Origin: Antedon mediterranea
Taxonomy: Eukaryota > Animalia > Echinodermata
Length of the DNA: 64,000 nt
Direction of reading: 5' to 3'
Assembly: GCF_964355755.1 (NCBI RefSeq)
Contig: NC_092680.1
Span: 12,276,001-12,340,000, forward strand
The first letter of the stretch is position 1. Every line of letters begins with the position of its first letter. The position numbers and the translations under genes are program-made. Below are positions 1-64,000 of the stretch, one piece after another. Under the pieces are notes generated by a model. The model did not search any database. It was not told the DNA's origin and saw only the letters and a list, made by a program, of their open reading frames with translations.

Positions 1-1408
1 CAATATAGCGTGACGTCTGCGGACCGACGCGATAACCTCAATGTGTGTTGAACCGCAAACAAATTTCAATTTCGTTCTGTATGTTACAAAAAGGATATTT
101 CGCGTTCCAAATTTTTTTGTATGGTATAGAAAATCGCATAAATTGTCACTTTTTTGTACAGTTTCAATTAAATCCCTTTGATATGTTATAGAAATATAAT
201 CAAAGCATTGCTTCATATAAAGTAAAGTAGTAATTTTGAAGAAATTACGGAATTTAGCATTCACAAACATTGGGTTGACATAACCCTAACGGCTAATTTT
301 ATTTATTTACTAGTTTAATTTTTAACAAATTCGATTAAGGCAACATAAAATTGTCGAATTTTAATCAAACAACTCCTAAAAATAAATAAAAATCAGCATA
401 GTTATTAATTAAATCTACTTTATTAAAATAACCAAACTACAGTTATAAAACTATTTAAAAAATATAATAACGAACGAGCCTCCAGTGAAAGGGCGACCTC
501 AATTTAGACGTGCGCTCTTTACATAAAAGGTAATTAATTATAGCCGAAAAACGATAAATTATCGATTTTGACCCAAGAGAATATTTTCTTTGTTGAAAAG
601 TGAGTAGAGAAAAGCATACTTCATACAATTTAATCAAATACATACCAAGTTATAAGTCATGAAAAAATTCAAAAATCATCAAAAGTGCATTCGAGTCTGA
701 GAAATTACGCGTTTTTTACATTTTTTTCAAAAAAGACACGATATTTTTTTTAGTTTTCTTCATTAAAAAAAGAGAGTATATAAATGTATTGTGTATGAAA
801 CTCAAAATTTTTACAAAACGATGAATTTTTGTGTAAAATAACGTGTTTTTGGTAAAATCAGCATATGTGCACCTTTAAGTACACACATAAAAATCGCCGC
901 GGAAACCATTTTCCCGATGTCAAATCGGGTTGAAACTCTGGAAAAACGATCTTTTGGTGTTTTTTTACATAGGAAAAATATAAACGTTATATGTTTCCAA
1001 TGTAAAGTAAATGTTTAAAGGACGATGTTGGTGAATGTGAAATAAAAAATATGACGACCTATCGTTCTTAGAACATTACTCAATTTTTTCCCCAAAACGA
1101 TATTTTTCATAAAAAACAAGGAAGATAACGTGTAAATCATTAGAGACATGAATGTTAATTAGAGACTTAAATAATCTCTCAGAAAAACGATATTTTACAG
1201 ACTTTTTATTGAATAGGTAGAGAAAGAGTAATAATTATATGTAAATCAGCATATGTGCAATTCTCATAGTGACAGTCTCGCGGAGAGCAAACATGCACCT
1301 GTGCCTATGTCTTACTGTGGAAAGTCCCCCTAGATTATCATCAAATGTGCATGTTTCTCACTGAAAACTGTAGGTGGCCGATGTGCATTTTTGCATGTGC
1401 GCTCTGAG

Positions 1409-2471
1409 GAGAGAGAGAGAGATCAGCGAGAGAGATAGATCAGCGAGAGAGAGATAGATCAGCGAGAGAGATATAGATAGATCAGCGAGAGAGAGATAGA
1501 TCAGCGAGAGAGATATAGATCAGCGAGAGAGAGATAGATCAGCAAGAGAGAGATAAATCAGCGAGAGAGAGAGAGAGATAGATCAGCGAGAGGGAGAGAT
1601 AGATCAGCGAGAGAGAGATAGATCAGCGAGAGAGAGAGAGATAGATCAGCGAGAGGGAGAGATAGATCAGCAAGAGAGAGATAGATCAGCGAGAGAGAGA
1701 TAGATCAGCGAGAGAGAGATAGACCAGCGAGAGAGAGATAGATCAGCGAGATAGAGAGATAGATCAGCGAGAGAGATAGATCAGCGAGAGAGAGATAGAT
1801 CAGCGAGAGGGAGAGATAGATCAGCGAGAGAGATATAGATCAGCGAGAGAGAGATAGATCAGCGAGAGAGATATAAATCAGCGAGAGAGAGATAGATCAG
1901 CGAGAGAGAGATAGATCAGTGAGAGAGAGAAAGATCAGCGAGAGAGAGATAGATCAGTGAGAGAGAGATAGATCAGCGAGAGAGAGATAGATTAGCGAGA
2001 GAGAGATAGATCAGCGAGAGAGAGAGAGATAGATCAGAGAGAGAGAGATAGATCAGCGAGAGAGAGATAGATCAGCGAGAGAGAGATAGATTAGCAAGAG
2101 AGAGATAGATCAGCGAGAGAGAGATAGATCAGCGAGAGAGAGATAGATCAGCGAGAGAGAGATAGATCAGCGAGAGAGAAATAGATCAGCGAGAGAGAGA
2201 TAGATAGATCAGCGAGAGAGAGATAGATAGATCAGCGAGAGAGAGAGAGATAGATCAGCAAGAGAGAGATAGATCAGCAAGAGAGAGATAGATCAGCGAG
2301 AGAGAGAGATAGATCAGCGAGAGCGAGATAGATTAGCGAGAGAGATAGATCTGCGAGAGAGAGATAGATCAGCGAGAGAGAGAGATAGATCAGCGAGAAA
2401 GAGATAGATCAGCGAGAGAGATAGATAGATCAGTGAGAGAGAGATAGATCAGCGAGAGAGAGAGAGATAGA

Positions 2472-2514
<43 letters not shown>

Positions 2515-5500
2515 TCAGCGAGAGAGAGAGAGATAGATCAGCGAGAGAGAGATAGATCAGCGAGAGAGAGATAGATCAGCGAGAGGGAGAGATAGATAAG
2601 CGAGAGAGAGATAGATCAGCGAGAGAGAGATAGATCAGCGAGAGAGAGATAGATCAGCGAGAGAGATAGATCAGCGAGAGAGAGAGATAGATCAGCGAGA
2701 GAGAGAGAGATAGATCAGCGAGAGAGAGAAAGATCAGCGAGAGAGAGATAGGTCAGCGACAGAGAGATAGATCAGCGAGAGAGATAGATCAGCGAGAGAG
2801 ATATAGATCAGCGAGAGAGAGAGATAGATCAGCGAGAGAGAGAGATAGATCAGCGAGAGAGAGAAAGATCAGCGAGAGAGAGATAGATCAGTGAGAGAGA
2901 GACAGATCAGTGAGAGAGAGATAGATTAGCGGGGGAGAGATAGATCAGCGAGAGAGAGAGAGAGATAGATCAGAGAGAGAGAGAGATAGATCAGCGAGAG
3001 AGAGATAGATCAGCGAGAGAGAGATAGATTAGCAAGAGAGAGATAGATCAGCGAGAGAGAGATAGATCAGCGAGAGAGAGAGAGATCAGCGAGAGAGAGA
3101 TAGATCAGCGAGAGAGAGATAGATCAGCGAGAGAGAGATAGATCAGCGAGAGAGAGAGAGATAGATCAGCGAGAGAGATAGATTAGCGAGAGGGAGAGAT
3201 AGATCAGCGAGAGAGAGATAGATCAGCGAGAGAGAGATAGATCAGCGAGAGAGATAGATCAGCGAGAGAGAGATAGATCAGCGAGAGAGAGATAGATCAG
3301 CGAGAGAGAGAGATGGATCAGCGAGAGAGAGAGATAGATCAGCGAGATAGAGAAAGATCTGCGAGAGAGAGAGATAGATCAGCGAGAGAGAGATAGATCA
3401 GCGAGAGAGAGATAGATCAGCGAGAGAGAGATAGATCAGCGAGAGAGAGAGATAGATCAGCGAGAGAGAGATAGATCAGCGAGATAGAGAAAGATCAGCG
3501 AGAGAGAGATAGATCAGTGACAGAGACATAGATCAGCGAGAGAGATATAGATCAGCGAGAGAGATATAGATCAGCGAGAGTGAGATAGATCAGCGAGAGA
3601 TAGATAGATCAGCGAGAGAGAGAGAGAGAGATAGATCAGCAAGAGAGAGATAGATCAGCGAGAGAGAGAGAGATCAGCGAGAGAGAGAGATAGATCAGCG
3701 AGAGAGAGATAGATAGATCAGCGAAAGAGAGATAGATCAGCGAGAGAGAGAGAGATAGATCAGCGAGAAAGAGATAGATCAGCGAGAGAGATAGATAGAT
3801 CAGCGAGAGGGAGAGATAGATCAGCGAGAGAGAGATAGATCAGTGAGAGAGAGAGAGAGATCAGCGAGAGAGAGTGATAGATCAGCGAGAGAGAGATAGA
3901 TCAGCAAGAGAGAGAGAGATAGATCAGCGAGAGAGAGATAGATCAGCGAGAGAGAAAAAGATCAGCGAGAAAGATATAGATCAGCGACAGAGAGATAGAT
4001 CAGCGAGAGAGAGATAGATCAGCGAGAGAGATATAGATCAGCGAGAGAGATAGATCAGCGAGAGAGAAATAGATCAGCGAGAGAGAGAAAGATCAGCGAG
4101 AGAGAGATAGATCAGCTAGAGAGAGATAGATCAGCGAGAGAGATAGATCAGCGAGAGAGAGAGATAGATCAGCGAGAGAGAGAGAGAGATAGATCAGCAA
4201 GAGAGATAGATCAGCGAGAGAGAGATAGATAAGCGAGAGAGAGATAGATTAGCGAGAGAGAGATAGATCAGCGAGAGAGAGATAGATCAGCGAGAGAGAG
4301 AGAGATCAGCGAGAGAGAGATAGATCAGCTAGAGAGAGAGATAGATCAGCGAGAGAGAGACAGATAGATCAGCGAGAGAGAGTGAGAGAGATAGATCAGC
4401 GAGAGAGAGAGAGAGATAGATCAGCGAGAGATAGAGATGGATCAGCGAGAGAGAGATAGATCAGCGAGAGAGAAAAAGATCATTGAGAGAGAGATAGATC
4501 AGCGACAGAGAGATAGATCAGCGAGAAAGAGATAGATCAGCGAGAGAGATATAGATCAGCGAGAGAGATAGATCAGCGAGAGAGAGATAGATCAGCGAGA
4601 GAGAGAGAGATAGATCAGCGAGAGGGAGAGATAGATCAGCGAGAAAGAGATAGATCAGCGAGAGAGAGATAGATCAGCGAGAGAGAGATATATCAGCGGG
4701 AGAGAGATAGATCAGCGAGAGAGAGAGAGAGAGATAGATCAGCGAGAGAGAGAGAGAGAGATAGATCAGCGAGAGAGAGAAAGATCAGCGAGAGAGAGAT
4801 AGGTCAGCGACAGAGAGATAGATCAGCGAGAGAGAGATAGATCAGCGAGAGAGATATAGATCAGCGAGAGAGAGATAGATCAGCGAGAGAGAGAGATAGA
4901 TCAGCGAGAGAGAGAAAGATCAGCGAGAGAAAGATAGATCAGTGAGAGAGAGATAGATCAGCGAGAGAGAGATAGATCAGCGAGAGAGAGATAGATCAGC
5001 AAGAGAGAGAGAGATAGATCAGAGAGAGAGAGATAGATCAGCGAGAGAGAGATAGATCAGCGAGAGAGAGATAGATTAGCAAGAGAGAGATAGATCAGCG
5101 AGAGAGATAGATCAGCGAGAGAGAGAGAGATCAGCGAGAGAGAGATAGATCAGCGAGAGAGAGATAGATCAGCGAGATAGAGATAGATCAGCGAGAGAGA
5201 GATAGATAGATCAGCGAGAGAGAGAGAGATCAGCGAAAGAGAGATAGATAGATCAGCGAGAGAGAGATAGATCAGCGAGAGAGATAGATCAGCGAGAGAG
5301 AGATAGATAGATAGATGAGCGAGAGAGAGATAGATGAGCGAGAGAGAGATAGATCACCGAGAGAGAGATAGATAAGCGAGAGAGAGATAGATCAGCGAGA
5401 GAGAGATAGATAGATAGATCAGCGAGAGAGAGATAGATAGATCAGCTAGAGAGAGATAGATCAGTAAGAGAGAGATAGATAGATCAGCGAGAGAGAGAGA

Positions 5501-6863
5501 TAGATCAGCGAGAGAGAGATAGATCAGCGAGAGAGATAGATAGATCAGCGAGAGAGAGAGATAGATCAGCGAGAGAGAGATAGATGAGCGAGAGAGAGAC
5601 AGATCAGCGAGAGGGAGAGATAGATCAGCGAGAGAGAGATAGATCAGCGAGAGAGATAGATCAGCGAGAGAGAGATAGATCAGCGAGAGAGAGATAGATC
5701 AGCGGGAGAGAGATAGATCAGCTAGAGAGAGAGAGATAGATCAGCGAGATAGAGAAAGATCAGCGAGAGAGAGATAGATCAGCCACAGAGAGATAGAACA
5801 GCGAGAGAGAGATAGATCAGCGAGAGAGATATAGATCAGCGAGAGAGAGATAGATCAGCGAGAGATAGATAGATATGCGAGAGAGATAGATCAGCAAGAG
5901 AGAGATAGATCAGCAAGAGAGAGATAGATCAGCGAGAGAGAGAGATAGATCAGCGAGAGCGAGATAGATTAGCGAGAGAGAGATAGATCAGCGAGAGAGA
6001 TAGATCAGCGAGAGAGAGAGATAGATCAGCGAGAAAGAGATAGATCAGCGAGAGAGATTGATAGATCAGCGAGAGAGAGAGAGAGATAGATCAGCAAGAG
6101 AGAGAGAGAGATAGATCAGCGAGAGAGAGAGATAGATCAGCGAGAGAGAGATAGATCAGCGAGAGGGAGAGATAGATCAGCGAGAGAGAGAGATAGATCA
6201 GCGAGAGAGAGATAGATCAGCGAGAGGGAGAGATAGATCAGCGAGAGAGAGATAGATCAGCGAGAGAGATAGATCAGCGAGAGAGAGATAGATCAGCGAG
6301 AGAGAGATAGATCAGCGAGAGAGAGATAGATCAGCGAGAGAGAGATAGATCAGCGAGAGAGAGAGAGATAGATCAGCGAGAGAGAGTGAGAGAGATAGAT
6401 CAGCGAGAGAGAGATAGATCAGCGAGAGAGAGAGAGATCAGCGAGAGAGAGAGATAGATCAGCGAGAGAGAGATAGATAGATCAGCGAGAGAGAGAAAGA
6501 TAGATCAGCGAGAGAGAGATAGATAGATCAGCGAGAGAGAGATAGATCAGCGAAAGAGAGATAGATAGATCAGCGAGAGAGAGATAGATCAGCGAGAGAG
6601 ATAGATTAGCGAGAGAGAGAGATAGATAGATGAGCGAGAGAGAGATAGATCAGCGAGAGAGAGATAGATCAGCGAGAGAGAGATAGATAGATCAGCGAGA
6701 GAGAGATAGATAGATCAGCGAGAGAGAGATAGATAGATCAGCGAGAGAGAGATAGATAGATCAGCGAGAGAGAGAGATAGATAGATCAGCGAGAGAGAGA
6801 TAGATGAGCGAGAGAGAGATAGATCAGCGAGAGAGATAGATAGATCAGCGAGAGAGAGATAGA

Positions 6864-6912
<49 letters not shown>

Positions 6913-7302
6913 TAAGCGGGAGAGAGAGATAGATCAGCGAGAGAGAGATAGATCAGCGAGAGGGAGAGATAGATCAGCGAGAGAGATATAGATCAGCGAG
7001 AGAGAGATAGATCAGCGAGAGAGAAATAGATCAGCGAGAGAGAGATAGATCAGCGAGAGGGAGAGATAGATCAGCGAGAGAGAGATAGATCAGCGAGAGA
7101 GAGAGAGATAGATCAGCGAGATAGAGAAAGATCAGCGAGAGAGAGATAAATCAGCGAGAGAGAGATAAATCAGCGAGAGAGAGATAGATCAGCGAGAGAG
7201 AGATAGATCAGCGAGAGAGAAATAGATGAGCGAGAGAGAGATAGATCAGCGAGAGAGAGATAGATAGATCAGCGAGAGAGAGAGAGAGATAGATCAGCGA
7301 GA

Positions 7303-7340
<38 letters not shown>

Positions 7341-9263
7341 TAGATCAGCGAGAGAGAGAGAGATAGATCAGCGAGAGAGAGATAGATCAGCGAGAGGGAG
7401 AGATAGATCAGCGAGAGAGAGATAGATCAGCAAGAAAGAGATAGATCAGCGAGAGAGAGATAGATCAGCGAGAGAGATAGATCAGCGAGAGAGAGAGAGA
7501 TAGATCAGCGAGAGAGACAGAGAAATAGATCAGCGAGAGAGAGAAAGATCAGCGAGAGAGAGATAGGTCAGCGACAGAGAGATAGATCAGCGAGAGAAAG
7601 ATAGATCAGCGAGAGAGATATAGATCAGCGAGAGAGAGATAGATCAGCGAGAGAGAGAGATAGATCAGCGAGAGAGAGAAAGATCAGCGAGAGAGAGATA
7701 GATCAGTGAGAGAGAGATAGATCAGCGAGAGAGAGATAGATTAGCGGGGGAGAGATAGATCAGCGAGAGAGAGAGAGATAGATCAGAGAGAGAGATAGAT
7801 CAGCGAGAGATAGATAGATCAGCGAGAGAGAGATAGATTAGCAAGAGAGAGATAGATCAGCGAGAGAGAGATAGATCAGCGAGAGAGAGAGAGATAGATC
7901 AGCGAGAGAGATAGATCAGCGAGAGGGAGAGATAGATCAGCGAGAGAGAGATAGATCAGCGAGAGAGAGATAGATCAGCGAGAGAGAGATAGATCAGCGC
8001 GAGAGAAATAGATCAGTGAGAGAGAGATAGATCAGCGAGAGAGAGAGATAGATCAGCGAGAGAGAGAAAGATAAGCGAGAGAGAGATAGATCAGCGACAG
8101 AGAGATAGATCAGCGAGAGAGAGAGATAGATCAGCGAGAGAGATATAGATCAGCGAGAGAGATAGATCAGCGAGAGAGAGATAGATCAGCGAGAGAGAGA
8201 AAGATCAGCGAGAGAGATAGATCAGCGAGAGAGAGATAGATCAGCGAGAGAGAGATAGATCAGCGAGAGAGAGAGAGAGAGATAGATCAGCGAGAGAGAG
8301 ATAGATCAGCGAGAGAGAGATATATAAGCGAGAGAGAGTCAGATTAGCGAGAGAGAGATAGATCAGCGAGAGAGAGATAGATCAGTGAGAGAGAGAGATC
8401 AGCGAGAGAGAGAGATAGATCAGCGAGAGAGAGATAGATCAGCGAGAGAGAGAAAGATAGATCAGCGAGAGAGAGATAGATAGATCAGCGAGAGAGAGAT
8501 AGATCAGCGAAAGAGAGATAGATAGATCAGCGAGAGAGAGATAGATCAGCGAGAGAGATAGATTAGCGAGAGAGAGATAGATAGATGAGCGAGAGAGAGA
8601 TAGATGAGCGAGAGAGAGATAGATCAGCGAGAGAGAGATAGATCAGCGAGAGAGAGATAGATCAGCGAGAGAGAGATAGATAGATCAGCAAGAGAGAGAT
8701 AGATAGATCAGCAAGAGAGAGATAGATAGATCAGCGAGAGAGAGATAGATGAGCGAGAGAGAGATAGATCAGCGAGAGAGATAGATAGATCAGCGAGAGA
8801 GAGATAGATCAGCGAGAGAGAGAGAGAGATAGATCAGCGAGAGAGAGAGATAGATCACCGAGAGAGAGATAGATCAGCGAGAGAGATAGATCAGCGAGAG
8901 GGAGAGATAGATCAGCGAGAGAGAGATAGATCAGCAAGAGAGATAGATCAGCGAGAGATAGATAGATCAGCGAGAGAGAGATAGATCAGCGAGAGAGAGA
9001 GATAAATCAACGAGAGAGAGAGATAGATCAGCGAGATAGAGAAAGATCTGCGAGAGAGAGATAGATCAGCGAGAGAGAGATAGATCAGCGAGAGAGAGAT
9101 AGACCAGCGAGAGAGAGATAGATAAGCGAGAGAGAGATAGATCAGCGAGAGAGAGAGATAGATCAGCGAGAGCGAGATAGATTAGCGAGAAAGAGATAGA
9201 TCAGCGAGAGAGATAGATAGATCAGTGAGAGAGAGATAGATCAGCGAGAGAGAGAGAGATAGA

Positions 9264-9294
<31 letters not shown>

Positions 9295-10222
9295 TAGATC
9301 AGCGAGAGAGAGAGAGATAGATCAGCGAGAGAGAGATAGATCAGCGAGAGAGAGATAGATCAGCGAGAGGGAGAGATAGATCAGCGAGAGAGAGATAGAT
9401 CAGCGAGAGAGAGATAGATCAGCGAGAGAGAGATAGATCAGCGAGAGAGATAGATCAGCGAGAGAGAGAGATAGATCAGCGAGAGAGAGAGAGATAGATC
9501 AGCGAGAGAGAGAAAGATCAGCGAGAGAGAGATAGGTCAGCGACAGAGAGATAGATCAGAGCGAGAGAGAGAAAGATCAGCGAGAGAGAGATAGATCAGT
9601 GAGAGAGAGATAGATCAGCGAGAGAGAGATAGATTAGCGGGGGAGAGATAGATCAGCGAGAGAGAGAGAGATAGATCAGAGAGAGAGAGATAGATCAGCG
9701 AGAGAGAGATAGATCAGCGAGAGAGAGATAGATTAGCAAGAGAGAGATAGATCAGCGAGAGAGAGATAGATCAGCGAGAGAGAGAGAGATAGATCAGAGA
9801 GAGAGATAGATCAGCGAGAGATAGATAGATCAGCGAGAGAGAGATAGATTAGCAAGAGAGAGATAGATCAGCGAGAGAGAGATAGATCAGCGAGAGAGAG
9901 AGAGATCAGCGAGAGAGATAGATCAGCGAGAGAGAGATAGATCAGCGAGAGAGATATAGATAGATCAGCGAGAGAGAGATAGATCAGCGAGAGAGATATA
10001 GATCAGCGAGAGAGAGATAGATCAGCGAGAGATAGATAGATCAGCGAGAGAGAGAGATAGATCCAGCAAGAGAGAGATAGATCAGCGAGAGAGAGAGATA
10101 GATCAGCGAGAGCGAGATAGATTAGCGAGAGAGAGATAGATCAGCGAGAGAGAGATAGATCAGCGAGAGAGATAGATAGATCAGCGAGAGAGAGATAGAT
10201 CAGCGAGAGAGAGAGAGATAGA

Positions 10223-10265
<43 letters not shown>

Positions 10266-11709
10266 TCAGCGAGAGAGAGAGTGATAGATCAGCGAGAGAG
10301 AGAGATAGATCAGCGAGAGAGAGATAGATCAGCGAGAGGGAGAGATAGATCAGCGAGAGAGAGATAGATCAGCGAGAGAGAGATAGATCAGCGAGAGAGA
10401 GATAGATCAGCGAGAGAGATAGATCAGCGAGAGAGAGAGATAGATCAGCGAGAGAGAGAAAGATCAGCGAGAGAGAGATAGGTCAGCGACAGAGAGATAG
10501 ATCAGCGAGAGAGATAGATCAGCGAGAGAGATATAGATCAGCGAGAGAGAGAGATCGATCAGCGAGAGAGAGAGAGATAGATCAGCGAGAGAGAGAAAGA
10601 TCAGCGAGAGAGAGAGAGATAGATCAGCGAGAAAGAGATAGATCAGCGAGAGAGATAGATAGATCAGCGAGAGAGAGATAGATCAGCGAGAGAGAGAGAG
10701 AGAGATAGATCAGCGAGAGAGAGAGAGAGAGATAGATCAGCGAGAGGGAGAGATAGATCAGCGAGAGAGATATAGATCAGCGAGAGAGAGATAGATCAGC
10801 GAGAGAGAAATAGATCAGCGAGAGAGAGATAGATCAGCGAGAGGGAGAGATAGATCAGCGAGAGAGAGATAGATCAGCGAGAGAGAGAGAGAGATAGATC
10901 AGTGAGAGGGAGAGATAGATCAGCGAGAGAGAGATTGATCAGCGAGAGAGAGATAGATCAGCGAGAGAGAGATAGACAAGCGAGAGAGAGATAGATCAGC
11001 GAGATAGAGAGATAGATCAGCGAGAGAGATAGATCAGCGAGAGAGAGATAGATCAGCGAGAGGGAGAGATAGATCAGCGAGAGAGATATAGATCAGCGAG
11101 AGAGAGAGATAGATCAGCGAGAGAGATATAAATCAGCGAGAGAGAGATAGATCAGCGAGAGAGAGATAGATCAGCGAGAGAGAGAAAGATCAGCGAGAGA
11201 AAGATAGATCAGTGAGAGAGAGATAGATCAGCGAGAGAGAGATAGATTAGCGAGAGAGAGATAGATCAGCGAGAGAGAGAGAGATAGATCAGAGAGAGAG
11301 ATAGATCAGCGAGAGAGAGATAGATCAGCGAGAGAGAGATAGATTAGCAAGAGAGAGATAGATCAGCGAGAGAGAGATAGATCAGCGAGAGAGAGATAGA
11401 TCAGCGAGAGAGAGATAGATCAGCGAGAGAGAAATAGATCAGCGAGAGAGAGATAGATAGATCAGCGAGAGAGAGATAGATAGATCAGCGAGAGAGAGAG
11501 AGATAGATCAGCGAGAGAGAGAGAGATAGATCAGCAAGAGAGAGAGATAGATCAGCGAGAGCGAGATAGATTAGCGAGAGAGATAGATCTGCGAGAGAGA
11601 GATAGATCAGCGAGAGAGAGAGATAGATCAGCGAGAAAGAGATAGATCAGCGAGAGAGATAGATAGATCAGTGAGAGAGAGATAGATCAGCGAGAGAGAG
11701 AGAGATAGA

Positions 11710-11748
<39 letters not shown>

Positions 11749-12658
11749 TCAGCGAGAGAGAGAGAGATAGATCAGCGAGAGAGAGATAGATCAGCGAGAG
11801 AGAGATAGATCAGCGAGAGGGAGAGATAGATCAGCGAGAGAGAGATAGATCAGCGAGAGAGAGATAGATCAGCGAGAGAGAGATAGATCAGCGAGAGAGA
11901 TAGATCAGCGAGAGAGAGAGATAGATCAGCGAGAGAGAGAGAGATAGATCAGCGAGAGAGAGAAAGATCAGCGAGAGAGAGATAGGTCAGCGACAGAGAG
12001 ATAGATCAGCGAGAGAGATAGATCAGCGAGAGAGATATAGGTCAGCGAGAGAGAGATAGATCAGCGAGAGAGAGAGATAGATCAGCGAGAGAGAGGAAAG
12101 ATCAGCGAGAGAGAGATAGATCAGTGAGAGAGAGATAGATCAGCGAGAGAGAGATAGATTTGCGGGGAGAGATAGATCAGCGAGAGAGAGAGAGATAGAT
12201 CAGAGAGAGAGAGATAGATCAGCGAGAGAGAGATAGATCAGCGAGAGAGAGATAGATTAGCAAGAGAGAGATAGATCAGCGAGAGAGAGATAGATCAGCG
12301 AGAGAGAGAGAGATAGATCAGAGAGAGAGATAGATCAGCGAGAGAGAGATAGATCAGCGAGAGAGAGATAGATCAGCGAGAGAGAAATAGATCAGCGAGA
12401 GAGAGATAGATAGATCAGCGAGAGAGAGATAGATAGATCAGCGAGAGAGAGAGAGATAGATCAGCAAGAGAGAGATAGATCTGCGAGAGAGAGAGATAGA
12501 TCAGCGAGAGCGAGACAGATTAGCGAGAGAGATAGATCTGCGAGAGAGAGATAGATCAGCGAGAGAGAGAGATAGATCAGCGAGAAAGAGATAGATCAGC
12601 GAGAGAGATAGATAGATCAGTGAGAGAGAGATAGATCAGCGAGAGAGAGAGAGATAGA

Positions 12659-12697
<39 letters not shown>

Positions 12698-15415
12698 TCA
12701 GCGAGAGAGAGAGAGATAGATCAGCGAGAGAGAGATAAATCAGCGAGAGAGAGATAGATCAGCGAGAGGGAGAGATAGATCAGCGAGAGAGAGATAGATC
12801 AGCGAGAGAGAGATAGATCAGCGAGAGAGAGATAGATCAGCGAGAGAGATAGATCAGCGAGAGAGAGAGATAGATCAGCGAGAGAGAGAGAGATAGATCA
12901 GCGAGAGAGAGAAAGATCAGCGAGAGAGAGATAGGTCAGCGACAGAGAGATAGATCAGCGAGAGAGATAGATCAGCGAGAGAGATATAGATCAGCGAGAG
13001 AGAGAGATAGATCAGCGAGAGAGAGAGATAGATCAGCGAGAGAGAGAAAGATCAGCGAGAGAGAGATAGATCAGTGAGAGAGAGACAGATCAGCGAGAGA
13101 GAGATAGATTAGCGGGGGAGAGATAGATCAGCGAGAGAGAGAGAGATAGATCAGAGAGAGAGAGAGATAGATCAGCGAGAGAGAGATAGATCAGCGAGAG
13201 AGAGATAGATTAGCAAGAGAGAGATAGATCAGCGAGAGAGAGATAGATCAGCGAGAGAGAGAGAGATCAGCGAGAGAGAGATAGATCAGCGAGAGAGAGA
13301 TAGATCAGCGAGAGAGAGAGAGATAGATCAGCGAGAGGGATAGATTAGCGAGAGGGAGAGATAGATCAGCGAGAGAGAGATAGATCAGCGAGAGAGAGAT
13401 AGATCAGCGAGAGAGATAGATCAGCGAGAGAGAGATAGATAAGCGAGAGAGAGATAGATCAGCGAGAAAGAGAAGATGGATCAGCGAGAGAGAGAGATTG
13501 ATCAGCGAGATAGAGAAAGATCTGCGAGAGAGAGATAGATCAGCGAGAGAGAGATAGATCAGCGAGAGAGAGATAGATCAGCGAGAGAGAGATAGATCAG
13601 CGAGAGAGAGAGATAGATCAGCGAGAGAGAGATAGATCAGCGAGATAGAGAAAGATCAGCGAGAGAGAGATAGATCAGTGACAGAGACATAGATCAGCGA
13701 GAGAGAGATAGATCAGCGAGAGAGATATAGATCAGCGAGAGTGAGATAGATCAGCGAGAGATAGATAGATCAGCGAGAGAGAGAGAGAGAGATAGATCAG
13801 CGAGAGAGAGATAGATCAGCTAGAGAGAGATAGATCAGCGAGAGAGAGAGAGATAGATCAGCGAGAGAGAGATAGATAGATCAGCGAAAGAGAGATAGAT
13901 CAGCGAGAGAGAGAGATAGATCAGCGAGAAAGAGATAGATCAGCGAGAGAGATAGATAGATCAGCGAGAGAGAGATAGATCAGCGAGAGAGAGAGAGATA
14001 GATCAGCGAGAGAGAGAGAGATAGATCAGCGAGAGAGAGATAGATCAGCGAGAGAGAGATAGATCAGCGAGAGAGAGATAAATTAGCGAGAGAGAGATAG
14101 ATCAGCGAGAAAGAGATAGATCAGCGAGAGAGAGAGAGAGAGAGAGAGATCAGCGAGAGAGAGAGATAGATCAGCGAGAGAGAGATAGATCAGCGAGAGA
14201 GATATAGATCAGCGAGAGAGAGAGATAGAGATAGATCAGCGAGAGAGAGATAGATCAGCGAGAGAGAGATAGATCAGCGAGAGAGAGATAGATCAGCGAG
14301 AGGGAAAGATAGATCAGCGAGAGAGAGATAGATCAGCGAGAGATATAGATCAGCGAGAGAGAGATAGATCAGCGAGAGAGAGATAGATCAGCGAGAGAGA
14401 GAGATGGATCAGCGATAGAGAGAGATAGATCAGCGAGATAGAGAAAGATCTGCGAGAGAGAGATTGATCAGCGACAGAGAGATGGATCAGCGAAAGAGAG
14501 ATAGATCAGCAAGAGAGATATAGATCAGCGAGAGAGAGATAGATCAGCGAGAGGGAGAGATAGATCAGCGAGAGAGAGATAGATCAGCGAGAGAGAGAGA
14601 GATAGATCAGTGAGAGGGAGAGATAGATCAGCGAGAGAGAGATTGATCAGCGAGAGAGAGATAGATCAGCGAGAGAGAGATAGACAAGCGAGAGAGAGAT
14701 AGATCAGCGAGATAGAGAGATAGATCAGCGAGAGAGATAGATCAGCGAGAGAGAGATAGATCAGCGAGAGGGAGAGATAGATCAGCGAGAGAGATATAGA
14801 TCAGCGAGAGAGAGATAGATCAGCGAGAGAGATATAAATCAGCGAGAGAGAGATAGATCAGCGAGAGAGAGATAGATCAGCGAGAGAGAGAAAGATCAGC
14901 GAGAGAAAGATAGATCAGTGAGAGAGAGATAGATCAGCGAGAGAGAGATAGATTAGCGAGAGAGAGATAGATCAGCGAGAGAGAGAGAGATAGATCAGAG
15001 AGAGAGATAGATCAGCGAGAGAGAGATAGATCAGCGAGAGAGAGATAGATTAGCAAGAGAGAGATAGATCAGCGAGAGAGAGATAGATCAGCGAGAGAGA
15101 GATAGATCAGCGAGAGAGAGATAGATCAGCGAGAGAGAAATAGATCAGCGAGAGAGAGATAGATAGATCAGCGAGAGAGAGATAGATAGATCAGCGAGAG
15201 AGAGAGAGATAGATCAGCGAGAGAGAGAGAGATAGATCAGCAAGAGAGAGAGATAGATCAGCGAGAGCGAGATAGATTAGCGAGAGAGATAGATCTGCGA
15301 GAGAGAGATAGATCAGCGAGAGAGAGAGATAGATCAGCGAGAAAGAGATAGATCAGCGAGAGAGATAGATAGATCAGTGAGAGAGAGATAGATCAGCGAG
15401 AGAGAGAGAGATAGA

Positions 15416-15452
<37 letters not shown>

Positions 15453-16362
15453 TCAGCGAGAGAGAGAGAGATAGATCAGCGAGAGAGAGATAGATCAGCG
15501 AGAGAGAGATAGATCAGCGAGAGGGAGAGATAGATCAGCGAGAGAGAGATAGATCAGCGAGAGAGAGATAGATCAGCGAGAGAGAGATAGATCAGCGAGA
15601 GAGATAGATCAGCGAGAGAGAGAGATAGATCAGCGAGAGAGAGAGAGATAGATCAGCGAGAGAGAGAAAGATCAGCGAGAGAGAGATAGGTCAGCGACAG
15701 AGAGATAGATCAGCGAGAGAGATAGATCAGCGAGAGAGATATAGGTCAGCGAGAGAGAGATAGATCAGCGAGAGAGAGAGATAGATCAGCGAGAGAGAGA
15801 AAGATCAGCGAGAGAGAGATAGATCAGTGAGAGAGAGATAGATCAGCGAGAGAGAGATAGATTTGCGGGGGAGAGATAGATCAGCGAGAGAGAGAGAGAT
15901 AGATCAGAGAGAGAGAGATAGATCAGCGAGAGAGAGATAGATCAGCGAGAGAGAGATAGATTAGCAAGAGAGAGATAGATCAGCGAGAGAGAGATAGATC
16001 AGCGAGAGAGAGAGAGATAGATCAGAGAGAGAGATAGATCAGCGAGAGAGAGATAGATCAGCGAGAGAGAGATAGATCAGCGAGAGAGAAATAGATCAGC
16101 GAGAGAGAGATAGATAGATCAGCGAGAGAGAGATAGATAGATCAGCGAGAGAGAGAGAGATAGATCAGCAAGAGAGAGATAGATCTGCGAGAGAGAGAGA
16201 TAGATCAGCGAGAGCGAGACAGATTAGCGAGAGAGATAGATCTGCGAGAGAGAGATAGATCAGCGAGAGAGAGAGATAGATCAGCGAGAAAGAGATAGAT
16301 CAGCGAGAGAGATAGATAGATCAGTGAGAGAGAGATAGATCAGCGAGAGAGAGAGAGATAGA

Positions 16363-16399
<37 letters not shown>

Positions 16400-18461
16400 T
16401 CAGCGAGAGAGAGAGAGATAGATCAGCGAGAGAGAGATAAATCAGCGAGAGAGAGATAGATCAGCGAGAGGGAGAGATAGATCAGCGAGAGAGAGATAGA
16501 TCAGCGAGAGAGAGATAGATCAGCGAGAGAGAGATAGATCAGCGAGAGAGATAGATCAGCGAGAGAGAGAGATAGATCAGCGAGAGAGAGAGAGATAGAT
16601 CAGCGAGAGAGAGAAAGATCAGCGAGAGAGAGATAGGTCAGCGACAGAGAGATAGATCAGCGAGAGAGATAGATCAGCGAGAGAGATATAGATCAGCGAG
16701 AGAGAGAGATAGATCAGCGAGAGAGAGAGATAGATCAGCGAGAGAGAGAAAGATCAGCGAGAGAGAGATAGATCAGTGAGAGAGAGACAGATCAGCGAGA
16801 GAGAGATAGATTAGCGGGGGAGAGATAGATCAGCGAGAGAGAGAGAGATAGATCAGAGAGAGAGAGAGATAGATCAGCGAGAGAGAGATAGATCAGCGAG
16901 AGAGAGATAGATTAGCAAGAGAGAGATAGATCAGCGAGAGAGAGATAGATCAGCGAGAGAGAGAGAGATCAGCGAGAGAGAGATAGATCAGCGAGAGAGA
17001 GATAGATCAGCGAGAGAGAGAGAGATAGATCAGCGAGAGGGATAGATTAGCGAGAGGGAGAGATAGATCAGCGAGAGAGAGATAGATCAGCGAGAGAGAG
17101 ATAGATCAGCGAGAGAGATAGATCAGCGAGAGAGAGATAGATAAGCGAGAGAGAGATAGATCAGCGAGAAAGAGAGATGGATCAGCGAGAGAGAGAGATA
17201 GATCAGCGAGATAGAGAAAGATCTGCGAGAGAGAGATAGATCAGCGAGAGAGAGATAGATCAGCGAGAGAGAGATAGATCAGCGAGAGAGAGATAGATCA
17301 GCGAGAGAGAGAGATAGATCAGCGAGAGAGAGATAGATCAGCGAGATAGAGAAAGATCAGCGAGAGAGAGATAGATCAGTGACAGAGACATAGATCAGCG
17401 AGAGAGAGATAGATCAGCGAGAGAGATATAGATCAGCGAGAGTGAGATAGATCAGCGAGAGATAGATAGATCAGCGAGAGAGAGAGAGAGAGATAGATCA
17501 GCAAGAGAGAGATAGATCAGCGAGAGAGAGAGAGATCAGCGAGAGAGAGAGAGATAGATCAGCGAGAGAGAGATAGATAGATCAGCGAAAGAGAGATAGA
17601 TCAGCGAGAGAGAGAGAGATAGATCAGCGAGAAAGAGATAGATCAGCGAGAGAGATAGATAGATCAGCGAGAGAGAGATAGATCAGCGAGAGAGAGAGAG
17701 ATAGATCAGCGAGAGAGAGAGAGATAGATCAGCGAGAGAGAGATAGATCAGCGAGAGAGAGATAGATCAGCGAGAGAGAGATAAATTAGCGAGAGAGAGA
17801 TAGATCAGCGAGAAAGAGATAGATCAGCGAGAGAGAGAGAGAGAGAGAGATCAGCGAGAGAGAGAGATAGATCAGCGAGAGAGAGATAGATCAGCGAGAG
17901 AGATATAGATCAGCGAGAGAGAGAGATAGAGATAGATCAGCGAGAGAGAGATAGATCAGCGAGAGAGAGATAGATCAGCGAGAGAGAGATAGATCAGCGA
18001 GAGGGAAAGATAGATCAGCGAGAGAGAGATAGATCAGCGAGAGATATAGATCAGCGAGAGAGAGATAGATCAGCGAGAGAGAGATAGATCAGCGAGAGAG
18101 AGAGATGGATCAGCGATAGAGAGAGATAGATCAGCGAGATAGAGAAAGATCTGCGAGAGAGAGATTGATCAGCGACAGAGAGATGGATCAGCGAAAGAGA
18201 GATAGATCAGCAAGAGAGATATAGATCAGCGAGAGAGAGATAGATCAGCGAGAGAGAGATAGATCAGCGAGAGAGAGAAAGATCAGCGAGAGAGAGATAG
18301 ATCAGCGAGAGAGAAATAGATCAGCGAGAGAGAGATAGATCAGCCAGAGAAAGAGAGAGATAGATCAGCGAGAGAGAGATAGATCAGCGAGAGAGAGAGA
18401 TAGATCAGCGAGAGAGAGATAGATTAGCGAGAGAGAGATAGATCACCGAGAGAGAGATAGA

Positions 18462-18512
<51 letters not shown>

Positions 18513-19635
18513 AGCGAGAGAGAGATAGATCAGCGAGAGAGAGAAAGATCAGCAAGAGAGAGATAGATCAGCGAGAGAGAGATAGATCAGCGAGAGAGAG
18601 AGAGATCAGCGAGAGAGATAGATCAGCGAGAGAGAGATAGATCAGCGAGAGAGATATAGATAGATCAGCGAGAGAGAGATAGATCAGCGAGAGAGATATA
18701 GATCAGCGAGAGAGAGATAGATCAGCAAGAGAGAGATAAATCAGCGAGAGAGAGAGAGAGATAGATCAGCGAGAGGGAGAGATAGATCAGCGAGAGAGAG
18801 ATAGATCAGCGAGAGAGAGAGAGATAGATCAGTGAGAGGGAGAGATAGATCAGCGAGAGAGAGATAGATCAGCGAGAGAGAGATAGATCAGCGAGAGAGA
18901 GATAGACCAGCGAGAGAGAGATAGATCAGCGAGATAGAGAGATAAATCAGCGAGAGAGATAGATCAGCGAGAGAGAGATAGATCAGCGAGAGGGAGAGAT
19001 AGATCAGCGAGAGAGATATAGATCAGCGAGAGAGAGATAGATCAGCGAGAGAGATATAAATCAGCGAGAGAGAGATAGATCAGCGAGAGAGAGATAGATC
19101 AGTGAGAGAGAGAAAGATCAGCGAGAGAGAGATAGATCAGTGAGAGAGAGATAGATCAGCGAGAGAGAGATAGATTAGCGAGAGAGAGATAGATCAGCGA
19201 GAGAGAGAGAGATAGATCAGAGAGAGAGAGATAGATCAGCGAGAGAGAGATAGATCAGCGAGAGAGAGATAGATTAGCAAGAGAGAGATAGATCAGCGAG
19301 AGAGAGATAGATCAGCGAGAGAGAGATAGATCAGCGAGAGAGAGATAGATCAGCGAGAGAGAAATAGATCAGCGAGAGAGAGATAGATAGATCAGCGAGA
19401 GAGAGATAGATAGATCAGCGAGAGAGAGAGAGATAGATCAGCAAGAGAGAGATAGATCAGCGAGAGAGAGAGATAGATCAGCGAGAGCGAGATAGATTAG
19501 CGAGAGAGATAGATCTGCGAGAGAGAGATAGATCAGCGAGAGAGAGAGATAGATCAGCGAGAAAGAGATAGATCAGCGAGAGAGATAGATAGATCAGTGA
19601 GAGAGAGATAGATCAGCGAGAGAGAGAGAGATAGA

Positions 19636-19678
<43 letters not shown>

Positions 19679-21495
19679 TCAGCGAGAGAGAGAGAGATAG
19701 ATCAGCGAGAGAGAGATAGATCAGCGAGAGAGAGATAGATCAGCGAGAGGGAGAGATAGATCAGCGAGAGAGAGATAGATCAGCGAGAGAGAGATAGATC
19801 AGCGAGAGAGAGATAGATCAGCGAGAGAGATAGATCACCGAGAGAGAGAGATAGATCAGCGAGAGAGAGAGAGATAGATCAGCGAGAGAGAGAAAGATCA
19901 GCGAGAGAGAGATAGGTCAGCGACAGAGAGATAGATCAGCGAGAGAGATAGATCAGCGAGAGAGATATAGATCAGCGAGAGAGAGAGATAGATCAGCGAG
20001 AGAGAGAGATAGATCAGCGAGAGAGAGAAAAACCAGCGAGAGAGAGATAGATCAGTGAGAGAGAGACAGATCAGCGAGAGAGAGATAGATTAGCGGGGGA
20101 GAGATAGATCAGCGAGAGAGAGAGAGATAGATCAGAGAGAGAGAGAGATAGATCAGCGAGAGAGAGATAGATCAGCGAGAGAGAGATAGATTAGCAAGAA
20201 AGAGATAGATCAGCGAGAGAGAGATAGATCAGCGAGAGAGAGAGAGAGAGATCAGCGAGAGAGAGATATATCAGCGAGAGAGAGATAGATCAGCGAGAGA
20301 GAGATAGATCAGCGAGAGAGAGAGAGATAGATCAGCGAGAGAGATAGATTAGCGAGAGGGAGAGATAGATCAGCGAGAGAGAGATAGATCAGTGAGAGAG
20401 AGATAGATCAGTGACAGAGACATAGATCAGCGAGAGAGAGATAGATCAGCGAGAGAGATATAGATCAGCGAGAGTGAGATAGATCAGCGAGAGATAGATA
20501 GATCAGCGAGAGAGAGAGAGAGAGATAGATCAGCAAGAGAGAGATAGATCAGCGAGAGAGAGAGAGAGATCAGCGAGAGAGAGAGATAGATCAGCGAGAG
20601 AGAGATAGATAGATCAGCGAAAGAGAGATAGATCAGCGAGAGAGAGAGATAGATCAGCGAGAAAGAGATAGATCAGCGAGAGAGATAGATAGATCAGCGA
20701 GAGAGAGATAGATCAGCGAGAGAGAGAGAGATAGATCAGCGAGAGAGAGAGATAGATCAGCGAGAGAGAGATAGATCAGCGAGAGAGAGATAGATCAGCG
20801 AGAGAGAGATAAATTAGCGAGAGAGAGATAGATCAGCGAGAAAGAGATAGATCAGCGAGAGAGAGAGAGAGAGAGAGAGATCAGCGAGAGAGAGAGATAG
20901 ATCAGCGAGAGAGAGATAGATCAGCGAGAGAGATATAGATCAGCGAGAGAGAGAGATAGAGATAGATCAGCGAGAGAGAGAGATAGATCAGCGAGAGAGA
21001 GATAGATCAGCGAGAGAGAGATAGATCAGCGAGAGGGAAAGATAGATCAGCGAGAGAGAGATAGATCAGCGAGAAATATAGATCAGCGAGAGAGAGATAG
21101 ATCAGCGAGAGAGAGATAGATCAGCGAGAGAGAGAGATGGATCAGCGATAGAGAGAGATAGATCAGCGAGATAGAGAAAGATCTGCGAGAGAGAGATTGA
21201 TCAGCGACAGAGAGATGGATCAGCGAAAGAGAGATAGATCAGCGAGAGAGATATAGATCAGCGAGAGAGAGATAGATCAGCGAGAGAGAGATAGATCAGC
21301 GAGAGAGAGAAAGATCAGCGAGAGAGAGATAGATCAGCGAGAGAGAAATAGATCAGCGAGAGAGAGATAGATCAGCGAGAGAGAGAGAGAGAGATAGATC
21401 AGCGAGAGAGAGATAGATCAGCGAGAGAGAGAGATAGATCAGCGAGAGAGAGATAGATTAGCGAGAGAGAGATAGATCAGCGAGAGAGAGATAGA

Positions 21496-21526
<31 letters not shown>

Positions 21527-24500
21527 TCAGCGAGAGAGAGATAGATCAGCGAGAGAGAGAAAGATCAGCAAGAGAGAGATAGATCAGCGAGAGAGAGATA
21601 GATCAGCGAGAGAGAGAGAGATCAGCGAGAGAGATAGATCAGCGAGAGAGAGATAGATCAGCGAGAGAGATATAGATAGATCAGCGAGAGAGAGATAGAT
21701 CAGCGAGAGAGATATAGATCAGCGAGAGAGAGATAGATCAGCAAGAGAGAGATAAATCAGCGAGAGAGAGAGAGATAGATCAGCGAGAGGGAGAGATAGA
21801 TCAGCGAGAGAGAGATAGATCAGCGAGAGAGAGAGAGATAGATCAGCGAGAGGGAGAGATAGATCAGCGAGAGAGAGATAGATCAGAGAGAGAGAGATAG
21901 ATCAGCGAGAGAGAGATAGACCAGCGAGAGAGAGTTAGATCAGCGAGATAGAGAGATAGATCAGCGAGAGAGATAGATCAGCGAGAGAGAGATAGATCAG
22001 CGAGAGGGAGAGATAGATCAGCGAGAGAGATATAGATCAGCGAGAGAGAGATAGATCAGCGAGAGAGATATAAATCAGCGAGAGAGAGATAGATCAGCGA
22101 GAGAGAGATAGATCAGTGAGAGAGAGAAAGATCAGCGAGAGAGAGATAGATCAGTGAGAGAGAGATAGATCAGCGAGAGAGAGATAGATTAGCGAGAGAG
22201 AGATAGATCAGCGAGAGAGAGAGAGATAGATCAGAGAGAGAGAGATAGATCAGCGAGAGAGAGATAGATCAGCGAGAGAGAGATAGATTAGCAAGAGAGA
22301 GATAGATCAGCGAGAGAGAGATAGATCAGCGAGAGAGAGATAGATCAGCGAGAGAGAGATAGATCAGCGAGAGAGAAATAGATCAGCGAGAGAGAGATAG
22401 ATAGATCAGCGAGAGAGAGATAGATAGATCAGCGAGAGAGAGAGAGAGATAGATCAGCAAGAGAGAGATAGATCAGCGAGAGAGAGAGATAGATCAGCGA
22501 GAGCGAGATAGATTAGCGAGAGAGATAGATCTGCGAGAGAGAGATAGATCAGCGAGAGAGAGAGATAGATCAGCGAGAAGGAGATAGATCAGCGAGAGAG
22601 ATAGATAGATCAGTGAGAGAGAGATAGATCAGCGAGAGAGAGAGAGATAGATCAGCGAGAGAGAGAGAGAGAGAGAGAGATAGATCAGCGAGAGAGAGAG
22701 AGATAGATCAGCGAGAGAGAGATAGATCAGCGAGAGAGAGATAGATCAGCGAGAGGGAGAGATAGATAAGCGAGAGAGAGATAGATCAGCGAGAGAGAGA
22801 TAGATCAGCGAGAGAGAGATAGATCAGCGAGAGAGATAGATCAGCGAGAGAGAGAGATAGATCAGCGAGAGAGAGAGAGATAGATCAGCGAGAGAGAGAA
22901 AGATCAGCGAGAGAGAGATAGGTCAGCGACAGAGAGATAGATCAGCGAGAGAGATAGATCAGCGAGAGAGATATAGATCAGCGAGAGAGAGAGATAGATC
23001 AGCGAGAGAGAGAGATAGATCAGCGAGAGAGAGAAAGATCAGCGAGAGAGAGATAGATCAGTGAGAGAGAGACAGATCAGTGAGAGAGAGATAGATTAGC
23101 GGGGGAGAGATAGATCAGCGAGAGAGAGAGAGAGATAGATCAGAGAGAGAGAGAGATAGATCAGCGAGAGAGAGATAGATCAGCGAGAGAGATAGATTAG
23201 CAAGAGAGAGATAGATCAGCGAGAGAGAGATAGATCAGCGAGAGAGAGAGAGATCAGCGAGAGAGAGATAGATCAGCGAGAGAGAGATAGATCAGCGAGA
23301 GAGAGATAGATCAGCGAGAGAGAGAGAGATAGATCAGCGAGAGAGATAGATTAGCGAGAGGGAGAGATAGATCAGCGAGAGAGAGATAGATCAGCGAGAG
23401 AGAGATAGATCAGCGAGAGAGATAGATCAGCGAGAGAGAGATAGATCAGCGAGAGAGAGATAGATCAGCGAGAGAGAGAGATGGATCAGCGAGAGAGAGA
23501 GATAGATCAGCGAGATAGAGAAAGATCTGCGAGAGAGAGAGATAGATCAGCGAGAGAGAGATAGATCAGCGAGAGAGAGATAGATCAGTGAGAGAGAGAT
23601 AGATCAGCGAGAGAGAGAGATAGATCAGCGAGAGAGAGATAGATCAGCGAGATAGAGAAAGATCAGCGAGAGAGAGATAGATCAGTGACAGAGACATAGA
23701 TCAGCGAGAGAGATATAGATCAGCGAGAGAGATATAGATCAGCGAGAGTGAGATAGATCAGCGAGAGATAGATAGATCAGGGAGAGAGAGAGAGAGAGAT
23801 AGATCAGCAAGAGAGAGATAGATCAGCGAGAGAGAGAGAGATCAGCGAGAGAGAGAGATAGATCAGCGAGAGAGAGATAGATAGATCAGCGAAAGAGAGA
23901 TAGATCAGCGAGAGAGAGAGAGATAGATCAGCGAGAAAGAGATAGATCAGCGAGAGAGATAGATAGATCAGCGAGAGAGAGATAGATCAGCGAGAGAGAG
24001 AGAGAGATAGATCAGCGAGAGAGAGAGATAGATCAGCGAGAGAGAGATAGATCAGCGAGAGAGAGATAGATCAGCGAGAGAGAGATAAATTAGCGAGAGA
24101 GAGATAGATCAGCGAGAAAGAGATAGATCAGCGAGAGAGAGAGAGAGAGATCAGCGAGAGAGAGAGATAGATCAGCGAGAGAGAGATAGATCAGCGAGAG
24201 AGATATAGAACAGCGAGAGAGAGAGATAGAGATAGATCAGCGAGAGAGAGATAGATCAGCGAGAGAGAGATAGATCAGCGAGAGAGAGATAGATCAGCGA
24301 GAGGGAAAGATAGATCAGCGAGAGAGAGATAGATCAGCGAGAGATATAGATCAGCGAGAGAGAGATAGATCAGCGAGAGAGAGATAGATCAGCGAGAGAG
24401 AGAGATGGATCAGCGATAGAGAGAGATAGATCAGCGAGATAGAGAAAGATCTGCGAGAGAGAGATTGATCAGCGACAGAGAGATAGATCAGCGAAAGAGA

Positions 24501-24740
24501 GATAGATCAGCGAGAGAGAGATAGATCAGCGAGAGAGAGATAGATCAGCGAGAGAGAGAAAGATCAGCGAGAGAGAGATAGATCAGCGAGAGAGAAATAG
24601 ATCAGCGAGAGAGAGATAGATCAGCGAGAGAGAGAGAGATAGATCAGCGAGAGAGAGATAGATCAGCGAGAGAGAGAGATAGATCAGCGAGAGAGAGATA
24701 GATTAGCGAGAGAGAGATAGATCAGCGAGAGAGAGATAGA

Positions 24741-24797
<57 letters not shown>

Positions 24798-25163
24798 AGC
24801 GAGAGAGAGATAGATCAGCCAGAAAGAGATAGATCAGCGAGAGAGAGAGAGATAGATCAGCGAGAGAGAGATAGATCAGCGAGAGAGAAATAGATCAGCG
24901 AGAGAGAGATAGATAGATCAGCGAGAGAGAGATAGATAGATCAGCGAGAGAGAGAGAGAGATAGATCAGCAAGAGAGAGATAGATCAGCGAGAGAGAGAG
25001 ATAGATCAGCGAGAGCGAGATAGATTAGCGAGAGAGATAGATCTGCGAGAGAGAGATAGATCAGCGAGAGAGAGAGATAGATCAGCGAGAAGGAGATAGA
25101 TCAGCGAGAGAGATAGATAGATCAGTGAGAGAGAGATAGATCAGCGAGAGAGAGAGAGATAGA

Positions 25164-25200
<37 letters not shown>

Positions 25201-27275
25201 TCAGCGAGAGAGAGAGAGATAGATCAGCGAGAGAGAGATAGATCAGCGAGAGAGAGATAGATCAGCGAGAGGGAGAGATAGATAAGCGAGAGAGAGATAG
25301 ATCAGCGAGAGAGAGATAGATCAGCGAGAGAGAGATAGATCAGCGAGAGAGATAGATCAGCGAGAGAGAGAGATAGATCAGCGAGAGAGAGAGAGATAGA
25401 TCAGCGAGAGAGAGAAAGATCAGCGAGAGAGAGATAGGTCAGCGACAGAGAGATAGATCAGCGAGAGAGATAGATCAGCGAGAGAGATATAGATCAGCGA
25501 GAGAGAGAGATAGATCAGCGAGAGAGAGAGATAGATCAGCGAGAGAGAGAAAGATCAGCGAGAGAGAGATAGATCAGTGAGAGAGAGACAGATCAGTGAG
25601 AGAGAGATAGATTAGCGGGGGAGAGATAGATCAGCGAGAGAGAGAGAGAGATAGATCAGAGAGAGAGAGAGATAGATCAGCGAGAGAGAGATAGATCAGC
25701 GAGAGAGATAGATTAGCAAGAGAGAGATAGATCAGCGAGAGAGAGATAGATCAGCGAGAGAGAGAGAGATCAGCGAGAGAGAGATAGATCAGCGAGAGAG
25801 AGATAGATCAGCGAGAGAGAGATAGATCAGCGAGAGAGAGAGAGATAGATCAGCGAGAGAGATAGATTAGCGAGAGGGAGAGATAGATCAGCGAGAGAGA
25901 GATAGATCAGCGAGAGAGAGATAGATCAGCGAGAGAGATAGATCAGCGAGAGAGAGATAGATCAGCGAGAGAGAGATAGATCAGCGAGAGAGAGAGATGG
26001 ATCAGCGAGAGAGAGAGATAGATCAGCGAGATAGAGAAAGATCTGCGAGAGAGAGAGATAGATCAGCGAGAGAGAGATAGATCAGCGAGAGAGAGATAGA
26101 TCAGCGAGAGAGAGATAGATCAGCGAGAGAGAGAGATAGATCAGCGAGAGAGAGATAGATCAGCGAGATAGAGAAAGATCAGCGAGAGAGAGATAGATCA
26201 GTGACAGAGACATAGATCAGCGAGAGAGATATAGATCAGCGAGAGAGATATAGATCAGCGAGAGTGAGATAGATCAGCGAGAGATAGATAGATCAGGGAG
26301 AGAGAGAGAGAGAGATAGATCAGCAAGAGAGAGATAGATCAGCGAGAGAGAGAGAGATCAGCGAGAGAGAGAGATAGATCAGCGAGAGAGAGATAGATAG
26401 ATCAGCGAAAGAGAGATAGATCAGCGAGAGAGAGAGAGATAGATCAGCGAGAAAGAGATAGATCAGCGAGAGAGATAGATAGATCAGCTAGAGAGAGATA
26501 GATCAGCGAGAGAGAGAGAGAGATAGATCAGCGAGAGAGAGAGATAGATCAGCGAGAGAGAGATAGATCAGCGAGAGAGAGATAGATCAGCGAGAGAGAG
26601 ATAAATTAGCGAGAGAGAGATAGATCAGCGAGAAAGAGATAGATCAGCGAGAGAGAGAGAGAGAGATCAGCGAGAGAGAGAGATAGATCAGCGAGAGAGA
26701 GATAGATCAGCGAGAGAGATATAGAACAGCGAGAGAGAGAGATAGAGATAGATCAGCGAGAGAGAGATAGATCAGCGAGAGAGAGATAGATCAGCGAGAG
26801 AGAGATAGATCAGCGAGAGGGAAAGATAGATCAGCGAGAGAGAGATAGATCAGCGAGAGATATAGATCAGCGAGAGAGAGATAGATCAGCGAGAGAGAGA
26901 TAGATCAGCGAGAGAGAGAGATGGATCAGCGATAGAGAGAGATAGATCAGCGAGATAGAGAAAGATCTGCGAGAGAGAGATTGATCAGCGACAGAGAGAT
27001 AGATCAGCGAAAGAGAGATAGATCAGCGAGAGAGATATAGATCAGCGAGAGAGAGATAGATCAGCGAGAGAGAGATAGATCAGCGAGAGAGAGAAAGATC
27101 AGCGAGAGAGAGATAGATCAGCGAGAGAGAAATAGATCAGCGAGAGAGAGATAGATCAGCGAGAGAGAGAGAGATAGATCAGCGAGAGAGAGATAGATCA
27201 GCGAGAGAGAGAGATAGATCAGCGAGAGAGAGATAGATTAGCGAGAGAGAGATAGATCAGCGAGAGAGAGATAGA

Positions 27276-27316
<41 letters not shown>

Positions 27317-27498
27317 AGCGAGAGAGAGATAGATCAGCCAGAAAGAGATAGATCAGCGAGAGAGAGAGAGATAGATCAGCGAGAGAGAGATAGATCAGCG
27401 AGAAAGAAAAAGATCAGCGAGAGAGAGAGATAGATCAGCGACAGAGAGATAGATCAGCGAGAGAGAGATAGATCAGCGAGAGAGATATAGATCAGCGA
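1409..27498 (+). repeat. Satellite array, modal 19-bp unit GATCAGC(GA)5TA, purine-rich on the + strand
   Basis: Continuous tandem units over ~26 kb. GA run length varies (17/19/21/23-bp units), and point variants recur (GATTAGC, CAGTG, CAGCAA, GGTCAGCGACAG). Confidence 0.99.
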
Positions 27499-27650
27499 TC
27501 TATCTCTCTCTCGCCGATCTCTCTCTCTCTCTCTCTCTCCCCCGCTGATCTATCTCTCTCGCTGATCTCTCTCTCTCTCTCTCTCGCTGATCTATCTCTC
27601 TCTCGCTGATCTATCTCTCTCGCTGATCTATCTCTCTCTCGCTGATCTAT
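27497..27650 (-). repeat. ~150-bp block of the same satellite in inverted orientation
   Basis: The + strand switches to TCTCTCGCTGATCTAT units at the junction ATAGATC-AGC-GATCTAT and runs directly into the (AAT)n LINE tail. Confidence 0.97.
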
Positions 27651-28919
27651 AATAATAATAATAATAACAGGGTTTTTATAGCGCACATACCACTCAAGAG
27701 TGCTCAAGGCGCATTCAAAAAAAAAATTAAAACAAATCATACAAATGCCTGACAAATAAAATGCAATTTCTTTGGAGGGTCCCCATCCGTTCTTGTTCTG
27801 TCGCGGTCTCGGACCCCTACCTAGATGACCAAACAAAGGAACAGGATACACATTTGCCTTGCCACAGACGACCGGGTGCTCAGAGACAACAACCAAGATA
27901 AGATAATGCTGGTCAGGAAAAAGTATACTATAAAATTCTAGAACTTTAAGAAACCTCATGATTTCCATATGCCTTAATGAATAAATGTGTTTTTAATAAT
28001 TTTTTAAAAGTATCAAAAGATTTTGCAAAATCTGATAGAGCTTGGTATTGCATTCCATAGACGAGGAGCAATAACGGTGAAAGCTCTGTCTCCCCATGAG
28101 TGGTGAGACTTAGGTTGATGTAGAAGCAGCGTATCACTAGAACGCAGATCCCGTCTGGGAACATACAGCCTAAGCATGTCAGAAATATATTCAGGAGCCA
28201 TGCCATTAATAGACTTAAAAACATAGAGTAATAATTTAAAAACAATGCGGTACCTAACAGGAAGCCAATGCAAATTTTCCAAGGTATTAGATATGTGTGC
28301 ATATCTTGGTAGTTTTTAACAACTCGTGCCGCTGTATTTTGAATCAGCTGAAGCCTGTGGAGTTGTTTTTGTGGGAGACCAAATAACAAGGAGTTACACA
28401 TATCGAGACGCGAACTAACAAATGCATGTACAAGTTGCTCAGCAGCTGCACGATTTAAGTATTTTCTGATGCCTTGAATATTTCTTAAATGATATGACGA
28501 TGCAGACGTAATTTTAGAAATTATGAGCCGTCATTGTCATATTAGAATCCAGAATTACACCAAGATTTGTAACTTGTGTAGTATTTTTAGTACAAAAGTT
28601 ACCAATGGAAACCCTCTTAGATGGAATTTTCTCTAATTGTTGTTGCGAACCAAATAGAATGCACTCAGTCTTATCATCATTAAGTTTCAAAAAGTTTTTG
28701 GCCATCCAGACACGAATTTCCGAGATACATTTTTCAAGCAAATCAATTGATAATTCACCCTTTGTCATGGTAGGTTTAAACGATATATATATCTGAGTGT
28801 CATCAGCGTAAACATGATAACTAAGATTATATTTCTTAATGATATCACGAATAGGATATACATAAATTGTAAACAATTGTGGACCTAACGGAACAGAGTA
28901 ATTTAAAGTGGTAGGTTGA
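27650..28919 (-). mobile_element. L2/CR1-group non-LTR retrotransposon, 3' part (degenerate RT C-terminus, 3'UTR, (TTA)n tail)
   Basis: Motifs LGPQLF, YHVYADDTQIY, LKLNDDKTE, NLGVILDS, LQLIQNTAAR, LHWLPV, GDRAF, LWN and LLKTHLF lie in shifted frames. The 3' end reads GCGCCTTGAG...GCGCTATAAAAA then (TTA)n, typical of L2 elements. The GVPQGSVLGP motif is partly deleted. Confidence 0.93.
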
Positions 28920-29495
28920 AACACGATTTTGTGCCATAACGGATTTCTACAATCCGCATTATTTATAGAATTTTCCTAAAAAAAAGCTATCATTAGAATT
29001 AAAAATATTATTTGAAAAAACAGATGTGGTTGTAAGATTTGTTTAATTATTGAGAAACATACAGTTTGATAATGTCAGCCATAATGTACATTATGGTAAA
29101 TATTTTAGAGATAGAAAAAGATCAATAAAATAGATCGACAATATGCAAATCCTTGTTTATTCTATAAATTTATAATTCGCTATCATTTTTATAATTATAG
29201 AAAAAAACATACTAGCTTTTTTAGGTTAAAATATACTGTCCGTTTTCCAAAACAACAATAGACATTACACAATGAGTTTTGTTCGGATTATGAGCTTCTT
29301 ATTTAAACTAGGTTTAATGTGCAGAAACTGCTTTATTTAATAAAAAAATAAATGGTATGGGCCAAAAAAATCTTTATAATGTCCATTTTTTTCGCGAAGT
29401 ACACACAAAGCAAAGAAAACAAATTTTAATAACTGCAGAATATTTTTAATTTTTAATCATTCATTGTTTTAATACAACTTTACTATAAAGTTCAT

Positions 29496-30105
29496 CTACA
29501 TGGTCATAAACATTATGACTACAGTATGGTTGAGCTATTGTTATAAAAACTACATGGTCATAAACTTGACTACAGTATATGGTTGAGCTACTGTTATAAA
29601 AACTACACGGTCATAAACTTTATGACTACAGTATATGGTTGAGCTATTGTTATATAAACTACATGGTCATAAACATTATGACTACAGTATATGGTTGAGC
29701 TATTGTTATATAAACTACATGGTCATAAACTTTATGACTACAGTATATGGTTGAGCTATTGTTATATAAACTACATGGTCATAAACTTTATGACTACAGT
29801 ATATGATTGAGCTATTGTTATACAAACTACATGGTCATAAACATTATGACTACAGTATATGGTTGAGCTATTGTTATATAAACTACATGGTCATAAACTT
29901 TATGACTACATTATATGGTTGAGCTATTGTTATATAAACTACATGGTCATAAACTTTATGACTACAGTATATTGTTGAGCTACTGTTATACATACAAACT
30001 AGATGGTCATAAACTTTATGACTACAGTATATGGTTGAGCTATTGTTATATAAACTACATGGTCATAAACTTGACTACAGTATATGGTTGAGCTACTGTT
30101 ATATA
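29496..30105. repeat. Left subterminal tandem array, 11 units of ~56 bp containing the palindrome GTCATAAnnnTTATGAC
   Basis: GTCATAA starts at 29503, 29557, 29610, 29666, 29722, 29778, 29834, 29890, 29946, 30006 and 30062. Two copies have a shortened right arm. Confidence 0.97.
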
Positions 30106-30217
30106 CAATTATGAAATTGGTTGAAAATTAAATAATTTTTTTAGATTCATTATACATGTAAAATTCCATTAATGTGCACCCTATTGTGACAACCAGTGAG
30201 TTGTAAAACTCCCTGCA

Positions 30218-30547
30218 TTAACTTTCATTTAAAAAGTCATCTCTTAATTCTTTTAATTTAACAATAACATTGGTAGGCAATCTACTAGTTGGTGTTAAAT
30301 TAAATATACTTATCACCTCCTCCTTCGATATTATTTCTCGCCATTCTTGTCCATCTTTTTCACACAGAACAAACCGGGAAGTATACGTTCCAGTGTACCA
30401 CACTACTTCTACCTCATTGTTATTTATGCTGAATATTTTGCCTATCTGAGGCCATTCTGTGGGATATCTCCTTAAAGCTGTTGCTACCATAGCACCAACA
30501 TCGAGTTGCTGTGGTGGCTTACGCTTCGAAAATTTACCAATGTGTAC
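30218..30547 (-). CDS. Transposase last exon, possible SH3/Tudor-like beta domain
   Basis: Encodes VHIGKFSKRKPPQQLDVGAMVATAL...WPQIGKIFSINNNEVEVVWYTG... ending in TAA at 30218-30220. The fold assignment is inference. Confidence 0.75.
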   Translation of the reverse strand, partial: VHIGKFSKRKPPQQLDVGAMVATALRRYPTEWPQIGKIFSINNNEVEVVWYTGTYTSRFVLCEKDGQEWREIISKEEVISIFNLTPTSRLPTNVIVKLKELRDDFLNES

Positions 30548-33500
30548 CTAGTAGTGTGGGAGAAAGCATAGAAAAGTCATAATCATTTTTCTTACAACCC
30601 TAAAAATATAGAATTTTCGTTGATGCATTTGCTTGATGCGATTATGAGATCATATCCCAAATATAAGCACTGCTTTAAACTATGTTGCATTACATGTTTC
30701 AAAGATGTAATTTTGAAAATCTATAATATCTTTATCATACCGGTCTTATTTCATTTTCATTATCCGAGTCACTAATGTCTGTCTCGTTTCCATCAGATTC
30801 CTCCCTCATAGGGCTTGCATTGTTGTCATTAAAAATGATGTCATGGAGCAAAAATCGCTGTTCATTTCCTAAAAAAAAAGAGTACGTATTAGTTTTAAAA
30901 AGTAAATAATATACATTCATACAAAATATCATGATATATTTATGCTGAGGTGTTTGTTGCATAAAAGCTGGGCCAATACATTGCGCACCATGCTAATCAG
31001 ATGCTGATTGATTGATTTTATCTTATGAATTAATCAGGAGGCATGTTTCTCCAGTGTACTCCACTAGATATCGTTCATGTTATTTGATAATTTTAGGTTC
31101 TCACATAAAATGATCAGTGGAAGCATGCATTGGTGAATGTGACCCAACATAGTTGTGTGGAGTAAATAGTTGAATTTTGGTATAGCTGCTGAATCTATAC
31201 TAAAATCAAAATTCTCTTGTTAACCAAAAAATATATGTGTAAAATGGTGAAACATCACACATGCAATGTAGTACAGTACATACCTTCTGTGATCTCTTCT
31301 ATATTATTTAAAAATTCCTCCCACCAGTCACGTTCTTCTATTCGCAAAAAATTTGCAACAGACGCCAGACTTTTTTTTAACTTTGGTATATCTGCATTAC
31401 TAAAATCAGGAGTACACAACACTGGTATATCAGCAGGGCTTTCCTTGAGCAAATATGGAAGTGTGTCCATTTCTCTTGCACATTCATACCAAGTACAATC
31501 CGTTGACCAGTTCTTGTAGGACATGATGCATTTTCCGGTTTGAGCCAAAACAAACTTAAACTGGTGTGGTTTGCTGTGGTAACGTATGTCTTGCATGTAT
31601 GGTACTAACCAGTTCTTAATGTCATGCAGATAGGAAATGATACTTGATGTAATCGGCAACTTTTTGTACGAGTTTTCAACAGCACTTCGAAGATGATCAA
31701 GTGTAGATGCTCTATATTTGTTCAGGTATTTGGCCACACATGAAAATAATTGGTCAATATCCTCGTGAGTGTGACCCACCATTAAAAACCCAATCTTTAT
31801 CTGAAAGAGTAAAAGAAGTAATGATTTAAAATTAAAACTTTTCAAAGCAAAATAAAAAAAATACATTTTTAGTATATTTCCATTTTTTCCTCATCTAGTT
31901 AGACTAGAATGTTATTGAATATTTTATGTCTTAATAGATAATTACCAATAGTAAATTAATTAATGTCCTATTAGGCTGGTGGAAATCACCCAACACAGGG
32001 GATATTTTGTGGTGAACGAGAACAGGGTAAATGAATGATGAACTGGGTTCTTTAAAGTGCACTGTGTATACTGTTTTATTATTTATATATCATTTATAAA
32101 TGTATAGTCATTTACCTTTCGAAAAATCTTTAACTCTACAAGAAGAGCACATAGGGCAAAAACAAATCTGTTTTTATTATCCTTTCCGCTATTGTCCAAC
32201 TGCAGATATAAGACTGGTGGTAGAGGTTGTATCTCTGACAGCACCGTCAGTATAATGTTGCAGGTTAGGTTTGAGTCATGTGGAAACTGCTTTAGGTCAA
32301 TGAAGCAGTGCCCATGTCGCCCATGTACCAGAACACCAGTTACATGTGTGGCTAGTTTCCACATCTTCGACGTTTCTTTTGATTCGCAAGCAAAAGATGG
32401 TAAATCAGTCTTGCTTTGGTCCATTCCATCGATAATTATTGACAAATACTTGTTGGGATTCTGTCTTGCTTTCTGCATATGTTTATAGTACTTTCGACGT
32501 TCAATACTGAAAAATTAAAATCATATGTTTATAGTTTTATTTTGCATTTAATAATAAATTTTTGTTTTGTTTAGTTATATGTTATCTATTAGCCGATGAC
32601 AAGATGAGACAATGCTTTACTTCTAATCTATTAAAATTATTGATTAAATGTAGAGGTTTTTTGTATAATAATGATTTTGTTTATCTTTTCTCTTTTTTTG
32701 TTTACAACCACTTTTATTCATTCATTGTTCATACACAATAATTATTTTCATTTTCTACCATTTTTCCCCGTTATTTTCTGTTTTATTTCAATCACTGTTA
32801 ATTTTATTAAGTTAGAATTATTTTTAAAAACACTAATAATACTATAGAGGAGGTATACAGTGGAAGCAATAATTATTTTTCCTATCTATGGTAATACCGG
32901 GTATACAAGTTCAACAGAATTTCTTGTTGAAAGGTTTAAACTACTGGATTTGTACACAAAATAGGTAGGCATACTTACTTTTGTTTTCGTAAATGCTTCT
33001 CTCTCTTCATCATTAGTATTTGCCGTTTTTGCTTTTGATTTGTCTTGTGCAGCTCAAATTTAATTCTGGTGCATTTGCTGCATTTTGCAAAACGATTTTC
33101 CTATTAAAAAAAATTGAAAAAATACAGCACGTAAAAATATAAAATTAAACAAATTTTGCATTCAATATAGTGAATGTAGGGAAGGAGTTGTGAGGCCCAT
33201 CATACATGCATCTGGATTGTACAGTATGTTTTTCCAGTATTTTATTATGAATGAAAATTGAACCTACAGGACTTTCTGCATAACATTGAAAATACGTTAA
33301 AAAATACTTCAGTCAATGAAGATGACATGGATTTTGTCCATTGGTACAAACCATAATAAGTGTAAAAACGTAAACATACCTCAGGTATTACAATATGCTT
33401 GAATTCAACACACCAAAACTTGTAGAATGTCGCTAATGCACACACATCTTCATTTCTTAGCTCAAACTCATCTTTCATATGCATGTACACATCATGTTTG

Positions 33501-35255
33501 GTAAGCGTTGATGGTAGATGGATTTGTCCATTAGTTGGCATTTGATCACCGTATTCATTACAAAATTTAATAAACCAAGCCCGACACTGTTGAGTTGAAT
33601 TGCTATATACCATCTTTCTGGTGAAGTTGGGTGGTAAAAGATAACAGCATCCTTCTAAAAAGAAATAAAATGTAAATTTCAAATATTAGGAATTTCAAAT
33701 ACTGTACTATTTTATTATTGTTTGGTTTAATCCATTGATTAATGACTTATGATCATTTTGCATTATCTTTCTAACATAGTGTTAAGCATATTAATTTTAT
33801 TGTGTAAAAATAATTAAACAATAATCAAATGCATTCTATTCATTTAAAAAAAAGTTATTCTCCACTCCTCATCAGATCCTGCCTATGTCCCTGTATAATA
33901 CGACTATAAGTATAATGGAAAGTAATCTTCACACAGTGACAGTAATCTTTCCGTTTCAGCAACATTAAAACACATACATTAAAAGTAATATTAACAGCAT
34001 GTAAAATTAAATAATGTAAAATGTACTGTAAAACTAAACAATTAATTACCAATAGCTTGCTTCCTTATTTTGTAAAAAGTTGACCGGCCAATACCATTTA
34101 CTAACATCCATGCTTTTGCACAAACTTTGTTAGCACCAACTAGTAGACAGATTTTGGTGGCACCTCCGGATGTGCTGAGATGTTCATTGAAATATTTTAA
34201 GAATCCAACAGCGTTGTTCATATTCGGTCATTGCTTGAAAAGCTTCCCTTGTTTGTTTTATTTCTCTAAAATTTAGCATACCAATGCACATTAATGCACA
34301 ACAGCAGGTCAAATACAAGTTGTGTATTGGCTGTAGGTGATTCCTTTTCCTTTTTTCTACAGAAAGAATAAACTTACATTATCCATTGGCAAAAAAAACA
34401 AACAAACAAAATAACAATTATATGGTACCAATTGCGGAAAATGTGATCAGTCAATACGGTTTCAGAAGTTTTGGAGGTTACGTAAAACTAGGTGACTAAT
34501 TCGCATTAATATATAGATACTTTTAATTCTTTGACAAACAATTTTTTTTTCGGTTCAGATAATTCAATTTCAATTTTCGAGTGTTCAATTACAGGTTGTG
34601 CAGGTGCCTTGTTCATTAGACAGTCGTACCTATTTACATACCATACAGACATAACATTAGAACCTGACCATAGAATCAGACACAAATGGAAACAACCAGC
34701 AATGTCCATATCTTTTAGGTACAGCACAACCATCAACATCAAGCACTATTTAATAAAGTAGTTTTAAAAATTAATGACATATCAAACTTACCACTACGCT
34801 TACTTGTGTGATTAGAGATTTTAATCTCATCATCACTTGATCCAGATGAATTAAGGTAATTAGTTTCTACAGTCTCTAGGCCTCCTGTATTTCTCTTGCA
34901 GGCTAAATAAAAATATAGTAGTTTAATATTTATAGCAGCCTATGCAACATACATGTACAGTAATTCTTCATTTGGGGTAACTGGTGATTGATAGCAGACA
35001 TTTTCAAATTTTGGATAGTGGAAGATAATATTTTGATCCAGGAGCTATAGGCTTTATGGGAGGTTATTACCATTTATCCTTTTTTTTTCACCATTATTCT
35101 CATCGTTATTAATAATGAGGTTTTTGTTGTATTTTGTTATTTCTGAAGAATGCACCTTTGTAATTATTAAGTATGCTAATGATTTAAAGGTGTAGTAGGG
35201 AAGTAAATCTAAATAAATAAACTAGCCTCTATAGAGGATACTAATATCTACTGGC

Positions 35256-35290
<35 letters not shown>

Positions 35291-37258
35291 TTATTAGGCT
35301 GGCTGCTTAAAAGGTAATTCCCTATCCAACCAAGCCTAGATGAAGTTTTGTATAAAGTTGGTAGGAGCCCTACTAAGAAAGGTTAGCAAAAGCTCATGGT
35401 TAATGTTATTGCTACTGACCTGCTGATATGTCATCATCGGAAGTATCGACATCGGAAGTATCGACATCTGTTGTAGAAACCTCCCATGCTTTTCTCTCTG
35501 CTGCTGGAGGAACTTTGGTAGTTGTTACTAGACAAACAGAGTCTATGTTGTAATCAGAAAATGTGCAATTTAAACTATTATCATAGAAATAATTAGATAC
35601 ATTTATTGTTTAAAAGGGACTGCTAATTTCAATTTTTTATTTTATGATTCCAGATCAATTATTTATTTTACATATCAAAATAATTTCTTTTTTTTCCAGT
35701 AAAAAAACCCTGCCAAGGGGACATTATTTTGTTCCTGAAGCCTTAATAGGGGTTATACTGAACGTAACTAGAGGTGGTCCAGTGAAATAGAAAACGTTAA
35801 CAATGCAAACTTTTTTGTTAAGAACAATCTCAACGCACACAATTGTGTTATAAGTACGGAAAGGTAAATCAACACAAAAAAAACTATACTCAACGATAAA
35901 TGTCCCAATCGAATACGACATTGCTACCTCCCAGATCGGGCCCATAAAAACATAGGGATAGGCCTAGAGGCGGCCTCTACTCTAACCTAGTAAATAACTA
36001 CATAACATGTCATTGTATTGTTAAAGTTACTGACCTGCTGACTCTGTCGGTATGTCATCATCAGAAGTATCGACATCTGTTGTAGAAACCTCCCATGCTT
36101 TTCTCTTTGCTGCTGGAGGAACTTCGGTAGTCGAAATCCCAGTAGGTGACCCTTCTGTATCATCAACAGCAGAACATCCATTATTGATTGATTGAATTGA
36201 ACCGTTCCCACGTACAATTAGGCCTACTTCATCATCTTCACTTGAAGAATAGTAAAGCATACGCTCAGTTGGATAAGCAGTGCTGTGTGTTGTTGTTACT
36301 TGACAAACAGATACTGTATCGTAATCAGAAAATTTGCAATTTGATTAAATTATTATCATACATAATTAATTAGATATTAAATCAAGAATGATTCCACCGA
36401 AATTTTGAGTTAAAATAACGATAGTGAAGCATATGAATAGGCAAACTGCCTAAAAATTGACATGTTTTGAGAAACTATTCTCATCTTCCACCAGAACAGA
36501 AAACAACGCCTAGGCTTAAGATTACTTATATACCAATAGGACAGGTTGTATGTAAATGAGGAAGTAATTAGCATGATAAAACAACAAGGAATGTAGGCAA
36601 AAAACAATCATATGGCAAGCGTGACGCCTATTCATCAAATGCCTCACTATCGTTATTTTAAATAATTAATTATATGCCACACATGGTAAAATATTATTGA
36701 AAATGTGTATGTTTGATCATGGGACACCCTTTCCCACAAACAAGTGGATATAGGCCTATTAAGGGGGCCGGCACACATTTTGAGTGTACCTGGATGGTTG
36801 ATTACCCCTATATTAAGTTTTTTCTATCCCAAACACAGTACAGTACTACATACTAAAATTTCCATAGGAATAGGCCTAGGCTAGAGCCTATCTCTAGCTA
36901 GGCTTAGTAATAAGTAATATTTACTAGGCCCAGGCCTAGTACTAGTAGTAGTAAATAACTAGGCCTCTAGCTAGGCCTAGGCCTACCTAGGTATGAACAT
37001 TCATTGTTGTAGGCTAGGCCTATTGTATTGTTACTCACCTGCTGCTGCTGACTCTGTCTGTATGTCATCATCAGAAGTATCGAAATCTGTTGAAGAAACC
37101 TCCCATGCTTTTCTCTTTGCTGCTGGAAGAACTTCGGTAGTCGGAAGAACTTCGGTAGTCGAAATCCCAGTAGGCGACCCTTCTGTATCATCTACTCCTA
37201 GGACTAGGCCTATGCCTAGGCCTTCTTCATCGTCTTCACTTGAAGAATAGTATAGCAT
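30218..37258 (-). CDS. Spliced Sola1/DUF7869-like DDD transposase, 11 exons, ~933 aa, with one +1 frameshift (pseudogene or sequence error)
   Basis: GT-AG exons: 37258-37039, 36313-36035, 35542-35420, 34902-34792, 34356-34050 (307 nt, one extra base in the T4 run at 34195-34198), 33654-33380, 33100-32979, 32506-32116, 31800-31284, 30868-30741, 30547-30218. All are phase-compatible apart from that base. Motifs: CCC...C, VCAKAW...GI, GDQMP...IHLP, FAKCSKC...H, IIIDGMDQ, LQLDNSGKDNKN, FLMVGHTHEDIDQLFS. The start and first four exons are less certain than the core. Confidence 0.82.
31284..31800 (-). CDS. Transposase exon with the third catalytic motif
   Basis: Encodes IKIGFLMVGHTHEDIDQLFSCVAKYL...PHQFKF..., bounded by ctttcag and gtatgt. 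Confidence 0.88.
32116..32506 (-). CDS. Transposase catalytic exon (first two candidate catalytic Asp residues)
   Basis: Encodes IERRKYYKHMQKARQNPNKYLSIIIDGMDQSKTDLP...LYLQLDNSGKDNKNRFVF...KIFRK, bounded by tttttcag and gtaaat. Confidence 0.88.
33380..33654 (-). CDS. Transposase exon (GDxMP...LP region)
   Basis: Encodes CRAWFIKFCNEYGDQMPTNGQIHLPSTLTKHDVY...TFYKFWCVEF with canonical splice sites. Confidence 0.82.
35256..35290. repeat. (TAG)n microsatellite in a transposase intron
   Basis: About 11 tandem TAG units. Confidence 0.85.
36865..37022. repeat. TAGGCCTA/CTAG-rich low-complexity intron patch
   Basis: Dense cluster of TAGGCCTA, CTAG and TAGTA words. Confidence 0.7.
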
Positions 37259-37444
37259 ACGCTCAGCAGTTGGAACAGGGTGTTCTGTCGTGCCATCATC
37301 AGAAAATGATGATCGTCTTCGCTTGAGTATTGAAGCATTAGCTCAGAGTCGCTTATCATGTTCATGATATAACAAATTGATAAAAGAAATGAACAATATA
37401 CGGTTTTATGTTCATTTAACCGTCATTCGCATCTAATCTTTGGA

Positions 37445-37520
37445 AAAAGCGCGAACGAATTTGATTGGCTGCTGCAGCTGATCAACGTTATATTTCATGT
37501 GACGTCGTCAACGTCCAATG
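37445..37520 (-). promoter_or_regulatory. Putative transposase promoter elements (CCAAT box, CRE-like TGACGTC)
   Basis: GATTGG at ~37463, TGACGTCG at ~37500 and CCAAT at ~37515, in a locally CpG-rich patch ~200-260 bp upstream of the first coding exon. Confidence 0.4.
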
Positions 37521-39549
37521 CAATTACAATACTGTACTTTATTCATTTTAAAACAAACCGAAATTGTCCACTTTTCCATTACTGAATGTATCCAAACATG
37601 GATGTATTTATACAAATTGTTTTTCTGGCTGTTTTACTTTATCGTTTTGATTTAGCTTTTCGCTTTTTTTTGTATCTCTATTGAGATCCAGCCACTGATA
37701 CCCACATCATTGTCGTTGTTTCATTAATTTTCCTTTGGATTGATATAAATTAAAACATAAATTAAATAAGTTGTATATGTTTTCTCCTTATTGTGAATAA
37801 CGTTTGAATGTATTTTTTCTTGTTATTTGTAAGAGGCTATAGGCCTATAACTTGATTCGGCTGTTGAGAAAAAAAAACATATAATAATAATACATGAAAT
37901 GTAAAATAAAACATGATATGATTTAACTGTTGACGGTAAAAAACATGTTAGGGCCTATAGGCTATATAAACATAGTGTAAAATACGATATAATTTACAGA
38001 CACATAGGCTAACCATAGCAGCAGTTTTTTGTTTGTTTTTATCAAACACAGTGAAATACAAAACAATTGGCACAATGACACGAACAATAGAAGCCTCAAC
38101 AAGCCTGGCACACCCAACCCAACATATTGACTAACACCCCTATAAATAATAATGGAATAGTCCTATATTCAAATACATGCCGAAAACTCGGGTTGATCCC
38201 TGATTTAACCTAAAGCCATAGAAATGTAAACTAAAATATGCGTAGTGCATGAATATAGAGTAACAGTAACATTTCTAGTTTTTAATCTTTCTCAGTTTAC
38301 TTTTAATAATGCTTTGTTTTTTTACGTTTTGTTTTATATTTGAAGATATCAAATTTGTCAGTGGTTTGTCATGACAAATTATACTTTTTAAATATTTTTT
38401 TTAATGGTTTTTATGTATATATTTTTTTAAATATAATTATGTTTATTTACTCTTGTTGCACATCTCCCTCATTGAGACTGTGCCTCTGATAAAGAGATAC
38501 AAAAAAATTCATAACATAATTAACTGTACGCCACATTAAATCTTAAAAAAAAAGTTTATATAAACTTTAGATTCTATCATCAAAACACTTCCCCTATTAT
38601 GATCAAATCATCTTTCATGTAAACTTGGCCTATTTTTCAGAAATGAATATCCTTATAGTAATACGATGAGTGGTAAGTTCAGAGCTTGGGATTTTTTTAG
38701 GAAACAATGAGTTTGAAAGAATCCCAATTTGATTGGTCAAAATTATCGCTACTTATACGTCCGCTATAGATGGCGCTTTTTTTCATACAGATAACTACAT
38801 AAACAGAACACAATTGTTAAAGAATAATTAATAATATTAAAGAACCAATTCTTTTAATTATTCCTTGTATAAAAATTGTCCCCATGTATGGCAAGATATT
38901 CCTAATTTTATCGTATATCATCTTTAATTGTCTGTACACACGAACCATGTTATCTGTATATTTAAATGATTGTTCACACAATTTATTATATCTTATGTAG
39001 GCCTATTTTTATTGTTTTACTAAGTTTTATGATTGAAATGCAGTATAGATAACCAATTCGATAGTGCTTAGCACTCAAGAAAGGAAATTCCCACGTTGCT
39101 TTGTTGCGTTGTTTGACTGCATGAAAATTTAATAAAATAATTCTGTTCGATCCTTTTCCTTCATCTATAGGCCTATGGCTTGTGTTTTTGTAATTTCTGT
39201 GTGCATGCTATACATGTTGGCTTCGTCTATGAATTTGTTACCGATTGGCTATTTCCTTTGATTGTTAATGCGTTGGTGGTTGGTTACAATCAGGCCTGCA
39301 TATTATTTTTCAAAATTATAACATTTTAAATTTTGTTGTAAATTGATGCTTTCAATAATGATTGTAGATCATTTTCACTATTTCCAATGAGAATTATATC
39401 GTCGGCCAAGAATGAGTCTTTTTATCAATAAAAAATATTAATCTCTTTCTCTTTGAAATCTTTTGTAAGTTCATTTATATATAATATTAACAGAATTAGA
39501 GAGAGAGAGAGACAGCCTTTGTGGGTTGAAAAAAATGGATAATTTTCAA

Positions 39550-40010
39550 TATAAATCCAAATTACTGAAAAAAAGACAATGCTGTGGGTATCAGTGTGGC
39601 TGTGGGTATCAGCGGCTTGATCTTAATAAAGATACAAAATAATATAAACAAAAAGCTAAATCTAAACGATACAATTTAAACAACTAGACAAAATTAGCAG
39701 AGCTTTCGGGCAAAACTAGCCCTTCATCAGTGTGTAGAAATCAAGCGCTGCCTGAGTGGACTGGAATAAAAGAAATAAAACAAAAGAGGCATAATGCTGG
39801 TGAAAAGAGTGAGATTAGAAAACAATAAAGATAGCTTGGTATATATAAACAATTTAGAAATTGAATTAAAAATCAACTCAAATGGTGGTTAATATTGAAA
39901 CATTAAATTTAGGTAGTCGATGGAATAATTTTACCGATCTGGGAATATGTTCCTAATGTTAAGTCAAAATATTTCGTGGTTTTAAGTAGTAATTCCAAGT
40001 GGTTTTCATG
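39550..40010 (-). mobile_element. Probable Penelope-like terminal-repeat remnant
   Basis: Surrounds the hammerhead motif. Homologous inverted copies occur at ~37620-37750 and ~45235-45520, the latter repeated in the tandem units. No PLE coding sequence was recognised. Confidence 0.45.
39698..39734 (-). ncRNA. Minimal type I hammerhead ribozyme motif (Penelope-type), probably degenerate
   Basis: Minus strand reads CTGATGA-A-GGGC-TAGTTTT-GCCC-GAAA-GC-TC: core boxes, 4-bp helix II and palindromic AGCT helix III. Helix I has only ~2 bp. Confidence 0.7.
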
Positions 40011-40639
40011 GTCTGCCCTGTCGTGAAAGAACGTCTCAATTGACACATTTTAAAAAAGCTTTTTGGGCAATTTAGGGAATGATACACCTTGTGGTGCATT
40101 CGGATTTTCAATTACTTGCAATTATTGTTCATTCCGGATGATAACAAAAACACGTTTGGTTGATTATCTGAAAATTATGCAGTATGCAGTTGAGAGGTTA
40201 TTTCATGACGGGGCAGAAATGTAGGCTAATAATAATTTGTTTTGCACAATGCATGGTTAATATTAAACATCTTTTTTATGCGATTCTTCCTTATTACTTT
40301 CATTTAAACGAAACACAATTAAGTCACCTATGTGCGCTCACTTTGCTTTTTCACTTTGCAATGTTATCGATAACTTTAAACGAAGGGAGCCAACCGAAGC
40401 GCACCCGTATCATTTGGACGCAATCATAATGGGTTTTTGGACCGATGTCTTATTAACGTTCCCTTTTGTAATGAAAATTATGTATAAAGGGTTTTTTTTC
40501 GGACCGACATAAAAGTAATTCGAGATTCATGACATTTTTCGTTCTTTAATTTTTAAATGCCAAGGAGAACTAAAATTAGCAAAAGTATAGTCACGCGAGG
40601 GTTTATGAGTGCTATAGGATGCAAGTACAGCACGTTAGT

Positions 40640-42500
40640 AAATCAGGAAAGGTATGGATGATTTGTATAATGATATTGTTTGTGCTCTATCTAGTGCCTC
40701 CAAAATGTGTTTTAAAAATAAGAAAATAAAAAATGGGACCCACATTCCAGGGTGGAATGAAAATGTCGCAGAATGCCATAATGTGGCTAGAGAATCATTC
40801 CTTCTATGGGTTAATAATGGAAAGCCTAAATCTGGTTCATTATTTGAGGCGATGCGTTTTAAATGACAAGATCTCAATTTAAAATGAGTTTACGCTAGTG
40901 TAAATCAGAAGAAGAACAGCATAGGGCTGATTCTATGGTTAAGTCTTTATTAAACAAGGCCAACAGCCATTAAGTCGCGTGCTACAATGCATAGTGATAC
41001 CGGACCGACAGACAAACAGACCGACAGACAGACGGACCGACCGACATAGTGAACTATACTGACCGAAATTACTGAGCATGTTTAAAAATGTTGAAATGTT
41101 TAAAAACATTTATATTTTTTTAATTTACACGTGCGTAGCCTGTCACTTTTGACGTGCTCGTATAACGTAATTTCGAGTTGAAAAGTAAGTCAAGAAAACA
41201 GAAATCGGGCAAAAAGAGTGCGCAATAACATTTAACGCGCAGTGCGCGCACAAAAATCTGCGCACTCATGGCAATTTTGTAAACGCTTAAAATTTCTTGA
41301 AACGTACTCTTATTTCATCGAAAATAAATTTTGAAAATTTTAAGCGCGCGTACGCATGCGTTACATGCACTACGCACGTAATTGTATTGCCATATGATGA
41401 TTTATGCCCTGAAATTTATGAGTACCAAATTTTATTTAATTGTGATTCATGGTTGTTAAGATATGATTACAAACGTGATTTCGTTAAATCGTGCGTAGAC
41501 CGCGTAATTTTTTATTGCGCACCGTGAAAACATAACCACATCGATTCCTGGCCATAAGGAATATTCTGTGAAAAATTGACTTAGCTAGATTAAACTGATA
41601 TCAAGATAAGGTCATAAAGCGATAAAACGCATAGTGATACCGGACCGACAGACAGACAGACCGACAGACAGACCGACAGACAGACCGACCGACCGACATA
41701 GTGAACTATAGAGTCGCTTCCACGCGACTAAAAATGATTATGCTGATTTGTGGAAAAGGTTTATAAGTCTAAATCATGTACTCCTGTTCTTACTTCTTCT
41801 TTCTTGGAAATTTAAGAAATACTTACAGAATCTTTGGATAATGTTAATGGTGAATATGATAATTATAAGTAACCACTGGGCAGCTCATTTTGAGGAGCTG
41901 TTTAATTGTGTTCATAATGATAGTAATAAGGATTATGTTCACAGTATACTTGTTAATTGTAATGATGATTGTGGTTGTGAGGTAAATGTCCAACAGGTAG
42001 CGGGCATTATTAAAGATTTATCTAGTGATAAATTGTTCCGATTTTAAAATCTAAATCAGGTGATATTACGAGTAAAAGCAATTAGGCCTATAGCTTTAGC
42101 TAGTGTGGTATCTAAGGTACTAGAATTTGTATTAATTAAATTGTCCGGAGATAGCCTTAAGTCATCTGACCATCAGTTTGCGTTTAAATCGGGTCACTCC
42201 ACAGATACATGTATATTAATCTTAAAACAAGTTGTTGCATTTTATAGTCGGCAAAATAGCCCTGTATATGCTTGCTTTCTTGATGCCTCTAAGGCATATG
42301 ACAGATTAAATAACTGGACTCTTTTTTAAAAATTGTTAAACAGAAAGATGCCAACCGCAATTGTAAAATTGTTATCGTGTTGGTACTCACAGCAACAGTT
42401 TTGTATTAAATGGGGAAGATCTATCTCCCGATGGTTCTATGTAAGAAACGGAGTGCGACAGGGTGGAATCATATATCCGTTACTGTATAATGTTTACATT
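40640..42500 (+). mobile_element. Degenerate non-LTR retrotransposon ORF fragment (RTE-X-like linker plus RT)
   Basis: Motifs IPGWNENV..CH..AR.SF..W...GKP, RPIALASVVSKVLE, QFAFKSGHST, CFLDASKAYDR and NGVRQGGII.P.LYNVYI, with stops, frameshifts and deletions. The clade call is from motif recollection. Confidence 0.85.
40953..41733. mobile_element. Non-autonomous Helentron/DINE-1 (HINE)-like element nested in the LINE fragment
   Basis: Begins AACAAG. Short subterminal inverted repeat AGTCGCGT/ACGCGACT. (GACA/GACC)n microsatellite module present twice (~40990-41059, ~41629-41710). Terminal hairpin AGTCGC-TTCCAC-GCGACT followed by an A-run. The LINE peptide KSLL...NDYADLWK resumes across it. Confidence 0.65.
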
Positions 42501-45219
42501 TCCCAAGAACCAGTGGGAATATTAAAAGAAAACCGATCACGCTTACTAACATCTTTTAAACGGAGTTTTGGACGACGATATCAAATGCCTGTTGCCACTG
42601 AATTGGACTGTGACTTTCATATCTTGTTTTTACGTGATATTAGGATTTATTGCTAAAAATCATATACAGTATAACCAAAGTTAAATATAAACTATGAAAT
42701 ATGAGCCTATGAAACATTTTAATTAACGCTTGAACTTTTTTTAAATTAATGTGATTGTAAATAGGGGCCTACCTGATTTGTATTAAAATGTTTCTATAAT
42801 TATCAATTATTCCTTATATTCATCTGAATATAAAACAAAAGTCTACTTCCGAATTGGCAGGGTCGGAGTCACTATAATGTAATTAGCTACCCCATTTGGA
42901 CGGAAAATAATAATAATAATAACGTTCAAATTACTAATATAATGTTCAGATACTTTAGTCTAATACCACCTCAGCCCGACCATGGGGTTGGTTAGAGCAT
43001 TTTTTAGGAATATGGACATAGCTTAGATTGCTAGCAATTCCACTATTAACTCTTGATAATATCACAGATAAGTTTAAAGTTTTAAAAAACCGCTGATTAT
43101 AGTTTCAAGCAACAAATAGATAGGACTGGACATGCCCTCTAGAGTAAAACTAGGTAAAACTATAGGAATCCATCCCAAAAACGTATTGGATTTGTTTCCG
43201 TTTAAAAAACTTTTCATTTACAATAATTTTTAGTTCATACATTAAATGCCAAGGAAAACTAAATTTAGCAATATTATTTGTTTAGGGGTGCAAATAAAAG
43301 TGAAAACTATAGACAAGATGTAAAGTTGTCTAATGTACCGTTTCTTCGATAATCTTAATTTTACCTATACCTATACTTTTATTCAGACATTCCGGATTTT
43401 TAATCCTCTCAAAAATAATGTTAGCTAAAAGTAAGAGTGCATTGCCTGGTCTATATTCCTGAAAAAAGTTTTGTCGTCTCTCGATTTTATGATGCTGTGT
43501 CCGATTCTATAAATACGTTTTATATTAACACTGGCAGCATTTATCTATATTAACGAGCACATGCCTTTTTACTTTCCGTACTTTTGAACCTTCTGAACAT
43601 AGTCTGGTTATACTGAGATTGTTTATCTAATTGAATTCGTATCATATATTACGTAATATTAGGATATATTGCTAAAAATCAAGAAGTAAATAATTGTTCG
43701 GGTTGAGTGCTATAGGATAGAATTACAGTTATGAAAAATGTAACGAACAATACACTTTAGAAGTTGTTTGAATCCCATCTAGTCTACACGCTTTAAACTA
43801 TTTTAATTTGATCGTAAATACCTATATTCGTGTCATTGATATTACACGATTGCGACATGAATTTTCATCAAAGTATCATACATTAAAAGTGATGCTGGTG
43901 ATTGTAAATGAAAGCTCTTTTAAATGGCAACCATATACCATACGTTTCTTATAGACCTAATCCGTTAGAAAATTAAAATACTTTTAAAACTTTTAATTTG
44001 CATCTCCTATTTAGGCATCAAAACTTATTGTGTGTTGTCCCTTAGATGGAAACCAGGCAATCTAGCACCAAAATAATTTCGTAATTATATACTGTAGGCC
44101 TAGTGTATATATTAATAAAAATCACTCGAATAATTACAATACAAGTTATTGCCTATTCCCTATCGAAGTTCAAAGTTCTTCTGTATGACTAAGATACAGT
44201 CACTAAAGGCAATATTGTATGTATGTTACCTATTAAATACAAGCCCGTACTTCATCATTCAACATAATTAATAATTTCGCCATGCAAACTTTGAAGTGTT
44301 TTTTTGTATACTTTACTAAGTACTTTCCATGTATTTTAAATAGTCAATTAAGCTAAGAATATAGAGCACCGTGTTTTTATAGGTTCAGCTTTTAAATGTG
44401 TCTCGTTGTGTGCTTTGCATCTGTTTAAAAAAAAATCGTCACATTTGTCTTAGCTTTCGGAGTCAAAAATCTCGAATGACTTTTATGTCGGTCGAACAAA
44501 TTTATTATGATGAACTCGTATGTTGATTCTCTCTCTCGGACAACATCTTTATAAAACTGGCTAATCGTATCTCAGCGGTATCAGGTCGGCTGTCTTCGTT
44601 TTGCTTCTAGATATCGCATTAAGCTATTAGTAGGCCTACCTGACATAACCGAGCTATCAAAAAGCGAACTTCAATCACAGAGGTAACTTATTTGTCCCAA
44701 ATTTAGTTGAGAATGTTTTAAGGCCTAAACGAATTATTATTACAAAATTTAGTGGGCCTATATTATAAAGTGATTGGTTTAATGAAATTAATAACAAAGA
44801 CTCGAATTAAAAAGTACAGTATAATTAATCATGCACGTGTAAAACAAATTATTATATTAGCCTATATTTTAATGCCAACACTTTTCCAATACGTGCTTAA
44901 ATTGGCTTTGCTTGTTGCTTCATAGAAAATCATAACCAATTAATTGTCTAACCAAAAATGTCATTTATCTCATACACTGTAATATTTGTAGTGAGTGGTA
45001 GAAACCAAAACCCTCTCCGTATGAGAATGACACAGAGATCAGCTATAAAAAACATTAAAGTTTTTCTGTAACCGAAATGTTAATTCAACCTACTTGCAGA
45101 AATCGCACAGGACTTTTAATGTAGTCCTGTTGCTTTCAAAAGTCATGTCGCAATCGTTTAATATCTTATATCAATGACACGAACATATTAGGTTGTCAAA
45201 TGGAGCGACAAAACTCGCA

Positions 45220-48200
45220 AAGACAAAAAAACACTTGGAATTACTACTTAAAGCCACAAAACTGTTTGATCTTAACATTAACATACTCCCAGATCAGTAA
45301 AATTATTCCATCGACTACCTAAGTTTAAGGTTCAATATTAACCACCATTTGAGTTGCTTTTTTTTAGATGCAATCCTAATTGTTTATATCTACCAAGCTA
45401 TCTTCATTGTTTTCAGCTTGTGCCTTGATCCTTTGTTTTTATTTCTTTATTCCAGTCCACTCAGGCAGTGCTTGTTTGCTTCATATTCTCAATTTTGTTC
45501 TTTCACTTATAAAGGGCTAGTGGATTTATATTTAAATGTTTTTTTAATTTTCTGTTTTTTAACTCACATAATGTCTAAAAGATCGCAATAATAATGAAGC
45601 TTTTGAAATGGATGTAAAATATTCATATTCTCAATTTTGTAAAAGCACTTCCACTGATATAGTATATTATCCTATTAATTAAATATGACAAGTTGTACAG
45701 GTAGTTTCAGTTTTTATTTTCTATTGTTTTTGTATATTTTTTTTTTTAAGTAATTGTGTTGCTTAAATGATGGAGGTATAAACATATTTTGATATGCTTA
45801 AATGTTGTATGTGTGCCACTGTTAAATATGTGTTGCTCCAAATAAATATTATTATATTATTATTACAAGGTACAGTATTCATTTCTGAAAATTATATACA
45901 TAAAAGATGATTTGATCATACAGGAAATTGTTTGAAGATAGAATTTAAAGTTTAGATTTAACTTGTTTTAAAGATTTAATGTGGCTATACTTTGATATAT
46001 TATAAACGAATTTAACAAAACTCTTTGAAATTTATAATTCTATTGAGCCTATATGCGTGGTACGGTCACTGTTACTCTTTATTCATTGATTTAAAATTCA
46101 GGTTAGACTTTTAATTAGAAAGAAATAAACACACCAGGGTTAAAAGGGTTAAATGATCCATAATTAAGCGATATATCTACACTGTGAGACACAAAATGCT
46201 TTCATAAAATTACACATTTATACCTTTGCTTAATAATAATATTTTATAATAATTCATTTTAACGGCACTACGCCTACATGATGATCATGGGTAGCTAATG
46301 GCATGGGGCTCCGACCCTGTATGCCACTTTTGGAAGTGTTTATATTGATGTTGCAAACAATTTCATTATCAAAATTTATATGTAGAAGACAAAACTGATT
46401 AATTAGTGTGCATGATGCATATAAGAAGTAATTACTGAAAACTATCATTGTAGTACATTTTTTATAGTATTAGTAGTACTTTATAGTATAAAGGGTGTAT
46501 AAAGTTGTGCCTTTTTCAAGCATGATTTGAGTGATAGTTGTTTTTGGGGTTGGCAATTATTGCGACAAAATTGTAATGTCCTTGACGTTATTAATGCCTA
46601 ATTTCCGTGACAGAGATAAACCCTTATATCAATAACATATCATTGGGGTTTTTTTTTATCTAATGTGATATAAAGGGATAATCGCAGAAACAGCACAGAA
46701 CTCCGAATTCCTAAAAATGCTCTAAACATTAGTCCCAATCATAGTCGAGCTGACGTGGGTTTGGACTTCCAAATATACACAACCTTGAATTACCACTAAA
46801 TTTCAAAAACGTTGCGCCGGTTCTGAATATTATATCTAATCTGAATGATATAGGCCTAAATGAATAATACTGATACTTGCAGAAACCGCAAAGAACGTTC
46901 AATGTATTGCATTCAAAAGACATGTCACATTCGTGTAATATCTTATATCAATGACACGAACATATTAGGTTGTCAAAAGACAAAAAAAACTTGGAATTAC
47001 TACTTAAAGCCACAAAACTGTTTGATCTTAACATTAACATACTCCCAGATCAGTAAAATTATTCCATCGACTACCTAAGTTTAAGGTTCAATATTAACCA
47101 CCACTTGAGTTGCTTTTTTTTAGATGCAATCCTAATTGTTTATATCTACCAAGCTATCTTCATTGTTTTCAGCTTGTGCCTTGATCCTTTGTTTTTATTT
47201 CTTTATTCCAGTCCACTCAGGCAGTGCTTGTTTGCTTCATATTCTCAATTTTGTTCTTTCACTTATAAAGGGCTAGTGGATTTATATTTAAATGTTTTTT
47301 TAATTTTCTGTTTTTTAACTCACATAATGTCTAAAAGATCGCAATAATAATGAAGCTTTTGAAATGGATGTAAAATATTCATATTCTCAATTTTGTAAAA
47401 GCACTTCCACTGATATAGTATATTATCCTATTAATTAAATATGACAAGTTGTACAGGTAGTTTCAGTTTTTATTTTCTATTGTTTTTGTATATTTTTTTT
47501 TAAAGTAATTGTGTTGCTTAAATGATGGAGGTATAAACATATTTTGATATGCTTAAATGTTGTATGTGTGCCACTGTTAAATAATGTGTTGCTCCAAATA
47601 AATATTATTATATTATTATTACAAGGTACAGTATTCATTTCTGAAAATTATATACATAAAAGATGATTTGATCATACAGGAAATTGTTTGAAGATAGAAT
47701 TTAAAGTTTAGATTTAACTTGTTTTAAAGATTTAATGTGGCTATACTTTGATATATTATAAACGAATTTAACAAAACTCTTTGAAATTTATAATTCTATT
47801 GAGCCTATATGCGTGGTACGGTCACTGTTACTCTTTATTCATTGATTTAAAATTCAGGTTAGACTTTTAATTAGAAAGAAATAAACACACCAGGGTTAAA
47901 AGGGTTAAATGATCCATAATTAAGCGATATATCTACACTGTGAGACACAAAATGCTTTCATAAAATTACACATTTATACCTTTGCTTAATAATAATATTT
48001 TATAATAATTCATTTTAACGGCACTACGCCTACATGATGATCATGGGTAGCTAATGGCATGGGGCTCCGACCCTGTATGCCACTTTTGGAAGTGTTTATA
48101 TTGATGTTGCAAACAATTTCATTATCAAAATTTATATGTAGAAGACAAAACTGATTAATTAGTGTGCATGATGCATATAAGAAGTAATTACTGAAAACTA

Positions 48201-49174
48201 TCATTGTAGTACATTTTTTATAGTATTAGTAGTACTTTATAGTATAAAGGGTGTATAAAGTTGTGCCTTTTTCAAGCATGATTTGAGTGATAGTTGTTTT
48301 TGGGGTTGGCAATTATTGCGACAAAATTGTAATGTCCTTGACGTTATTAATGCCTAATTTCCGTGACAGAGATAAACCCTTATATCAATAACATATCATT
48401 GGGGTTTTTTTTTATCTAATGTGATATAAAGGGATAATCGCAGAAACAGCACAGAACTCCGAATTCCTAAAAATGCTCTAAACATTAGTCCCAATCATAG
48501 TCGAGCTGACGTGGGTTTGGACTTCCAAATATACACAACCTTGAATTACCACTAAATTTCAAAAACGTTGCGCCGGTTCTGAATATTATATCTAATCTGA
48601 ATGATATAGGCCTAAATGAATAATACTGATACTTGCAGAAACCGCAAAGAACGTTCAATGTATTGCATTCAAAAGACATGTCACATTCGTGTAATATCTT
48701 ATATCAATGACACGAACATATTAGGTTGTCAAAAGACAAAAAAAACTTGGAATTACTACTTAAAGCCACAAAACTGTTTGATCTTAACATTAACATACTC
48801 CCAGATCAGTAAAATTATTCCATCGACTACCTAAGTTTAAGGTTCAATATTAACCACCATTTGAGTTGCTTTTTTTTAGATGCAATCCTAATTGTTTATA
48901 TCTACCAAGCTATCTTCATTGTTTTCAGCTTGTGCCTTGATCCTTTGTTTTTATTTCTTTATTCCAGTCCACTCAGGCAGTGCTTGTTTGCTTCATATTC
49001 TCAATTTTGTTCTTTCACTTATAAAGGGCTAGTGGATTTATATTTAAATGTTTTTTTAATTTTCTGTTTTTTAACTCACATAATGTCTAAAAGATCGCAA
49101 TAATAATGAAGCTTTTGAAATGGATGTAAAATATTCATATTCTCAATTTTGTAAAAGCACTTCCACTGATATAG
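45220..49174 (+). repeat. Near-identical tandem duplication, 1756-bp unit, ~2.25 copies
   Basis: Identical short ORFs recur at 45349/47105/48861, 46254/48010 and 46860/48616, all offset by 1756. Only a few single-base differences were seen. Confidence 0.97.
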
Positions 49175-50754
49175 GGCTAGTGTTGCCCATATATTATCCT
49201 AATTAAATACGATTTAATGTGGCTTTACTTTTATATATTATAATAATATTTTATAATTATTCATTTTAACGGCACTTTGATAAAACAATGTTATATATCA
49301 TACTATTGCACCTTTATTCATGGGGTGACCTACTATAACCTTACACTATTATGGAAGAAAAGAAAAAAAAACAAATAAGAATTGTGAAAGTTAACCCAAT
49401 GTATCACAGGTGTGACTTGGGTACATAATTGAAAAATTCATTATATAATAATATCATGTGCATGCAAAAACAAAATTGTATTATTAAATGTGCATATCAT
49501 TTATTTGTCCAATATAATTTTATATATTAGTTTAATTTATTTTTCTAACGCCTAGTTTGACAGGCCAACTTTGAAATTGAAATAATCTTTTCGTTCGACA
49601 CAATATTTCAGAGATACGTGAACATTTGATGATGGTCTATCCGATATGACTTTGTTTTTTTGTACATAAAAAGTGGACAATTTTGGTTTAGATCAATGAA
49701 TGCTTAAAATTGTTTTTTTTTTTGTGCTATATTTTTCAAGTTGATATCTGGAATACTATCAACGCTTTTATCTTATAATACGCGATATATTCATATTTTT
49801 TTACAAGAAAATAAAGTATTGATCACTAGCTTGTTTTTATGTATTTAATAACTATTCTAAGTTCATTTTAAATAGGCGTATGTTTATATTTTAATGATTC
49901 ATGGTAAACAATTATAAACAGCTTCAATATTACACAGTAGGTTATTCAAAAGAGACGCACAATTTATACGGACGTGTTTTTAACGACAAAATTGACCAAT
50001 CAAAATGGAAATAGTCAAAATACAATAATTTTATGTTCATTGGCTACCCCACCAACAACCTAAACTTCAAATAATAAAACATCTCTGTAATACTGTATTT
50101 AAAAAAAAGCATATTTGCAACCGAAATTTCTTATTTTATAAATATAATATAAATTTACAATTATACAAAACAATATACAACTGCTTATAAAAAAGGAATT
50201 TAATTAAAGAATTTTAATTTAGTTAAAATATCAGGATTTCTTACTTCAATTTGATGTTTCCTTTAGAGGCGCTAAACTTTTGAATATATGATTTATTTAT
50301 TTTTTGGTCATATGTTTTTTATATCATGTTATTATGTTATGTGCAAATAAAGTATTTACATAGTTGATATATATATATATATATATTATGCAGTGTAGCA
50401 TAGGTGAAATTACGGGAGGCCAATATGAATTAGTTTGAAATGGTAAAAATTATTTTACTACAGTATAAGTAGATTAAAATATATAAGTTAATCTATGAAA
50501 ATGATTATATATTACTGGCAGATTTTATCGATCTCTATCGTGCAAATAATACTCGTTATCGATATGAAATACGATTTGCACTTGAGTTTTTCTTCCTGCT
50601 GATCTGTAGCTTTAGTATAAACAATGTGAACAATGCCCAAACAGGGAGTTGACTAATAACTCCCTGGCCCAAATAAAAGATCGTAACAGTGTGAAAGTGC
50701 GTCACTCATCGCCCAACATTGTTTGTGATCACTTCGTTATCGCATTTGATAAAA

Positions 50755-53507
50755 ATGGACTGGAGGTTTTGTGTAGAGGAAGACAACATTGCTTATCTAA
50801 TAATTAATAACACTAGGGCAATAAAGCATTCTGATGGTGAACAGTTAGGCAAGGTTATAAAATTTACCAAAACAACTAAAGGCAAAAACTGGCTTAAGGT
50901 AAGATTGTTGTGTTCTTCTAAATAATATAATTTTCTTTTAATGTTTTTAGGGAACCATTCTTCACCAGTCTTATTACTTTATAAAGATGTTTTATTTTCC
51001 ATTTTGCAGTTTTAAAAAGTGTTTCAAGCCACGCAATTATTAGTTTTATTAGTATTTTCCCAGGGGCACAATCTTCAGCTGTTTAATAGGCCTATTATAT
51101 TTGGATTTTATAGGCTTTCTGATTATAATATATATTATGATTTATTCGATTATTTATTTCATCTAATTAATTGAAATGTTGTTTCAGGCCTAAAACTAAA
51201 TTGTAATATATCTTTACTATAGGACCATTGATACTAATTTTGTTGACCATTTTTTTAACATTAAAGTTTTATATATGATTTAAAAAATGCATTTTCATCA
51301 AGAGCACCAACACTGAATATTAGGGTGTAGTGTGTACACTTAACAACTATATAAATTTCTATGTTTAGTTATTTATTTAATTAAAAACAAATTTGCAATA
51401 CTATAGATTGTTACAGAAGAAAGCGACTGTAGTAGTACGCTTGCTGCAACCAAAGTATTGTGGAGCAAATTCAAACCGGACGAAAATTGCCCATTTTGCA
51501 AATGCAAGACAATTGACAACCTTACCAAAACATTGCAAACATTACGAAAGCGAAAAGCTCAAGATGCTGAAAACGTAACTACAAAGAGAACAAGAATTAA
51601 CATAAAGACAATCGACGAAACAATCAAAGAAAAGATCATTGGTTAGTATATGAAACATTTGTTATTGAAGTTAAATACTGTACCATGCCCCATGGACAAG
51701 CATAATTATTATCTGCTTTTGTTTTACTGTAGTTTACAATTAAACAAACGTTACTGTTTTATATTTTTTCCAATGTTTTGTTGAATATGTCACATAATAG
51801 TTATTCACTTTGATCTTGGATAACAAAAACTGTAATTTTAAACATAACTCACAATAACTATAGGCCTAACCATGATTAGATTTAATGTATCTACAATTCG
51901 TTACGTTAAATTAGTATAATCTGGCTAGATAAGTAATTATACGTACTAGGCCTATTAAAATATAAAGCGGATGAACACATTTTTCGAAGATGAACGAACT
52001 AAAGATATTTTGAACACAGGTTTTAACTTCTTATAGTTACTCTATTTTCTATTTGTTTTATTGTTATTTAAGTTTCAAACAGTTATTATAAAACGCATAA
52101 ATATTTTTTTTAAAAGACAACGATAGAGTCATGCAAGTACAGTATTGGTACTGCGAAGAACAAGGTATACCCAGTTTGTTATTGTATTTACAAATATAGT
52201 TCAGTCATTTTTATTCAATTATAAATATAGGTCAATCATTGATTGGCAGTCTACTAAAAAATTTACCAATTTGCAATACTAACTGCTTTTTGGTATGAGG
52301 TGGATGGTGGGGTAATGGGGTTATTTCTTCTTGTGTCTAATAAAAGAAAAAAAAAAGAAATGTACCATTGATATTATTATTATTATATTCAAATATACAG
52401 GAAAGTTAATGTAAGTATGTAGGCCTACAGTTTAATGATGATTCATATTTTTTTTAGACACCATTCGCACGTTATTAGTAAGCCCTCAACACGAACGCAT
52501 GATGAATGGAATTGGTGGCGTCATTAAGGCTAAGTCACTAGAACTGCTAATTAAGCAACTAGTGACAAGGCATAGCAGAGAAGGTCACTTAGTTGTAAAT
52601 TGCCTAGGATGGAATGGTAAATAATACATTTATACCATAACTCATAATAATCATTCATTGATGTTAACCAAAAACATACCGCGTGACAATTGGGCATGTC
52701 GCTAAAATCCAATCAAATGGGAAAAATTCTTGTTCTTTGAGTCATTACTATTGTCGTTTGTACAAACGACATTAATGAACTAACAAAATAATTTAATATT
52801 CAATTGAAATCTATTTTATTGTTATTATAATTACAGTGTTCAAGGAAATAATTTTGCAACGGCGCAATTGTATAACCTTGCTCGAGAATGATGGGGAATC
52901 TGAATTAAGATCCAGATTAGTTCGTTTCAAAGAAGAAATTGAAAACAGCATTCAGCTTGAAAATGGAGCCCAATCGGATGGTAAGTTTAAGTTAAATTAA
53001 CTTTATTGTTTATCTATTGTCATGGATGCTAATACGAAGAACAATATACAAGCGATATTGTATACATTCAAGTCGCAATACAATGCTGATGATTTGATGT
53101 TTGTAGTGCAATATACTGCTACTTTTTGTTCAGGAATTTTAAAACGGCATATTAAGCTGTATTCTCATAACTTGGACGGCATATTATGCTACAGTATCTG
53201 TATTGTAAACTTGTATAAACACAGCCCATGCATTTAATTTTTAATCAATATTCAAAATACCCATAATCAATTTCTGACCCAATTTGAAACATATAGTAAT
53301 ACAAATTTAAAAAAAAACAAGATTCTCTATTTTAAAATTTTGTTTACACAGAGCTTCTAAAAAAATGATACAACTATTTAGAGGTCTATTAAATAATAGG
53401 GCCTTGGTTTATTCATCATTTCAGATGAGGACGACAGTACAGATGAGGAGGTTGAAGATAATGCGGAGATGGCAAATGAGGAGGACGACTACACATTTCC
53501 GGGGTGA
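50755..53507 (+). CDS. Intact 5-exon gene, 254 aa, unknown function (transposon accessory or cargo protein)
   Basis: Exons 50755-50898, 51407-51641, 52458-52616, 52837-52980 and 53425-53507 are all GT-AG, phase-compatible and total 765 nt with no internal stop. Protein: MDWRFCVEEDNIAYLII...NCPFCKCK...RKRK...KRTR...DEDDSTDEEVED...YTFPG. Confidence 0.75.
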
Positions 53508-53654
53508 AAATAGCATTCATGATACTGGACACATGCCTTGCAGTCACATTTTATATAACTTTTCAAATTAATTTATTAAATTTATTCTGTGCCTTGTGAT
53601 GTTTATATATATACTGTATATACAATTGAGAGACTAGTACTGTTCCGCCGTACT

Positions 53655-53820
53655 ACGACAGTGGTCTAATGGTCATCTGCATATCAAGCAGAATGTTCCG
53701 GGTTCGGATCTTGGATTGGGCATTCTCACTGATTTCCTCATCTTTATCGTTTAAAATTAAATAATTAAATTTCACTGGGCGGTTTAGAATTATTCTGTGC
53801 CTGTGAAATGTATATATCTT
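53655..53820 (+). mobile_element. Degenerate tRNA-derived SINE
   Basis: A-box-like TGGTCTAATGG (~53661) and B-box-like GGTTCGGATC (53701). The tail TTATTCTGTGCCTGTGA is also present at ~53582. No full cloverleaf. Confidence 0.5.
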
Positions 53821-54085
53821 TTAAATATTTTCTACTACAATCACGTATAAATAGTTAGTAATGCATACAATACTTATTTTACTAGAAGCCGAGTTTAATT
53901 CTTTCTAAATTAATAACCAGTGTTAGTGAATAAATAGTTAAAATTTATCAGTTCTTTAATTCTTTGATGTAAGGCTGAGAAAAAACATGAGTGTATTCAT
54001 GTTTTGTCATTAATAAAAAGCTTGTATAGCACACTAAAACTTTGTCTACTAATTATTTTTACAGAGAAATTCTTGTATTTCTGAA

Positions 54086-54468
54086 GTCATAAATTTTATG
54101 ACCTAATGGCAGCTTCACAATCATGTCATAAATATTATGACTTATGTGAAAACAGTCAATACCTTGAAGCCCGGAAATCACAGCCTCATGTACTATAACC
54201 AGCGTATTCCGAGACATAACATGTAGTTTTAAATTGTCATAAATTTTATGACCTAATGACTGCTAAATTAATGTCATAAATATTATGACTTATGTGAAAA
54301 TAGTCAATACTGTACCAGGAAGCCCCGAAATTAGTGCTTCCTGTACTATACACTATAACTAGCGTATTCCGAGACTTAACATGTACCTTTAAATTGTCAT
54401 AAATGTTATGACCTAATGACTGCTAAATTAATGTCATAAATATTATGACTTATGTGAAAATAGTCAAT
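54086..54468. repeat. Right subterminal tandem array, ~2.5 units of 150-160 bp with six copies of GTCATAAnnnTTATGAC
   Basis: Palindromes start at 54086, 54125, 54236, 54273, 54396 and 54433, forming three pairs. Confidence 0.95.
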
Positions 54469-55230
54469 AGGCAGCTACCATGTCGATCGAATAATACACG
54501 CTGTTATCTGCTGTATATAGCCCATCACTTTATAACTTTTTTGTTGAATCTAATATATTATTACCGAGTATAAGGTGGTTAGGAGCTAATAATACTAAGC
54601 TTTAGAGCTGAGTGGAAATGGGCCGCTACTACTAGTAATTACACCAAAGTGTTTTGTGTATGATAATCGAAGTGCAGCTAGCTCTGCCAACAAATGCATG
54701 GATTAATACATTCATTTATAAAAATAGTTTTTAACACTCAGCTAGCTTTTATCTCATTATCATAAATGAAAACAAAAAAGAATTGCCTTTTTCAACTACA
54801 AATAAAAACATATCATCCAAACTAATAAACAGAAAAAAGAAACAATTATTCAATCAATATTATAGTTTATCGTTAAAGTAAGTTGATATATTTATGTTTC
54901 ATTATACATTGTATTAAACTAGTTAATGTCGATGTATACATTTATATAAAACAAGGTTTTGTTTATTAATTTCTCAGCGTTACTAAAATCAAAATATAAA
55001 ACAAAACAAATTATACGGCAAGTTTATGCAAATAAAAATAATTATAAGAGGAAATGTTTGTTATCGCTAAATTGTAGTATTTTGATAATATTGAAATCGA
55101 TAAAAATCAAAATATGCATATTTTACGATTTTGTATACATTTTAGCTATGAATGGCCAAAATTAAAGTAAAGGTCGATTTTGTTGAATCTACACAGACGT
55201 ATAATGTTTGTACTGAAAATAAAACGTGTT

Positions 55231-55478
55231 TTGAGAGATTTCCTCTCTAATACAAATGTGTTGAGGTCTGTCCTCCAAGTATGATTGACACCATCTTAGT
55301 GCACATCCCTGAACACCAATAGAAGCTTGCAACCTCTCAGTCAGAATACTATGATATACCGTATCAAACGCAGCACTCAAATCAGGTAAAATTAAAGCAG
55401 TTACTTTTTCAACATCCATCGCACGAAGTATATCATTGCTAACGCGCAGGAGTGCAGTTTCAGTACTGTGATGTGATT
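55231..55478 (-). mobile_element. 5'-truncated upstream part of the same L2-type LINE RT
   Basis: Translates HHSTETALLRVSNDILRAMD...DLSAAFDTV.H...LRWCQSYLEDRPQHICIREEISQ. It joins in frame to PTTLNY at 28915 once 28920-55230 and one TTGA are removed. Confidence 0.93.
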
Positions 55479-58400
55479 GAGAGAGAGAGATAGATCAGCG
55501 AGAGCGAGATAAATTAGCGAGAGAGAGATAGATCAGCGAGAGAGAGGTAGATCAGCGAGAGAGAGAGATAGATCAGCGAGAAAGAGATAGATCAGCGAGA
55601 GAGATAAATAGATCAGCGAGAGAGAGAGAGAGATAGATCAGCGAGAGAGAGAGAGAGAGAGATAGATCAGCGAGAGAGAGAGAGATATAGATCAGCGAGA
55701 GAGAGATAGATCAGCGAGAGGGAGAGATAGATCAGCGAGAGAGAGATAGATCAGTGAGAGAGAGAGAGAGATCAGCGAGAGAGAGTGATAGATCAGCGAG
55801 AGAGAGATAGATCAGCAAGAGAGAGAGAGATAGATCAGCGAGAGAGAGATAGATCAGCGAGAGAGAAAAAGATCAGCGAGAAAGATATAGATCAGCGACA
55901 GAGAGATAGATCAGCGAGAGAGAGATAGATCAGCGAGAGAGATATAGATCAGCGAGAGAGATAGATCAGCGAGAGAGAAATAGATCAGCGAGAGAGAGAA
56001 AGATCAGCGAGAGAGAGATAGATCAGCTAGAGAGAGATAGATCAGCGAGAGAGATAGATCAGCGAGAGAGAGAGATAGATCAGCGAGAGAGAGAGAGAGA
56101 TAGATCAGCAAGAGAGATAGATCAGCGAGAGAGAGATAGATAAGCGAGAGAGAGATAGATTAGCGAGAGAGAGATAGATCAGCGAGAGAGAGATAGATCA
56201 GCGAGAGAGAGAGAGATCAGCGAGAGAGAGATAGATCAGCGAGAGAGAGAGATAGATCAGCGAGAGAGAGACAGATAGATCAGCGAGAGAGAGTGAGAGA
56301 GATAGATCAGCGAGAGAGAGAGAGAGATAGATCAGCGAGAGATAGAGATGGATCAGCGAGAGAGAGATAGATCAGCGAGAGAGAAAAAGATCATTGAGAG
56401 AGAGATAGATCAGCGACAGAGAGATAGATAAGCGAGAAAGAGATAGATCAGCGAGAGAGATATAGATCAGCGAGAGAGATAGATCAGCGAGAGAGAGATA
56501 GATCAGCGAGAGAGAGAGAGATAGATCAGCGAGAGGGAGAGATAGATCAGCGAGAAAGAGATAGATCAGCGAGAGAGAGATAGATCAGCGAGAGAGAGAT
56601 ATATCAGCGGGAGAGAGATAGATCAGCGAGAGAGAGAGAGAGAGATAGATCAGCGAGAGAGAGAGAGAGAGAGATAGATCAGCGAGAGAGAGAAAGATCA
56701 GCGAGAGAGAGATAGGTCAGCGACAGAGAGATAGATCAGCGAGAGAGAGATAGATCAGCGAGAGAGATATAGATCAGCGAGAGAGAGATAGATCAGCGAG
56801 AGAGAGAGATAGATCAGCGAGAGAGAGAAAGATCAGCGAGAGAAAGATAGATCAGTGAGAGAGAGATAGATCAGCGAGAGAGAGATAGATCAGCGAGAGA
56901 GAGATAGATCAGCAAGAGAGAGAGAGATAGATCAGAGAGAGAGAGATAGATCAGCGAGAGAGAGATAGATCAGCGAGAGAGAGATAGATCAGCGAGATAG
57001 AGATAGATCAGCGAGAGAGAGATAGAAAGTTCAGCGAGAGAGAGAGAGATCAGCGAAAGAGAGATAGATAGATCAGCGAGAGAGAGATAGATCAGCGAGA
57101 GAGATAGATCAGCGAGAGAGAGATAGATAGATAGATGAGCGAGAGAGAGATAGATGAGCGAGAGAGAGATAGATCACCGAGAGAGAGATAGATAAGCGAG
57201 AGAGAGATAGATCAGCGAGAGAGAGATAGATAGATAGATCAGCGAGAGAGAGATAGATAGATCAGCTAGAGAGAGATAGATCAGTAAGAGAGAGATAGAT
57301 AGATCAGCGAGAGAGAGAGATAGATCAGCGAGAGAGAGATAGATCAGCGAGAGAGATAGATAGATCAGCGAGAGAGAGAGATAGATCAGCGAGAGAGAGA
57401 TAGATGAGCGAGAGAGAGACAGATCAGCGAGAGGGAGAGATAGATCAGCGAGAGAGAGATAGATCAGCGAGAGAGATAGATCAGCGAGAGAGAGATAGAT
57501 CAGCGAGAGAGAGATAGATCAGCGGGAGAGAGATAGATCAGCTAGAGAGAGAGAGATAGATCAGCGAGATAGAGAAAGATCAGCGAGAGAGAGATAGATC
57601 AGCGACAGAGAGATAGAACAGCGAGAGAGAGATAGATCAGCGAGAGAGATATAGATCAGCGAGAGAGAGATAGATCAGCGAGAGATAGATAGATATGCGA
57701 GAGAGATAGATCAGCAAGAGAGAGATAGATCAGCAAGAGAGAGATAGATCAGCGAGAGAGAGAGATAGATCAGCGAGAGCGAGATAGATTAGCGAGAGAG
57801 AGATAGATCAGCGAGAGAGAGAGATCAGCGAGAGAGAGAGATAGATCAGCGAGAAAGAGATAGATCAGCGAGAGAGATTGATAGATCAGCGAGAGAGAGA
57901 GAGAGATAGATCAGCGAGAGAGAGAGAGAGATAGATCAGCGAGAGAGAGAGATAGATCAGCGAGAGGGAGAGATAGATCAGCGAGAGGGAGAGATAGATC
58001 AGCGAGAGAGAGATAGATCAGCGAGAGAGATAGATCAGCGAGAGAGAGATAGATCAGCGAGAGAGAGATAGATCAGCGAGAGAGAGATAGATCAGCGAGA
58101 GAGAGATAGATCAGCGAGAGAGAGAGAGATAGATCAGCGAGAGAGAGTGAGAGAGATAGATCAGCGAGAGAGAGATAGATCAGCGAGAGAGAGAGAGATC
58201 AGCGAGAGAGAGAGATAGATCAGCGAGAGAGAGATAGATAGATCAGCGAGAGAGAGATAGATAGATCAGCGAGAAAGAGATAGATAGATCAGCGAGAGAG
58301 AGATAGATCAGCGAAAGAAAGATAGATAGATCAGCGAGAGAGAGATAGATCAGCGAGAGAGATAGATTAGCGAGAGAGAGAGATAGATAGATGAGCGAGA

Positions 58401-58605
58401 GAGAGATAGATCAACGAGAGAGAGATAGATCAGCGAGAGAGAGATAGATAGATCAGCGAGAGAGAGATAGATAGATCAGCGAGAGAGAGATAGATAGATC
58501 AGCGAGAGAGAGATAGATAGATCAGCGAGAGAGAGAGATAGATAGATCAGCGAGAGAGAGATAGATGAGCGAGAGAGAGATAGATCAGCGAGAGAGATAG
58601 ATAGA

Positions 58606-58642
<37 letters not shown>

Positions 58643-59032
58643 TAAGCGGGAGAGAGAGATAGATCAGCGAGAGAGAGATAGATCAGCGAGAGGGAGAGAT
58701 AGATCAGCGAGAGAGAGATAGATCAGCGAGAGAGAGATAGATCAGCGAGAGAGAAATAGATCAGCGAGAGAGAGATAGATCAGCGAGAGGGAGAGATAGA
58801 TCAGCGAGAGAGAGATAGATCAGCGAGAGAGAGAGAGATAGATCAGCGAGATAGAGAAAGATCAGCGAGAGAGAGATAAATCAGCGAGAGAGAGATAAAT
58901 CAGCGAGAGAGAGATAGATCAGCGAGAGAGAGATAGATCAGCGAGAGAGAAATAGATGAGCGAGAGAGAGATAGATCAGCGAGAGAGAGATAGATAGATC
59001 AGCGAGAGAGAGAGAGAGATAGATCAGCGAGA

Positions 59033-59070
<38 letters not shown>

Positions 59071-62000
59071 TAGATCAGCGAGAGAGAGAGAGATAGATCA
59101 GCGAGAGAGAGATAGATCAGCGAGAGGGAGAGATAGATCAGCGAGAGAGAGATAGATCAGCAAGAAAGAGATAGATCAGCGAGAGAGAGATAGATCAGCG
59201 AGAGAGATAGATCAGCGAGAGAGAGAGATAGATCAGCGAGAGAGACAGAGAGATAGATCAGCGAGAGAGAGAAAGATCAGCGAGAGAGAGATAGGTCAGC
59301 GACAGAGAGATAGATCAGCGAGAGAAAGATAGATCAGCGAGAGAGATATAGATCAGCGAGAGAGAGATAGATCAGCGAGAGAGAGAGATAGATCAGCGAG
59401 AGAGAGAAAGATCAGCGAGAGAGAGATAGATCAGTGAGAGAGAGATAGATCAGCGAGAGAGAGATAGATTAGCGGGGGAGAGATAGATCAGCGAGAGAAA
59501 GAGAGGTAGATCAGAGAGAGAGATAGATCAGCGAGAGATAGATAGATCAGCGAGAGAGAGATAGATTAGCAAGAGAGAGATAGATCAGCGAGAGAGAGAT
59601 AGATCAGCGAGAGAGAGAGAGAGATAGATCAGCGAGAGAGATAGATCAGCGAGAGGGAGAGATAGATCAGCGAGAGAGAGATAGATCAGCGAGAGAGAGA
59701 TAGATCAGCGAGAGAGAGATAGATCAGCGCGAGAGAGATAGATCAGTGAGAGAGAGAAAAATCAGCGAGAGAGAGAGATAGATCAGCGAGAGAGAGAAAG
59801 ATAAGCGAGAGAGAGATAGATCAGCGACAGAGAGATAGATCAGCGAGAGAGAGATATAGATCAGCGAGAGAGATATAGATCAGCGAGAGAGATAGATCAG
59901 CGAGAGAGAGATAGATCAGCGAGAGAGAGAAAGATCAGCGAGAGAGAGATAGATCAGTGAGAGAGAGATAGATCAGCGAGAGAGAGATAGATCAGCGAGA
60001 GAGAGAGAGAGAGAGATAGATCAGCGAGAGAGAGATATATAAGCGAGAGAGAGATAGATTAGCGAGAGAGAGATAGATCAGCGAGAGAGAGATAGATCAG
60101 TGAGAGAGAGAGATCAGCGAGAGAGAGAGATAGATCAGCGAGAGAGAGATAGATCAGCGAGAGAGAGAAAGATAGATCAGCGAGAGAGAGATAGATAGAT
60201 CAGCGAGAGAGAGATAGATCAGCGAAAGAGAGATAGATAGATCAGCGAGAGAGAGATAGATCAGCGAGAGAGATAGATTAGCGAGAGAGAGATAGATAGA
60301 TGAGCGAGAGAGAGATAGATGAGCGAGAGAGAGATAGATCAGCGAGAGAGAGATAGATCAGCGAGAGAGAGATAGATCAGCGAGAGAGAGATAGATAGAT
60401 CAGCAAGAGAGAGATAGATAGATCAGCAAGAGAGAGATAGATAGATCAGCGAGAGAGAGATAGATGAGCGAGAGAGAGATAGATCAGCGAGAGAGATAGA
60501 TAGATCAGCGAGAGAGAGATAGATCAGCGAGAGAGAGAGAGAGAGATAGATCAGCGAGAGAGAGAGATAGATCACCGAGAGAGAGATAGATCAGCGAGAG
60601 AGATAGATCAGCGAGAGGGAGAGATAGATCAGCGAGAGAGAGATAGATCAGCGAGAGAGATAGATCAGCGAGAGATAGATAGATCAGCGAGAGAGAGATA
60701 GATCAGCGAGAGAGAGAGATAAATCAACGAGAGAGAGAGATAGATCAGCGAGATAGAGAAAGATCTGCGAGAGAGAGATAGATCAGCGAGAGAGAGATAG
60801 ATCAGCGAGAGAGAGATAGACCAGCGAGAGAGAGATAGATAAGCGAGAGAGAGATAGATCAGCGAGAGGGAGAGATAGATCAGCGAGAGAGATATAGATC
60901 AGCGAGAGAGAGATAGATCAGCGAGAGAGATATAAATCAGCGAGAGAGAGATAGATCAGCGAGAGAGAGATAGATCAGCGAGAGAGAGAAAGATCAGCGA
61001 GAGAGAGATAGATCAGCGAGAGAGAGATAGATCAGCGAGAGAGAGAGAGATAGATCAGCGAGAAAGAGATAGATCAGCGAGAGAGATAGATAGATAAGCG
61101 AGAGAGAGATAGATCAGCGAGAGAGAGAGAGAGAGAGATAGATCAGCCAGAGAGAGAGAGAGAGAGAGAGATAGATCAGCGAGAGAGAGATAGATCAGCG
61201 AGAGAGAGATAGATCAGCGAGAGGGAGAGATAGATCAGCGAGAGAGATATAGATCAGCGAGAGAGAGATAGATCAGCGAGAGAGAAATAGATCAGCGAGA
61301 GAGAGATAGATCAGCGAGAGGGAGAGATAGATCAGCGAGAGAGAGATAGATCAGCGAGAGAGAGATAGATCAGCGAGAGGGAGAGATAGATCAGCGAGAG
61401 AGAGATAGATCAGCGAGAGAGAGATAGATCAGCGAGAGGGAGAGATAGATCAGCGAGAGAGAGATAGATCAGCGAGAGAGAGATAGATCAGCGAGAGGGA
61501 GAGATAGATCAGCGAGAGAGAGATAGATCAGCGAGAGAGAGATAGATCAGCGAGAGAGATATAAATCAGCGAGAGAGAGATAGATCAGCGAGAGAGAGAT
61601 AGATCAGCGAGAGAGAGAAAGATCAGCGAGAGAGATATAGATCAGCGAGAGAGAGATAGATCAGCAAGAGAGAGATAGATTAGCGAGAGAGAGATAGATC
61701 AGCGAGAGAGAGAGAGATAGATCAGAGAGAGAGAGATAGATCAGCGAGAGAGAGAGATAGATCAGCGAGAGAGAGATATATTAGCAAGAGAGAGATAGAT
61801 CAGCGAGAGAGAGATAGATCAGCGAGAGAGAGATAGATCAGCGAGAGAGAGATAGATCAGCAAGAGAGATAGATCAGCGAGAGAGAGATAGATAGATCAG
61901 CGAGAGAGATATAGATAGATCAGCGAGAGAGAGAGAGATAGATCAGCAAGAGAGAGATAGATCAGCGAGAGAGAGAGAGAGATAGATCAGCGAGAGCGAG

Positions 62001-62518
62001 ATAGATTAGCGAAAGAGATAGATCAGCGAGAGAGAGATAGATCAGCGAAAGAGAGAGATAGATCAGCGAGAAAGAGATAGATCAGCGAGAGAGATAGATA
62101 GATCAGCGAGAGAGAGATAGATCAGCGAGAGAGAGAGAGATCAGCGAAAGAGAGAGATAGATCAGCGAGAAAGAGATAGATCAGCGAGAGAGATAGATAG
62201 ATCAGCGAGAGAGAGATAGATCAGTGAGAGAGAGAGAGATAGATCAGCGAGAGAGAGAGAGAGAGAGATAGATCAGCGAGAGAGAGAGAGATAGATCAGC
62301 GAGAGAGAGATAGATAGATCAGCAAGAGAGAGATAGATCAGCGAGAGAGAGAGAGAGATAGAACAGCGAGAGCGAGATAGATTAGCGAAAGAGATAGATC
62401 AGCGAGAGAGAGATAGATCAGCGAGAGAGAGAGATAGATCAGCGAGAAAGAGATAGATCAGCGAGAGAGATAGATAGATCAGCGAGAGAGATAGATCAGC
62501 GAGAGAGAGAGAGATAGA

Positions 62519-62559
<41 letters not shown>

Positions 62560-63653
62560 TCAGCGAGAGAGAGAGAGATAGATCAGCGAGAGAGAGATAG
62601 ATCAGCGAGAGAGAGATAGATCAGCGTGAGGGAGAGATAGATCAGCGAGAGAGAGATAGATCAGCGAGAGAGAGATAGATCAGCGAGAGAGAGATAGATC
62701 AGCGAGAGAGATAGATCAGCGAGAGAGAGATAGATCAGCGAGAGAGAGAAAGATCAGCGAGAGAGAGATAGATCAGTGAGAGAGAGATAGATCAGCGAGA
62801 GAGAGATAGATTAGCGAGAGAGAGATAGATCAGCGAGAGAGAGAGAGATAGATCAGAGAGAGAGAGATAGATCAGCGAGAGAGAGAGATAGATCAGCGAG
62901 AGAGAGATATATTAGCAAGAGAGAGATAGATCAGCGAGAGAGAGATAGATCAGCGAGAGAGAGATAGATCAGCGAGAGAGAGATAGATCAGCAAGAGAGA
63001 TAGATCAGCGAGAGAGAGATAGATAGATCAGCGAGAGAGATATAGATAGATCAGCGAGAGAGAGAGAGATAGATCAGCAAGAGAGAGATAGATCAGCGAG
63101 AGAGAGAGAGAGATAGATCAGCGAGAGCGAGATAGATTAGCGAAAGAGATAGATCAGCGAGAGAGAGATAGATCAGCGAAAGAGAGAGATAGATCAGCGA
63201 GAAAGAGATAGATCAGCGAGAGAGATAGATAGATCAGCGAGAGAGAGAGATAGATCAGCGAGAGAGAGAGAGATCAGCGAAAGAGAGAGATAGATCAGCG
63301 AGAAAGAGATAGATCAGCGAGAGAGATAGATAGATCAGCGAGAGAGAGATAGATCAGCGAGAGAGAGAGAGATAGATCAGCGAGAGAGAGAGAGAGAGAG
63401 AGAGATAGATCAGCGAGAGAGAGAGAGATAGATCAACGAGAGAGAGATAGATAGATCAGCAAGAGAGAGATAGAGCAGCGAGAGAGAGAGAGATAGAACA
63501 GCGAGAGCGAGATAGATTAGCGAAAGAGATAGATCAGCGAGAGAGAGATAGATCAGCGAGAGAGAGAGATAGATCAGCGAGAAAGAGATAGATCAGCGAG
63601 AGAGATAGATAGATCAGCGAGAGAGATAGATCAGCGAGAGAGAGAGAGATAGA

Positions 63654-63696
<43 letters not shown>

Positions 63697-64000
63697 TCAG
63701 CGAGAGAGAGAGAGATAGATCAGCGAGAGAGAGATAGATCAGCGAGAGAGAGATAGATCAGCGAGAGGGAGAGATAGATCAGCGAGAGAGAGATAGATCA
63801 GCGAGAGAGAGATAGATCAGCGAGAGAGAGATAGATCAGCGAGAGAGATAGATCAGCGAGGAAGAGATAGATCAGCGAGAGAGAGAAAGATCAGCGAGAG
63901 AGAGATAGGTCAGCGACAGAGAGATAGATCAGCGAGAGAGATAGATCAGCGAGAGAGATATAGATCAGCGAGAGAGAGAGATCGATCAGCGAGAGAGAGA
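55479..64000 (+). repeat. Continuation of the 19-bp satellite array to the window end
   Basis: Same unit, orientation and variant set as 1409-27498. Confidence 0.99.

Follow-up and report, generated by a model that had tools for sequence, protein, structure and literature searches.

What is the 26-kb block that splits a LINE in the window, the 64,000-nucleotide stretch of the feather star Antedon mediterranea analysed here, and what is the role of the second gene that it carries? The first-pass annotation took it for a Sola-like two-gene DNA transposon with minimal terminal inverted repeats (TIRs). Its multicopy nature, DUF7869/RNase H fold, 4-bp target-site duplication (TSD) and divergent genes are retained below, but neither the intactness of the copy nor the novelty of the architecture is. 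That annotation overlooked both the probable identity of the second gene and palindrome arrays near both ends. We consider it probable that the block is a recently spread, multicopy DUF7869 transposon, probably one of the giant Sola1 elements, with a divergent partner gene whose product is likely ParB-like, with a degenerate methylase half, and is predicted to bind those arrays.

Ends and target site

27650..28919, minus strand: 3' part of the host LINE (RT end, short triplet tail)
28916..28919, plus strand: left TSD, TTGA
28920..55230, no strand: whole transposon copy, 26,311 bp
28920..28929, plus strand: left TIR, starting AAC, 9/10 match to the right one
55221..55230, minus strand: right TIR, ending GTT
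55231..55234, plus strand: right TSD, TTGA
55231..55480, minus strand: 5'-truncated part of the host LINE

The element is a real, discrete DNA transposon inserted in a retrotransposon. When 28920-55230 and one TTGA are removed, the minus-strand RT frame runs unbroken across the junction to YADD, and both LINE halves match RVT_1 in a profile search. One contig of run X1 begins precisely at 28920, another contig terminates precisely at 55230, and the empty LINE site is found on a contig of run X1, where the 11 bases of the left flank run straight into one TTGA. Together with the TTGA present on both sides, exactly 4 bp long, these observations bear out the exact ends and the 4-bp TSD first proposed. 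The claimed imperfect TIR of about 10 bp was also recovered, the end comparison falling to background level beyond it, and a self-search of the element gave no end-to-end match that would indicate a long TIR. At a fixed pair of positions, a TIR of this quality would coincide with a 4-bp duplication by chance with a probability of about 6e-7.

The TSD evidence comes from this one insertion. No other filled site turned up together with both its flanks, and the two flanks in L077 differ (TTTT vs TATA). An automatic scan of 10 long loci for AAC/GTT ends with matching TSDs returned 3 candidates, none of them at the boundaries given by copy comparison.

Copies and interior of the element

40580..42660, plus strand: decayed fragment of a second LINE nested in the element, with RT remnants and an interruption of its own
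45091..49174, no strand: 1,756-bp unit, about 2.3 repeats, 98% identical

The family is multicopy and recently spread: the transposase is 99.7% identical to a multicopy A. mediterranea family, and 9 cluster members at 98-100% identity are located on contigs of 7 differing sizes. Parts of the 45091..49174 repeat are about 79% similar, in inverted orientation, to 38530-40316, and the 26-kb size is inflated because of such nested repeats. Rfam and ARAGORN gave no match within 27400-55600. Between 50400 and 51554 contigs of X5 and X6 are present but hardly any of run X1, and no contig joins the parts; we draw no inference from this.

Transposase

30218..33654, minus strand: open part of the transposase gene (exons 33380-33654, 32979-33100, 32116-32506, 31284-31800, 30741-30868, 30218-30547), encoding the RNase H core (DUF7869) and, at the C-terminus, a barrel of PWWP/BAH/SH3-like type
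34050..34355, minus strand: exon with a conserved N-terminal domain, frameshift near 34195
34793..37365, minus strand: upstream acidic, internally repeated exons, tentative model (~37039-37365, 36033-36320, 35421-35542, 34793-34902)

Both the splicing and the DDD character of the transposase hold, the latter from its RNase H fold and D residues, but the present copy is damaged. Its reading frame is uninterrupted for 573 aa from 33613 onward but not before, there being two upstream frameshifts, one near 34195 and one at 37309-37311, where 31 nt present in runs X1, X2 and X5 are missing. In the Pfam profile check called for in the first-pass annotation, two exons scored 124.8 and 114.4 bits and P0065 scored 241 bits, against a curated cut-off of 26 for DUF7869 (PF25273). 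DUF7869, which no paper names in the literature searched, thereby gains a defined mobile unit with exact ends, as had been suspected.

The structure predicted for the transposase (pLDDT 81.6) has as its top fold matches TnsB, foamy-virus integrase, Mos1 and Sleeping Beauty (Foldseek E 1e-3 to 1e-2), and the comparison with the Metnase transposase domain gave a VIA Z of 8.0 and an rmsd of 3.3 over 167 residues. D216 and D294 are present in 46/46 alignment rows and lie at strand ends; D335, present in 42/46 (the other 4 rows are gapped), lies with D337 at the start of the following helix. The model places acidic residues at integrase positions and shows an RNase H fold with a DDD triad, for which D335, D337 or E334 would be candidates for the third acid. 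In a tree of 39 rows and 211 columns the animal sequences form an open fork (87/90), the placement of L010 is not settled, and the three families that carry the accessory gene do not group together.

The second gene

50522..50899, plus strand: 5' coding region of gene 2, structure uncertain
51407..51641, plus strand: exon, 54% identical to residues 47-114 of Anneissia XP_033095348
52104..52107, no strand: inferred deletion site, removing the ParB-like middle of gene 2 in the present copy
52117..53507, plus strand: 3' exons (52117-52164, 52458-52616, 52837-52980, 53425-53507)

Gene 2 and the transposase gene are both spliced and stand head-to-head, in agreement with the outward transcription from the centre that had been proposed. 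Gene 2 had also been called intact, which is contradicted by the absence from the window of about 160 residues found between two exons of the Anneissia homolog, and by unmatched contig ends with extra letters at 52104-52107 in three runs (X1, X5 and X6). Its 5' region can be read in either of two frames, according to whether a 32-nt hairpin at 50635-50666, absent from run X6, is included. The GT..AG joints of the 3' exons are seen in run X5, which we guess to be an RNA run. With both genes damaged, the present copy was probably either mobilised in trans or disabled by decay once it had inserted.

The C-terminus of gene 2 is identical in XP_071951838, whose contig also carries the transposase XP_071951826. 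The Anneissia protein matches both the window exon and the N-terminal part of XP_071951838 and so connects the two. Compared with the divergent genes of two other families, L077 and L010, the Anneissia protein gave z values of 7.8 and 6.4 (0/300 shuffles in each case), while four unrelated partner ORFs used as control reached at most 2.1. On these alignments, gene 2 is shown to be homologous, via the Anneissia protein, to partner genes adjoining DUF7869 transposases in both families. Seven other loci carry unrelated partner ORFs. Using the exon 51407-51640 as query, HMMER produced 3 matches and a word-index search none among 53 candidates. P0087 and P0088 were discarded as repetitive chance matches, and the viral loci L081/L082 share with P0086 one 8-residue word only, in an unrelated phage protein.

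The L010 gene has an N4/N6 methylase domain (N6_N4_Mtase, E 2e-9) and a weak DUF6551 match (E 0.035). In the window, the 3' exons are similar to the C-terminal half of an N6/N4 DNA methylase, in degenerate form and followed by an acidic tail, with mixed statistics: a near-gapless global match, its boundaries chosen by eye, was reached by 0/1000 shuffles, local alignment gave z -0.2, and a bacterial methylase HMM placed the protein on the wrong region. The same global test between L077 and L010 was not significant (177/1000). As for the ParB-like part, an alignment to 29 bacterial ParB domains is collinear over 92 columns with E 0.19, against E 0.027 for a mismatched control, and the ParB HMM scores were reached by 14-24 of 300 shuffles. 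No ParB match was found in Pfam, PHROGs, NCBIfam or PDB sequence searches, the last of these being uninformative. When P0085 was searched in the Atlas, the only leads were to DUF6532, weak and low in feature counts, and its single-sequence model had a pLDDT of 41. Gene 2 is likely of the ParB-like DNA-binding/methylase type known from the giant algal transposon discussed below, although the sequence tests did not confirm the ParB label, and its methylase half looks degenerate.

Palindrome arrays and their possible reader

29496..30108, no strand: left subterminal 56-bp tandem array, 9 copies of GTCATAA-N3-TTATGAC
54086..54469, no strand: right subterminal repeats of about 160 bp, 6 copies of the same palindrome

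The window contains 15 copies of this palindrome against 0.02 expected, and the longest match shared by the left and right arrays is only 23 bp. Each of the three accessory-gene families has its own palindrome, in an array and with the same 7-N3-7 geometry. The counts of the own palindrome are 20, 10 and 13 in L077, L075 and L063; 4-6 exact copies occur in L013 and L022, and one copy lies between the genes of L010. At least 3 copies were found in only 5/80 transposase loci and in 0/66 bacterial/phage loci.

We predict that the accessory protein binds these 17-bp palindromes near both ends. The transposase would cut at the TIRs of about 10 bp and insert the element with a 4-nt stagger, and the accessory protein, bound to the arrays, would help to define or pair ends located 26 kb apart that hold little terminal information; alternatively, it could regulate the element's own genes. 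Because its SAM-binding motif is eroded, the protein may act in animals by binding only. Such a role may explain how TIRs of 10 bp suffice to move a 26-kb element in a diploid animal, and why elements of this kind escape TIR finders. The proposal that ParB-methylase proteins bind and mark their own element lacked a candidate site for Sola elements, and three families with different palindromes of identical 7-3-7 geometry make the idea directly testable.

The same element could be read differently, with the arrays serving as subterminal sites for the transposase itself and gene 2 having no part in reading them, either as a passenger carried for a long time or as a regulator. Subterminal transposase binding sites are known in hAT and CACTA elements, and the position of the arrays (in the window, 0.6-1.1 kb inward from either end; in L077, flanking both genes), the very short TIR and the extra predicted binding modules of the transposase (N-terminal helical part, C-terminal barrel) would all suit this explanation. 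We nevertheless find it rather unlikely, since in the L010 family the palindrome is located between the two genes and also upstream of the transposase, and since arrays were found only in families with the partner gene (5/80 loci), although most other contigs are short and may miss the ends.

A wider and tentative proposal, to which we give somewhat less than even chances, is that DUF7869 transposases with DGMDQ/GHTH motifs form a eukaryote-wide lineage that carries a ParB-methylase partner from algae to animals. The 7-N3-7 palindrome of each family would then act as a parS-like address code for self-recognition and, in some hosts, self-methylation, and the feather-star family would be its first animal example, young and transcribed.

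Class assignment and comparison with known systems

The element is most like the Sola1 group, and it is likely a giant Sola1 type with AAC..GTT ends. The closest described system is Sola1-1_Ec32 of Ectocarpus, for which excerpts of PMC12477816 give a length of 21,549 bp, a 282-bp TIR, AAC..GTT ends, a TSD of 4 bp with A as its last base, and an opposite-strand second gene, ParB-like plus N4/N6 methylase, called "Ectocarpus specific". The same excerpts report nested insertions in it and, among giant families, an often pseudogenized transposase. The first-pass annotation regarded the architecture as undescribed, but on these excerpts it is already published, because Sola1-1_Ec32 matches in size, ends, TSD and partner gene.

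The likeness to Sola1-1_Ec32 could instead reflect gene capture or convergence in a separate, unnamed DDD lineage. TTGA/TCAA fits neither AWWT nor AWDT, the classic Sola1 target pattern in the available part of PMC3845634, no searched paper mentions DUF7869 by name, and algal transposons of other types are reported to carry related accessory genes. Sola2 was rejected as the class, since by visual comparison with the available S10 supplement alignment (PMC3627910) none of the three acidic positions has the same catalytic motif. We judge a separate lineage improbable given the shared ends, TSD, size above 20 kb, nested insertions and opposite-strand gene; in addition, Sola1 is listed from moss and the DUF7869 clusters include Streptophyta. 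That the block instead stems from an assembly that is collapsed or chimeric, or from a segmental duplication, with TSD and TIR arising by chance, is extremely improbable despite the satellite-dominated window and the lack of a single contig spanning the element, given the exact LINE rejoining, the empty site in another run, the contigs stopping at both ends and the very low joint chance stated above.

From what is accessible of PMC3845634, classic insect Sola1 elements share the 4-bp TSD and the DDD-type transposase; they differ in their AWWT/AWDT targets, 28-36-bp TIRs starting GGACC and size of 2-3 kb, and no second gene is mentioned in that part. Bivalve Sola1 elements average 5.4 kb according to an excerpt of PMC10294476. 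Sola2, from portions of PMC3627910, also has a 4-bp TSD, short TIRs in some families and a possible second gene, there Fanzor. The Plavaka elements of Bostrychia, as excerpted from 10.1101/2025.02.11.637652, carry PAG2/PAG3 accessory ParB-like and adenine-methylase genes and tandem inverted-repeat arrays proposed as ParB sites; unlike the present element, they belong to another transposase superfamily, with ParB fused to a 2OG oxygenase and the methylase as a separate gene.

Within the excerpts of PMC12477816, the feather-star element (26,311 vs 21,549 bp) shares with Sola1-1_Ec32 the giant size, the termini, the TSD length and final A, the nested insertions and an opposite-strand partner gene of likely matching domain order, and its transposase gene is damaged as in many giant families. 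L077 begins with AAC and L075 ends with GTT. Unlike Sola1-1_Ec32, it has a TIR of about 10 bp rather than 282 bp, an animal host, a methylase half that looks degenerate and, in the present copy, a deleted ParB-like part; palindrome arrays are not described for Sola1-1_Ec32 in these excerpts, and no animal occurrence of such an element was found in the literature searched. Apparently new are the presence in an animal, the tie to DUF7869 and the family-specific 7-N3-7 palindrome arrays in all three accessory-gene families. The range of a transposon accessory gene whose descriptions to date come from algae is also extended to animals.

Insertion site and termini

A 19-bp purine-rich satellite makes up most of the window and is broken at about 27650-55480 by a minus-strand, 5'-truncated LINE, in which the 26,311-bp transposon (28920-55230) lies. 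The transposon is a real element. TTGA copies are found at 28916-28919 and 55231-55234, the duplicated stretch being 4 bp and not longer, and the LINE RT frame is unbroken once the interval and one TTGA are taken out, so the in-frame rejoining of two LINE fragments proposed in the first-pass annotation holds. The ~10-bp imperfect TIR it described is also present, with 9 of 10 bases agreeing between the ends and no likeness beyond; the joint chance of this TIR and the TTGA duplication is ~6e-7, given one fixed position pair. Among contigs from public sequencing runs, one of run X1 starts exactly at 28920 and a second stops exactly at 55230 (all 268 letters placed), and one of run X5 carries 83 letters unlike the window ahead of 28918. 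Such starts and stops are expected if copies with different flanks branch there. An X1 contig with 11 left-flank bases joined straight to the right TTGA represents an empty site. None of the public contigs covers the element end to end, and no second insertion site with both flanks was seen among them.

Of the 26 kb, about 2.1 kb is a nested LINE remnant and 4.1 kb a triplication, and several high-copy repeats in introns add to the length. Depth spikes from high-copy repeats in introns or behind the second gene were found in every run examined (31912-32262, 36124-36825, 37528-37878, 51720-51884 and 53535-53864). The nested LINE is flanked by inverted segments with patchy similarity of 77-80% (38530-40316 and 44770-45985), possibly the long degenerate arms of an old nested element. 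The satellite spans 1500-27500 and 55480-64000 with strong strand skew, embedding both LINE and transposon, and a segment of ~150 bp (27497-27650) is inverted beside the 3' tail of the LINE.

Transposase gene

Two exons of the minus-strand transposase gene match DUF7869 far over the cut-off, and the open part from 33613 comprises six exons encoding 573 residues, 571 of them identical to Antedon mediterranea XP_071958009, which bears out the spliced DUF7869-type transposase proposed earlier. The XP_071958009 cluster has 9 members with 98-100% identity on 7 different-sized contigs, indicating a young and dispersed family and very probably an Antedon host. The gene is also carried by a second organism (coded B) with ~96-99% identity. 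Of 178 candidates 62 matched, giving relatives in molluscs, cnidarians, a sponge, amphioxus and a hemichordate; Streptophyta and Oomycota are present among the Atlas clusters.

The window copy is damaged in its upstream part: at 37309-37311 it has three letters against 34 in X1, X2 and X5, and this 31-nt difference equals the exon 1 frame offset. Near 34195 there is a frame switch, with homology to Mytilus proteins running across frames. The transposase protein P0065 shows this frame relation too and cluster members reach 645 residues at most, so this lesion may be common to the family. Three of the upstream exons (35400-37270) are duplicates of a single acidic and serine-rich exon, with DNA identity of 74-92%.

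The structure model of P0065 (pLDDT 81.6) resembles TnsB, retroviral integrases and mariner/Tc1 transposases. Foldseek returned nothing at E <=0.001 (best match 1.2e-3), and VIA with residues 152-370 gave Z ~8, middling on the tool's scale, with DDE enzymes in nearly all top rows. D216 and D294 are invariant (46/46 aligned rows) and D335 occurs in 42/46, which, together with these structural matches, supports the suggested DDD transposase. The C-terminal barrel (residues 545-631) aligns with PWWP/BAH/SH3-type barrels (Z 7.0-7.6), of which PWWP and BAH are histone-reader domains, and could guide target choice.

Divergent gene and its relatives

Exons of the accessory gene placed in the window:

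51407-51641, plus strand, exon matching Anneissia japonica XP_033095348 (E 4e-11)
52117-52164, plus strand, 3' exon
52458-52616, plus strand, 3' exon
52837-52980, plus strand, 3' exon
53425-53507, plus strand, 3' exon; the 3' exons are connected by three GT..AG joints in X5

The C-terminal 96 residues of XP_071951838 are identical to this gene, and its location on the same contig as the transposase XP_071951826 indicates that the gene travels with the family. The N-terminus of XP_071951838 shows 71% identity with residues 195-276 of XP_033095348, a middle part with no counterpart in the window. Since contigs of X1, X5 and X6 all continue at 52104-52107 with letters unlike the window, a deletion there probably removed the middle of the gene. 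The 5' end is ambiguous, because a 32-nt hairpin (50635-50666) is missing from X6 and a different upstream frame is open with and without it. The gene is thus not intact, contrary to the first-pass annotation. The hairpin itself, of 25 bp with CAGGG..CCCTG ends, lies between 7-bp direct repeats; by its termini it looks like a tiny hAT-type remnant, or else its absence in X6 may be a slippage deletion.

In a metagenome scan, 80 of 201 confirmed transposase stretches were kept. Locus L077, an intron-rich contig whose transposase is placed among animal sequences in the tree, holds an element of ~15.3 kb by copy comparison, with an AAC start, a TIR of ~33 bp and a divergent minus-strand gene. L010 and L012 have an intron-poor transposase and a head-to-head gene with N6_N4_Mtase (E 2e-9). 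XP_033095348 aligns with both partners (L077, z 7.8; L010, z 6.4; 0/300 shuffles each) against z <=2.1 for four unrelated partner ORFs, and the two partners reach z 3.0 with each other (2/300 shuffles). The region shared by XP_033095348 and the L010 partner has the layout of ParB/Srx domains. Its alignment with 29 bacterial ParB domains is collinear and not significant (E 0.19; mismatched control, E 0.027); the label ParB-like is therefore tentative and comes from the motifs and from the way an Ectocarpus element has been described. The window 3' exons align almost without gaps with the end of the L010 methylase that binds SAM (0/1000 shuffles, boundaries chosen by eye); neither local alignment nor a bacterial HMM supported this likeness, and the glycine motif is eroded.

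The pairing does not hold throughout, since seven other transposase loci have unrelated partner ORFs. In L005, L006, L008, L029, L032 and L043, whose intronless DUF7869 transposases form a well-supported clade, a different divergent ORF lies upstream of the transposase on the minus strand; it encodes 460-510 residues, includes a coiled coil and matched no Pfam family convincingly. The partner ORF of L011 is different again.

Palindrome arrays and proposed mechanism

The palindrome GTCATAA-N3-TTATGAC occurs 15 times in the window (9 in a left array, 6 in a right one) against 0.02 expected. Both arrays lie 0.6-1.1 kb inside the element ends, and their longest common match is 23 bp. The L077 family (L077, L075, L063) has its own palindrome, GCAGGAA-N3-TTCCTGC (20, 10 and 13 copies), which in L077 forms arrays flanking the genes, and the L010 family has CCGATGC-N3-GCATCGG, with 4 exact copies in L013, 6 in L022 and one intergenic in L010. 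At least 3 copies of such a palindrome were found in 5 of 80 transposase loci, all from these families, against 0 of 66 bacterial/phage loci, a contrast weakened by the shortness of most other contigs. Copies of the L077 family also have several-kb tandem arrays of varying length (L064, 6000-11300; L063, L075 and L077, about 12700-16300).

Judging from the fold and the TSD, the element most likely moves by cut and paste, and its transposase would work with a 4-nt stagger at the minimal TIRs. We predict that the accessory protein binds its family's palindrome as a dimer, so as to organize the far-apart ends or control the element's genes; where the methylase is whole, the protein would mark the element as well. 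In the main rival reading, the arrays are bound by the transposase itself.

Comparison with known elements

The literature search found no paper naming DUF7869, and the matches listed, with Repbase and most subscription papers outside their scope, included no animal example of such an element. For the window element, a putative Sola1 member, TTGA differs from the classic Sola1 target, AWWT. The architecture is already known from other elements, the case in which the first-pass annotation said that its novelty would fall away. The giant Sola1-1_Ec32 of Ectocarpus has 21,549 bp, AACCG-CGGTT termini, a 282-bp TIR, a 4-bp TSD biased to a final A and a ParB-like plus methylase gene on the opposite strand (PMC12477816), and Plavaka elements of Bostrychia carry a ParB-like accessory gene beside inverted-repeat arrays (10.1101/2025.02.11.637652).
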